Shown piece by piece: positions 1 through 64,000 of a stretch of DNA of 64,000 nt (its first letter is position 1; each line of letters starts with the position of its first letter). The stretch comes from Lingula anatina (taxonomy: Eukaryota > Animalia > Brachiopoda). The stretch is taken from assembly GCA_051362555.1 (NCBI GenBank), contig CM120649.1, positions 5,952,001-6,016,000 of the forward strand, in the 5' to 3' direction. The notes under the pieces are model-generated. The model was not told where the DNA came from, did not search any database, and worked only from the letters and a program-made list of their open reading frames with translations. Made by a program: the position numbers and the translations under genes.

Positions 1-429
1 ATTGCATAAATTCAATAATAAATGATAACCCAATTGACCTGGCTTTCTAACTTGAACTGCATGCCAATCCTAAAATCATACTTGTAAGTTAAAAATAATA
101 ATAAGTAACACTAATGTTTGCAGTAGCAATGCAAAAATATTGTTGTCAATTTTGATGTAACATTACATAATAAATTATACAATAATTATCACCAATTTTT
201 GATTTAATATTGACAATAAATAGCATGGACATGTAGAAAATTTGATTACCATTCGGCTTCATGTCCATGGGAGCTCCGAGTCCCACAATGAATATGCCAA
301 AAAGATAATGAATATTTCACTCAAATGTATAACTTCCAGAAAAAGAAACCAATTAGACTGCTTTTCCAACTCATTCTGCATTTTAGTCCTGTGTTTGTTT
401 TTTTTAAAGGTTTGACAGTCATAACACAG

Positions 430-1310
430 TTTTCCCATAATGGTCATCATGGCAGCAGCACCAAAAATTGTGTTTTCTTCTATTTTGATGCAACATTACA
501 TAATGATTAACAGCATAATGACCATCAATTTTTAATAATAGAATAAAAGTAACATGGACATTCAGAAAACGTGACAAGCAAAGTTCTTCAGGATCATGGA
601 ACTTTAAAGTCACACCTTGAAAATGCCAATATGTGAAAAATTAAATTTTCACAAAAAACTGTTTAACTGCCAGAAAAAATTACCAAACAGACTGCATTGC
701 CTACTGAAGCTGTATTTCAGCCCTATGTTTCTTTCCTGTAATTTTGAAAACAGTAAGTGACATGGTTTTTCTTAAATGGTCATCATGAGAGCAGTGCCCA
801 AAATAGGTGTTTCTTCAAATTTTGATGCAATATTACATAATGTTTAACAGCATAATGACCATCAATTTTTAATTATAGAATATTAGTAACATGAACATTC
901 AGAAAACGTGACTAGCAAAGGTCTGCAGGCTCATGGAACTTCAAAGTCACACCTTGAAAATGCCAATATGTGAAAAATTAAATTTTCACAAAAAACTGTT
1001 TAACTGCCAGAATAAATTACCAAACAGACTGCATTGCCTACTGAAGCTGTATTTCAGCCCTATGTTTCTTTCCTGTAAGTTTGAAAGCAGTAAGTGACAT
1101 GGTTTTTCTTAAATGGTCATCATGGGAGCAGTGCCCAAAATAGGGGTTTCTTCAAATTTTGATGCAATATTACATAATGTTTAACAGCATTATGACCATC
1201 AATTTTTAATCATAAAATATTAGTATAATGGATATTCAGAAAATGTGACTAGCAAAGGTCTGCAGGCTCATGGAACTTCAAAGTCACATCTTAAAAATGC
1301 CAAAATGTAA
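430..1310. repeat. Tandem repeat, ~337-bp unit, ~2.6 copies
   Basis: Motifs ggtcatcatg and cataatgaccatcaatttttaat recur about 337 bp apart (~442, ~778, ~1116). Confidence 0.85.
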
Positions 1311-1709
1311 ACAAGACAGCACTGTTCTGAAATGTTTTATTTCCATTTTTAACACTTTTTTTAACATAAAACAAAATAAACAGTTTGTTGCCATTTTTAT
1401 ATGACCAACTAAGAAAATTGATGAGATGGGAAAAATTTCAATAGAACAGTGTTAAATGTCCAATTTCCTCCATTCTGAAATTCTGAACATAGTGGATGAT
1501 TGAATCTGACAAACTGCAATGATATGAGTTTATTTCCATTTTAGACACTTTATTACACAATACACGATAAAAAGTTTACCATCGTTTTTACATAATCAAT
1601 TAACAATGTTGTAAAGATGCAGGAAATATCAAACAAACACTTTTACTTATCTTATTATTTAAATAATGAGACTGTTAACATGCCTAAGAATTGAATCTGA
1701 GAAAATGTG

Positions 1710-2330
1710 AAAAAACAGCATAACTTCTAAAATAAAGGCCCGATTATGCTGATTTTCGAACTCAACCTGCGTTTTAGTTAGTTTGACTACTCCTGTGAGT
1801 ATAATGACAATTGGCCTATCTGTTTTACTTATATTGTGTTATCAGTGTTGCATATATGCTGAAAAAAGTGAAAAAAACAGCATAAATTCCCTTAAAATAA
1901 CCCAAGGATGCTGATTTTCGAACTTCACCTGCATATTATGAATATTCATCAGTTCTGTAAGTTTCAAACCAAAAGGTAAAATGGTTTTCCACTTATCATG
2001 TTATCGGGGTTGCATATATGCTGAAAAAAGTGAAAAAACAGCATAAATTCCCTAAAAATGACCCCATCATGCTGATTTTTGAACTTGACCTGCATATTAT
2101 GAATATTCATCAGTTCTGTCAGTTTCAATCCAAAAGGTAAAATGGTTTTCCACTTATCGTGTTATCGGTGCTGTATATATGCTGAAAAAAGTGAAAAAAC
2201 AGCATAAATTCCCTAAAATGACCCAATCATGCTGATTTTCGAACTTGACCTGCGTATTATGAATATTCATCAGTTCTGTAAGTTTCAAGCCAAAAGGTAA
2301 AACCATTTTCCACTTATCGTGTTATCGGTA
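1710..2330. repeat. Tandem repeat, ~160-bp unit, ~4 copies
   Basis: aaaaaacagcataa...atgctgattttcgaact recurs at ~1711, ~1873, ~2034, ~2194. Confidence 0.85.
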
Positions 2331-2581
2331 AAAGTGCACGCCAACGGCAACGGCGACGACAGACGCAGGTGACGGCTATATGTACAGACACATCTGTGTC
2401 TGTACATAAAAAAAAAAAAAAAAAAAAAAAATTTGACTTAAAAGCATCCTGCACTGATGTCTCTGGAATCGGCATTTCCAATCAATTTCAATTTTCAAAA
2501 GTGGCCCAATTTGCATTAGGTACCCCCCCCCCCTCACACACACACACACGAAAAACCCACATAAGCACATACACACAAAGA

Positions 2582-2740
2582 GTGTGTTCAGCACAGATGA
2601 TCCGAGGACAAACTGATCCACTGACTAAATATGGTTGACCCCACTTAAAAAGTGACACTGCTAATCAGCTTTTTAATAGGGGTCGGCAATATTTAGTTGG
2701 CAGATCAGTTAGTTCGCAGATCATCTGTTCTGAAAGTGCT
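2582..2740. mobile_element. Degenerate MITE-like inverted repeat
   Basis: ttcagcacagatgatc...aactgatc...actaaatat...gacccc pairs imperfectly with ggggtc...atatttagt...gatcagtt...gatcatctgttctgaa. Confidence 0.55.
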
Positions 2741-3147
2741 CAAAAACACCACACCTTGAGGGTTCATTATTTGTTTTGCACTGGTGCAAATTGCTACAAA
2801 TTCCCGACTTGTCCAAAATTTCAATTATCAACCACAAATAACACCTTCACTAAAATGTATATATATATGTGGATGCCAATATTCTGCTCTATTTCTGGTC
2901 TACTATCACTGTGTACATACAGCATGGTGGCAATGGAGTCAATCTGTGGTCAGATATCTCAGAATCAGGACAGCTGGGACAGCAGTGATAACTGAGGATA
3001 TCCCAGCCACTACATGAGCCAGCCCACAAAACAACTATCAAGAGTGATAAAAAATATATATCATTTCTAGACAGACTCATTTCTAAACTGTCCCTGCACT
3101 CGAGTTCAATATACTGTTTAAAATGAACTAATATAGTTATAAATGAC

Positions 3148-3300
3148 ATTCAGAACAGTGCACTAACTAGTCCAAGGGCCAAATATAGCAGTTTCATTTC
3201 AATCTATTCAGTGTCTATCAAGGGATTGGACGGTAAGCTTTTTAGTGGGTCTCCATGTTTGACCTGGGGACTAGTTAGTCCACTGTTCAGAATGCGGCCA
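3148..3300. mobile_element. MITE-like inverted repeat
   Basis: cattcagaacagtgcactaactagtcc pairs with ggactagttagtccactgttcagaatg. Confidence 0.55.
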
Positions 3301-3626
3301 ATGTTTTTCATCATGTTTAGATAGCCATGTATCCCTACATACATTTTAGTGGGAAATATCAAAATAAATTAGGTGTTTACAAGTAGATCTATGGGGTACC
3401 TTAATTTGTATAATGGTCTGAATTGGGAAATGTATTTTATAAGTAGCTTTGCAACATAAGATGACACATAAAATATGACTTCAGGACAGTAGTATGTATT
3501 ATTATATACATTATAGGCATATAGTAGGTATTTAAGGGCACATTCAGCACAAGTTGATCCTGAGACTAACAGATCTGGGGATCAAATATAGCCGACTTAC
3601 TTGAAAGCTTGCTACATGATCCCCTA

Positions 3627-3966
3627 CACTAGTGGGCTAGATTTGGTCTTAAAGTGCAATTTAAGAACACAAATGATCTTACACGATCTTAATCATTACA
3701 GCAGTAGTCTTAAAATGGACTGAATCTGCTTTTAAGATCAAAAATGATCTAACATCTACTTAAGTGGTCAAGCAGTTTCCTCCCCTCACAATGGGGGATA
3801 CCTCCCCTCACAACAGAGGACACCTCTGCTCACAATCCGAGAATGTGTAAGGGGAGACAACTTAATTGGCTGTCAGACCAGAAATAGTCTTACTCATGGT
3901 TTTAGATCATGTAAGACTATTTGTGAACTTAAATTGCACTTTAAGACCAAATCAAGCCCACTAGTG
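3627..3966. mobile_element. MITE with ~60-bp TIRs, apparently nested in an older element (~3538-4065)
   Basis: cactagtgggctagatttggtcttaaagtgcaatttaag pairs with cttaaattgcactttaagaccaaatcaagcccactagtg; the flanks cttgaaagct / agctttcaag are also inverted. Confidence 0.7.
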
Positions 3967-5099
3967 CTAACAGACAATGAATAAATTCCAAAAGGGGATA
4001 ACACGTTTAGCTTTCAAGTGGGTCAGCCATATGTAATCCACGAATCTTTTGCGAATGCGGCCTAAGATAAGGCTAGTCCTCTAACTCAGGATGCATTTTT
4101 TAAACACAGAACAACCATGAAATAATTTTGATGCAAAAAATTTCGGGGGAAAAAAACCTACTAAATGCATCACCACTCATGAGTGAGAAATATGTATGCA
4201 AAATAATGATTAATGTCTTTGGCACTAAAAATCACTTTTTCATACAGTACTACTTGTTTTTGGTGTCAAGAAATGCTATGAGACACAGCATGCATTATTT
4301 ATAACTGCAATGAATCATAATTTGTCATGCTTTGATTCAGTGAGTGTAGGCTTGCAAATACCCCATACGCACGTCATAATTTCCATTTTTAACCCTGAAA
4401 GTTTTTAAAGATCAGTTCTCCTCCAAAGAATTACTTTTTTTCTATCAAACCAACCAAAATTAGTATTTACAATATTTCCAAGAATTTGAAAAATAAGAGA
4501 GAAAAAGAGAAAGAGAGAGGGCATATTATCAGAACTTCTCAATAAAATCCACACTAAGCATGTTATGAGACAGAGCAGTGCTCACTTTCATTCCAGCTGA
4601 AAACTAACACCAGTAATTGGAAAGCAACATGTGGCAACCTATTCATGCTACCAATTCCCACAGAAAAGCAATAACCACAGCAGTTTATGGACATTAACAG
4701 TCATAAAACTGAGCCACTGTGCATTGGATTTCTGCTCCTGATACTAAATCTCGAGAGACAAGAAAGCAATTTTAATATTCCTTCAAGATTTACAATATTT
4801 CCAAGATCTCGCTGGAGATCATCAGCCATAGATCGTTTAAGATTATTTTTAACCCCCCTCCCAGCTCAGGACACTTAGAAAAAGTTGGACACCCTAAAAT
4901 TTCAAAGGAAATTACAGATGGTAATTTTGGATGTCCTGTACCACAATCCTGGAAAAGCCTTGTTATAGAACAATAATACTGGCATGACTCATTCCGAGTT
5001 CCAATACGTATTAGAAAGAGACAGAGCCCAATGACTCATGTCAAATGAGACACAGGATATTGATATCAATAGAACATACCACGCGACACAAAAATAACA

Positions 5100-5365
5100 A
5101 ATACGGTATTGACTATATCTTTTCAATGGGCAAAAATTATCGAACTTTCAGATACATCATTTTAAAATCATAAAAATTATAATTTTTTGTAGCAATTATT
5201 GTGATTTAATGCATAGAATAGAACTGTAAGGTAGTCTGCTTTTAAATTTTGTTGTAACCACTCAATAGGAATGCTCGTATTTTAAGAAATTAAAACTTTA
5301 GAAATACAGTATCTGTAAAATTCATAATTTTTCCCCATTGAAAAGATCGAGTCATTACCATAAAT
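5100..5365. mobile_element. MITE-like inverted repeat
   Basis: ggtattgactatatcttttcaatgggcaaaaattat pairs with ataatttttccccattgaaaagatcgagtcattacc. Confidence 0.6.
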
Positions 5366-7239
5366 AGCAGACCAGACATGCCTGTCTTTTCGCATCACTG
5401 GATACTATATATGTACAAGTATAAAAATAACAGTTCCTGGTTGATTAAAAAACACTTTCACAGCAGGCTGAACTTTATGACTGTATTCAACTTGATGAGT
5501 CTTTGTTTTCCTAATTTCTTACAAAAATTAAACAGAAATGTCTTCTGCCTTTTGTAGTAACAGGTTGCAACTTTTGAGATCAGTTTCTCTGTTATTCAGT
5601 GTGGAAATCTTGTTCTAAAGACAAATGAATAAAATACACTGTTATTCAAATAACTAAATTTAGTGCATAGATGTTTGTCTACACTAGTAGTCATATCCAT
5701 ATTGATAGTATATATTAACTTGTGTTGGTGCTCGAAGTGTAGGTTTGATTACACAAGGGCAACTTTAGACTGGAAATATGAGGCAAACTGTGGTCTCACC
5801 ACTATCACAACCTCTGCATAGAAAGTACACACAGCATCTTTATATTTTTGTCATTCTTTTTTTTATAATTATCTGTATCATTATTGCTTGATCTATTCCT
5901 TATTTAGTACTTCATCATTGTATTATTATTTTTCTTTCTTTTATTGGGGGGGGGGGGGGGTAGGGGGGGGGGAGAACCAGTTTAATTTTTTACTTAATCC
6001 ATAATATCAACCTCATGAATAAAATACCAAAATACTATATATATATTCTAATGCCAAAGTAAATTAATTACCTTTAGTGATAGAAAAAATATTTCCTATT
6101 TCAACATAACTGAGCTTACTGAATATACAGATTGACTCACTGTGTTTACTGAAATTTAACCACTTTGTCTATGGAACACATGAAATATTTTGCTGTTTAA
6201 TAAAATAAAAGTTTTAAAGTTTGTTAATGGCTAAATTTATCCAGTTATTATACAAAGACCCTAAGAAGAATCCCATTTGTTCATTTTTGTGCATTTTAGT
6301 ACAGGTTTCAGTTTCAGGTGATACCGTACATTAACACATGTACAAGAAGAACTTGAACACAAAGACTGATACATCAATAGATAAGAAAAGTACTGATGTT
6401 CATCAAAGAACGGTTGAGAGCACTGCTCCATATGGTCTCCTGTTTATAAGGTAGATAGTTACAGCTTGATAAACATATGACAAACACAAATCATAAACTG
6501 CAATTAACCTTTTTTTTTTCAACAAAAGCTCTGGACACTTGGACAAAGTCAGCTGCAGATGCTAAATGAACAACTCATAAATTATATTATTGTGCTAACA
6601 GAATGATGATGGTCTCTCAGGGGTTTTCAATTTTCATTTTTCTCTTTTCCCCATGGCTTTGTGTGCTCAAATACTACAGCATTTGTCTATGTCCTATCCT
6701 TCAATTAACTTCATAATTATACTTAATGCCTGTCATCTCTTAAAGTGTAGTTGACATATTGTACATAACTGGCACTATAAAACTTGGTGTCCACCATATC
6801 AAACTCAGCTCTGCCAGATAAAAAAAAATCTCATTAATGACCAAAAAAAAAAAAAAACAAAAAAAAAATGACAGTGACAAAAAGAAACCATTTTATTTTT
6901 CTTCTGCCTTATTCCTGTTAAATAAACCACACACAACTGTCAAGGGACTGCTGGTATCCGCAAAATGAAATCACAGAAAAACTTTCTTTAGCACAGTGCA
7001 AGGTAGAACAGACACAATTCTGGATAGTTAGAATATTCAGCGTCTAAATTTGGACCAGCGGCACTGGGCAATGTAAACAAGAACGTGAAATCCTTCACGA
7101 CATCACAAAACTGGTGCATTGCACGCGATCTATGCCGCCTGCGTCTATCTAACCATTTAGTATTCATTTCACTGTGAATATTAACAATTTCCATCTTGCA
7201 AAATATTCTACAAAGGCCATATTCAATCAGGAAACTTAC

Positions 7240-7285
7240 CGATTTTTACCCGCAGTGTCTCTTGGATCCGCACTCCCCCCTCCAT
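7240..7285 (-). other. Candidate first exon of a gene divergent from PIN4
   Basis: ATG at 7285 (MEGGVRIQETLRVKI) ends at a consensus G|GTAAGT donor, ~145 bp from the PIN4 ATG in a CpG-richer patch. No downstream exons identified. Confidence 0.3.
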
Positions 7286-7428
7286 CTTCCGTTTCCTTCT
7301 AAATCTCGCGCTAGTCTTCGAGAATAAAACATGACCTTTGTTTGACGACCTTCACCCAATTTCAACAAACGTGGGCTGAACAGCTACATTTCCAACAAAT
7401 GTTGTTAAATTGAACAATTGCAAACAGA

Positions 7429-8866
7429 ATGCCTAAAAATAAAGGAGGTGGAGGGAAAGGGGGAGGAGGAAAGGGGGCGGAGAAGGAAAGTAGCGGCGCA
7501 GAAGGCGGAAAAGGGAAGCAATCAAAAGGAGGAACGGCAGTTAAAGTACGAAGAATAACTCATTCAATTTTCATTCAATTTTCTGATCACTAAGCCTTGG
7601 TTTGAGTATTTTCTGTATCTTTGCTATGTTTTTTTTTTTACGTTTTCTGTGTCAAGTGTTGGTGCATTATTAACATCAGATGTTGGTGAAATTTTAGTAT
7701 AATGATGTTGACATCAAGAATGATATGGAATGGTAGAAATTAAGGAACTGCTGTAAAATTAAGTTTCATCCTAGCTGTTTTCCTAATTTATGTCAAACAT
7801 TTCTCCACTGCAATTCAAGGTGCGGCATATTCTCTGTGAAAAGCAGTCTAAAGTACTGGAAGCCATGGAGAAGCTTAAATCAGGGATGAAGTTTAACGAG
7901 GTGGCTGCACAATACAGTGAAGATAAAGCCAGATCAGGGGTAAAATTGCTCTTCCTATCATATTTTTGATTAATGATATAAAATAAAGAAATCATGCAGG
8001 ATAAGATTTAAATTGTGTTTAAAATTGGTCTTCAAGGACTAACAATAAACAAAATTGATTCAAAAGAATATTTGATTTGAGTTTGAATCCAGAATTTTAT
8101 GTGCTTATAGTCACCTTAGAAGTGGAATTGCACCCTTCAAACAAAGCAGTTCAAACATTTTCAGTTGAGGTTAATAACAACTACCAGTCAATTCTGAATG
8201 TTTAAAATGAGATTTATATGTGATGTATACTATCAGGTTACCTGTGGATCAAGAGGGCTGACTTAATCCTCATGAATGTCAGTTCTCTGCTCTTTTGGCT
8301 ATTTAGTTACTATCATAAAGGGACAATTAATTTTCATCATATCTGATCACTTAGGCCGTATTCAGATTCACACAGCTGCTGAGTTGTTCTAACTCTGCAG
8401 GAGATTCTAGCTAAAGTGCAATCAGTGGCTTTATTGTCTGACAAGCCTCCTCAAACAGCACAAGAAAGTTAATTACCCCCTAGCTGCCCAAGGAGGTGTG
8501 TCACTCTTTTAAGCAGATTTTACATGCAATGTTGGACTGATCCAACTAGTACAATGTAACTATCTAAATCCTCCCTTAAATTACGTTTTATTATTATTAT
8601 TATTATTATTATTATCATTATTATTATTGTTGTTGTTGTTGTTGTTGTTGTTGTTATTATTATTATTATTATTATTATCAATTATAGAATAAATGTACCT
8701 TTCTCAGGGTGACCTAGGCTGGATGACCAGGGGAAGCATGGTGGGACCATTCCAGGAGGCAGCCTTTGCTCTTCAAGTCAGTAATCTACAGAACCCAGTT
8801 TACACCGATCCTCCCGTGAAGACAAAGTTTGGGTATCACATCATCATGGTGGAGGGCAAGAAGTAG
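7429..8866 (+). CDS. PIN4: Parvulin-type peptidyl-prolyl cis-trans isomerase PIN4/Par14, 131 aa; exons 7429-7545, 7820-7939, 8708-8866
   Basis: Spliced translation [12 protein letters not shown]...AVK|[40 protein letters not shown]|[20 protein letters not shown]...[19 protein letters not shown]; GT-AG phase-0 introns; matches the Par14 sequence pattern. Confidence 0.97.
8588..8680. repeat. Compound (TTA)n(TTG)n(TTA)n microsatellite in PIN4 intron 2
   Basis: Direct reading. Confidence 0.95.
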
Positions 8867-10474
8867 GTCATGGTGACCTAAATTCTAGCAGCAGTGGAAG
8901 CCTATGAAAAGAAGGGCTGTGAACTGGAATGTTTTTTTTACAGAAAAGGGAATGCCAGTTGATGAGGTTTGGAACGGAAAATGGAGTTATATTTTTGTGA
9001 TGTTCACTATTATTGGTTTTTAAGTGAGAATGTCATGAGAAATATTAGGAATGTTTTAGAGGATGGTTAAAGACCTGCCATCACCAAATGACATCATTTA
9101 TGTAAGTGGCATTAAATCTGGAACCTGTATTGCCAACTTTTTTGTAAAACGATACTAAACTGTTGCTGGTCCGGAGTGAGGGGGGTGGTGGGGGTGGGGG
9201 GGTGGAGAGGGGGGGGGGAGGGTGAGCATGGTGATGATTTTACATGTTTCTAATATTTTCCCTGTTCAAGTGGTCATTTTTATCATTACAAGATGACTGT
9301 CATTCCATTGTTCATAATGTAATCAAAGTAACTTAAAATGCATTCATTTACTGTTAGGTATACAGTACGGTATGTTTGGAGTCTCCCACCCTTGCGAAAG
9401 AAAAATTCCTTGTTTTCATTGCACATGTAAAACAAGTATTTTCCACCCAGAATGGTTTTTAGCTGGTGTTGACATAGACACTGAACTGATCATTCAAATA
9501 GGAAGAAATAAGTGAAACTGTTTTGATTCCATTTGGAATATACTCATGTCTATATGCAGCATATTGTCAGGTTGTTATTAATGCGATTTTCCTTTTCTTT
9601 TGATTACTTAGGAAAAAGAAACTTCACATTTAAATGAAACTATGGAGTGACAGTCCCTATAGGGTTTGTTGACAGTTTCGCTTTGTGTTTAGAAGTTTCG
9701 GGAAACTCATTTTTAATAAAGCTTGGTGTGTAAAGTGAAGTTTAAATTATTTAACAGGAAAATAAACTAACATATTTTTACTTGGATGACTTTATGCCAT
9801 TGATTGGTTATTACTCCATGTAGAAAAGAATTTGGTAATAAAATGAAAAAAGGGCCAGGTTAAGAAAAAATATTATGAAATTAAATTCTTCACATCCTTC
9901 ACAATTTTAGAAGTGGTCTCTCGGCCGAGGTATATAAAGGGCAAATGTCAAGTTGCAGTACCCTAAAATCATTTGTATTTTTAAATACAAAATTTATTGT
10001 TTAAAGTCAATTCACTATTTACTAATGTACATGAAAAATATATTTTATTCAAGTAAAACTGTCATATTTGTACAAAAATATGAGACCAGTAGTTTATATT
10101 AAAGTAAACGGTCACCTTCAATGTAAGAGGAAACAAGTGGATATTATAAGCATCAAGTTGCCTCTGTTGTTTTCAGTGATAATTATCTGTTATCGTAAGC
10201 AGCAAAGGCATACTGTTGACAGGGGCAAAATTTTATTGTTCTCTGAAGCTTGTGGTGCAGTGTATCAAAAATTGATTAAAAGCATAACAGCTGTTCATTT
10301 TGGCCAAAAAAATGAATTTTCCTGGGGTAAAGGACAATTTTCCCATATTTACCAATGGTTAATGAAGCCATTTCTACCTTCAAAGTTAGTCCCTGTTTAA
10401 AAAAAATTTTTTACAATAATCTCTTAAGAGTTTATTACAGTGTATAGCCATCTCTGTAGGTCACGTGGCCCGAT

Positions 10475-10610
10475 GACAAGCACAGATTTCAGAATAATTG
10501 CTATAACTGCCGCTTTTGTAGTAAAATAGGATATATTGTATTTCTAAGAGTTGTTTACAATGTCTTTATTGTAAAATATAGGTCTCATATGAAGAGTTGT
10601 TATCCCATTA
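10475..10610 (+). repeat. Dispersed repeat family copy (others at ~17770-17885 and ~39670-39810)
   Basis: Shared gacaagcacagattt...ctgccg...gttgtttacaatg...gaagagtt(a/g)ttat motifs. Confidence 0.6.
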
Positions 10611-12213
10611 ATTTAAATCAAAATTATGGCAGGTAATACGGAAAGGATCCAGGTCAAATATCACATACAAAACTAAAAACGATTTGTGATGTGGCGGCAC
10701 TGAAGGTCGTGTTGAATGCCTTGTTTCTAGACCAATGAAATACAACCCCTGAGGTCAATTTCAAGACAAAATTGATAAAATAATAATAATAATAAATAAA
10801 TAAATAAATAAAATCAGACTAAGCTTTTTGGGTTATGTGTTGTTCAAAAATTGTCCCAAACTTTGAACTAAGAAATTTAGTAATACAGTCTAGCTTGACA
10901 GGCGATTTACCAGTTGCAGTCTACCTAAATAAAGAACTGTCCAAAATACTAATTTATTATCACTTGAGAAACAGTCCCGTTATCCTTCTAACATGTTATA
11001 CCACTCATGCTCCCTAGGTAAAATTTTTCCACTTGAAACTGGTTCCCGTTTTTAAATGTTGGTATACATGTGTATGTTATCACAAATGCGCAAGCCCAGG
11101 AGTTTCTGGTATCTACAATACAGTTGGAATGATATGGCACAAATGTGGAAAAATGTGGCCCTTGTATTGAACCACTAACCACTATTCATGATCATGGAAG
11201 ACTTGTGTAGCATATATGTTTCCTTGCATTTGTAAGTGAATGAAACGCATAAGTCCATATACAGATGTTATACATGTACATTTTCCACTGTACAGGATAC
11301 CATGTACTTTGTACAAAAATATTATCAAACTAGTAGAAAAAAGTTGCCTCTGTATAGGTATAACCATATGTACAACATACTCAATAAAATGCACTACGGG
11401 GACATAAATTTAGGTAATCTTCATAGAGCATAGGTGTAACAAAAATATTCCTCCATCCACGAAAAAAAATTAGATGAAAAAACACTACCAATATACGTGC
11501 ATTATCAACATAATGTAACACACGCGTACCCAGAGATTCAGTTCCGTTGCCTGTCATTTTCTTTATTTTCGAATCTGCATCTTTTCACGCTCATCCAATG
11601 TAGATATACAAATGAAGAAAGTAACTCACATTGGATGTAAAGCTCGGGGTACACACGTTGCGCTCCTTAAGATTTATGCCAAGTGAATATTAGAAAATGT
11701 GAAAAAAGCCATAAAACTAACCTACTTTAAAAACAATAAAATCGTTTTAAAAACGCAACAAAAACGCAAAAAGCACACTTTTCACACCCTAAAACTGCTC
11801 TTACTACGTAAGATTTTCTAATTCATATTTTTGTAACGTCACTTGTGAACAGTATGACGTCACCATTTTTAAATGACTGTTTGCTTCACAAAGTGAAAAA
11901 TGAAATGGGCGAGTTCAATAAATCATGCCTTATATTATATTCTTTTCCTGGACTCTCCACCGTGATACCGGAGCTATAACTAAAATAATTAGCAGACGAT
12001 CAAACAACATTTTCGAAATTACAAGGTGCGATTGTGGTCGTCAACTGACGTCAGTTAGTTTATTTCCTTTTCCACTTAGTCCGGTCCTGAAATAAGCCGA
12101 TCCCGACATGAAACTCCATGCAGACGCTCTGGAATTGACGCGTCGAACTTTCCTGGAATAACTCCGAATGTCTAAGATCTGCTTGTCGTACGTATCCCTT
12201 GCATCCACCCTCT

Positions 12214-13555
12214 TCAGTCAGTCGTTTTAGGACATAAACAGCTACAGCAGCCAGCGGAAGGTTTCTTCGGAGGTGACGGATTCCCGCTGGGATTACCACC
12301 GGGATTTCTAGAAGATGGGGTGTCCGGTGACGATGCAGGACTTCCCGTGTCGCCCGTGGTCGCGGCGGTGTCGTCCGCGGGCGACCACCACCACAGCTTT
12401 ATTTCATTCGCCATAGCGCGTGTGATCCTGCACGCGGAGTTCTCTCTGTTGCCGCCGTACGCGTGAATACCGACCACTTTCCAGTTATATACATTCCAAG
12501 TCCATACCGGGCTACCGCTGTTCCCTGCGGTTGTGTCTGTGGTATAACCGAACATACGGGAAGACACGCCCTCCACCATCCCGCCACCAATCCACATCGT
12601 CGAGTCAGGTTTGTCGCCTGGGAAACCGCACACGTGCACAACGCGGCGACGGAATTCGGAATCCGAAAGAAATTCGGAGCCGAAGCCGTAACCGACATCC
12701 GACGGAATGGTAGCCCTTATACTGGAATCTTTGACGAAAATGGCGCCATAATCATCGTCGGGCAGCTCCTTCTCCACATAAGCTTGGCTTACGCGGAAGC
12801 TATCCTTTGAAACAGTGAACTGTCCGAAGGGAGCGCTTGCCCCGTCTCGTGCTGGTATCACAGTGACGCTTTTCATGTACCCGCCGTGTTTTCGAGAATA
12901 AAGATTGTGTCCGCATGTGAGAATCACGAACCTATACCCTGGACCTAAAATGTTACTGAAAAATCCAGTCCCTCGGAAATATTTTCCGTTGGCGGTTTGA
13001 ATATGTAAGTAGCACACCCAGCGGTATGGAGGTGATTTTGTAGGGCTAACTCTAAGGCGGTCATCGACCCCAATGACGTTCTCGGGAACCGGAGATGTCG
13101 GCGTGCTTGTTGAACTCGTAGAGCTCGTGGTGCGTGTTTTTTTCGCGCTGTCGATAGGTTTTAGGTTATTCACTTTCACCGTTTTGCTTCCGCCGAAATC
13201 AACTGTTACGTCATCTGTGACGTCAGCTGGCGGAGCGGGTCGAATGGTATTTGGATCTGGAAATATGACATAATTTTCATTCATTTTCAATCATTGTGCC
13301 TTAATTTTAAATAAGCTCTGACAAAATGTTTAGGAGAGAGAGAGAGAGAGAGAGAGAGATGTCAAAAAAAAAAAAAATACTACAAGCACATGTCCTATTA
13401 AAACGACCGTTCGTTTCTTCATGCAATTAACAGTGACAGCGTGAAATGGTGAAATGGAACCCCCCATTCTGCTATTTCCAACACATACCGTCATCCCGGT
13501 GAACCCAAGGGGTGCTCTCCGTCTCCTTTACATCCACTCGTATGTCTGACTCGGA
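12214..13555 (-). CDS. V8-like glutamyl endopeptidase (S1B-type serine protease) paralog A; exons 13489-13555 and 12214-13256; start codon upstream, not resolved
   Basis: Triad TCGH / DDYGA / GNSGSP; S1 His in VGIH; N-terminal motif E-NVIGVDDR..PYRW. Upstream exon SESDIRVDVKETESTPWVHRDD joins in frame via a phase-1 GT-AG intron. Pro/Ser-rich tail ends GCCSCLCPKTTD. Confidence 0.85.
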
Positions 13556-14278
13556 CTAAAAATTAAGAGTACATAATATTACTTGACAATGAGGATTGGC
13601 ATTTTGTCTTTATTTGCACTGTTAACAGCATTTTCATTTTTTTATATAAACAGTATATGTGTCACAGTGTGCTCAGTGTCTCGTTATTCAATTCATGTTT
13701 ACAATGTGCTGATAAAAAAGCTGCAAAACAAATAAACTGAAACAAATATACTCCACTTTATTGTTATATGGTCAACACTTGAGATAACAGACCTTACATT
13801 GTGAAATAGCTTTTTGTCGAGTACAAATGGAAGTAAAGAAAATGAAAAGTAAAGAGAAACGTCGTGCTCCTACAGGGAAAACAGATTTAGTTTCTTTAGC
13901 AATGATTTACTTTTTTTACCATAAATCCTTTATGTCAACATAACACTGTGTGCAATGTTGGCAGGACATATCTCGAGCACAATCGCTGTACATAGTGAAA
14001 AATTAGTAGCTGAAATATCATCTAACTACAAAAGGCAAAAATGCTTATATTGAGAGTTAAATCTTCCTATGCCTTAAAAGACTTATAATTAGTTAATCGT
14101 ACATGCGTTTATCATAGAACCGCAGCGACTACGAACTGAATAATATTCCTACGACAACTCCTACACGAGTCTTATCCCATAAACATGGGCAAGGCCCTGT
14201 ATTAATTCTTCTTTGATGTGACTCACACCCCTTTAGAGAACAGGGACAAACGTTTATCATCTTATCATCTTTCCTCGG

Positions 14279-14280
<2 letters not shown>

Positions 14281-14356
<76 letters not shown>

Positions 14357-14365
14357 GAGAGAGAT
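14281..14365. repeat. (GT)n(GA)n microsatellite
   Basis: Direct reading. Confidence 0.95.
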
Positions 14366-15423
14366 AGGTCGTCAACAAGCATTCCAGGGACCCTGAATAC
14401 TGACAAGAATTCTACTCTAGGCGTGACACATTTTAAGCATTTCAATAAGGTGGCGCCTTGGGTATACACTGGGAAAGAGAAGAGTTACCCTGAAGACCTC
14501 GTGATGCAGGCTGGCCTAAGTGGGTAGGATGCAATAGCATAGATACTATCTGTAACCTAAAGTATAGAAACTAACTAACAGAATTTAAGAAAGACGTTAT
14601 GCTTAAAAATCTTTTCAATATAATTTGTTAAAATACAGGCCAACTTTTCTCTATAATTTGCAACAAATTCCAAGAAGGTCGGTTCCCCAGCAGAAATACC
14701 CCTCCCCTGTAAAAATCTTCGGCTGAAAATAGACAATTCCAAATATAAATTAGGCCCGTTCATTTAGAAAAGGTCTTTGTCCTCTTTTTGTTTCCCTTTT
14801 TTCTTTACATTCGTAATTAGAACAGAATACATAAAATTCAGAACAAAGCTGTTATTTTATTTAAGTATATGCCTTATATTTCAAGAAATATGTTATAGGC
14901 TACGTTCGTCACATAACTCGCTTTAAGCTTTTTGAAGTGACCCCTGACTGTCGTTCTATGCATACAATAAGAACTGAAACGAGACTAGGGTTTGGATAAA
15001 AGGCCATGATATATATCAGATTTTTATGCTAAATGTAGTCAAAATATACAAGGAATGTGGTTAGTATAATATATCATTATAATGCAGTGTGTGGTTGTAC
15101 CTGCTCAAACGGCACTGAGCGTCTATTAGAGTAACATGCGATGCTCGTTCTTAAGCTTTAGGTACTCTCCGCCCACAGGTGGGTTGAGTTGACACGATTA
15201 CAATTGTCACATTTACATCAAGGAGTGGTGACAGAAAAAAATCCTCGAGCCACGTTCAAACTGGTTTGTGACCCCATACAATTTTTCCAGGGGCGTATGA
15301 TTATCTACAGAAAAATGGCGCTCATGACAAGCACGTCCTACATATACAATTGCACCCGGTGTAAACATATGGCACTATTTTTTTCTCTTTTGTTAGATAA
15401 CACTATATAGAATGATATCCCCT

Positions 15424-15490
15424 TCCCTCTGCCAGGGCTACAGATTGATTTTTCACTAGATATTCAAGATATGTCTCTGGTTAAATTCAC
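15424..15490 (+). repeat. Dispersed repeat terminus (also ~37780-37840 + and ~29318-29378 -)
   Basis: ctct(g/a)ccagggc(t/c)acagattgattttt.actagatattca..atatgtctct shared among three loci. Confidence 0.6.
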
Positions 15491-17640
15491 GGTTATTTTC
15501 TGTACTGCGATCGCGAAAATGTCCACAAAATAATAACTGCGGCCCTGGTGTAGGGTACCCCCTCCCCCCTTTCAGGAGACGCCCATGGCCAGGACCAATG
15601 CCCCTCCGGGCAAACCGTAGATACACCTATAACTATTTTGGGTCTATGGGTCAGTATACAATGTACAAGCAGATTAACGGAATTAAACTGACCACTGGTT
15701 TTAAAACATGAACCTGCAACCTGAAACGTGTCTTCCAGTTCACAGAGACCTCCCACTTGACCTCGGACTGTAAAACCTTGTTGACTGTATTCTGTTATCT
15801 TGCATTTTTTAAGCAATAACTCTGAAGTATAAAAGCCGTACAACTTTGTGACTCTCTCACTTTGTGTATGTGTGTGTGTGTGTGTGTGTGTGGGGGGGGG
15901 GGGTGTCTTGGTATCGGGCGTGAAAGAAAAACTGAAAGGCATGTTTCATAATGATGATATGGTGCCGATACTTCAAGCGTAATATGCCTATTCAAGCAGT
16001 TGTGATACAATATACGGTGTGAAAAAGATCTCTGTTTTTTTCAGTGGCATTTTATTTGATGCATTCGTGGTTTAAAAATGTCTCACTGGTTTCTTTTTCA
16101 GCACAGTGTTATTCCTGATGACCTAACGTCTTTGTGTAGAAATTAAAATACACGACTTGGAGAGAGAGAGGGGAGGGAGGGAGGGAGACAATTGATACTT
16201 GTAGGATAATAATAATTTTACTACAAACCATTTCTCCAAAAAGTCAGAGAGGAAGATTCAGGTACTAGATATTGTCACTTATCCAGATCAATCAGATTCA
16301 GGTACAGGAATGCCCAGTATGATGTGATAGGCAGGGGATCGTGTAATTTGCACAAAATAAAAAAAAGAAAAACGAAATAGACGACATAACACATTCTCAT
16401 AAAGATCAGAAAGTCTATAACACATAAATCTGGCACCAGTACTTGTGTACCTCTGACTGCATCATCATCCATCAAGAGTGAAAAGCAAGAACAGGTAAAC
16501 TACTGGCTTTACGCAGCCTAACTCGTCACCTTTAACTTCCGCGTCGTTAGAGCGCTTAAAAAATATATATCAGCGCTCCTACATGCATCGCGACACGAAT
16601 CCACTCAAGATTATAGGCGACACAGGACATTGCATTTAAAACGCTCGTAGCATGATGTTGGACGGCGTTCGGTTACCTGTAGTTCATGGGGTCAGTCACG
16701 GTGTGTATGTTGAAGTCGTCTTCTCTGCCTAGCCTTAAACGCTACGCTTATTTTGAATTTTTCATTCGGTTGCTTTGCGATCCCGATATCAATACAGATT
16801 ATTAGTACTGTAGATTAGTAGCATGCGAGTTGTATAAGAGAGAGAGAGAGAGAGAGAGAGCGGAGACAGGGGGGAGGTAGGGGCCTAATTGTAATTCTGA
16901 TGCAGTTGTGACTGAAACATATCCTTAATCCCGCTGTTAATAAGACTTATGCATAAGGCCATCATCATTTACCTGTCGGTGAGTTTAAGTCAAGTTGTAG
17001 TTTTATGCGTAACCACTCTTAAGTACGTTACTTTAGGTGTCAGCGCACCTGATTTACCTGAGTTTAGACTTTCACAAACACGGCCATATCAGCGTACCTT
17101 ACTACGACCCACCTGTGTGCCGCCTACATGCTTATACAGTGTACCTGTGGAATGTTCAATTTACCTGACATTAAAAGCATACTCACAGCCTCTTCCGTCA
17201 TAACTGCAGGGGTCGGGTGTCCTTGGCTAATTCAATCACCGGTGTCTGACTTCTAGAGCGTGTGTGTTATGATTTATTAGTTCACAATCATCGCAGGGGT
17301 AGAGGCGGCTGAGGGGTTCCGTGGCGCAACGGTGACACCTCTCAAAGCGCGCGATGACTGCACCAAACGCGGTCACGGTTGTTACTAGCCTTGACAGTGT
17401 ATTAAGCGGAAGTTAAGTGTATAATAGAATAACGGCGCATGCTCGTGTTGTTGACGCTTGACTGGATCTAAGGGTTTTATTTACATGCTATAGACTATTG
17501 ACGATTGGGGCATGTTTATTTAGCCTTGTTTAAGCGTCTCGCCTCTGAAGTACATAAACCGTGTAATAGAGAGTGCATTAATTTCTCTCTTCTTTAAATC
17601 ATTGGTGCTTTCAGTTTTTTTCTGTGAGTCGGGGTTAAGT

Positions 17641-17643
<3 letters not shown>

Positions 17644-17718
<75 letters not shown>
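17644..17718. repeat. (TA)n microsatellite
   Basis: Direct reading. Confidence 0.95.
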
Positions 17719-17720
<2 letters not shown>

Positions 17721-18009
17721 ATGTCACCTTCTTAGGCTGATATACAGAAATGCTCATAACGTGGTCTAAAGACAAGCTCAGATATCAGTATAATAGCTAT
17801 CACTGCCGTTTTTATTTTTATATTTCTATGAGTTTTTCACAATGTTTTTATTGTGAAATATAGAAGAGTTATTATCCCTTTAATGTGACTGCAATTCAAG
17901 ATAAAAGTCGCATCGGCAGTTTTCTGTTGGTAAATTATCTTAACAGAATAGAGATAACTGAGAAATCACCAGGAGTATACATGTTATGAAATGATGAAGG
18001 AATGCAATC

Positions 18010-18345
18010 TAAGGGTGCTTTCCCAGAGATTTAGATCAGTCTAAAGATTAAGTTTTAGATCGACCTAACTCCCCGGGGGTTCACGCTAAATTGCAGTCAG
18101 CCGAGCGGGCACCATAAATAATTATCCCCTTACAGCTTTTAGTAGGCGGGACAGACGCTTGAGCCGGCCAAGCTGACAGTAATCTAGTGAGACTCCCCAC
18201 AGGGATAGATCGATCTAAAAATCTATGGAAATGGGGTGTGAGAGGCCAATCCCACAGATATTTAGATCGATCTATCCCCCTGGGGAGTCTCACTAGATTG
18301 CTGTCAGCTTAACCGGCTTAAATGTCTGTCCCGCCTACTAAAAGG
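18010..18345. mobile_element. ~220-bp MITE family: one full copy plus an adjacent inverted partial copy
   Basis: Same sequence as the copies at 33930-34149, 35474-35718 and 59431-59651; TIR core ttccca.a..tttagatcgatc. Confidence 0.8.
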
Positions 18346-18906
18346 TGCTCAGACGAAATTTCCCATACAGTATTCCTCTGTTTGGTGCCATTTTAGATAT
18401 AGTTGGTCCCTTTCCCTCCCCTTTTTAGGCCTCATAATCGATAATTGCCTTTTATAAGACGAGCCTTAAATTTAGAAGCACAAATGCACAAATTATCTAC
18501 TCCAGCCACGAATTAACTACACCAACATAGATTTACTTGTCACCGACACTAAAGACGTTTCGATCTTTTAGGAAGACGGACTGAAAGCGTGCGGCAACTG
18601 CACTAAAACTGAAAGGGCTCCGCACGGTCACTTTTCAACTGACAAACCGATTTCCCCTTCATGACCACAAAGTCATGTTGGAAAAATTGCATGGCAAACA
18701 GGCGTTACCTCAGCATACCCACCTTGCGATGTCACAAAAATTCGCGCGGCAAAACGTTTACGATTTCATCGTGCGGCGCAAATGTTATCTAGGCTCTAGT
18801 GCCTCTCCCTGTAAGGGAATTACCTGGTCACTGTTTGTAATGTTATTGCCTATAGTGACTTTGTCTGTGATGGCATTGCTTATTGCCTATGTCCGTAACA
18901 GAATTA

Positions 18907-19050
18907 CCCCCGTATCTCGAAAGCATCGCGTATTGCGAATAGCTATATCAAATAGAGGCTACAATGTTTTATATAGGACGAGTATGGGCGAGTTATGGAA
19001 TCGAGACGCTTGCGCGCGGTCGCAATGCGCGATGCTTTCGAGATACGGGG
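18907..19050. mobile_element. Short MITE upstream of the fucosyltransferase
   Basis: ccccgtatctcgaaagcatcgcgtattgcga pairs with tcgcaatgcgcgatgctttcgagatacgggg. Confidence 0.75.
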
Positions 19051-19384
19051 CCCTGGTGACTCTGTCTGTAATATAACTGTCTGGTAGTTTTAATTTTTTC
19101 TTTTTAACGAGAAGTTTGGTGTGATTTAAATGTTCGCTAAAAGGAAACTACTGGTGTTCTTGACAATGAAATGTGACATTTGAAGATGCACATAAAAACC
19201 ATCGATAAATTAATAAATAAAAGCTGTCTATTAAAAGCATGTTAGGACCACCTGGTGATTAACGATCATCATAAATAATACTAGAATTACAATATATATC
19301 GAATGCGCATTGCTGTAAAATAAGCACTTTGTATTTCGGAGGTGAGGAGTGTGAAAATATCAGCATACTATTGGTGCGCATGAA

Positions 19385-20827
19385 ATGGCAAGCCCTGTTA
19401 GACTGAAGTGTGTGTTTTTTAACATCTTGCTTGTCATTACTTGCTGGACCGCCGTCAACGTCCTCATTGTAAACTATGGTCTGTCCATGAAAGGCGTAGA
19501 TGACACATACAAGGAGAATTCTCCATCTGATAGATTAAATAATCTGGAATTAAGCATCGTCCGCCGTGAAGCCACCACAGATAATAAGGGAAGGGAAGGA
19601 AGATACCTACCTGCCACCAACCAAGTCAATTTAAAAACACTTATTCCTATGGCAAATCAAAATAAAGTAGACCTCATGCAGCACCTACAGAAAAAGAATT
19701 CGAGTATTACGCTGGATCGGGATTCAAGTGTCATCAATGTGGCGAGAAAACAGATCGGATCTCTGACCCAAAACAAGGTACTTCAGGTTAGGGAAAAGTC
19801 TATTCTGTTTTGGAACGGTTATCAGAATTTTTGCAAAGAAAAGTTCGGGCCTCCATTTCGTTCGTGCCCCATAAATGCTTGTTCTTTGACTGTGGATCGA
19901 AGACAGTCAAAAGCCGCTGATGCCATCATATTTAACCTAGCTGCTCAAGCGTTTAAAAATGAATGTCAGGGAGTGGAACCGAAATGTGAAATTCCAAATG
20001 TGAAACCCAGCCACCAGGTTTGGGTATTTTTCTCCATAGAGCCACCTTGTCAAACAAATGTATACGGCCATTTGAATAAAGAGGTGCTTCTTAATTCGTT
20101 TAACTGGACGTTTACTTACAGGATGGATTCAGATATATGGTCGCCTTATGGCATGATTATAAGACGTGACAAGCCTTTAAAACGAAACTTCTCCGAAAGT
20201 GTTAAATCTAAAACTAAGCTTGTCGCATGGGTTGTGAGTGATTGCGTCACTTGGAGCAGGAGAGAGGAGTACGTGGCAGAGCTGATGAAGTATATCGATG
20301 TCGATATTCTAGGCGAATGTGGAAGACTGTGTATATCTTGTTGGAGTTACGTGAACGCTACCTACAAATTCTACCTGGCCTTTGAAAACAGTTTTGCAGT
20401 GGACTACCTGACCGAGAAATTTTTCAGAACGTGGCACTTGGATGTCGTCCTGGTAACGAGAAGCGGTGCCAACTATTCACGGTTTGGCATAAGACCAGAA
20501 ATGCATATTGACACCTCAAATTTCTCATCACCTAAAGAGCTGGCGAATTACCTTCTTTTATTAGATAAGAACGACTCCCTGTATCTTCCGTACTTAGAGT
20601 GGAAAAACACCCACGTTTCAACCAAACCATTGGAATCCCGCTACATGAATTGGTGCGGTTTATGTGAAAAGGTGCACGAAGAGCCAAAAACGTCAAAAGT
20701 TTACACCAAACGAGAGCTTCTTGATTGGCAGTATGGATATGGAGAGATCAAAGGCTGTTACCATGCAACAGACATAGTTGGCCCGGCGCAAAACTGCACC
20801 AAGATTAATAAAAGAACATGTGTTTAA
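19385..20827 (+). CDS. Alpha-1,3-fucosyltransferase (GT10), type II Golgi membrane protein, single coding exon, 480 aa
   Basis: N-terminal TM segment and stem; ADAIIF, FNWTFTYRMDSDI..PYG, LVAWVVS.C; alpha-1,3-FucT motif YKFYLAFENSFAVDYLTEKF; terminal C.LC. Confidence 0.95.
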   Translation: MASPVRLKCVFFNILLVITCWTAVNVLIVNYGLSMKGVDDTYKENSPSDRLNNLELSIVRREATTDNKGREGRYLPATNQVNLKTLIPMANQNKVDLMQHLQKKNSSITLDRDSSVINVARKQIGSLTQNKVLQVREKSILFWNGYQNFCKEKFGPPFRSCPINACSLTVDRRQSKAADAIIFNLAAQAFKNECQGVEPKCEIPNVKPSHQVWVFFSIEPPCQTNVYGHLNKEVLLNSFNWTFTYRMDSDIWSPYGMIIRRDKPLKRNFSESVKSKTKLVAWVVSDCVTWSRREEYVAELMKYIDVDILGECGRLCISCWSYVNATYKFYLAFENSFAVDYLTEKFFRTWHLDVVLVTRSGANYSRFGIRPEMHIDTSNFSSPKELANYLLLLDKNDSLYLPYLEWKNTHVSTKPLESRYMNWCGLCEKVHEEPKTSKVYTKRELLDWQYGYGEIKGCYHATDIVGPAQNCTKINKRTCV

Positions 20828-21071
20828 ACCTGAAAAGTACAAACCTATTTTTTTTTCTTTTTGGCCTGATCAATGATGCTGTTATAAATCATTCGGTTAT
20901 CATTCCATCTATAACATCTACGTCTTCCAGATTTGGCTGTACAAGGTAAAAGTACCCTGGGTTCTACAGTTCCCTAAAAGGCAAACTATGTGTCCATCGG
21001 AAGGGGCAAAATCGTGTTGAAAATTCATTCGATATACAGTCTCGGGCATACTTTGAAATTCAGGTGAAAAG

Positions 21072-21132
<61 letters not shown>

Positions 21133-21179
21133 AAAAACTAGTGTTTTGAATCAATTAATTGCTACGGGTAATGAATAAG

Positions 21180-21360
21180 GGAGTGGTCGTGCAGAGCGAG
21201 AAAGTTCTGGGTAACATTGACAGATTAAGGCAGGAAGAACAAGCCGTAATTTGTCAACGCCGGCATATGCTATGACAGTAGAGGAAGAATTCATTTTAGA
21301 TGGAGAAAGTTGTGAAGTTGTGAATAATCTTGGGATATATAGTTAACAAGGAGGATCCTT
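21180..21360 (+). mobile_element. Possible degraded LINE (RTE-like) RT remnant
   Basis: Reads EEFILDGESCEVVNNLG, reminiscent of the post-RT 'GE.IEVV..F.YLG' motif; frame is broken. Confidence 0.25.
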
Positions 21361-22387
21361 CATATTATCCAGGTGATAGGGAGTCTCTTCACCTACTAAA
21401 TATTGTCAGTTTCTGCGAAAGTTCGACTCTTTGTAGCATATTTGTAGACGAAATGGACTAGGCACATGTGCATTTTGCAACCCTCGCAGTGCTATAATCA
21501 AAGAAACCGAAGAGACTAGCACGCACTATTAACTAGCCCTGTTTAACGGTTATAACTTTTGGGTAGGGTATAAAGTTAAGAAAACACACTGTGTAGATTA
21601 TTTATCAAGCCTTATTTTAAATAGAAAAAGTTTTTTATCTTTAACTGTAATCTGAAGAGACATGAAAAGATACGGTATTCAACACATTAAAGTAACCCCC
21701 CCCCCCCCATTCCTCCGCCTGTCTTCTGACCTTGACATGTTAATTTGGTGACGCTAAAAAATTCAGTTTGCAGCACAGTACTAGTGTGGAGTCAATTAAA
21801 ATTTAGACATATTATGCTGGGTATCATCTTTATGAATAAGCAAATGACATCTGGGATGGTATATTGGTTGATGGCGAGTACAATGTATAGTGCTTCTCAA
21901 CAAAACCAGAGAGAATGTCAAATCTTGTTATTTCTTCAGGCAGATCAACAATCATTTATATTTTCATTTTTATCATTATCGGGGTTTTATTACAGCAAGT
22001 TAAAATGTATAAAGTTTAGGGGTCACCTCTGCATGTATATACGTGGCTTGAGACTCACCTCTCCACGGGAAACGAGTATTTAATTCAATAAATGCACAGT
22101 AATGACAAAATCTGTTGAATTAGTTTGTATCAGGAATACATCATCTCTCTCATTGAAACACACCACCGGCAAGTAACTCGTATAACTATAACAGTGCAAA
22201 GTGGTCACTTTAATTCTGTGCAATACAATAACCCCCTTAACGTTACATCTACGTATGTTCTTCATCTATGTATTTTGTTCTTCACTAGTCTCTTAAATTA
22301 TCTCTTTTTTTTCTTTGTAACATCAACTTCTCACATCCCATTGAAACATTAATATGGCCTACTTCAACTGCAGAAAAACACTCGATC

Positions 22388-22560
22388 CCGGTGTAACGTG
22401 ACAGAGAGTCCCCCATGACAGAGTCCGCTTCCCATTCATTTGTACAGGTGAGCCTCGCCCGTAGATTTTTGACCCACTTAGGTCAGACTAACCCTAACCA
22501 TTATAACTATATGGAGGGCGGACTTTCTGTTACACGGACCCTCAGTTTCGTTACACCGGC
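22388..22560. mobile_element. MITE with TIR ccggtgtaacg
   Basis: ccggtgtaacg...cgttacaccgg. Confidence 0.65.
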
Positions 22561-22699
22561 GCGCCTCGATATATAATTTCGCGCTTACAAGTATGTCGCA
22601 TACAGTGGACGACTCGTGTTGTAACTATCACGCAGCAAATGCAACAGTCGGTTAGCAATAATTTGCATTATATTATACCAGATATTAAAACAAGCTTGT

Positions 22700-23790
22700 A
22701 TGCAGGGAACTAGAAAATGACTTCTCATCAAATACCGAAAGTCACAATTTAAGGTTATCTTGGCTTATTGACTTGACGGGTGACTTGAAAACACCTCTTC
22801 TTCAAATCTTATTAATTGATTTACATTAAAAGGATACTTGGAGTAATAATAAAATAAAATAAACGCTTAGTTGCGTTGTGCATTCGTAATTAAATTAGAT
22901 TAGCCAGGCCCGTAGCCAGCAATTTCAAAGGGGGGGTTCTTTTTCTAAAAAAGTGGACCTTTTACCATATAATCCCTATGTACCTAGGTCAAATTTTACC
23001 CAGAATGGACCTGTTTTCAGCAAAAAGGGGGGTTCTTTCGAACCCCCCGAACCCCCCTGGCTACGGGCCTGTTAGCATTAAAGTGAATATTGTGAATCAT
23101 TCAGCTGTATTATACTGTTCTATTCTTGCATTATGTTCGTAATATTATAACAGACACTAAGAGTTGAAAAGACTTCTCATCAACAAATGTTGACGTGTCA
23201 CAAATTAGATCTAAGGCTGTCGTGACTAATTGACTTCACGGAAGAATTGAAAACACCTGTCTCTTTCAAATCTCATTAATTGATTTACATGCACGTTCTA
23301 GAATGATGATGTACTTATCGGGTGACTTGATAAAGGTTAAAAGGATACTTGAGTTATAATAAAATAAAATAAAATAAAATACGCTTCGGTGCGTTGTGCA
23401 TTCGTAATAAAATTGCATAAGCATTAAAGTGAATATTGTGAATCATTCTGCTGTATTATGCTGTTCTATTCTTGCATTATATTCGTAGGCTAATAATATA
23501 ACAGACACCAAGAGGTGAAAAGACTACTCATCAACAAATGTTGCCGTGTCACAAGTTAGATCTAAGGATGTCGTGACTAATAACTTCACGGCAGAATTGA
23601 AAACATCTGTCTCTTTCAAATCTCATTAATTGATTTACATGCACGTTCTAAAATGAGGTGTTAATGGTCTTATCCGGTGACTCGATTAAATTTAAAAGAA
23701 TACCTGGAGTTAAAATAAAATAGAATAAAATAAAATAAAATATGCTTCAGTGCGTTGTGCATTCGTTATAATATTGCGTTAGCATTAAAC
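22700..23790. repeat. Tandem repeat, ~350-bp unit, ~3 copies; first copy interrupted by a MITE
   Basis: gact(t/a)ctcatcaa, attaattgatttacat and tgcgttgtgcattcgt each recur three times. Confidence 0.85.
22905..23071. mobile_element. MITE with CAGG..CCTG ends and 5-bp TSD (ttagc)
   Basis: caggcccgtagccag / ctggctacgggcctg; ttagc on both sides; the sister tandem units lack the insert. Confidence 0.85.
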
Positions 23791-24107
23791 ACTGAGAATA
23801 AAATCGGAGTCCAAGTGACTCCAAACTTGGCGTTCAGCAGTGGTGCCTAAAATAACTCCCAATTGGAGTCAAGTTGACTCCGATGGAGTAACGCCATCCC
23901 AGACCCCACAGGAGGGTCACAATTGACTCCATTCACACATCCCTTCATCCCCTTGATTCATCTCTACAAAAGAGTCACCATGACCCCATATTAAGGAATA
24001 TTGACTCCATGGCACATTATGGAAAAAAAAAAAAAAACAAGAACAACAACAACAGTGCCAAGCTGGGAGACAGTAGGTACGTGTACCGTCCAATAAAGAC
24101 TACTTTG

Positions 24108-24180
24108 TCCCCGGAGGGGTTCGATCCCATGCTCTCCCAGTCTGGATGCGGACACTCAAACCACAAGGCCATCCGGTCGC
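24108..24180 (-). mobile_element. tRNA-derived SINE head (degenerate)
   Basis: Minus strand shows TGGCCTTGTGG (A-box-like) and GGGATCGAACCC (B-box-like) at tRNA-like spacing; no clean cloverleaf. Confidence 0.45.
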
Positions 24181-24236
24181 AGACGGTGTTGACACACCAA
24201 TAACAAACAGTTTGTAAATCTGGTAATAAACAGCAT

Positions 24237-24277
<41 letters not shown>

Positions 24278-24373
24278 ACTCAGGGGGTGACACTTCTATT
24301 GCCCAGTGTATGTACTGTACATGTTTTAGTATCTCACAACCCTATGTAAGGTAGTTTTTGTTTCGTGGCACGC

Positions 24374-24693
24374 TTAAGGTACACTCCATGGGTTTGCTAT
24401 CCACAGCTTCTTATAAAACCAATATATACACCTTTAAAACGATTTGACCTCTTTTAAATATTTAAAAATATTTTTCTGGAGCGTGCCTGATGTTGATACT
24501 TCCATTGGAGCTTAGGAGAATGATCGCTGGTTATAACTAGCCTGTCATTGACTTAATCAACATTTACAAGTTTAATTAAAGGTCCAATCTAAATACAGAG
24601 AAGGATAGCTAAGTGATTCTTGAGTACGAGAAAATTGCTTACTTACCCGGGAAAATGCTTTCTGGCGGGTAAATCCCATGGAGTTTCCCTTTA
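24374..24693. mobile_element. TTAA-flanked MITE (Kolobok-like)
   Basis: ttaaggtacactccatggg ... cccatggagtttccctttaa; TTAA at both ends. Confidence 0.55.
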
Positions 24694-25584
24694 ACAAATA
24701 CTTTATTATTATTATAATATTATTATTATATCATTATGCAATTCGCCAGGATAAATAATCTGCCACAGGATTTAAAAAGCAATGATAATTTTCAGAAGTT
24801 TCTAGTGTGCCCAATGCTAAGTGTGTGTTGATTGCTTATTTACAGATTGCGCAATGCCGGTGATTCATGTGTGGAGAAAAGATCATCCAATAATTTATGT
24901 AAATGTTAGGAGCATATTTTGCGTGGCTATGAAAATCAATATAAAATGTTTGAGACGTTATATATGGCAATGAGATACAGTTGATTCGATGAGCTTTTTC
25001 ACAGTGCCGCAGGTGCGACAGGACAGGAATATAGAAGTGGCAACAACTTAAATGAAAGACGATTCACAAAATGTGTGCATACATATATAGTCAGGCTTTT
25101 CGAAAGCAAAATCAGGGCAAAAAAAAAAAACAACACATACATCCAGCAGATTGATATTAACATTTTTATTTCATTATGTATGAAATTATCACAGACAGGA
25201 TCACATCTGAACCCAATGAAATGTCTACTCGCGCTCCACTCATAAAAGTGAAACGCTCTAAAATGATAATAATAATAGAAATTACAAAAATAAAATAAAT
25301 AAAATAAATGAATAAATAGACATCACTTTCTTAAAATAGTTAAAGCCAAATTTAGAATAAGTTCAGAAATTACATGTACTTGGTGACCAATGTCTAGTTA
25401 CTCTCAACCCAAACCCACACCAAACTCACTAACGCACGTGTAAAAGCGAAAGCCATCAAACATATAACTATCCTGTGTAAATTACTGGAAGTTCTCGTCG
25501 TTTCACGCGAGTCTAAGATCAAATCGCTGATTAGTTCAAACTTTCGCACATCTGACATTTTTAAACATCTGTTTAAGAACACTG

Positions 25585-28086
25585 TTAAACAGTCGTCTCC
25601 TTTTTGGCACGTGTTGGTTTAAAACGCGCGTCCGTTGCATCTGTGGATAGCGGCGTCGCAAGCACCGCTGGTAAGGGATTTTCCTTCGGAGCACTCTCTG
25701 CTGACAAAGCCCCCAAGCGGGAAATCTCACGTGACCACTTAAATACGTCATTGAGTACCTCCTTGTTGATTCGCCTGGCAGAGTTGTATGTACCACGCCC
25801 GTAACCATGGATACCTATGACGACCCAGTCTTGGTAGTACCAAGTCCAGACGGGACTTCCGCTCTGGCCGCCTGCTGTATCGGTGTCGTAATCGAACATC
25901 CGGTCACGTGCCCTAGATATCCTTCCGCCCCCTATCCACAGCGTTCCGTCGGATTTGTCACCCGGATAACCACAGATGTTAACCACTCTATTCTGGAGGG
26001 CTTCATCGGGGAGAAGATTGTACCCAAAGCCGTAGGAATCCCTTGGCAATGCTGCCCGGACTCTGTTTGTATCACTTACAAATATGGCGCCATAGTCATG
26101 CACGGAAGCGTCTCTACCTAAAAAAGGAACAATACCATGTACACACGGACTGACATAAAGCCATCACTGATGTGTAGTTTGACTCATACGGGAATACTTC
26201 TAACGAATGTGTTGTGTATGTCTTGTGTTAAGTCATCAAAGTAATTTCATTTGTAGACTACAGTTCATCAATACAGCAGATTTTTTAAAATAATCATTAC
26301 TTCCTGAAGTAATATTCCTCATATAAAGATCACTGGCCCGGAAGCTAGATGGGTACACTGTAAAGTGCCCGTATGGTAGCTGCCACGTGTCTCGGCCGGG
26401 GTACACCTTCACTTTCTGCACATACGCTCCTTTGATGAAAAAACAGTACCAAAATTTTATTTTACGACAAAATCAAAAATTGATTTACCTTGGAAAGATG
26501 TAATGAAACAGCAATGGATAGAAATTTTATCCAGATACGTGTACTAGCATTTGACATGTATTCTGACTTCTTACAATTTACAATCTGTATGCAATGCTGA
26601 AAAATACACCTTAATCGCACAAGTGATATTTTCATAATATATTTTTTCACTTTACTAACAAATTCGATCGCATTTTAAGCTCATTAAAAATATGAAATAA
26701 ACAATTATTCTTTTACGTCTTACTTACAACAAATACTTTCGAACTATGTAACAATATATAGAGATGCGTCCTTTTTTCAAAACTCAACGCACCTTCAATG
26801 AATAAGTTGTGTGCGCATGTCAGGATGACCAGGTCACGTGATGTCCCCCGCAGAGCTGTACAAAAGAAGCCGGTGCCCTTGTAGCGATCATTGCCAGCGT
26901 AAATCTCAAGGTAGCAAATCCACTTGTAAGGTGGTGAGGTACAGGGAGAGACGCGGAGGCGTTCGTCTGCCATCACGACATGCTCCATCTCGGGCGGTCG
27001 TCTGAATTTGTAAAAACAATGTTGTTTATACAACACAGGCCTAATTTCAAAGTGACTTATCATCCTAGAAATAACTTTTATTGGTAGAACAAGACCTGGT
27101 ATATATGATATACATGTATATACTTGATAGTGTTATTCAAAATTGATTTATTCGGGCCGTTATCAAAGAGATAAGAAAGACTTAAGACACCATAATCCTA
27201 AGGAAAGGTAGTTGTAATACCACTATATTCCTCATATTATAGTGATTATACAGTTTATTTATGCATGCGTTAGATTAAGTTGAGGGTTAGTTTTATATTC
27301 GGATTATCCTCCAGTTTTAATTTTTCCCAAACAAGAATAAGATAAAATGCACATGAAACGTTTATCCCGGATGTTCCCAGCCTCGATGCTTTAGATATTT
27401 CAATATAAATATTTTTTAATTAAAACTAAGTTGATAAAAGCCATAAACTCTTGTTTGTTATCTGTTGCCGATGAAAACTGACCCCCCAATTTTATCTAAC
27501 GCATGCATAAATAAAATCATTATGATACTCACATGACTTCAATGTCTTCTAGGATCAACGGTGACTCTTTCAGGTTCTTCACGGCTTTCTGTTTCTTGGG
27601 ACCAAAACTGACCTCCACATCGTCCACGTCACTGGCGGCCTGCATTGACCTCGGCTCCTCGGAACTTTGATCTTTTGGGAAAATAAATGCCATAAATTAA
27701 CAATATAATGCTATAATGCTAAGGGTTTTCAACGTAAAAATCAAGCGTCAAAATGAAATGATAATGCTGATTTTTTTCAAAGTAAAATCCAATACCATTC
27801 ACTTAATACATGGACAAAGTTCAGACATCTCGATTACAATGGCGACACCAGAGATGCATTTCAACTTGAATTAAAATAACTTTCTTTCAGTTTTGTTCAT
27901 AGATTGATGAAATAAGTCTACACGTAATTTTCAGCACCATTTTTAAGCAGGACCAAAATCTCTATATATCTAGCGTTTCCCACATTCTTGTTTACACTGA
28001 TCATATTTTTTTATTATGAGTTCGGTATATGTCCATTCATACACACCCGACGTCATGTTGTCTTCATTTTTCTCTTTGTCCTTCAT
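25585..28086 (-). CDS. V8-like glutamyl endopeptidase paralog B; exons 28047-28086, 27533-27671, 26793-27001, 26301-26429, 25585-26117
   Basis: All four introns are GT-AG and keep frame: MKDKEKNEDNMTS|DQSS..DDVEVSFG..EVI|RPPEME-HVVMADERLRVSP..TCAHNLFIE|GAYVQKVKVYPGRD..TSG|SRDASVHDYGAI..GYPGDK..DTAGGQSGSPVW..IGIH. First exon is less certain. Confidence 0.85.
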
Positions 28087-29902
28087 TTTCCCATTTGTTT
28101 CTAGTCTTGTCCTGTTAATAAACAACGTTTTCTGTGAAAAAGAAAAAAAAAAAAAAGACGTAAGCTGTGTTTTGCACAAATAATGAAGCAGGATTTTACT
28201 TCCCTCAGCAGCAAGTACTGAAATTGCTATTGTTACCTCCCACATAGCGGTCTCTATCTAGAGCATCTTCATCAGTGAATAATACTTTCTAGGGGAAATA
28301 GCCTCTACCCTGGTGATTTATGAAGCAGGCGGGTGCCAGTCTCAACAGAAATGCTAGGGCCTCCCTCCCTGGACTGAATCACGGTGTTTCTGAGGCAGTG
28401 GGTATTGAGGTGAGGGTAGGGGTGGGTGGGAGCAAGTTCATCTCCTGGATAGACTCATTCTCAGATGGAAATGCTATAAACAGTACTCGAAATATAAGTG
28501 ATAAACAATAATTTCAGTGCTAGCTGTTGGACGAAGAAAAATTACCCGTTATTTGCAATGTAGACAATATAACATTCATTGTGATAAGCTGCTATTAAAG
28601 CTAATTAAGATAATATCATACTTTGCTATAGTTATGCTGCATTGACTGCGTACTTCTTCCTAAAAGACCCAAAATCGCTGATGTGAGGACACCTACATGT
28701 ACATTGCCTCTCATCTTCACAATACATTATCATGAACTTAATCTTTAAGTGTATAAGATTCTCTTTGCAATATGAAGCTCTGACTCATATAACTGATATC
28801 CTGTTAATATTTAAGTACTAGTAGATACATGTATGATTCCATTTGGTATATTTTTATGAAATATATTCCTCTATTAATTCGTAGAATCGTGTCAATATGG
28901 GTGATAAATGCAATATGGATAATAAAATCATTAGGCCTAAATGAAAGAATTATCGACGTAGAATGAAATACAGCTCTGTTCTGATGGGGCTGTTGAATCT
29001 ACTAAGTGAAACTAATCAACTCGATGACTCATTCATTATATTGAAACATGTTGGATGCTCACCTAAAAATAAATAAAGCGGAGGAGTAAAGTACTGGTGG
29101 TTTACTGTAAATGGAACCCATTCCTAGCCTGTGGAGTAAGTTCAACCAAGGGTTTGGAAGTCAGGGTGAAAAATAGCTACTGCCTGTATGGAAAACCACG
29201 TTTTCAGGGTACTCACTTTACCCTCTATCAGGGTGGCATATATTAGAGGCACATTTTCCACAGTTAGAAGATTTACCATATCTAGCCCTTGGACATAATA
29301 ACGATTTTGTCCATGTCTAGCCAGAGATATTATCTTTGAACATCTAGTGATAAATCAATTTGTGGCCCTGGTACAGGGCACTCTCACCTTTAGAATCGTG
29401 TTGCACACACACTGTGCTTGCAACCTGCACTGGTAGACAGTACTCGACACCCTATTACAAAAGCATATAACAAGTTGTCACATGAGAAACGGAGATTTGA
29501 GTATAAGAAGGCTAATATAACAGCCAACGCAATGCTTTGGGAATCAGGGTAATGCCAAGCGTATAGCGGAAAAGAGAATATTGAACATTATGCCGTGCAA
29601 ACCCCCGGTGTACTGGCACACTGTACTCACCTCTTCCGTCTTTGCACCCTGTGACCAAAGCTACATTTCTGCCTAGTCCACCTCCAGTCACGCTGACGCT
29701 ATTACAAACGTGAAAGCCCGACACATCAGGCTAGGTTCAATGCATTCATATGCTGGTGGTGTTTACTTAACCCGATTTTGTTCAAATTTTTCGATCGATT
29801 ATCATTGTTGACCACGCGGGAGGCGTTTCATTATGACGTCATTCAATAACTTAATACGCGTATGCTGGCATAGGCCTAAATACATTGTTAAGTACCCACA
29901 TA

Positions 29903-30456
29903 CTATGAGCGCATTCTCAACGAATTAAGCCAGGCTTTACAAAGCCGGTGACCTAAAAATGGCGGACGTACATGAAAGAAAAACCGCCTAATCTTTTAAT
30001 AGTCTCTCCGCCTCTCACACGCCTCCCCACACGTCGTCCCTGCGGGGTACAGTAATTAAATCTCGGCTCCGAACATTAATATTTCCGTGAATATCTCTGG
30101 TGATATTATCTCCGTAGATAGTCGATTCATTGCTGCTCTACGGGCCAAATTATTCCTTTTTCGTCTCTGTTTTCAAAGATAATAGAACAGAAGAGCTTTT
30201 TTCCTTCGATCGCCTTCAGCCGCCATGCTTTCTTCACCACGAGTTTAACTGATGAGCATGCGCACTTAATATTTCTCAGGTAGCTTCCGCATGGCGAACG
30301 GAGCCGAGATTTAATTACTGTACCCCGCAGGGACGACGTGTGGGGAGGCGGAGAGACTATTAAAAGATTAGGCGGTTTTTCTTTCATGTACGTCCGCCAT
30401 TTTTAGGTCACCGGCTTTGTAAAGCCTGGCTTAATTCGTTGAGAATGCGCTCATAG
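29903..30456. mobile_element. Young non-autonomous DNA transposon/foldback element with ~165-bp near-perfect TIRs
   Basis: ctatgagcgcattctcaacgaattaagcc...ctcggctccg versus its reverse complement at ~30299-30456; one short indel. Confidence 0.85.
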
Positions 30457-31321
30457 ACTCAAACTGAACCAAGTAAATGTTCCTTTTGCATCGGACTTAT
30501 GTCATAAACACTTCAGAAAAATGTTGTCTATTTTAAAAATAGTAATCAAATTGTTAAATTTGACGTTATTTATCTTTCAGTAAACAGCCGTAATAAAATT
30601 TTCGAGGTAGCCGATTTAATTTTCCTTTCCGTATGACAGTAACTTTTTTCTCTTTTCTTTTTATCAAATCAATGTTTGGTGGAGATTTGAATCGGTTATT
30701 CAAACAGTCAATAATAAGATAAGTACGAAAAATAATCGAAAGGAAAAATTCTATTCTGATATCTTCACATTTTGTCTGACTTACATTTTCATGGAAATGA
30801 AGTTATGTTGCAATCACTATGGCAGAGAAATTTAAATGAAAATAGTGCTATACAGCTAACTAGGCAATTACTTTGCTCTACTGTTCGGAAAGCCTTTGAT
30901 AATTAGAGACACACTTTGCAAAACGTCCATTTTCTTTTTAAAAAACTTTTTATTGAACCAGTGAGAATACTTTATTGAAGATCAGTTTTTATATTTACAT
31001 CATTTTAAAAAACGGTGACTGGATAAGAGTTGAAAAGAGAGAGAAATAACTGAAAAAAAGATTTTTTTTGCATCAACTGCAAATTTAAAGCAATAGCTTT
31101 GCTTTGTGAAAATACTGTGTGTGGTGTAAGAACTACATAAAGGTCTTTTTATCAAGCAGCAGGCCTTGTATTGCACTATGACTTGAAAAACTTGAATTTT
31201 ATGTACGTTTGATAAATAATAATACTTCGTGGAAGCGCCTTTACTGGTCAAAACAATCCTTCGTTGACTAATTAGCAGTGTCTTACTTATTACCTTCAGT
31301 AACATGATATACCTAAACTCA

Positions 31322-33188
31322 TTACTGCTTAATTTCCCGCGTCCACTGCTGTACCTGCGCTACGAGGTCTTTAGTGATACGTCTAGCTGAGTTATAACCC
31401 CCTTCCTCAGGGACACCCTTCAAATGTATCCCCACCAAAACAAAATGGTGACGATTCCACATCCAGACGGGGCTTCCGCTCTGCCCCTTGGCCGTATCAG
31501 TGTCATAGAATATACGCCTGTCACTCACAGCTTGGACACGCCCACCGCCCAAGTGCAGAGACCCAATTGGCTTATCGTTCGGGTAACCAGCAAGCGAGGT
31601 CACCTGATTAAGTAAGTTGACGTCATCTATTATACTATACCCAAAACCAAACTCGTCCTGATTGTAATCAACGTAACTAGCGGGCAGCAAAATTGCTCCA
31701 TAATCTTCTGATGCGATTTTATTATTGACGTAATTTTGCGACACCCGGAAGTGAGTCGGGTAGACTCTGTAGGCCCCCAGGGGGGCGCTGCGACCGTCCA
31801 GCCCCGGGTAGATGTCCAGGTATTTCACGTAGCCCCCGTGGGTGTGCATGTAGAGGTTGTGTCCGGCGGTGAGAATGAGACCTCCTTTCCCCGAAATCAT
31901 GGATGTGAAGGCACCTGTACCGGCGAATTTCTTCCCGTCACTGGCCGTCATCACGAGGTAGCAAACCCATCTATAGAGTAAAAAAATTAACAAGTATCAG
32001 ATGATATTGCGCGGAATGTTATGCAAGTGCTAACAAGTATTCCTGTTTTGTTTGTCGAGTTCTTAATAAAAAAAAAAATTGCCCAAAAAACATAAATGGC
32101 TTACAAGTCCATACTGCGTAAATCGGTGGCGTCTATCGGATAAGCTGTTTTTTTTTTTTTTTCACAACTGGACTCATAGTGTTTCCTCCCTGCGACGTAA
32201 TATTTGAATAACAGGCATATCAACACACACAATATAAAAAAATATGTAAAAGTATATCCTAGCACTGCAAAATATGAAACCTTTTTATTTGCATGTATAA
32301 AACAATTACCTATACGGCTGTGAAGTGCAGGGAGTAATGTGTATTCTTTCGTCTCCTTGTACTATACTCTCTGGCAAGAAACCTTGAGACATCATTGCAG
32401 AATTATTCAGCTTTTTATACTCGTTATCATCTACACCGTAAAATATGGCGCCCTCTAGTTTTGCGTCCTCTTGAACGTAAGTTGACTTCCGGGTTAAATG
32501 CGCATGCGGCATGTCACGTGGAGGGACGTGAGTTGGGATCCTTTCTGTGCTGAGACCGTTGGAAGACCTAATGTGAAGAGGTCCCGTGAGTTCGGGCACT
32601 GGAAAGATAGGAACCAGATGTCACTCATAACACAATCCAAGGTTTATTACAATTGGTGTAGTTCAACGTAACACAATTTGTCACACCAAACACAATTTGC
32701 AACTTGAAAATTTTGAAAAACGGTTTATTATTTCTGATTGGCCCGCTCAACACAGGAACAATGGCATATAAATTGTTGCTTACATCTAACACATTTCCAT
32801 GCATTATAACTGTAACATTTATGTTGTTATCAGCAACAGCTAGCTAGAACATAAAAATGTATACAATGAAGTCTGTACTTCAGTGAATCTAGAAAAAACC
32901 AAGTTAGCAAGCCATAATATTTCAATCCAGATTACAACAATGCCCATCAACCATAATCGCTTATCATCTTGATGTAAACTGAGAATTTCTGTTACTTTTA
33001 ACATATTAAAACATCGGTCAAAAGACATGAGCGTAATCCCTACCAGGTATCGCACCGTCGTTTAAATCTCTCACCACTGGCGATCTCTCTGGGGAGTGAT
33101 CGTGCGCCCACGGAAAGGGGGAACCACCACTGGCAGGGGGTGCGAAACGCCGTACACCCCCTCGTGGAGTGCGGTCGTAATAGGACAT
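31322..33188 (-). CDS. V8-like glutamyl endopeptidase paralog C; exons 33044-33188, 32310-32598, 31322-31970
   Basis: MSYYDRTPRG..PWAHD..GAIP|VPELTG..LPE-SIVQGDERIHITP..PYR|WVCYL..TAGH..EDYGA..GYPNDK..DTAKGQSGSPVW..VGIH; splice phases are compatible. Confidence 0.85.
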
Positions 33189-33929
33189 TGTGCACGTCTT
33201 GTTTAGGAGGATCTGAAAGGAAGACTTGGGACATTAGACAGATGGCGGGGCATAATATTAAGTTGTACAAGCTAAGATATGCAAATGCAGATAAATAAAA
33301 AAATGCATTATTAAACATGTAAAGAGAGAGAGAGGGAGAGAGATGAAACGTGCACTGACGTCTTTACCAAAACGTGAAATCACGAGGTTTTCAGATCCCC
33401 ACTTTCAAACCGCAAGACATATATTTCTGACATAAGGAAGTTACCACATTTTGATAACAACATAATACTGGCAACCTCAGTATAAACAGGGTTTTGATGA
33501 CCGCTTTATACAGGCTCAATGCCAACCATGGAACAAGATGATTAATCATGTCTTAAAAGTCTGCCAATTTTTCGCCCACTGCCTCGGTAAACAGCTGCAA
33601 AATAATGCTTACGTGACTTCAAAGGATTCGCATGATATCCATCCAATAACAAGTAATGTTAAAGAACATGTTTTATGCTGCAGCATTAAGAGCAATCTCC
33701 CTGGCAACCGCCATTAGATAAAATGTACTGCGTTAATTAGGTTTAACATGCCCCTTTTCATTACCACATGAAGAATACATTGGTGGCACTTTTGTTTATC
33801 GCTAAGCTATGGATGTCTGCTTGAAAAAATTACATTAGGAAAGCGTATCCTTTGTGGTCCATCCACTCTGCCGGTTTCTGGCTAAAATTTAAACAGTGAA
33901 CACCACTCTTATTGATTATCCGGTTACTC

Positions 33930-34149
33930 TAAGACCCCATTCCCAGAGATTAGATCGATCCAAACTAGATCGACCTTACTCCCTGGAGGTGCACGCTAAA
34001 TAGCTGTCAGCCAAGCGGGCACGAAAGTTAATTACCCCCTTACAGCTTGCAGTAGGCGGGACGGACATTTAAGCCGGATTATCTGACAGTAATCTAGTGA
34101 GACTCCCCACGGGGATAGATCGATCTAAATGTCTGGGAATACGCCCTAA
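33930..34149. mobile_element. ~220-bp MITE family copy
   Basis: Matches the 18010 and 59431 copies; TIR cattcccaga.attagatcgatc. Confidence 0.8.
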
Positions 34150-34179
34150 CTACAACAACGACACAATGAACATGTACGT

Positions 34180-34244
<65 letters not shown>

Positions 34245-34953
34245 ATGCCAATGTAACTCTCTACTAGTCTGCCGCCATCCCTTCCCTCAACTACGAATAC
34301 CCTGTTTAAACCCATAAATTTCATTTAATAAGTCTCAGTTTGTGAAATAAATACAGAAAATAGTTTTATTCACCTCAGGCTCGTTCCACTTAGCCCTGTT
34401 TAGTACATAATTCGTACGGACTGTGACACAAAGCAACAGGGGGGAGGGGGTCTGCCACTTCCGCCAGTTGACAATAAATTAAAGAAGAACAGAGTGAGCC
34501 GTTAACACCTCACACATGGCTGACACCGTAATTAATAGCACTGTACCAGTGTCGGCCCTCTGACACCTGTTGTGCAGGCCAGATGGTTTACTACTCCTTC
34601 CAGGTGCGAGTGTTTTGGAGGTATCGATCCCCGGTCAGGTTGTGACAGGATCGTACCAAACATCAACGTAAAAACCTAACCCCCCCCCCTCCACACACAC
34701 ACATACTATTACGCACACACGTTCGGGCCTCACTGCAACACGAAGCAGAGTAGGCCTAATACCTAAAACTGCGGTCAGATCTAGGACCCACTAGGTCAAA
34801 GGCAATTAATGTATCTTATATAATGACCATATTGTGCGACCTTGCGTGCATTCTGTTAAATTATTCCTATTGCCTTACCGACAGGACACCTCATATGAAA
34901 AAATACTGAGTTATTAGGCCTACTTATTTAAGATGCACTGGGATTAGGACACG

Positions 34954-35035
34954 ACTCACCTTTTACATTCAAACAGAGATGTGAGTCCAGTAGGCCGGAA
35001 GATCCCAGGCACAGTACAATGGGCTATATAGACCT
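34954..35035 (-). promoter_or_regulatory. Candidate TATA box and 5'UTR exon of protease C
   Basis: Minus-strand TATATAG at ~35024-35030 followed ~65 nt later by an AAG|GTGAGT donor. Confidence 0.35.
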
Positions 35036-35473
35036 TGGCGCACCTATAAGAGCCTCTCGATATTAATCTGTCCTATCTTCAAATATATTCCACTTCCCCC
35101 AACATTGTCCGTTTATGTCACATACCACTCAATACTGAAAATGTTAATTAACCTCATTTTCAATACTTAAACAGTATATCAATGGCTTTAACAATAGTCT
35201 GATAACGAGATCATTGACTGGAGAGTGACCCTGAATGCGCATAAGGTATGCAACATGGCGCCTCGCAGTAATATCACGCTATATGCTTCTCTGATTTTGA
35301 ATTAATGTATATAATGACATTTGAGAATGCATGAACTTCATGCGATATAATCAATATACACGACAATTAAAAGACAAAGTCATAGCGCGATGAAAATTGC
35401 TGATGACGACCAGGTAAATACTAGTATGGCCATCATACTTGTACATAGCCTTACATGGTACCTGCCAAAGTAC

Positions 35474-35718
35474 TAGGGGCCATTCCCAGACTAACTGTGG
35501 ATCGATCTATTTCCGAGCAGATTTTAGTTAAATTGCAATCAGCAGCTTAGATGTCTGTCACGTCTACTGAAGCTGCTAGAGGTAATTAATTATCGTTTGG
35601 CATCTTCAGTGGGCGCGCCAGACATCTAAACCGCTTAAGCTGAAAGCAAATTAGCGAGAAACCCCCCGGAGATGGATCGATCCTGTTAGATCGATCTAGG
35701 TATGGGAATCCAGTCTAA
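35474..35718. mobile_element. Diverged ~220-bp MITE family copy
   Basis: cattcccaga...gatcgatc ... gatcgatctaggtatgggaatccagtcta. Confidence 0.6.
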
Positions 35719-37953
35719 GTAATTGAGTGCCACAGGTAATTAAATGTAATAAGCCAAATTGGCATTAAGCGTAAGTTTATGTCTGTAGCTTAGTTAAAGA
35801 TAGACGAGGTATATGAGTATTGCCAGAATTATAATAGTGGTAGCTAAATTGGTCTTTGACAGGGCGAGATAAGGGCGGGGAGGGGGTGTGCTTGTTTCTC
35901 TTTTTTAATCCTTTGACTCCTGACCGGACATACTTTATGAATAGTTGACGTTTTTTTTTCATTTGTTGAGTGGAAAAATATGTGATCTTTGTTAAAGAAT
36001 GGGATTAAAATTAGAAAAATGAAATTTAATGGCATGGAGTGAAAAAGAATAAATTGACGGATGTGAACTAAAATAAAATAAACAGAAAATTATGAAATAC
36101 GACAATCGATTTGCTTGTAATTAACAAACAAAAGCGTTTTGGTTATTTATCAGCATTATTTTACTTAAATACGCAATGTTTCACGTAATTTATCTAATCG
36201 GTTGCTTGAAAATATTACCAGAACGAGCATAGGGACATCCTAATGGCAGCAAAACCAAAACAAATTTGGCAAACGTGATTTATACGAATGAATAAAAAAT
36301 GCTGAAAAGATGGAGTCGACAAAGGGCGATCAATATCGTTTTATTTAGACGGAGTGTGTCGCGTCAATAATTTGCCCCAAATGTATTTTCCGATGTTACT
36401 TATGTAAATACAGTATATGCAAGTGTCTAGATCTACTGATACATGCACCAACCCCAAATCAGCGGCCTTGGATCTTTTTTCTATTTGGATAATTCACTCT
36501 GTATATGTGCACTGTGAGTGTGAAACTGATCGGTTATTTAACACGAACGACCTGATAGCAAGGGGCCGACAAACCATAGGAACAGGTTGCCCTCACTATA
36601 CAGTGAACTATAAAAAGATTGCTTTCAACAACGTTAGACCGACCTAAAAATAACAATGCACAATGAATTGTGTCAGAAATTTTCTAGTGGGCCGCCCCAA
36701 AAAATAACGCTTGCCAGATTCTCCAGTTGGGGTATGCTCAGTTGTGAATACCATTGTGTACGCCGGAGATGAAGCTATGCACACTCCATTTACTGCCTGC
36801 AAAAAAGATTTCGCATTGTATCACGATCATTATTATCAAAGATCAGTAATGGCGCCCGTATTAATGACGTGCTTAACACGTTTAACTGTCAAAGTGACCC
36901 CAGGTCAATTAAAAAAAATTACAGTTAAGGTGGAACCAGTGATTTTTTTAAACGTCAAGGATTATACATTTGTGAATTTTGGAGAAGCTGCAATTTAAAA
37001 ATTGTAAATATAATATAGGGTGTGCATTAAAAGCTCTAATAATCTGGGGAATGTGGGAACGAACAATTTAACATTAAATAATTATCTTCACTAAAATTTT
37101 AAGCTAAATCCTTTACCCTTTATTAGTAATGTGACTATATCCATTTTATATGCACTGATGCCATGTATGATCTTTAATTATAAGTTTTCTATATTATTTA
37201 GTTGAATAAATCGGAAGATCAAAGTTGTAATTTTGTTCCACGCTCATAAATACCTAATCCCGCAAAGGGTATAAATAGTCTTCCAGACCAACCTCAACCT
37301 TAAAGAATTAATGAAACGGGGGTGGCGGAAACCACCAAATAAATCGGAAATTTCTTTTTCGTCATCCTGTAAACAAAATCAGTGGCTATTGTTGTGACAG
37401 GACCCTTCCCTTTCTCTCCGTCCCTGCCCAGGATCCAATCCAGCCCCGTTCATTCAATGGTAGTGAACCGTGACGTCGCCACCCATCGTATTTGATTTCA
37501 CTGATTTTATCCTACCTGATCGGTCAAGTCTTCTGTATTTTTATCCATTTTGATACACATTCCCCCGTACCTTTACATTATCTACATGTACATGTAAGTT
37601 ATTAATACGGCATATAATATGAATTGAGTGGGTTCGCCCGGGAATCACTCATGCATGCGAGTATTTCCTCCGGCTGCAACGAATGGCTTTGTGAGAACAA
37701 ATCTGATTTGGAGAGATAGAGAGCGTAATGTATGTGTGAGAGAGAATGCAGAGACGAGTGCATAAGTTTGTGTGTGTATCCTCTACCAGGGCCACAGATT
37801 GATTTTTTTACTAGATATTCACAAATATGTCTCTTGTTAATCGATGGCACATTTCTGCACTCACGCTAGAATCCAAAATCCTAGACTCACTTTGAGAAAA
37901 GTGTCTATTATTATCTGCGGCTGGTAGAGGGTAATGTGTGTGTGTGTGTGTGC

Positions 37954-37999
<46 letters not shown>

Positions 38000-40449
38000 C
38001 AGATACATAATATGACTGCAAAGAATCCACCGACAAGAACTTATTCAAACCCATAGAATATTACAGATATAAATATAAAAACATCAATACAGGACAATAT
38101 GTACATCCATCTTACCTGTGTCGGAATAGAGCCAATTCAATTATCAGATATCCCTCTTGATAATAAGACAACCTTTTCTTCTTTTTTGTACGGATTGTCC
38201 TAAAAAGTCGGAGAGTAAATTCCTTTGCTTGGTCTTCTCCACCGTGTTATAAAACCACGTCGGTCCCACGCAAGTTCAGATATAGCTCAGGCTAAATTTA
38301 GCAGCAGACGACACTCGTGTTATGATAATGGGGCTATGGGAACGCTTGAAGCAACACGTTAATGACTGTCAACCGAAAGAGGTGACCCTCCATTTAAACG
38401 CACTGACAGGAATGAATGAGTCACCCTACGACACCTTTTGAGAATATCGTCTGCCAACTAGTACACTCCGCTCTCCGAGTAAGGTCTCGATTTCATGGCA
38501 TAAGAATTGCGCTCGTATGTTTGGGAACGAGGCAATAGAGTGGAAAGAGTCTTCGTGTACACCGGTTCACGTATTACGTAGATAGGTGTGATATATCTGC
38601 TCATTTTCTTTTATCCGCCTATATAAATGAGATTAATGGACTGACTTTGTAAAAGGGACGCATGCTAGGTGATTAACTAAGCATTAGCGGAATAATGCCG
38701 TAAATAATGATGCTAAAATAGTGTTTGGACTGACATCCCCTTGCTAAGGTTAAGGTCCAAGAAAAGTGCCGTACAGTAGAAGACGCACTTCCAGCTTGCC
38801 TTGTTTGGCAAACGTTTCTTTTTGTGACGTAAAATGACACACCTTGCAGGCAAGAAGTGCCGGAATGTGTCCTTTGTACAGGGTACATTTGTTGTCATTG
38901 ATGATAATTTTATACATAAGTGATACTGAGATAAAATAAAAATGAAGTCAATTTTTATCGTTAACGCGACTTTTTTTTTTTTTTGCATCACAATTAGGCA
39001 AGGTGTTTTATTGCTGACAGTAACTTTGTTATATTCTATCTTTGAAACGTCATATACGTTAAGAGAAAAAAATAGAAAAAAAAAAAAAAAAACATCGAAT
39101 TCGGTGGGATCACTCGCACACATGTAACGTTGTGGGATATATAGTAATTCACTCTGAAAAAAAAAGCATTCCAGTACATTACTTAAAGTCATAATAACTC
39201 TTCGTTTTGGCCAAAAATTGGATTTTCCTGGAAAAAACGGCAATTTTCCCGTACTTACCAATGGCCAACGACCCCATTCCTGCATTCAAAGTTAATCCAG
39301 GGTTTTTTTCCTAAACGTACGGTTTTTTGTTAAAATCTCTTAAGAGATTTTAACTGACGGAGCTCTCTCTGACACTGCAAAGTCACTGGTGACCTACTTA
39401 AAACCGCGGGAAAAGCAGACAACAACAACACTATATAAGATTCATGAGATATATTCGTCTTTTTGTTAAAAAATGCATTTATATCCACAATGTGTGCCAT
39501 TCTGGGCTTTTCGTTATCCGACGCACTGTACAAAAACTCGCAACTTACGTCTGAGGGTTTCCCGCCATGTTATTTTGGTCTCGTAGAACGCGAGAATCCG
39601 CGTGACACCATTACGTCATTAGCAACGAATGCACTTGTCGACCGGAAAAAAAGGGATTGAAAGCCCTATTGACAAGCACAGATTTTAGTTTTCCTACAAT
39701 AACGGCCGTTTTAGTGGTAAAATACAATAGAATATATTTCCATGCGTTGTTTACAATGTATTTCATGCGGATTTTTGAATCTCAAAGGAAGAGTTATTAT
39801 TGCTTTAAGAATGACAAAATAAGGTTAAACTAACTTTAGGATCTGAATTAAAAAGTACGATCAAACGGAAATAATTCGCTTTTTATTTGTTTGAAGATAA
39901 AAGATTATCCGCTCAAACAAACGCATAAGTTTGCAGTACAGCTCACCTGCATTGTAAATAATCATATAATAATGGTGGTAAAAAGGCTGTGCTCCAGACG
40001 TGTCTAAAAAAATCAGAAATATAAAGCTACCTAAAATATCCTTATTGAAACCTCGGCTTGGAAATTACATCACGCATAAAACAATATATTCTAAAGGATT
40101 TCAGATTTAATTTTCCAAGAAATGTTGACCTTTAGCTGATATTCTGACGTCATGGTGAGCACACCTCGTGTCATGCCATGACAGGCCTTGTTAATGAAAT
40201 GACGTTCCTCTTTCTTCCTAAAACAATGACAAATATCAGGTATCACTGATGTATTGCGAAACTTGTTTTTTTTCTCATTTTGACTCTTCTGAAATGATTC
40301 TCGACTCAGAAATTAATTGCGTTAACCCTTTCTTCAACGCCCCTCAGCCTCCACTCTTACACACACGCGCGCGCACGCATGCACGCACGTATACGCTCTC
40401 TCTCTCTCTAACACACTCACACACACTAAAATAACATAAAAAAAACAAC

Positions 40450-40960
40450 ATAAATCTGGAATCAACTGCCCTTTTACATCCGTCTCATGATGATTTGGAT
40501 TGTGTGTGAACCCGTATAGTCTTTAGGCATGTTTGATGATTATGTTAAATCTTATTGCTGAATAATACCGGAACTACGCTAGCTTTGTTACCAATCGAGA
40601 CAAAATATTTATATGTAGGTCCTATAGTATGCTGTGCATATTTCTTTATTCACATTTTTCATTATTCATATCATTTCTGATATATTATTGATCAATACAT
40701 TCTTTTCTTTAATCTTGATATTATTTGTCAATTGTCTTTTTGTACATTGTTTGTATATTTTATATGCAAGTTGTATTTACTCTCGGGATATTACAGCGCT
40801 GGTGCATATATTAAATTTACATTTCATTTCACATCCGTTTAAATTACACATACAGTTAGATTCATATTTCATTTTGCCTGGACTAACCGCAATGCAGACA
40901 GGTTTCGCTCCACAGTCGTCCCTGTTCAAGAAACTGTTGCTCTTTCCTGGCTAATGCCAG
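40450..40960 (+). mobile_element. Possible CR1/L2 LINE 3' remnant
   Basis: IWNQLPFYIR (WNxLP motif of CR1/L2 ORF2 C-terminus) followed by a T-rich 3'UTR-like tract. Confidence 0.35.
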
Positions 40961-42830
40961 TTACTTTCCTGCCTGTGAAGTAACAGTACCCTATGAGAGG
41001 TTGCTTCCACACTGGGATTGAAACATGGAGTTCCAAAGAAAAAATGTTCATTTAGAGCCAACCCTCGCAAACATGGGTAGGAGAGACTGCACATGTTCCC
41101 TCACGTGCTTTTTAGCGCCCCTTTCTCATTTTGACATCCCGAATCAAACTTCTGTATGTTTTTTCCCTTGTCTACATGTAGTTGAATTTGTTTTCATTGA
41201 TGTATTGAGGTCACAGGCTGCCCTAAAGTCACGCAACGCTATAAATTTTAACGAGAAAGTTAAAAGCTCGTCTTATTTTGATTAGTCTTTCTCTCGGATT
41301 ACCAACAAGAATCATTACAAGGAACACCACACGAAGGAGCTGAAATATGCCATTGTCACACAGTCATTTGTAGGTAGCTGCTTAACCACATATATAGTCT
41401 GTAACTAGTTCGGTCACGGTGCCCCACCTCCCTCGCCGTGTTCCAAAGATCACTGGAAACACGTCTTCGTTGTTGCCAGTATAACAATACATCCAGTGCC
41501 CTATCTTAAATTTTGTATGCCGAGTTCAATGGACGGTACCCTCCGTTTCAGAATGTTCCAGATGGCACTTATACCAAGCATATAGATGGCAGAGAGGTGA
41601 TTTTTTAAAATGAATGTCAGGGTGCACTTCGAGGGGTGGCTGGATCATGCATTTAAAGAGCATACCGTAGGCCTAATGCATGTCTGTTATATTTTATGAC
41701 CTGTGTTTGTTATATTTCATGACAGTCATCACGACAGCATCTACATATCTACATATTGTAACAAGCCTATTAAGGTATTAGATATATAAGGTAATCATCC
41801 GTGCGTTAATGTGCTGCAAATGAAACGTGCATATATCTCTTCTTCGGCTTTCTGGGTTTTATGACAAACATCAATAATTATATAAATTAATCATGAACTG
41901 TTGAAAGTAAACGGAATTCATTGCTTAATGTGGCATCATTACCAACATGTAACCGCTAAATTTATATTTATTATCTTGATAATTACTTCTCCTAGGTCCT
42001 GGGATGTAACTTGTATAACAGAAAACTAAATTACATCTCAAAATTCATTTTTGATTTCATATAATGGCAGTAAATAACAAAATACAACGTTGATGAGGCC
42101 TGTTTGGTATATTGCCAAAATACATAACGTTTTGACGTGTCGGACAGGATTTCATTTCAGGAAAGTAACTCAACTGATGTACAATAAGGGAACGGAATGC
42201 GAAACGCCTGTTTCAAATAAAGCAAATATATCGCTTAACAGTCAAGATGTGATGTAGGACAATGCGTGACATATGCCTGTCTACACCATTAACGTTTCTT
42301 TAACTTTATTAGGATAGTGTAATAGAGAGCGCAACCAAAATTCGTTTCGTGGATTGTTTCGGACCAAAATTTCCCCTGCCTGGTTTTTCCAACCTTATCA
42401 TATTTGCTCAAATGTAAACTACCGGCTCTTTGCTTTTATGCCTTTCACATTAGAGAGTTTAAAAATTGCAATTCTAGCTTGAAAGAGAAACGAGACAAAC
42501 AGAATGTCTGGTTGTTTTTACGTCCCTCTAAAATGAAAAAAATTTGAAACGGAAAACCTCGCTGTGCAGGAATTTCACCTCCCAAAATTTCTCCAATGCA
42601 GAACCCTTCGGTCTGAACACTATCTGTGTGTGTGGTTTATTACATCTGTACTGATGCAGCAAGGTAAAACATGTAATATCTCTTATCACGCATTCAAACC
42701 AAAGTTTGTCTAATTTTGCATGACGTCAATTTATTTCTTGCTCAATTTCAGATGCCAAAGAAATCTATTTCAGTCAACATGAAAGAATGTTTTTCATTTG
42801 TTCCGTTTTGTACCTCTGATAGTAAGCTTT

Positions 42831-44057
42831 TTAGCCAACAGGGTTCATAACTCTGCCCATAAACAGAACAGTGCCCGATGACTTCTCGCGAATCAGGAAG
42901 ACGAAGGGTCGGTCAGCTCGAAAGACGGGAGTCACTGAAATCATTGACCTGAAAGCCACGCCTATAGCTGTGGCAGCCGCCGCCTCGGTTCCTTCTTCGT
43001 TGACGTCAACGAAAGCCTCGTGGATCGCCTTGGAGACGAACAGATCTCCTGGTTTCCCGCCAATTCTCGACAAATCAGCGCCGCCTAAGTTGAACATCTT
43101 CGACATTCCCATTTGAATAAGCACGGGCTTCAGATCTAAGCGCATGTCGCTCAGCTTAAACTTAGGTAGGTACACATTGACTGTCTGGTTCCACATTGTT
43201 GACAATGCGTCATCCACAACCGATGCGCTGGTCAGTGATCTTTCCAGATGACCAAGGTCATCAATTTGGTCAGGGAGGAAGACGACCATACTAGCGTCAC
43301 CATGGTAAGGTAGTTCCAAAATTTTGCATTTCAGCGAGCGACTGATTCCATACGGGAATTTCTGCTTTTGGAACATCATTGGCACGTTCACCTGGTTCAC
43401 GTTGGATGTGAAGAAGGGTTGGGGACGGGTGCTCGACTCCGCAAACTTACTGGTCCAAGTTCCCTTAAAATATATGGCGTTCACCAGGATTAGGATGAGC
43501 TGCGGATCGATGAAGTTATTTGGCAGGAGGTCGACTATCTTGTTATTTGTCTGCTGTTCTACCCAATTGTTGATGTACCTGGTTGTGTCGGAAGGTTGGC
43601 TAAAGTCCTGTAGATCTAGGGGAGCATCATAGTACCGTCCACTGTCATCAATGTACTTTTGATTGAAGTTAAATCCTTCTCTTCCAAAGAGTCGATTGGC
43701 AATACGGAGGAGATATTCGGTACCTGGGTTGGTTAGTCTGGTGCGGAGGAGTTTGAAATTTGTATGGATGGAAGGGATATTGCTGTAACCCATCACTCCT
43801 TTCATCTCTGATCTAGTGTCACCTTTAGCGCCGAGAAGGACCATGCTTAAAGCAGTCGTGATGCTGAATGGACTGAAGAAAAGGTTACCGGAATCGGCCT
43901 TGAGAATCTGGTACAGCTTTAGGGCGAAGTTGGTATTACTGGCAACAATAAGTTGTTCAGTTTGGGTGGCATCCTGGCCTAGTATGTCCAGAGACCAGTT
44001 GCTTATGACCACCAGCAAACAGGCAAGAAAAACTGCTGACCTGACTAATGGATGCAT
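42831..44057 (-). CDS. Secreted serpin 1, predicted P1-P1' Arg-Ser
   Basis: Hydrophobic signal peptide, FFSPFSI, NAIYFKGTW, hinge EEGTEAAAAT, RCL AIGVAFR-SMIS, FRADRPF. ATG at 44057 (the ORF track starts at an upstream GTG). Confidence 0.96.
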   Translation of the reverse strand: MHPLVRSAVFLACLLVVISNWSLDILGQDATQTEQLIVASNTNFALKLYQILKADSGNLFFSPFSITTALSMVLLGAKGDTRSEMKGVMGYSNIPSIHTNFKLLRTRLTNPGTEYLLRIANRLFGREGFNFNQKYIDDSGRYYDAPLDLQDFSQPSDTTRYINNWVEQQTNNKIVDLLPNNFIDPQLILILVNAIYFKGTWTSKFAESSTRPQPFFTSNVNQVNVPMMFQKQKFPYGISRSLKCKILELPYHGDASMVVFLPDQIDDLGHLERSLTSASVVDDALSTMWNQTVNVYLPKFKLSDMRLDLKPVLIQMGMSKMFNLGGADLSRIGGKPGDLFVSKAIHEAFVDVNEEGTEAAAATAIGVAFRSMISVTPVFRADRPFVFLIREKSSGTVLFMGRVMNPVG

Positions 44058-44239
44058 GATCACCCGACCAGTTTTGTCTGAAACATACCAAATTTATAAT
44101 TTCATCAATACGTTCTCATATTGAATACACATGTATATACGTAGAAAAAGACAGATACCCGCATACTTGTACCATACAGTAAATAAAAGAAAGCCACACC
44201 AAAAGATGCATATGCTCAAAGTGTAAGGAGCAAACCTAC

Positions 44240-44400
44240 CTTTCAACTACGAAGGGACCTTAATGGCAGTCGTAACTGGGACACATGGACAGGATAGTGT
44301 GGCTCTTTATATACACACATGAGCTTAATCAAAACAGGATACAAGAGTAAAAGCTGTTTCCTCATAATTTGTTTCCCTTCCGCCAATCCCATTTTCGTTC
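44240..44400 (-). promoter_or_regulatory. Serpin 5'UTR exon with TATA and CCAAT module (equivalents at ~47520, ~51745, ~54625, ~58900, ~63610)
   Basis: AAAG|GT donor, minus-strand TATATAAAG at ~44304-44312, and conserved atttgtt.cc.t..ccaatcccattt upstream of each serpin. Confidence 0.65.
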
Positions 44401-46107
44401 ATTTATTAACGATAGAGCTTTGTTTTTTTAACCCTGCTTCTATCAACCCCGTGTTTAATGTAGTAGAATTTTTGGTGGCCAGTTGGCACTTAATTGCAAT
44501 CCAGCCTATATGCTTTTAGGCGCCTATAATTCAGCTCCCAGTTGAGTACATGTATGCAGGCTCATTCAACTTGGAGATAAATGAGAGGCCAGTGTTTTGG
44601 CGGGAAGGGGGGGGGGGTGCATTGTAGACATAATATGTTTTCTAAAAGAAATGTTACAACAGATGTAAAAACAGATGTGGGATCGACCATTAACATCACG
44701 ACTAGAGTACAAATATGAGGCAGTCACGTCACCAGCTGTCTCACGAGCGGACAGTACCAGGCACGTCCTCTTACTTAATCTCCGGTTGCAGGACAAATCG
44801 TGATAGGGTATGGGCTTACAGGGGTATATATACTTTTATTTTTTGGTTTTAATGGATATCTGTGGAATTCTGTTGAGTGCTGTGGTTATCCTAACATCCT
44901 TTATAGATGAACTGAAACAAATTGATAGGTACCAGTATGTAAAAAATAATAAGAAGAAAGTCAATATTTTTGTTTTCCTTTTCCCAAGGAAAAGTTATTT
45001 GAGCATTTGTCAAAATTTTCAAGAGGCAAACTTGTTTTCTTTTTGTATCTGAGCTTCTATGAAGAGAGGGACTCTATTAAAACTCGGATAGCTGTTTCTG
45101 GGGTAAAGGCCAGTGAAGTCTGTTTAAAATCAGTATGAATGAGTCAAAGACGCCAGTATTTATAAGTTAAAGGTTTTTAATCAAAAGTTCAATGATTACT
45201 GTTCCAAACATCATTTTTGTCATTTACTGGGAAATCGTGTATATTTCAGTGGAAATATTTTCGACGCTGTAATTTAAGATAAATTGGAATCACCCAAGAC
45301 AGTCCTTAATCTCTTGAATTCACGAAAAACAAGCGAAGATTTCGTGATTCAGTTGTGTGGGGCCTGAAAAATGTCAGACGATTACACGTAGTGATGCGCT
45401 TGAGCGAATAAAAACTGACAGAATTCATTTACTTATGTATTTTGGCTGTTTCCTCTTTAGTCCTGCCAAATAGCAGTCTACTTCACAGTAACTAAAATCC
45501 GCCATGTTCTTTTTGTGTCAATTTTGTATTAGCTTTTACGATTACATTCCCAGCAAAATAAGTTCTCACTTATCGCCTAAAAGATAACCCCAATTCAAAC
45601 ATTTTCAAGCAGTCTTTCAAGTCTTCTAGTACTACGTATGACGGCATGCGCACTGCCATCAGCCTCTTTTTAAGCTATCTCGGTTTATGCCTACAGGTAT
45701 TAAACTGACTATTTATTCAAATTGACCGCATTTCCAGAGTAAACAATTATTAAAATTCTGTTTATGCTAAACGTTGGTATATAACTTACTCTTTTTGTGT
45801 CATAACAAGTTCGGTTGTCTGGAAAAATATTATATCATCCATTATGCAGATAAATCAAATAAATCATGTCAATTTATGCAAGAAGTAATTTTATTTTTTA
45901 TTTCATTTCAAATGCCAAAGAATTCTATTCAAGTCAAGAAATTATGTAATTGTTCAAAAAATCACATATACTGTTGACAATGCAGTTTATGGAGCATACG
46001 TTGGTATACATACATGCATACATTTTAAATTACAACTGACGAAAAAACATATTGTAGACAGCGAAAAAGGATGTCTTCATTGGGTTTCCAGTTCGTCATT
46101 TTGCATT

Positions 46108-47331
46108 TTAGGCAAGAGGGTTCATAACTCTGCCTGTAAACAGTACGGTACCCGATGTCTTCTCGCGAATCAAGAAAACGAAGGGCCGGTCAGCTCGGAA
46201 GTCAGGAACAATTGAAATCGACTCAAAAGCCACGCCAATGGCCGTAGCAGCCGCTGCCTCGGTTCCTTCTTCGTTGACGTCAACGAAAGCCTCGTGGATC
46301 GCCTTGGAGACGAACAGATCTCCTGGTTTCCCGCCAATTCTCGACAAATCAGCGCCGCCTAAGTTGAACATCTTCGACATTCCCATTTGAATAAGAACGT
46401 GCTTCAGATCTAAGCGCATATCGCTCAGCTTAAACTTAGGTAGGTACACATTGACTGTCTGGTTCCACAATGAGGAGATTGCGTCATCCACAACTGATGC
46501 GGTGGTCAGCGATCTTTCCAGATGACCAAGGTCATCAATTTGGTCTGGGAGGAAGATGACCATACTAGCGTCACCATGGTAAGGTAGTTCCAAAATTTTG
46601 CATTTAAGCGAGGCACTGGTACCATACGGGAAACTTTGTTGTTGAAACATCATTGGCACGTTCACCTGGTTCAGGTTGGATGTGAAGAACGGTTGGGGAC
46701 GGGTGCTCGACTCCGCAAACTTACTGGTCCAAGTTCCCTTAAAATATATGGCGTTCACCATGATTAAGATGAGCTGGGGGTCGATGAAGTTATTTGGCAG
46801 GAAGTCGACGATCTTGTTATTTGTCTGCTGTTCTACCCAATTGTTGATGTACCTGGTTGTGTCGGAAGGTTGGCTAAAGTCCTGTAGATCTAGAGGAGCA
46901 TCATAGTACCGTCCACTGTCATCAATGTACTTTTGATTGAAGTTAAATCCTTCTCTTCCAAAAAGCCGATTGGCAATACGGAGGAGGTATTCTTTTCCTG
47001 GGTTTGTCAATCTGGTGCGGAGGCGTTTAAAATTTTGATGAATAGAAGGAATATTGCTGTAACCCATCACTCTTTTCATCTCTGATCTAGTGCCACCTTT
47101 AGTGCCGAGAAGGACCATGCCTAAAGCAGTTGTGATGCTGAACGGACTGAAAAATATGTTACCGGAATCGGACTTGAGAATCTGGTAGAGCTTTAGGGCG
47201 AAGTTGGTGTTACCGGCAACGATCTGTCTTTCAATTTGGGTGGCATCCTGACCTAGTGTATCCAGGGACAAGTTGCCTATGACCACCAGCAAATAGGCAT
47301 GAAAAACTGCTGACCTGACTAAAGGATGCAT
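46108..47331 (-). CDS. Secreted serpin 2, predicted P1-P1' Glu-Ser
   Basis: Same scaffold; RCL AIGVAFE-SISI; ATG at 47331 by homology (upstream ORF extension is intronic). Confidence 0.96.
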   Translation of the reverse strand: MHPLVRSAVFHAYLLVVIGNLSLDTLGQDATQIERQIVAGNTNFALKLYQILKSDSGNIFFSPFSITTALGMVLLGTKGGTRSEMKRVMGYSNIPSIHQNFKRLRTRLTNPGKEYLLRIANRLFGREGFNFNQKYIDDSGRYYDAPLDLQDFSQPSDTTRYINNWVEQQTNNKIVDFLPNNFIDPQLILIMVNAIYFKGTWTSKFAESSTRPQPFFTSNLNQVNVPMMFQQQSFPYGTSASLKCKILELPYHGDASMVIFLPDQIDDLGHLERSLTTASVVDDAISSLWNQTVNVYLPKFKLSDMRLDLKHVLIQMGMSKMFNLGGADLSRIGGKPGDLFVSKAIHEAFVDVNEEGTEAAAATAIGVAFESISIVPDFRADRPFVFLIREKTSGTVLFTGRVMNPLA

Positions 47332-49407
47332 GATCACCCGACGAATTTTGTCTGAAACATACCAAATAAACATACCAAATAATTTCATCAATACATTCTC
47401 ATATTGAATACACATGTATATACGTAGAAAAAGACAGATACCCGCATACTTATACAATACAGTAAATAAAAGAAAGCCACACCAAAAGATATATATGCTC
47501 AGAGAGTATAGAGCAAACCTACCTTTGAATCACAAAGAGACCTTAATAGCAGTTGTAACTGGGACACATGTACAGGGTGATGTGGCTCTTTACACACACT
47601 TATGAGCGTAGTCAAAACTGGATACTAGAGTAAAAGCTGTTTCCTCTTAATTTGTTACCCGTCATCCAATCCGATTTGCGTTCATTTATTTACGATAGGG
47701 CTCTGTTTTTTTAACCCCGGTTCCATTAACCCCGTGTTTAACGTAGTAGTTTTTTGGTGTGGTTTATATGGCCAGTAGGCACTTAATCACAATCCAATAT
47801 ATGTGTTTAAATAAAAGGCGCCTATAAATTCAGCTCCCAGTTGAGTACATGTATGCAGGCGCATTCAACTTGGAGACATATGAGAGTCCAGTGTTTGGGT
47901 GGGGGTGGGTGGGGGTGGGGGGGGGTTGCATTGTAGACATAATATGTTTCCTAAAAGAAAAGTTACTACCGATAAAAACAGCAGTGGGATCGACCATTAA
48001 CATCACGACTAGAGTACAAATATGAGGCAGTCACGTCACCAGCTGTCTCACGAGCGGACAGTACCAGGCACGTCCTCTTACTTAATCTCCGGTTGCAGGA
48101 CAAATCGTGATAGGGTATGCCCTTACAGGGGTATATATATTTTTTGTTTTTGGTTTTTATGGAGAACTGTGGAATTGTGTTGAGTGCTGTGGTTATCCTA
48201 ACATCCTTTTTAGATGAACTGAAACAAATTGATAGGTACCAGTATGTAAAAAATAATAAGAAGAAAGTCAATATTTTTGTTTTCCTTTTCCTACGGAAAA
48301 GTTATTTGAGCATTTGTCAAAGTTTTCAAGAGGCAAACTTGTTTTCTTTTTGTATCTCAGCTTCTATGAAGAGAGGGACTCTATTAAAAACTCGGATAGC
48401 TGTATCCAGGGTAAAGGCCAGTGAAGTCTGTTTAAAATCAGTATGAATGAGTCAAAGGACGCCAGTATTTATAAGTTAAAGGTTTTTAATCAAAAGTTCA
48501 ATGATTACTGTTCCAAACATCATTTTTTTGTCATTTACTGGGAAATCGTGTATATTTCAGTGGAAATATTTTTGACGCTGTAATTTAAGATAAATTGGAA
48601 TCATCCAAGACAGTCCTTAATCTCTTGAATTCACGAAAAACAAGCGAAGATTTCGTGATTCAGTTGTGTGGGGCCTGAAAAATGTCAGAGGATTACACGT
48701 AGTGATGCGCTTGAGCGAATAAAAACTGACAGAATTCATTTACTTATGTATTTTGGCTGTTTCCTCTTTAGTTCTGCCAAATAGCAGTCTACTTCACAGT
48801 AAGTGTGTCAGTTTTGTATTAGCTTTTACGATTACATTTCCTGCAAAATAATTTCTCTCTTATCACCTAAAAGATAACCCCAATTCAAACATTTTCTAGC
48901 AGTCTTTCAAGTCTTCTAGTAGTACGTATGACGGCATGCGCACTGCCATATCAGCTTCTTTTCAAGCTATCTCGGTTTATGCCTATTAAACTGACTATTT
49001 ATTCAAATTGACCGCATTTCCAGAGTAAACAATGCTTTTGTTATTAAAATTCTGTTTATGCTAAACGTTGGTATATAACTAACTGTTTTAGTGTCACAAC
49101 AAGTTCGGTTGTCTGGAAAAATATTATATCCCCATCATGCAGATAAATCAATTAAATCATGTCAATTTATGCAAGAAGTAATTTTATTTCTTATTTCATT
49201 TCAAATGCCAAAAAATTCTATTCAAGTCAACGAGAAATTATGTATTTGTTCAAAAGATTTACATATACTGTTGACAATGCAGTTTATGGAGCATACGTTG
49301 GTATACATACATGCATACATTTTTAATATATTACAACTGACGAAAAAGTTTATTGTAGACAGGAAAAAAGAATGTCTTTATTTTGTTTCCAGTCCGTACG
49401 CGTCATT

Positions 49408-50646
49408 TTAAGCAAGAGGGTTCATAACTCTGCCCATAAACAGTACGGTGCCCGATGTCTTCTCACGAATCAAGAAAACGAAGGGCCGGTCAGCTCGGAA
49501 GTCAGGAACGACTGAAACCGACTCGAAAGCCACGCCAATGGCCGTAGCAGCCGCCGCCTCGGTTCCTTCCTCGTTGACGTCAACAAAAGCCTCGTGGATG
49601 GCCTTGGAGACGAACAGATCTCCACGATTTCCGCCAATTCCTGACAAATCAGCCTCGCGTACTCTGAACATCTTCGACATTCCCATTTGAATAAGAACGA
49701 GTTTTAAATCCAACCGCATGTCGCTCAGCTTAAACTTAGGCAGGTACACGTTGACTGTCTGGTCCCACAACGAAGAGATTGCATCATCCACAACTGATTC
49801 GCTGGTCAGTGATCTTTCCAGATGACCAAGGTCATCAATTTGTTCTGGGAGGAAGATGACCATACTAGCGTCACCATGGTAGGGCAGTTCCAGAATTTGG
49901 CAATTCAGCGAGAGACTGGTTCCATATGGGAAGCTCTGGCGTTGAAACATCATTGGCACATTCACCCGATTAAAGCTGGATGTAAAGAATGGTTGGGGAC
50001 GGGTGCTCGACTCCGCAAACTTACTGGTCCAAGTTCCCTTAAAATATATGGCGTTCACCAGGATTAAGATGAGCTGGGGGTCGATGAAGTTATTTGGCAG
50101 GAGGTCGACAATCTTGTTATTTGTCTGCTGTTCTACCCAGTTGTTGATGTACCTGGTTGTGGCAGAAGTCTGTCTAAAGTCCCGTAGGTCTAGAGGAGCA
50201 TCATAGTACCGTCCACTGTCATTAATGTACTTTTGATTGAAGTCAAATCCTTCTCTTCCAAAGAGCCGATTGGCAATACGGAGGAGGTATTCGTTACGTG
50301 GATTGGTTAGTCTTGTGCGGAGGCGTTTGAAATGTTCATGAATGGAAGGGATATTGCTGTAACCCATCACTCTTTCCATCTCTGATCTAGTGCCACCTTT
50401 AGCGCCGAGAAGAACCATGCTTAAAGCAGTCGTGATGCTGAATGGACTGAAGAAAAGGTTACCGGAATCGGCCTTTAGAATCTGGTACAGCTTGAGAGCG
50501 AAGTTGGTGTTACTGGCAACAATCTGTTGCTCAGTTTTGGTGCCACCCTGCGTCAGCGTAGCTTCACCAAGTGTGTTCAAAGACCAGTGACCTATGACCA
50601 CCGGCAAATAGATAAGAAGAACCGCTGGTCTGATCGATGGGTGCAT
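49408..50646 (-). CDS. Secreted serpin 3, predicted P1-P1' Glu-Ser
   Basis: RCL AIGVAFE-SVSV; intact hinge and signal peptide. Confidence 0.96.
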   Translation of the reverse strand: MHPSIRPAVLLIYLPVVIGHWSLNTLGEATLTQGGTKTEQQIVASNTNFALKLYQILKADSGNLFFSPFSITTALSMVLLGAKGGTRSEMERVMGYSNIPSIHEHFKRLRTRLTNPRNEYLLRIANRLFGREGFDFNQKYINDSGRYYDAPLDLRDFRQTSATTRYINNWVEQQTNNKIVDLLPNNFIDPQLILILVNAIYFKGTWTSKFAESSTRPQPFFTSSFNRVNVPMMFQRQSFPYGTSLSLNCQILELPYHGDASMVIFLPEQIDDLGHLERSLTSESVVDDAISSLWDQTVNVYLPKFKLSDMRLDLKLVLIQMGMSKMFRVREADLSGIGGNRGDLFVSKAIHEAFVDVNEEGTEAAAATAIGVAFESVSVVPDFRADRPFVFLIREKTSGTVLFMGRVMNPLA

Positions 50647-50826
50647 GATGCTTGATCAGTTTTGTCTGAAATTAATATATTTAGCCGTAAGCTCCCAATT
50701 TCACATGAATGAACAGAAAGTTGTATTTCATGTATGTCATACATGTTTGAAAATGCCCATGCATGCTAACAACTACATACGATAGATTATACTGGGCGAG
50801 ATATTTTATCGTCCTATCATGAGTTT

Positions 50827-51377
50827 CAGGCCTACCCAACTACCAGACTCGGCACCTAAGGATCCTGAATTAACCGGTATATCGGACCACGCTACCCGTT
50901 TTCAAGGTGTGTGTCAGATCGCATTTCGGAGTATCATACCCCAGAACAAATTTTGTAGCACGACTGCGGGCTCATCCACGCTCGGCTGAACAACCTTAAA
51001 CTGTACTCTTACTTTAGAGTACTCTATTTTATTGTCTCTATGGGGATATATGGGGACTTTACGACATTCGGTTTGAATGTTTTAACCACTTTTGATAGGG
51101 CTTTTTTGCATTGTATTAGATTAATGTGTCAGTCTTAGGTTCATCTAGGTGGCTTTCAAATTTATGCACCCGGTTTTAAAATCATATAGCGATTTTACGA
51201 CAATCGTTTACTATCCAATCAAGGTGACAGCCGAGCATGCCAGGGCTCATCCTGTAGGTGTTCTGGCTGATACTCCGAAATGCGATCTGACACACACCTT
51301 GAAAACGGGTAGTGTGGTCCGATATACCGGTTAATTCAGGATCCTTAGGTGCCGAGTCTGGTAGTTGGGTAGGCCTG
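50827..51377. mobile_element. Non-autonomous DNA transposon, ~110-bp TIRs, CAGG..CCTG ends, 5-bp TSD agttt, in serpin 3 5'UTR intron
   Basis: caggcctacccaactaccagactcggcacc... and its reverse complement ending at 51377; agttt at 50822-50826 and 51378-51382. Confidence 0.9.
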
Positions 51378-51418
51378 AGTTTGATCTGAGACACGAAAGG
51401 AACATGTATGAAGAAACG

Positions 51419-51456
<38 letters not shown>

Positions 51457-52889
51457 GGAATAACATTTTTCTATTGACTAAATTCATCCGTATTTAATAA
51501 ACTCTATAACCATGCAGACCACGTATGATATTTAGCGATATTTTCCATTAATATGATACCCGTGTGTTATCCACTACAAAACACATGTATCATAAAAATA
51601 TAAGGAAGTGCACCAATGGATGATTATGAAAAAAAAAAAAAGAAATATGTAGGGCAAGAAAATATCAGCAAAATTAAAAGTCTAAGACCAGAAAAAAATC
51701 AAATGTAATACCTACACATGGCCTAAGTCTTTGAAGCAGGACTTACCTTTTATCACGACGAGACGAGATGATACCTCTATGTCAGTCGTTACTGGGACAC
51801 ACGAGGAGTGTATAATTGAATCGTGCCTATGTTTACATATATAAGCCTACTAGAAACAGGATACTAGAATTATCTCATTTTCACCAATCCCATTTTTGTA
51901 CTACTCTGATGCTAGAAGTTTGTTTTTTTTTTCATCAACAGTTTCGTTAGCGCACGCCCCCTGGTGTGTCACGCACACATAAACATACAAGACCAGTCGC
52001 ACGTCTTCACATTTACATTTCTGGTTGCGAGATGAATGTGTCAGAATGTGCACATCTCTTTTCACAAATGAATGGGGAAATAAGGTTTTAAAGTATTGCG
52101 TAATAATACTTATGGCAAATGAGATTCAATTGATGTATCAAGAGGTCTCTCCCTTTGGTTCGAAGATCCAATCTTCCTATTTGTGATTCATATGCGAATA
52201 ACATGCCAATTTTACTTGTCTTATTAGAAATGGGAGTCTTGTCACTTCTTATTAATTGTTTAGCATAGAGTTGCCCTGGTTATCTTGTATTTAGACAAGG
52301 TAAAATAGTCTTACTGGAAAACATGCATCTAAAGAAATTTAGGACTTGTGGATGAAGAGTGGAGCTGTTAAGACAAAACACCGTGAAATTGTCAAAGAGA
52401 TTTGGAAAAAAATATTAGTGCATTATTATGTCTATTATCATTATTCTATCGTCTCCAATCCTACGAATGGCGTGTTAACGACATCAGGTATCATATTAAT
52501 GTTCCGAATATTTTTTATGAATATAAAACCATTATTTTGTCTCTTAAGAATCTGTTTTCAACCATATTTTGCCAAGTATTTTTTGGCCTCTTCTAAGGTT
52601 TTTCTCAGTTGCTTAAATGTTCTGTCTAGTTTGAATCGAATCCATCGAGAAAGACCGCGTGTTTCTTATATGGTCTTAGAGGGATGTTGTGTTTGATTTA
52701 TGTGGCTCTTTTGCATCTGCACCTAAGTTCGTAAATCTAAAATTATCTTAAAACAAATCTTGCCAAATTTTGCATGACCTCATTTTATTTGTCTTTAAAT
52801 TACAGATTTCATATCAGATAAACCTATTTTAGACAGTGTAAAATGGCGTTTTTTTTTTAATCCCGTGTTTCCCTTCAGAAATTGTGCGT

Positions 52890-54116
52890 TTAGGCAACAG
52901 GGTTTACAACTCTGCCCACAAAAAGTACGGTCCCCGATGTTCTCTCGCGAATCAGGAAGACAAAGGGTCGGTCAACCCGGAAAACAGGAGTAGTTGAAAG
53001 CGCTGACCCGCCAGCCGCTCCTATGGCCGTGGCAGCCGCAGCCTCGGTTCCTTCCTCGTTCACGTCAACGAAAGCCTCGTGGATCGCCTTAGAGATGAAC
53101 AGATCTCCTGGTTTCCCGCCAATTCCTGACAAATCAGCGTCGCGTATTGTGAACATCTTTGACATTCCCATTTGAATTAGAACGGGTTTCAGGTCCAAAC
53201 GCATGTCGCTCAGCTTGAACTTAGGCAGGTACACATTGACTGTCTGGCCCCACATTGTGGACAATGCGTCATCCACAACCGATGCGCTGGTCAGTGATCT
53301 TTCCAGATGACCAAGGTCATCAATTTGGTCTGGGAGGAAGACGACCATACTAGCGTCACCATGGTACGGTAGTTCCAAAATTTTGCACTTCAGCGAAGCA
53401 CTGGTTCCATAAGGGAATCTTTCCTTTTGAAACATCATTGGCACGTTTACCTGGTTCACGTTGTTCGTGAAGAACGGTTGGGGACGGGTGCTCGACTCAG
53501 CAAACTTACTGGTCCACGTTCCCTTAAAATATATAGCGTTCACCAGGATTAAGATGAGCTGGGGGTTGATGAAGTTATTTGGCAGGAGGTCGACAATCTT
53601 GTTATTTGTTTGCTGTTCTACCCAATTGTTGATGTACCTGGTTGTGGCGGAAGGTTGGCTAAAGTCCTGTACATCTAGGGGAGCATCGTAGTACCGTCCA
53701 CCGTCATCAATGTAGTTTTGATTGAAGTTAAATCCTTTTCTTCCAAAGAGCTGATTGGCAATACGGAGGAGGTACTCTTTCCCTGGATTTGTTAGTCTAG
53801 TGAGGAGGCGTTTGATATGTTCATGAATAGAAGGAATATTGCTGTAACCCATCACCCTTTTCATCTCTGATCTCGTATCTCCTTTAGCGCCGAGAAGGAC
53901 CATGCTTAAAGCAGTCGTGATGCTGAACGGACTAAAGAAAATGTTTCCGGATTCGGCCTTGAGAATCTGATAGGTATTAAGAGCAAAGTTGGTGTTACTT
54001 TCAACGATCTGTTGTTCAGTTTGGGTGGCATCCTGACCAAGTGTGACCAAGGACCAGTGGTTTATGACCACTAGCAAACAGACGAGAAGAACCGCTGATC
54101 TGACCGAAGGATGCAT
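52890..54116 (-). CDS. Secreted serpin 4, predicted P1-P1' Gly-Ser
   Basis: RCL AIGAAGG-SALS; intact scaffold. Confidence 0.96.
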   Translation of the reverse strand: MHPSVRSAVLLVCLLVVINHWSLVTLGQDATQTEQQIVESNTNFALNTYQILKAESGNIFFSPFSITTALSMVLLGAKGDTRSEMKRVMGYSNIPSIHEHIKRLLTRLTNPGKEYLLRIANQLFGRKGFNFNQNYIDDGGRYYDAPLDVQDFSQPSATTRYINNWVEQQTNNKIVDLLPNNFINPQLILILVNAIYFKGTWTSKFAESSTRPQPFFTNNVNQVNVPMMFQKERFPYGTSASLKCKILELPYHGDASMVVFLPDQIDDLGHLERSLTSASVVDDALSTMWGQTVNVYLPKFKLSDMRLDLKPVLIQMGMSKMFTIRDADLSGIGGKPGDLFISKAIHEAFVDVNEEGTEAAAATAIGAAGGSALSTTPVFRVDRPFVFLIRERTSGTVLFVGRVVNPVA

Positions 54117-57100
54117 GATTACTCGATCAGTATTTGCTGAAATATATACAAAATTGGTTGTATATTAGTATAAATTCTTCATTTGATGCTCATGTTCAAG
54201 GTGCATATATCACGACTGGCAAATACGCATACCTACATCAACTGTGCAACTATATAAAATAATTTTACCGACAGGTTTATGGTCCTTCGATAATTTTTTA
54301 ATCTCTCCATTTAGGACCTGAATATGTGAACATGAAAAGTTAAATACATGCAAAATGAAAGAGAGAGAAAGAGACAGAGGTCACACAAGAACATATTGCA
54401 ATTCTCTCTGGACAGATTTCAGTCCATTTTTCAATATAACATGTAACCAACTCACAATATATTATAATGATAGCCCGTCTAAAGTTTTTCCCTGCAAATA
54501 CGATAAAAGTAAATAAATAATTAGCAAATTAATTTAAACAGCAGAAAAAGGCGAAGTTTCAAGTGAAAGTTCAGTAAACAACATCAAGCTATGCATATGT
54601 CCAAAGTGCATGAAGCAGGACTTACCTTTTTATCACTTCGAAAACTTTATGTCAGCCACCAACGTAACATGTAAACGAGCTTGTACTGTTCTACGTGGCC
54701 CTTTATATATGCCTATTAAAAGCAGGAAAGTAGAATAAAAGTTATTTCCTTATAATTTGTTACCTGTCTGACAATTCCAATTTCGCAATGGGAGTGATGT
54801 TTTTTTAATCCACAGTTTCGTTAACACCACTATTAACTTTGACGCTTTTGTTCAACTTAAACCCGTGCAATTCTTGCCCGTCTGTAATTCTGGTGACATA
54901 CAATGTAGAAGACGATATTTGCATTAATATGAGGAGCAGATGCAGCATCTATATACAAACTAATGTTCACCATGAACTGGACAAACTGGCAGCTGGGAAT
55001 ACCGTCTACAAGGGTCACAGATTGCTTTTTATTCTCACTTAATATTCAAAAATATGCCTCGGGCGAATTTTGTGCACTTTCTATTGTGACCAGAGATTTG
55101 GGTGCTTTTTGTATGGGATTAATGTTATCACTCAGCTGGGCTTTAGTATAGAGTAGTCACTCAGAGGGATAGTGCCTGTAGTGCTAACCGGCTGTGTGCT
55201 GATAGACATTGACAAAGATGGCATCATACCCCGTCAGAATCTAACAAAGCTGTTGCTCTATGGTGTAGACTGACATTTGGAGTAGGCAGCCAGCTACAGA
55301 AAACGCTGCGTTTGTTTTGTCACTGTGCTAGGTGGACCTCACTCTTAACTGTTCAAATGCAACATTTAGTAGCTTTTATTCATACCAGGGTCATTTGCCC
55401 GTTTGTATCTCTTCAATACCTGTAGCTTAACGACTGAAGTACATGTAATTCAATACGTCTTGTCCGCGTCCTCTGCCACACACAAGGCCTTAACCATGAC
55501 CTCGTAGTCTCATTTAACAAATTTCACACTATTTGGTTACAATACGTATGTTACAAATTCATGAAATAATGTATTATATAAAAAAATAAGCTAATGCATG
55601 GGGTCGTAAATTTCCTTGCTGTTGAGTACGAAAATGTTGTTAATTTAGTTCGGATATAAATGAGGGTTCAAAAAGGGGAATGGCGATTAGCCTACATTGC
55701 ATCCAAGTACATGTATATGCTTCCCTTAAAAAATAAGTGAAAATAAAAAAGTTTCAAATGATAACCGATGAGAACAGATATTGAATGAATCACGTCACCT
55801 GGTTGTAGCAGACTAGACCTGGGGCACGTCTTGTCACTTATAGTGTCTGGTTGAAGGAAGCATCGTGCCAGGGTGTGCGTATATTTTTACAAATGAATAA
55901 GGAAATAAGGTCTTCATGTTTTGAATAAAAGTCGCGGTGAATGAGAAAAAAGTCAGAACAAGGACAAATCATTTTCACTTTTTGTAATTTCATACATGAA
56001 TTACATTTCCACTTTACTTATAACTGCCTTTAAGAGAGACAATGTCAGTCCTCACGAATCGTTTGTCGAGGAAAACAATGAGTTGCTGTTAACTTGGCTT
56101 CAGTAAAAAGTGTGACTGGAAAACATACATGCACAGATATTCAAAATTTGTAGATCACAAGTGGAGCTGCTGACATATGACACCATGAAATAGTCTAGAT
56201 CATTTGGAAAATGAATATACACACAATGGGCAATAGAAGTGTCACCCCCCCCCCCCTGAATCAGAGTAATCAAAGTTATAATGCCTGGTCTACTTATAAT
56301 GTGACTAATGAGTATAAAACCGCTGCACCATGGAATTGTATTGTTGGTCTTTTTGTGAAATTTGATGTTAATAAAATGATACCAGGAACATATCATTCCA
56401 CAGTTATTTATCTCCCCCAAAGTATTGGTTCAGTTGGGGTGACACTTGTCCAGTGCGTGTACACATTTGGTAGCATTATAATTACATTTCTGTGCTTTTA
56501 CTATGTTCTTTAAACCTACGAATGATGTCTTAAGCTAATATTTGTTATCATAATGATATCCTAAAATGAACGACTTTATATTAAGGACAAAATAATCATT
56601 TTGAAGTATCGGTTGTCAATCATATTTTTGTAAAGTATTCTTCAGCCACGTTTTGGTAATCTCTTCTGATGCCCATTAAATCTTCTGTCAAATTGACCTC
56701 CTGTTCGAAAGGAGGAACCGTACCTTTACTACATTATATTTTGTTTCAGGATTTTTGGATGAAAGTGAAGATGTTGATACATGACATTGTAGTAGACTAC
56801 TGGAAAAAAGTAAATGGATATCTTATTTTTCAGTATTATTATTATTATTATTATTTTCTAAAAGTGGTATCTTAAAATCCTCTGTTATCATAACGATGTT
56901 CCAAATACTCATGAATTAATTATTGAGAAAAAAATTGATTGAGGTTGCTATTATCAATCATATTTGAGTAGGCCATTCAGTATTTTTCCAGACACTTTTT
57001 ACATAAACTCGAAAGACGCCGGTCTAATCTTCTGTTAAGTTGGCTCCTGTCTGAAGAGAAAAACCGCAGATTTACTACATGAATTTGTTATAAACTCTGG

Positions 57101-57326
57101 TTACACTGCATCTAAATAATACCACAAATTCGGAAATTTTAAAAACATATAATATCCTATATAGATTCCGTGCAATACAAACACTCAAATTTTGCATGGC
57201 ATCATTTTATCTGTTCATAAATTCCAGATGTCAAAAAATAAATAAATAGATAAATAAAAAATAAATAAATTCAGACAACATTCAGTTAAGTGTAAATTTC
57301 GCGATTCTTTTTTTAATCCTGGCTTT

Positions 57327-58571
57327 TCAGGCAACAGGGTTCATAACTCTGCCCAAAAACAGTACGGTGCCCGATGACTTCTCACGAATCAGGAAGACAA
57401 AGGTTCGGTCGGCTCGGAATACAGGTGTCACTGAAAGCTCTGACTTGCGAGACACGCCGATGGCCGTCGCAGCCGCTGCCTCGGTTCCTTCCTCGTTGAC
57501 GTCAACGAAAGCCTCGTGGATCGCCTTGGAGACGAACAGATCTCCTGGTTTCCCGCCGATTCCCGACAAATCAGCTCCGCCAAAGTTGAACATCTTCGAC
57601 ATTCCCATTTTAATAAGCACGGGTTTTAAATCCAAACGCATGTCGCTCAGTTTAAACTTAGGTAGGTAAACGTTGACTGTCTGGTTCCTAAATGTGGACA
57701 AAGCGTCATCCACAACCGATGCGCTGTTCAGTGATCTTTCCAGATGACCAAGGTCATCAATTTGGTCTGGGAGGAAGATGACCATACTAGCGTCACCATG
57801 GTACGGTAGTTCCAAAATTTTGCATTTCAGCGAGGCACTGGTACCATACGGGAAATTTTGTTGTTGAAACATCATAGGCACGTTTACTTGATTCACGTTG
57901 GATGTGAAGAACGGTTGGAGGCGGGTGTTTGACTCCGAAAACTTACTGGTCCAAGTTCCCTTAAAATATACAGCGTTCACCAGGATTAGGATGAGCTGCA
58001 GATCGATAAAGTCGTTTGGCAGGAGGTCGACTATCTTGTTATTTGTCTGTTGTTCTACCCAATTGTTGATGTACCTGGTTGTGGCGGAAGGTTGGCTAAA
58101 GTCTTGTAGATCTAGAGGAGCATCATAAAACCGTCCACTGTCATCAATGTACTTTTGATTGAAGTTAAACCCTTCTCTTCCAAAGAGCCGATTGGCAATA
58201 CGGAGGAGGTATTCTTTTCCTGGGTTTGTTAGTCTGGTGCGGAGGCGTTTGAAATTTTCATGAATGGAAATGATATTGCTGTAACCCATCACTCTTATCA
58301 TCTCTGATCGCGTATCGCCTTTAGCTCCAAGAAGGACCACGTTTAAAGCTGTCGTGATGCTGAACGGACTGAAGAAAATGTTACCGGAATCGGCCTTGAG
58401 AATCTGGAAGAGGTTAAGAGCGAAGTTGGTGTTACCGGTAACGATCTTTTGCTCAGTTTCGGTGACATCCTGCTTCTGTGTACCTTGACCAAGTGTGTCC
58501 GAGGACCAGTGGCTGATGACCGCCATCAAATATACAATAAAAACCGCTGATCTATCCAAAGGATGCACCAT
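57327..58571 (-). CDS. Secreted serpin 5, predicted P1-P1' Lys-Ser (P2 Arg)
   Basis: RCL AIGVSRK-SELS; start MVHPLD at 58571. Confidence 0.95.
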   Translation of the reverse strand: MVHPLDRSAVFIVYLMAVISHWSSDTLGQGTQKQDVTETEQKIVTGNTNFALNLFQILKADSGNIFFSPFSITTALNVVLLGAKGDTRSEMIRVMGYSNIISIHENFKRLRTRLTNPGKEYLLRIANRLFGREGFNFNQKYIDDSGRFYDAPLDLQDFSQPSATTRYINNWVEQQTNNKIVDLLPNDFIDLQLILILVNAVYFKGTWTSKFSESNTRLQPFFTSNVNQVNVPMMFQQQNFPYGTSASLKCKILELPYHGDASMVIFLPDQIDDLGHLERSLNSASVVDDALSTFRNQTVNVYLPKFKLSDMRLDLKPVLIKMGMSKMFNFGGADLSGIGGKPGDLFVSKAIHEAFVDVNEEGTEAAAATAIGVSRKSELSVTPVFRADRTFVFLIREKSSGTVLFLGRVMNPVA

Positions 58572-59430
58572 CACGAATTTGTCTGAAATAAATATATTTA
58601 AATATAAAAAGCATAAAATAAGCAATGTTTAAGGATAACCTTTTCATTATATGTTCATTTTAAGTCGCATTTTTAAAATCAAGACTGACAAACAAACCCT
58701 GCAAACAACCCGCCTACGAAACATTGATATAATATCCATGCAGTCTTAAGTGTATCCTTTAAATGAAATAAAAATAAAAGGAAATAATTTGATAATGCGA
58801 TAATAAAAATAAATGTAGAAAGGTAAAGGCTAACTACTGCATAAAGTAAAAGTTCAGAAATCGACTCATACATATGTTCAAAGTATATGAAACAGGACTT
58901 ACCTTTTAATCACGTCGAAAGCTTAAATTTATATCCACCACGAATGTAACTGGGAAACATGAGCAAGGGCTGTTTAGCGCGTCCTTTTAAAGCAAGATAT
59001 TAGAATAAAAATTATTTCCTAATAATTTGTTACCTGTCCGCCAATCCCATTTTGGCAATGGGAGTTTTGTTTTTTTTTATCACCAGTCTTAACTACAGTT
59101 TTAACTACATCGTTTGTTTCTTGCCCATTTTTAATCAAACCCTTTATTGCAATACCCTTCCACCTGTAACTCTTGTCATAGAGGATTATTATTGGCATAC
59201 GTGTATAACTAATAGACTCTTAATTGTAATCTAGCCTATACATATAGGCGATGAATGAAGGTTTAAAAGGGGAATATTGATTTCATTGGATCTATATACA
59301 TGATTTCCTTCATAAATAAAGGGAAATAAAAAGCTTCAAGTTATTACCGACGAGAACAGAACTTGAATGGATCATAAACATCACGATCAGGAGTACAAAT
59401 ATGAGATAGTCACGCCACATGGTGTCACAC

Positions 59431-59651
59431 TAAGACTGCATTCCCACAGGTTTTAGATCGATTTATCCCCGTGGGGAGTCTAACTAGATTACTGTCAGCT
59501 TAGCCGGCTTAAATGTCTGTCCCGCCTACTAAAAGCTGTAAGGGGTTAATTAACTTCCGTGCGCGCTTGGCTGACAGCAATTTGGCATGAACCCCTAGGG
59601 AGATAGGTCGACCCAGATGGATCGATCTAAATCTGTGGGAATGCAGTCTAA
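59431..59651. mobile_element. ~220-bp MITE family copy
   Basis: agactgcattcccacag...ctgtgggaatgcagtct TIRs; interrupts a sequence whose paralog near 55800 lacks it. Confidence 0.85.
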
Positions 59652-60360
59652 TACATGAGCAGACAAGACCAGGTGCACGTGTGGTTACTTAATCTGTAGT
59701 TGAAGGCCTTACCGTGTCAGGGTGTGCATATATTTATACAAATGAACGAGGAAATAAGGTCTTAATGTCTTGAATAAAAACCGTGCACGTGGTGAAAGAG
59801 ATTGAAGTCAAAGATCAAGGGATTGCCTTTTGTCTTGAAAAATCGATTGTCGATATTGTAATTTCATTTTGCATTACATTTCACTTTTACTCATAACTGC
59901 CTTTTAAAAATATGAGTGTAATGTCACTCCTCACGAATCGTTTGGCGAGTAAAGTAAGGAGTTGTTCTGGTCGTTATATTAGCTTATGTTGAAGTTTAAG
60001 AGTGTGATTGCATGGTAATCATACGCGTACAGAAATTCCAGATTTGAGGATGAAAAGTGAAGCTGTTGTCCTATGACACTTAAAAAAATGTCTTAAACGA
60101 TTGGAAAATGTAAATGCCTATATGTTAGTTTTATAATTACAACATATGTTTTCTTAAGGATTTCCTAAAATACGCCAGTTCATATTAGGGACAAATTAAT
60201 ATTATTTTGACTTTAAAGTATCGGTTATATGGACTATATTTTTGTAAAGAATATTTCAACCATTTTTTGTTAACTCGGCTGATGCCCATTAAATCTTTTG
60301 TCAAATTGGATCCCAGTCCACAGAGAGCTACCATACATTTACTGAAGGACGTATATATTA

Positions 60361-61808
60361 TACCCTGAGTGTCAGAGCAACGTGAAAGTTATTTTGTTTA
60401 ATATCTAATATACCTTGGAGTCACTTTCACTAGCTCTGACGAACAGTGACAACCTGAGGGCGTTCTTCTTCAAAATTTTGCCTGGGGCGCTTCCATATTT
60501 GGAAGTCACACGTCACAGCTGTGTCCGCCTGGATCCATATTTGGAAGTCATAAGTATCGTACGTCACAGGTTTGGCCGCCTGGAGCTGCCTTTCCCACCC
60601 TGAGCTTCAGAGCTAACCTGACACTAACCTCTTCACTGTAGCCTATCTTCATCGTGTCAAGTAACCTCTGACCAGATTCGATTGCCTCCGCCGCCCGCCA
60701 ATCAAATTTAAAAGCCCGCACTCAATTAAACGATCTAGCCAATGAACGCGAACGAGTCAAAGCGCGCTTTGTTCAAATCCGGACCAATCAAATATAAGGC
60801 TGAATATCAGGGACTTGCCGTAACCTGTGGGCAGCACGCAAATAACATCGTCTCTCAGTAGATAATGATGCAGGGCCTCAAACTGCTAGACCCTATGGTT
60901 TCAATTCCGATTTACTCATATTTTGCAAAGAATCAAGAGATAACTTAACACATTCTTTTTCGTAGTCACTCGCCTTGCTTTCTTTGTGTACGGTAATACA
61001 CTCGGAACTACTCGGATGTCTCCGCACTCGACAATAACTATGTTGTTAGTATGGAGCTTGCGGAATCAGCCGAGGATTGCCGATTGACGGTCAACCAATC
61101 AGCGTTTTCACCAAACTTTGGTGAAAAATTTTGAAACATGGATTTGATTGGCTTATATAAACTAGGTCAAACTATTTTCGTCAGAGGTTACTTGACACGA
61201 TGGAGATAGGCTACAGTGAAAAGGTTAGTGTCAAGTTAGCTCTGAAGCTCAGGGTGGCCTTTCCCGCCTTGCGCTGACATAATCTAGTGCAGACGAGACA
61301 AGAATCAAAGTGTCTGACGCGGATTTAGAAGTTTGAATTGAAAATATCTTGCAGTCGAAGGTCAGTGCCACAATACAAGCAACATTCTGCTTTAAAAATT
61401 GATTTTGGTGTAGCCATTGCGCAGCCCTTATAGTGGTATCGGGTGTAGCTGTCAAACTTGGCACACGGCAAGCACGTGTATTGTGTCTATTATCTCAGGA
61501 CTAAATGTTCTTTGATAAGCAAAAAATACAAAAACATTGGATATACCTTTTTCTTTTAGAAACATATTATTTATTTCTCACTTTACATATCTTAAATACA
61601 GCAAATAAAATTAAATAAAGCAGAATTAAATCTGTTTTACGTTTCATTTTGGTCTGATGACATTCAACTGCAGAATCACTGCGGAGCCGTTCTATTTGAT
61701 TGACGGGAGCCTAACATGGTCGCTATGCACTAGAGCCTGGTATTGCGACATGGGTTATATATGAAATCAAGCTCGAGCTGGCAATACCGGAATCTAGAAC
61801 CTAGGGTA
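60361..61808. mobile_element. Outer DNA element with TACCCT..AGGGTA ends and 8-bp TSD atatatta
   Basis: atatatta at 60353-60360 and 61809-61816 flanks taccctgag...ctagggta. Confidence 0.7.
60596..61256. mobile_element. Nested inner element with ~75-bp TIRs and 8-bp TSD gcctttcc
   Basis: caccctgagcttcagagctaac... / ...gttagctctgaagctcagggtg; gcctttcc at 60588-60595 and 61257-61264. Confidence 0.88.
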
Positions 61809-62069
61809 ATATATTACTATCATGTCCTTGATTTACTGCATGAATTCTCTTTATTGTATACGGATGGAAACATGGACTTTGCATTATACAAAAAGTTCGG
61901 TAGTTTGAAAGCATAATGTCTTATATCTTAATCCTATCCTAATACAAATCTTATCAAAATTTTCATGGCATCATTTTAATTGTTGATAAATTTCAGATGT
62001 CAGAAAACGTAATTCAGACAACATAGAGTTACGTGTAAATTTCGTGATTCTTTTTTGAATTCTTGCTTT

Positions 62070-63302
62070 TTATGCAATCGGGTTCATAACTCTGCCCATA
62101 AACAGAACAGTGCCCGATGACTTCTCGCGAATCTGGAAGACGAAGGGTCGGTCAGCTCGGAATACAGGAGTCACTGACGTGACAGACAAGCCTATGCCTG
62201 TGGCAGCCGCCGCCTCGGTTCCTTCCTCGTTGACGTCAACGAAAGCCTCGTGGATCGCCTCAGAAATGAACAAATCTCCTGGTTTCCCGCCAATTCCAGA
62301 CAAATCAGCGCCGCCAAAACTGAAAATCTTCGACATTCCCATTTGAATAAGCACGGGCTTCAGATCTAAGCGCATGTCGCTCAGCTTGAACTTAGGTAGG
62401 TACACGTTGACTGTCTGGTTCCACATTGTGGACAATGCATCATCCACAACTGATGCACTGGTCAGTGATCTTTCCAGATGACCAAGGTCATCAATTTGGT
62501 CTGGGAGGAAGATGACCATACTAGCGTCACCATGGTACGGTAGTTCCAAAATTTTGCACTTCAGCGAAGCACTGGTTCCATACGGGAAGCTTTGTTTCTG
62601 GAACATCATTGGCACGTTTACTTGATTCACGTTGGATGTGAAGAACGGTTGGGGACGGGTTTTTGACTCCGAAAACTTACTGGTCCAAGTTCCCTTAAAA
62701 TATATAGCATTCACCAAAATTAGGATGAGCTGGGGGTTGATAAATGTATTTGGCAGAAGGTCGACTATCTTGTTATTTGTCTGCTGTTCTACCCAATTGT
62801 TGATGTACCTGGTTGTGGCGGAAGGTTGACTAAAGTCCTGTACATCTAGGGGAGCATCGTAGTACCGTCCGCTGTCACCAATGTACTTTTGATTGAAGTC
62901 ATACCCTTCCCTTCCAAAGAGCCGATTGGCAATACGGAGGAGATATTTGTTACCTGGGTTGGTAAGTCTAGTGAGGAGGCGTTTGAAATTAACGTGAATA
63001 GAGGGAATATTGCTGTAACCCATCACCCTTTTCATCTCTGAGCTCGTATCGCCTTTAGCGCCGAGAAGAACCATGCTTAAAGTAGTCGTGATGCTGAACG
63101 GACTGAAGAAAATGTTACCGGACTCGGCCTTGAGATTCTGGAACATGTTTAGAGCAAAGTTGGTGTTACTGGTAACAATCTGTTGCTCCAGTGGGGTGAC
63201 ACCCTGCGTCTGTGTACCATGACCAAGTGTGTCAAAGGACCAGTGGCTTATAACCACCAGCAAATAGACGAGAAGAACCGTTGATCTAACCAATGGATGC
63301 AT
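62070..63302 (-). CDS. Secreted serpin 6, shortened RCL, predicted P1 Thr (or Val)
   Basis: RCL GIGLSVT-SVTP, 3 aa shorter than serpin 1 before strand 1C; intact scaffold. Confidence 0.95.
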   Translation of the reverse strand: MHPLVRSTVLLVYLLVVISHWSFDTLGHGTQTQGVTPLEQQIVTSNTNFALNMFQNLKAESGNIFFSPFSITTTLSMVLLGAKGDTSSEMKRVMGYSNIPSIHVNFKRLLTRLTNPGNKYLLRIANRLFGREGYDFNQKYIGDSGRYYDAPLDVQDFSQPSATTRYINNWVEQQTNNKIVDLLPNTFINPQLILILVNAIYFKGTWTSKFSESKTRPQPFFTSNVNQVNVPMMFQKQSFPYGTSASLKCKILELPYHGDASMVIFLPDQIDDLGHLERSLTSASVVDDALSTMWNQTVNVYLPKFKLSDMRLDLKPVLIQMGMSKIFSFGGADLSGIGGKPGDLFISEAIHEAFVDVNEEGTEAAAATGIGLSVTSVTPVFRADRPFVFQIREKSSGTVLFMGRVMNPIA

Positions 63303-64000
63303 GATAGTGTGATCGTTTTGTCTGAAAAAGAACGTATATTAAACTTTAAGCTGTGTTTAAGTAGAAAATCTTCATTTTATTTTATATTGATGGTGCATTA
63401 TGAAATCAAGACTGACAAATACATGTAAGCCCTGAAAACAACCCACGAACGATACATTCATATAAAAACCAGTCTAAAAAATTTCCCTTAAATCAATACA
63501 GTGATAAGAAAAGAGAGTAATAGTGGAAAAATAAATAGGAGAACTTTGAAGTGAAGTTGAGGAAAACAACATTATGTCATACACATGTTCAAAGGGTATG
63601 AAACAGGGCTTACCTTTTAATCACGGCGAGGACTTTAATTTACGCCAGGCACGAACGTAGCTTGGAAATATGAGCAGGGTCTGTTTAACGTGGCATGTTA
63701 TATATATATGCAGGCTACTAGAATAAAACAGCGATGAAAGCTATTTCCTTCTAATTTGTTACCTGTCTGTCTATTCCATTTTCACAGAGGGAGTTTTGTT
63801 TTTAAACGCAAGTTTCGTTTACATCAGTTTTAAAATTGCTCCTTCTTGACGATGTTAAATCACACGCTTTTTTACAATACCACTCCACCTGTGCCTCAAT
63901 CTTGTATAAAACAATTTTATAGGGATATAAGGTATTAGAAGTAAACTCTTAATTGCAATCCAGCCTATGCATATACATGCTTGTAATACAGCTCCATGTT

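Follow-up and report, generated by a model that had tools for sequence, protein, structure and literature searches.

The window, the whole stretch of 64,000 nucleotides analysed here and confirmed as belonging to the brachiopod Lingula anatina, holds three genes for V8/Bacillus-type proteases followed by six serpin genes, all on the minus strand. With a probability of about 0.65, these are two adjoining clusters that do not form a working pair: one codes proteases predicted to be intracellular and to cut after Glu, the other likely secreted serpins with diversified baits, in which Glu arose once. The two sets are probably neighbours rather than partners, and their physical linkage is in itself probably of little importance. 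Two points retain interest: what appears to be an unreported animal clade, comprising Lingula and the annelid Owenia, of glutamyl endopeptidases that are likely cytosolic and self-activating, the remaining named relatives being prokaryotic; and, within a bait-diversifying array, a P1-Glu serpin that is likely secreted.

Gene organization

Protease 1 (374 amino acids, RefSeq LOC106153303) lies at 12214..17201 of the minus strand, with coding exons 17201-17187, 13555-13489 and 13256-12214; its joints 13256/13489 and 13555/17187 are of the GT-AG type and were seen in three of four RNA runs, the model matches P0001 at 99%, and the C-terminus is a Cys string. Protease 2 (349 amino acids, RefSeq LOC106153307; 25585..28086, minus strand) is a homology model with four GT-AG introns (exons 28086-28047, 27671-27533, 27001-26793, 26429-26301 and 26117-25585), identical in sequence to RefSeq P0177; it reaches a depth of 8x in RNA run X1, its joints not being among those displayed, and it ends in -ETTV, a PDZ-type tail. 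Protease 3 (360 amino acids, RefSeq LOC106153305 / LOC106154449; 31322..38500, minus strand) was modelled as exons 33212-33044 (ATG at 33188), 32598-32310 and 31970-31322, to which RNA joints add a non-coding first exon from 38116 upward, its upper end being approximate; three GT-AG joints were found in RNA, an in-frame stop lies 5′ of the ATG, and the model, 99% to P0030, is identical in sequence to P0176.

The introns of proteases 1 and 3 are shown by RNA reads. Bacterial contamination or mis-assembly was ruled out by these GT-AG introns together with the RefSeq Lingula models, and hidden 5′ exons coding a signal peptide were excluded by RNA joints for proteases 1 and 3, and by RefSeq agreement alone for protease 2. 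An unrelated, single-exon GT10 fucosyltransferase gene (19385..20827, plus strand; an ORF matching Pfam PF00852 and PF17039) sits inside the protease cluster, between proteases 1 and 2 and outside the proposed module.

The serpins are six intronless ORFs, each matching Pfam Serpin PF00079 with E<1e-117 over profile positions 1/2-370. They comprise, all on the minus strand, serpin 1 (42831..44057, P1 Arg), with a 5′ UTR intron at 44239-44078 whose joint was seen in run X4; serpin 2 (46108..47331, P1 Glu at 46222-46224); serpin 3 (49408..50646, P1 Glu at 49522-49524), 96% to RefSeq XP_013384245, where Glu is present as well; serpin 4 (52890..54116, P1 Gly); serpin 5 (57327..58571, P1 Lys); and serpin 6 (62070..63302, P1 Thr), whose loop is shorter on the prime side and whose assignment is less sure. 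P1 is thus occupied by five different residues in six genes. The original prediction described a co-oriented serpin array about 10 kb from the proteases: common strand and linkage hold, but three more serpins without Glu lie beyond its proposed end, and the gap is smaller: protease 3 has, by its RNA joints, a first exon that starts the gene at 38116 or higher, leaving about 4.3-4.7 kb to the stop of serpin 1.

Serpin 2 is a recombinant, joining a serpin-1-like 5′ part to a serpin-3-like bait loop and 3′ flank, with a breakpoint at about 46246-46270; at the hinge its informative sites pass from 185:37 (serpin-1-like) to 11:155 (serpin-3-like), and none of 500 permutations was as extreme. The Glu baits of serpins 2 and 3 therefore share one origin, and two independent gains of Glu were ruled out. 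RefSeq isoform P0028, with the front of serpin 2 and the loop of serpin 1, is likely a merged annotation.

Compartment and expression

Signal peptides were judged from hydropathy only, by the best N-terminal 11-residue window. The three proteases score -0.17, 0.15 and 0.18 and lack a signal peptide by this measure, whereas all six serpins begin with a hydrophobic leader (2.42-3.71). The caveat attached to the original prediction, that the serpins have signal peptides and the proteases apparently do not, has become firmer, as the full-length protease models lack a hydrophobic N-terminus; by hydropathy, the two sets do not share a compartment. The weakest leaders are those of serpins 2 and 3 (2.42 and 2.90), with His or Pro inside, so that partial cytosolic retention of these two serpins is possible.

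RNA depth was obtained from five raw-read runs, in which tissue labels are absent. Protease 3 stands at 19-32x in runs X1 and X2, where serpins 1-3 reach 0-0.7x; in X4 it is at 1-2x, with serpin 1 at 20x and serpin 3 at 2.5-4x; and in X7 it is at 3-6x, with serpins 1-3 at 69-203x, a serpin depth inflated, as in X9, by paralogue cross-mapping, the reads of these two runs showing many mismatches to the window. For protease 1, X1 gives a depth of 22-38x and X4 one of 0-0.45x. Across four runs protease 3 and serpins 1-3 were not co-expressed: two runs had protease without serpin, one had serpin far above protease, and one had both low except serpin 1. Both gene sets are expressed in X7.

Predicted compartments and RNA depth, which largely do not overlap, thus speak against the linked enzyme-inhibitor pair that had been proposed. 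It is unlikely that the Glu-bait serpins inhibit the neighbouring proteases, be it outside the cell after lysis or unconventional release, or in the cytosol via weak leaders, although the spacing of about 4.5 kb on one strand, the fit of the Glu bait to the predicted protease preference, the weak leaders of precisely serpins 2 and 3 and the presence of both sets in X7 would agree with it. A secreted inhibitor, moreover, need not come from the same cells, and RefSeq has a copy of protease 3, under an accession consecutive with those of the serpins, on the same scaffold of 168,701 bases as they are, in an assembly that may not be independent. Against such inhibition, serpin reads are near zero where the proteases peak (X1, X2), the serpin nearest the proteases carries Arg, Glu arose once and is missing from four of the six serpins, and further protease paralogues are found at two Lingula loci on other scaffolds (670,120 and 212,496 bases); in addition, V8 cleaves human serpins and is not trapped by them, none being described as a P1-Glu serpin in the relevant part of PMC8054439.

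The reading as two separate clusters must itself accept as a coincidence that P1 Glu occurs beside Glu-type proteases.

The serpin bait loop

P1-Glu serpins are uncommon. The assignment of Glu to P1 of serpins 2 and 3, by a count of 17 residues from the hinge Glu, was borne out, with the GAG codons exactly where predicted; the same count gave P1 of the other four serpins, and on two solved conserpin loops it lands on Met and Arg, the Met being the P1 of antitrypsin. The hinge is intact: P12-P9 are small residues and the loop up to P1 counts 17 residues. The bait loop has a pN/pS of 1.28, as against 0.21 in the serpin body. That Glu is not the working bait of serpins 2 and 3, and that chymotrypsin-like enzymes cut them at P2 Phe or that they act as substrates or poor inhibitors, Glu being a by-product of fast loop change, seems quite unlikely. 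In serpin 1 the residue before Arg is indeed Phe, as is the one before Glu in serpins 2 and 3, and Iripin-4, a P1-Glu serpin from a tick, acts weakly on granzyme B and is an elastase substrate (passages of PMC10167670); however, the 17-residue count agrees with both solved loops, P1′ is Ser in all six serpins, and serpin 2, serpin 3 and the serpin 3 allele of RefSeq, though changed elsewhere, all keep Glu.

The serpins would act as suicide inhibitors in body fluid or mucus, where the Glu-bait serpin would most likely meet acid-specific proteases from outside, e.g., microbial V8-type enzymes. Outside V8-type proteases are a likelier target than the linked ones.

Protease family and predicted specificity

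The three protease genes carry the predicted T..G[NQ]SGSP motif and GIH-type S1 signature, and their assignment to the V8-type family is supported. In the alignment all three have the triad His57-Asp102-Ser195 and the S1 pocket features Thr190, His213 and Gly216 (feature list from PMC5508998); residues 190-195 are TTAGNS, TAGGQS and TAKGQS, and residues 213-216 are HAYG, HGYG and HLKG, in proteases 1, 2 and 3, respectively. Pfam Trypsin_2 matches all three, protease 1 passing the curated cut-off as a fragment, protease 2 at full length and protease 3 falling below it, while none of them matches an NCBIfam family. The ten PDB sequence matches of protease 1 are all bacterial, nine being V8 or other glutamyl endopeptidases; its model, the only one built, has a pLDDT of 84.8, the best PDB match being BIGEP of Bacillus intermedius (1p3c, TM 0.77).

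The alignment to 1p3c places Glu(-1) of protease 1 (codon 13081..13083, minus strand), the predicted self-activation site, directly before the predicted mature Asn, which lines up with Val1 in the Bacillus enzyme; residues 1-4 of the mature N-terminus have a pLDDT <50 in the model, though the sequence register agrees with 1p3c. Glu(-1) is present in all three proteases and in 135 of 166 homologous domains, which suggests self-cleavage after Glu. Judging from sequence, Gly216, the N-terminal register and Glu(-1) make a Glu preference likely. The original prediction was overstated in holding that the His/Thr pair gives this specificity, since Gln-specific enzymes have His213 just as Glu-specific ones do; for the V8/BIGEP group the N-terminal amino group matters, and how it sets Glu specificity is called unresolved (passages of PMC5508998). 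The proteases would be a variant working like the V8/BIGEP enzymes and no members in the strict sense, as none has a signal peptide.

It is very unlikely that the proteases prefer Gln or are broader, without Glu specificity, which would remove the basis of the bait match: the shared His213, the mature first residues Asn, His and Ser in place of Val, the 3- to 200-fold fall of V8 activity on Val substitutions (part of PMC5508998) and the low pLDDT of the N-terminal four residues favour it, but proven glutamyl endopeptidases are the best sequence and fold matches, and Gly216, the register and the widespread Glu(-1) agree with cleavage after Glu.

On the preferred reading of Glu-directed enzymes, each protease would be made as a cytosolic zymogen with a polar pro-part of 70-125 residues. 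The Glu(-1) bond would be cut, probably by the same enzyme or a paralogue, freeing an N-terminal amino group to complete the S1 pocket in the manner of V8 and BIGEP, and the Cys string of protease 1 and the PDZ-type tail of protease 2 may hold the enzymes at the inner membrane face.

Relatives and origin of the proteases

In midpoint-rooted trees, built without rows for canonical trypsins or animal PRSS23/35-type proteins, a separate branch unites the animal sequences (support 99/96 in one tree and 85/96 in another), with no donor phylum identifiable. Either horizontal transfer or an ancient inheritance followed by losses may lie behind the family; a cluster rich in cnidarian sequences was also seen. 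Prokaryotic relatives reach 41% identity to the animal proteases and have the motifs in common; a signal-like N-terminus, read from the first ATG, occurs in one of 80. Introns, animal neighbours and expression, all seen for the proteases, characterize integrated animal genes, and a recent transfer to Lingula only was ruled out by the Owenia member within the clade, with branches of 0.4-0.8 changes per column. No further animal species was named by a word-index search, which is insensitive, as it failed to return known members, P0066 for example. Of 243 prokaryotic homologue loci found, 80 were inspected to a distance of up to 5 kb, and none of these has a serpin. A small downstream ORF with weak Pfam matches recurs at the prokaryotic loci (20 and 12 loci), and no bearing was found for it.

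Among titles and abstract beginnings, subscription papers being outside the scope, no paper was found that deals with the Lingula genes described here or with V8-like proteases of animals. The main text of the metazoan HGT compendium PMC13342648 mentions neither Lingula, Owenia nor proteases; its supplement may list the genes. The relevant part of PMC8195603 mentions Lingula for TRADD-N domains only.

Significance

That the proteases are an undescribed family of cytosolic Glu-proteases in animals has somewhat better than even odds. Few animal chymotrypsin-fold enzymes are cytosolic. An intron-bearing, expressed and signal-less animal family would bring a Glu-directed intracellular protease into animal cell biology, and its natural Asn, His and Ser N-termini offer a test of the part that the N-terminal amino group plays for Glu specificity; the characterised glutamyl endopeptidases come from Gram-positive bacteria and (+)RNA viruses only, according to part of the 2017 review PMC5508998. 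Quite improbable, instead, is the complete scheme of a lophotrochozoan, bacterial-derived, self-activating cytosolic Glu-protease switch at the cell cortex, with a linked Lingula Glu-bait serpin neutralising the enzymes of burst cells. If true, such a serpin would be the first natural one with V8-type glutamyl endopeptidases as its dedicated targets, and the scheme would be an analogue of granzyme B/SERPINB9 made of unrelated parts. Because human serpins are cleaved by V8 (part of PMC8054439), one able to trap V8-type enzymes would make a useful reagent.

Comparison with known systems

V8 and BIGEP, of peptidase family S1B, resemble the Lingula proteases in the chymotrypsin fold, the triad, Thr190, His213 and Gly216, and the Lingula pro-part ends where a predicted mature N-terminus lines up with Val1 of BIGEP. 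Unlike them, the Lingula genes have spliceosomal introns and no signal peptide, share about 25% identity, and code proteins ending in a Cys string or a PDZ-type tail; Glu(-1) suggests that they activate themselves, while a second protease is required by V8 and BIGEP (passages of PMC5508998). Among bacteria and archaea, Hymenobacter, cyanobacteria, actinobacteria, Methanosarcina and others have V8-like peptidases, uncharacterised and signal-less, that carry the same motifs, but the animal sequences branch apart.

Tandem serpin arrays with hypervariable reactive loops are known from rodent, insect and plant clusters, and the Lingula array resembles them in its conserved body, fast-changing bait loop and recombination between copies; it differs in that a crossover at the hinge put a whole bait loop on the promoter and body of another gene. 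SERPINB9 is cytosolic, and its target granzyme B is an Asp-preferring granule protease. The likeness to this couple lies in an inhibitory-type serpin with P1 Glu, while the Lingula serpins carry leaders and belong to a tandem array of young age. In Ixodes ricinus, the salivary serpin Iripin-4 has Glu at P1, where its paralogues have Arg, Tyr or Met; it differs in being aimed at host enzymes, with weak action on granzyme B, and the text of PMC10167670 around P1 terms contains no test on a glutamyl endopeptidase. Iripin-4 nonetheless provides a precedent for P1 Glu within an invertebrate serpin family.

Organization of the Locus

The Lingula anatina window contains three V8/Bacillus-type protease genes (proteases 1-3; 12214..17201, 25585..28086 and 31322..38500) and six intronless serpin ORFs (serpins 1-6; 42831-63302), all on the minus strand. 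Protease 1, which has 99% identity with RefSeq LOC106153303, comprises three coding exons (374 aa), and protease 3 four exons, the first one non-coding, with an in-frame stop 5′ of the ATG (360 aa); both models derive from RNA joints. Protease 2 (five exons, introns all GT-AG, 349 aa) is a homology-based model, its splice joints being absent from the RNA joints displayed, and its sequence is that of RefSeq protein P0177. The three proteases are integrated animal genes. The original prediction placed them about 10 kb from the serpins: the proximity stands, but the spacing from protease 3 to serpin 1 is about 4.3-4.7 kb, because the non-coding first exon extends the gene towards the serpins.

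A single-exon GT10 alpha-1,3-fucosyltransferase (19385-20827, plus strand), with RNA depth chiefly in one bin in runs X7 and X9, sits between proteases 1 and 2. At short repeats (17760-18350, 22400-23050, 29950-30360, 33950-34150, 39180-39800 and 50830-51050) RNA depth is heavy on both strands, with loose ends and joints that switch strand; these repeats are likely inverted-repeat elements that are scattered and transcribed in many copies. Tandem repeats occupy 439-1308 (period 337), 1832-2329 (period 161) and 23074-23789 (period 351).

Predicted Specificity and Compartment of the Proteases

The T..G[NQ]SGSP and GIH motifs previously assigned to the proteases are found as described in all three genes. 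The predicted structure of protease 1 (pLDDT 84.8) best matches the Bacillus intermedius glutamyl endopeptidase (BIGEP, PDB 1p3c; TM 0.77), followed by V8, and Thr190, His213 and Gly216 are present in all three enzymes. According to the available text of a review, His213 is common also to Gln-specific enzymes and is not the charge sensor, a role filled in the V8/BIGEP group by the free N-terminal amino group, while a Glu before the mature start makes the enzyme able to activate itself (PMC5508998). Each Lingula protease carries a Glu immediately before the start aligned in register with BIGEP Val1; this Glu(-1) recurs in 135 of 166 homologous domains (triad, Thr190 and His213 in 161) and is a family trait. 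The register, the frequency of Glu(-1) in the family and the N-terminal rule of the review make Glu preference and self-activation likely; the mature chains are predicted to begin with Asn, His and Ser, not Val.

No hydrophobic N-terminus or transmembrane-like stretch was found in proteases 1-3, whereas all six serpins have a hydrophobic leader, which bears out the earlier caveat that only the serpins carry signal peptides. The C-terminus of protease 1 carries a Cys string, with four Cys in the window and three in RefSeq and run X1 reads, where a two-base polymorphism (12233-12234) changes the last tail Cys to Asn. Protease 2 and the unnamed protein P0036 terminate in -ETTV, and the Owenia protein in -ETIL. 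By consensus, we take the Cys string as a candidate lipidation signal and the other tails as candidate PDZ-binding signals; signals of either kind would face the cytosol.

Relatives and Origin of the Proteases

A profile search yielded 18,357 relatives at E<=0.001, 150 of them listed; ten, when looked up by name, comprised Owenia fusiformis and additional Lingula loci, a single JGI protein and six unnamed proteins. In a 40-row tree, five Lingula, one Owenia and four unnamed proteins form one branch (support 99/96). Adding 24 named prokaryotic loci leaves the animal rows that have names together on one side of a branch (85/96), and a single unnamed row, very long, is placed among them. Seven unnamed proteins (P0003, P0146, P0163, P0179-P0182) make up a second branch, which adjoins the animal one with weak support. 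It is itself well supported and shares a conserved N-terminal region, for which two members scanned gave no Pfam match; one member has a signal-like start. An atlas contains a 62-member cluster of similar fold, mostly eukaryotic and cnidarian-rich. The remaining named relatives are all prokaryotic, with identity up to 41%, and one of 80 prokaryotic homologues has a signal-like start. An old transfer from bacteria is plausible, though the trees have no root, point to no donor and include no other animal S1 families. Directly 3′ of the prokaryotic V8-like gene, small ORFs (as at L076:5660-6034 and L022:5831-6265) occur in 20/80 and 12/80 loci; they give weak carboxypeptidase-regulatory-like or DUF5666 matches and possibly encode a partner protein.

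The literature searched held nothing on these Lingula genes, one supplement beyond its reach possibly including them. The lasting point is an animal family of V8-type proteases, likely cytosolic and apparently undescribed.

The Serpin Array

The GAG codons predicted to place Glu at P1 in serpins 2 (46108..47331) and 3 (49408..50646) lie at 46222-46224 and 49522-49524, as proposed. By the 17-residue count, which in two solved conserpin loops falls on Met and Arg, the P1 residues of serpins 1-6 are R, E, E, G, K and T; RefSeq proteins add further P1 Gly and P1 Thr loops. The serpins are 81-90% identical among themselves, and serpin 2 has 82-90% identity with five Lingula clusters. The pN/pS ratio is 1.28 in the bait loop and 0.21 in the body (10 pairs, without serpin 2, and few sites).

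Serpin 2 is serpin-1-like in its upstream region and on as far as the hinge, and serpin-3-like from there through the 3′ flank, the informative sites passing from 185:37 to 11:155 past the hinge (0/500 permutations). Unequal crossover would give this pattern: the exchange at the hinge (46246-46270) puts an entire bait loop and 3′ flank onto the front of another gene, a direct route to a new serpin specificity. Since serpin 2 is a serpin-1/serpin-3 recombinant, the Glu bait has a single origin, and several 3′ site differences from serpin 3 speak against its being simply a duplicate made in assembly. Evidence that serpin 2 is itself expressed is weak: about 1x in X4, with X7 depth that may be cross-mapped. 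Of the RefSeq proteins listed, none was found to be Glu-bait serpin 2, because P0028 carries the serpin 1 loop on the serpin 2 front; P0028, P0024 and P0025 are distinct copies entered as isoforms of one gene.

Are the Proteases and Serpins a Pair?

Five of nine listed RNA runs (1,262-1,770 million letters each) were used. Protease 3 reaches 19-32x in X1 and X2, where serpins 1-3 have 0-0.7x; in X4 it falls to 1-2x, and serpins 1, 2 and 3 have 20x, about 1x and 2.5-4x, respectively; in X7 it has 3-6x against 69-203x for serpins 1-3. In X1 proteases 1 and 2 show depths of 22-38x and 8x, in X4 both are near 0, and in X7 and X9 they have 2-10x. The protease genes therefore vary together across runs, and the serpins do not track them. 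This mismatch makes the proposed enzyme-inhibitor pairing less probable, with limited weight, as the runs carry no tissue labels, the reads of X7 and X9 diverge from the window and other cells may supply a secreted inhibitor.

Independent clusters lying side by side are the most likely reading (probability roughly 0.65). That the Glu-bait serpins and the neighbouring proteases are a cognate pair is improbable: the close spacing, seen in RefSeq as well, speaks for it, as does the weakness of the leaders in serpins 2 and 3, but, besides the RNA depths, two other Lingula protease loci lie on other scaffolds and a serpin occurs in none of 80 prokaryotic homologue loci.

A testable Glu-bait serpin is the second lasting point. 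SERPINB9 is likewise a P1-Glu serpin. Tick Iripin-4 is a P1-Glu serpin like serpins 2 and 3 (PMC10167670), and several human serpins are cleaved by V8 outside the loop or at its edge (PMC8054439).
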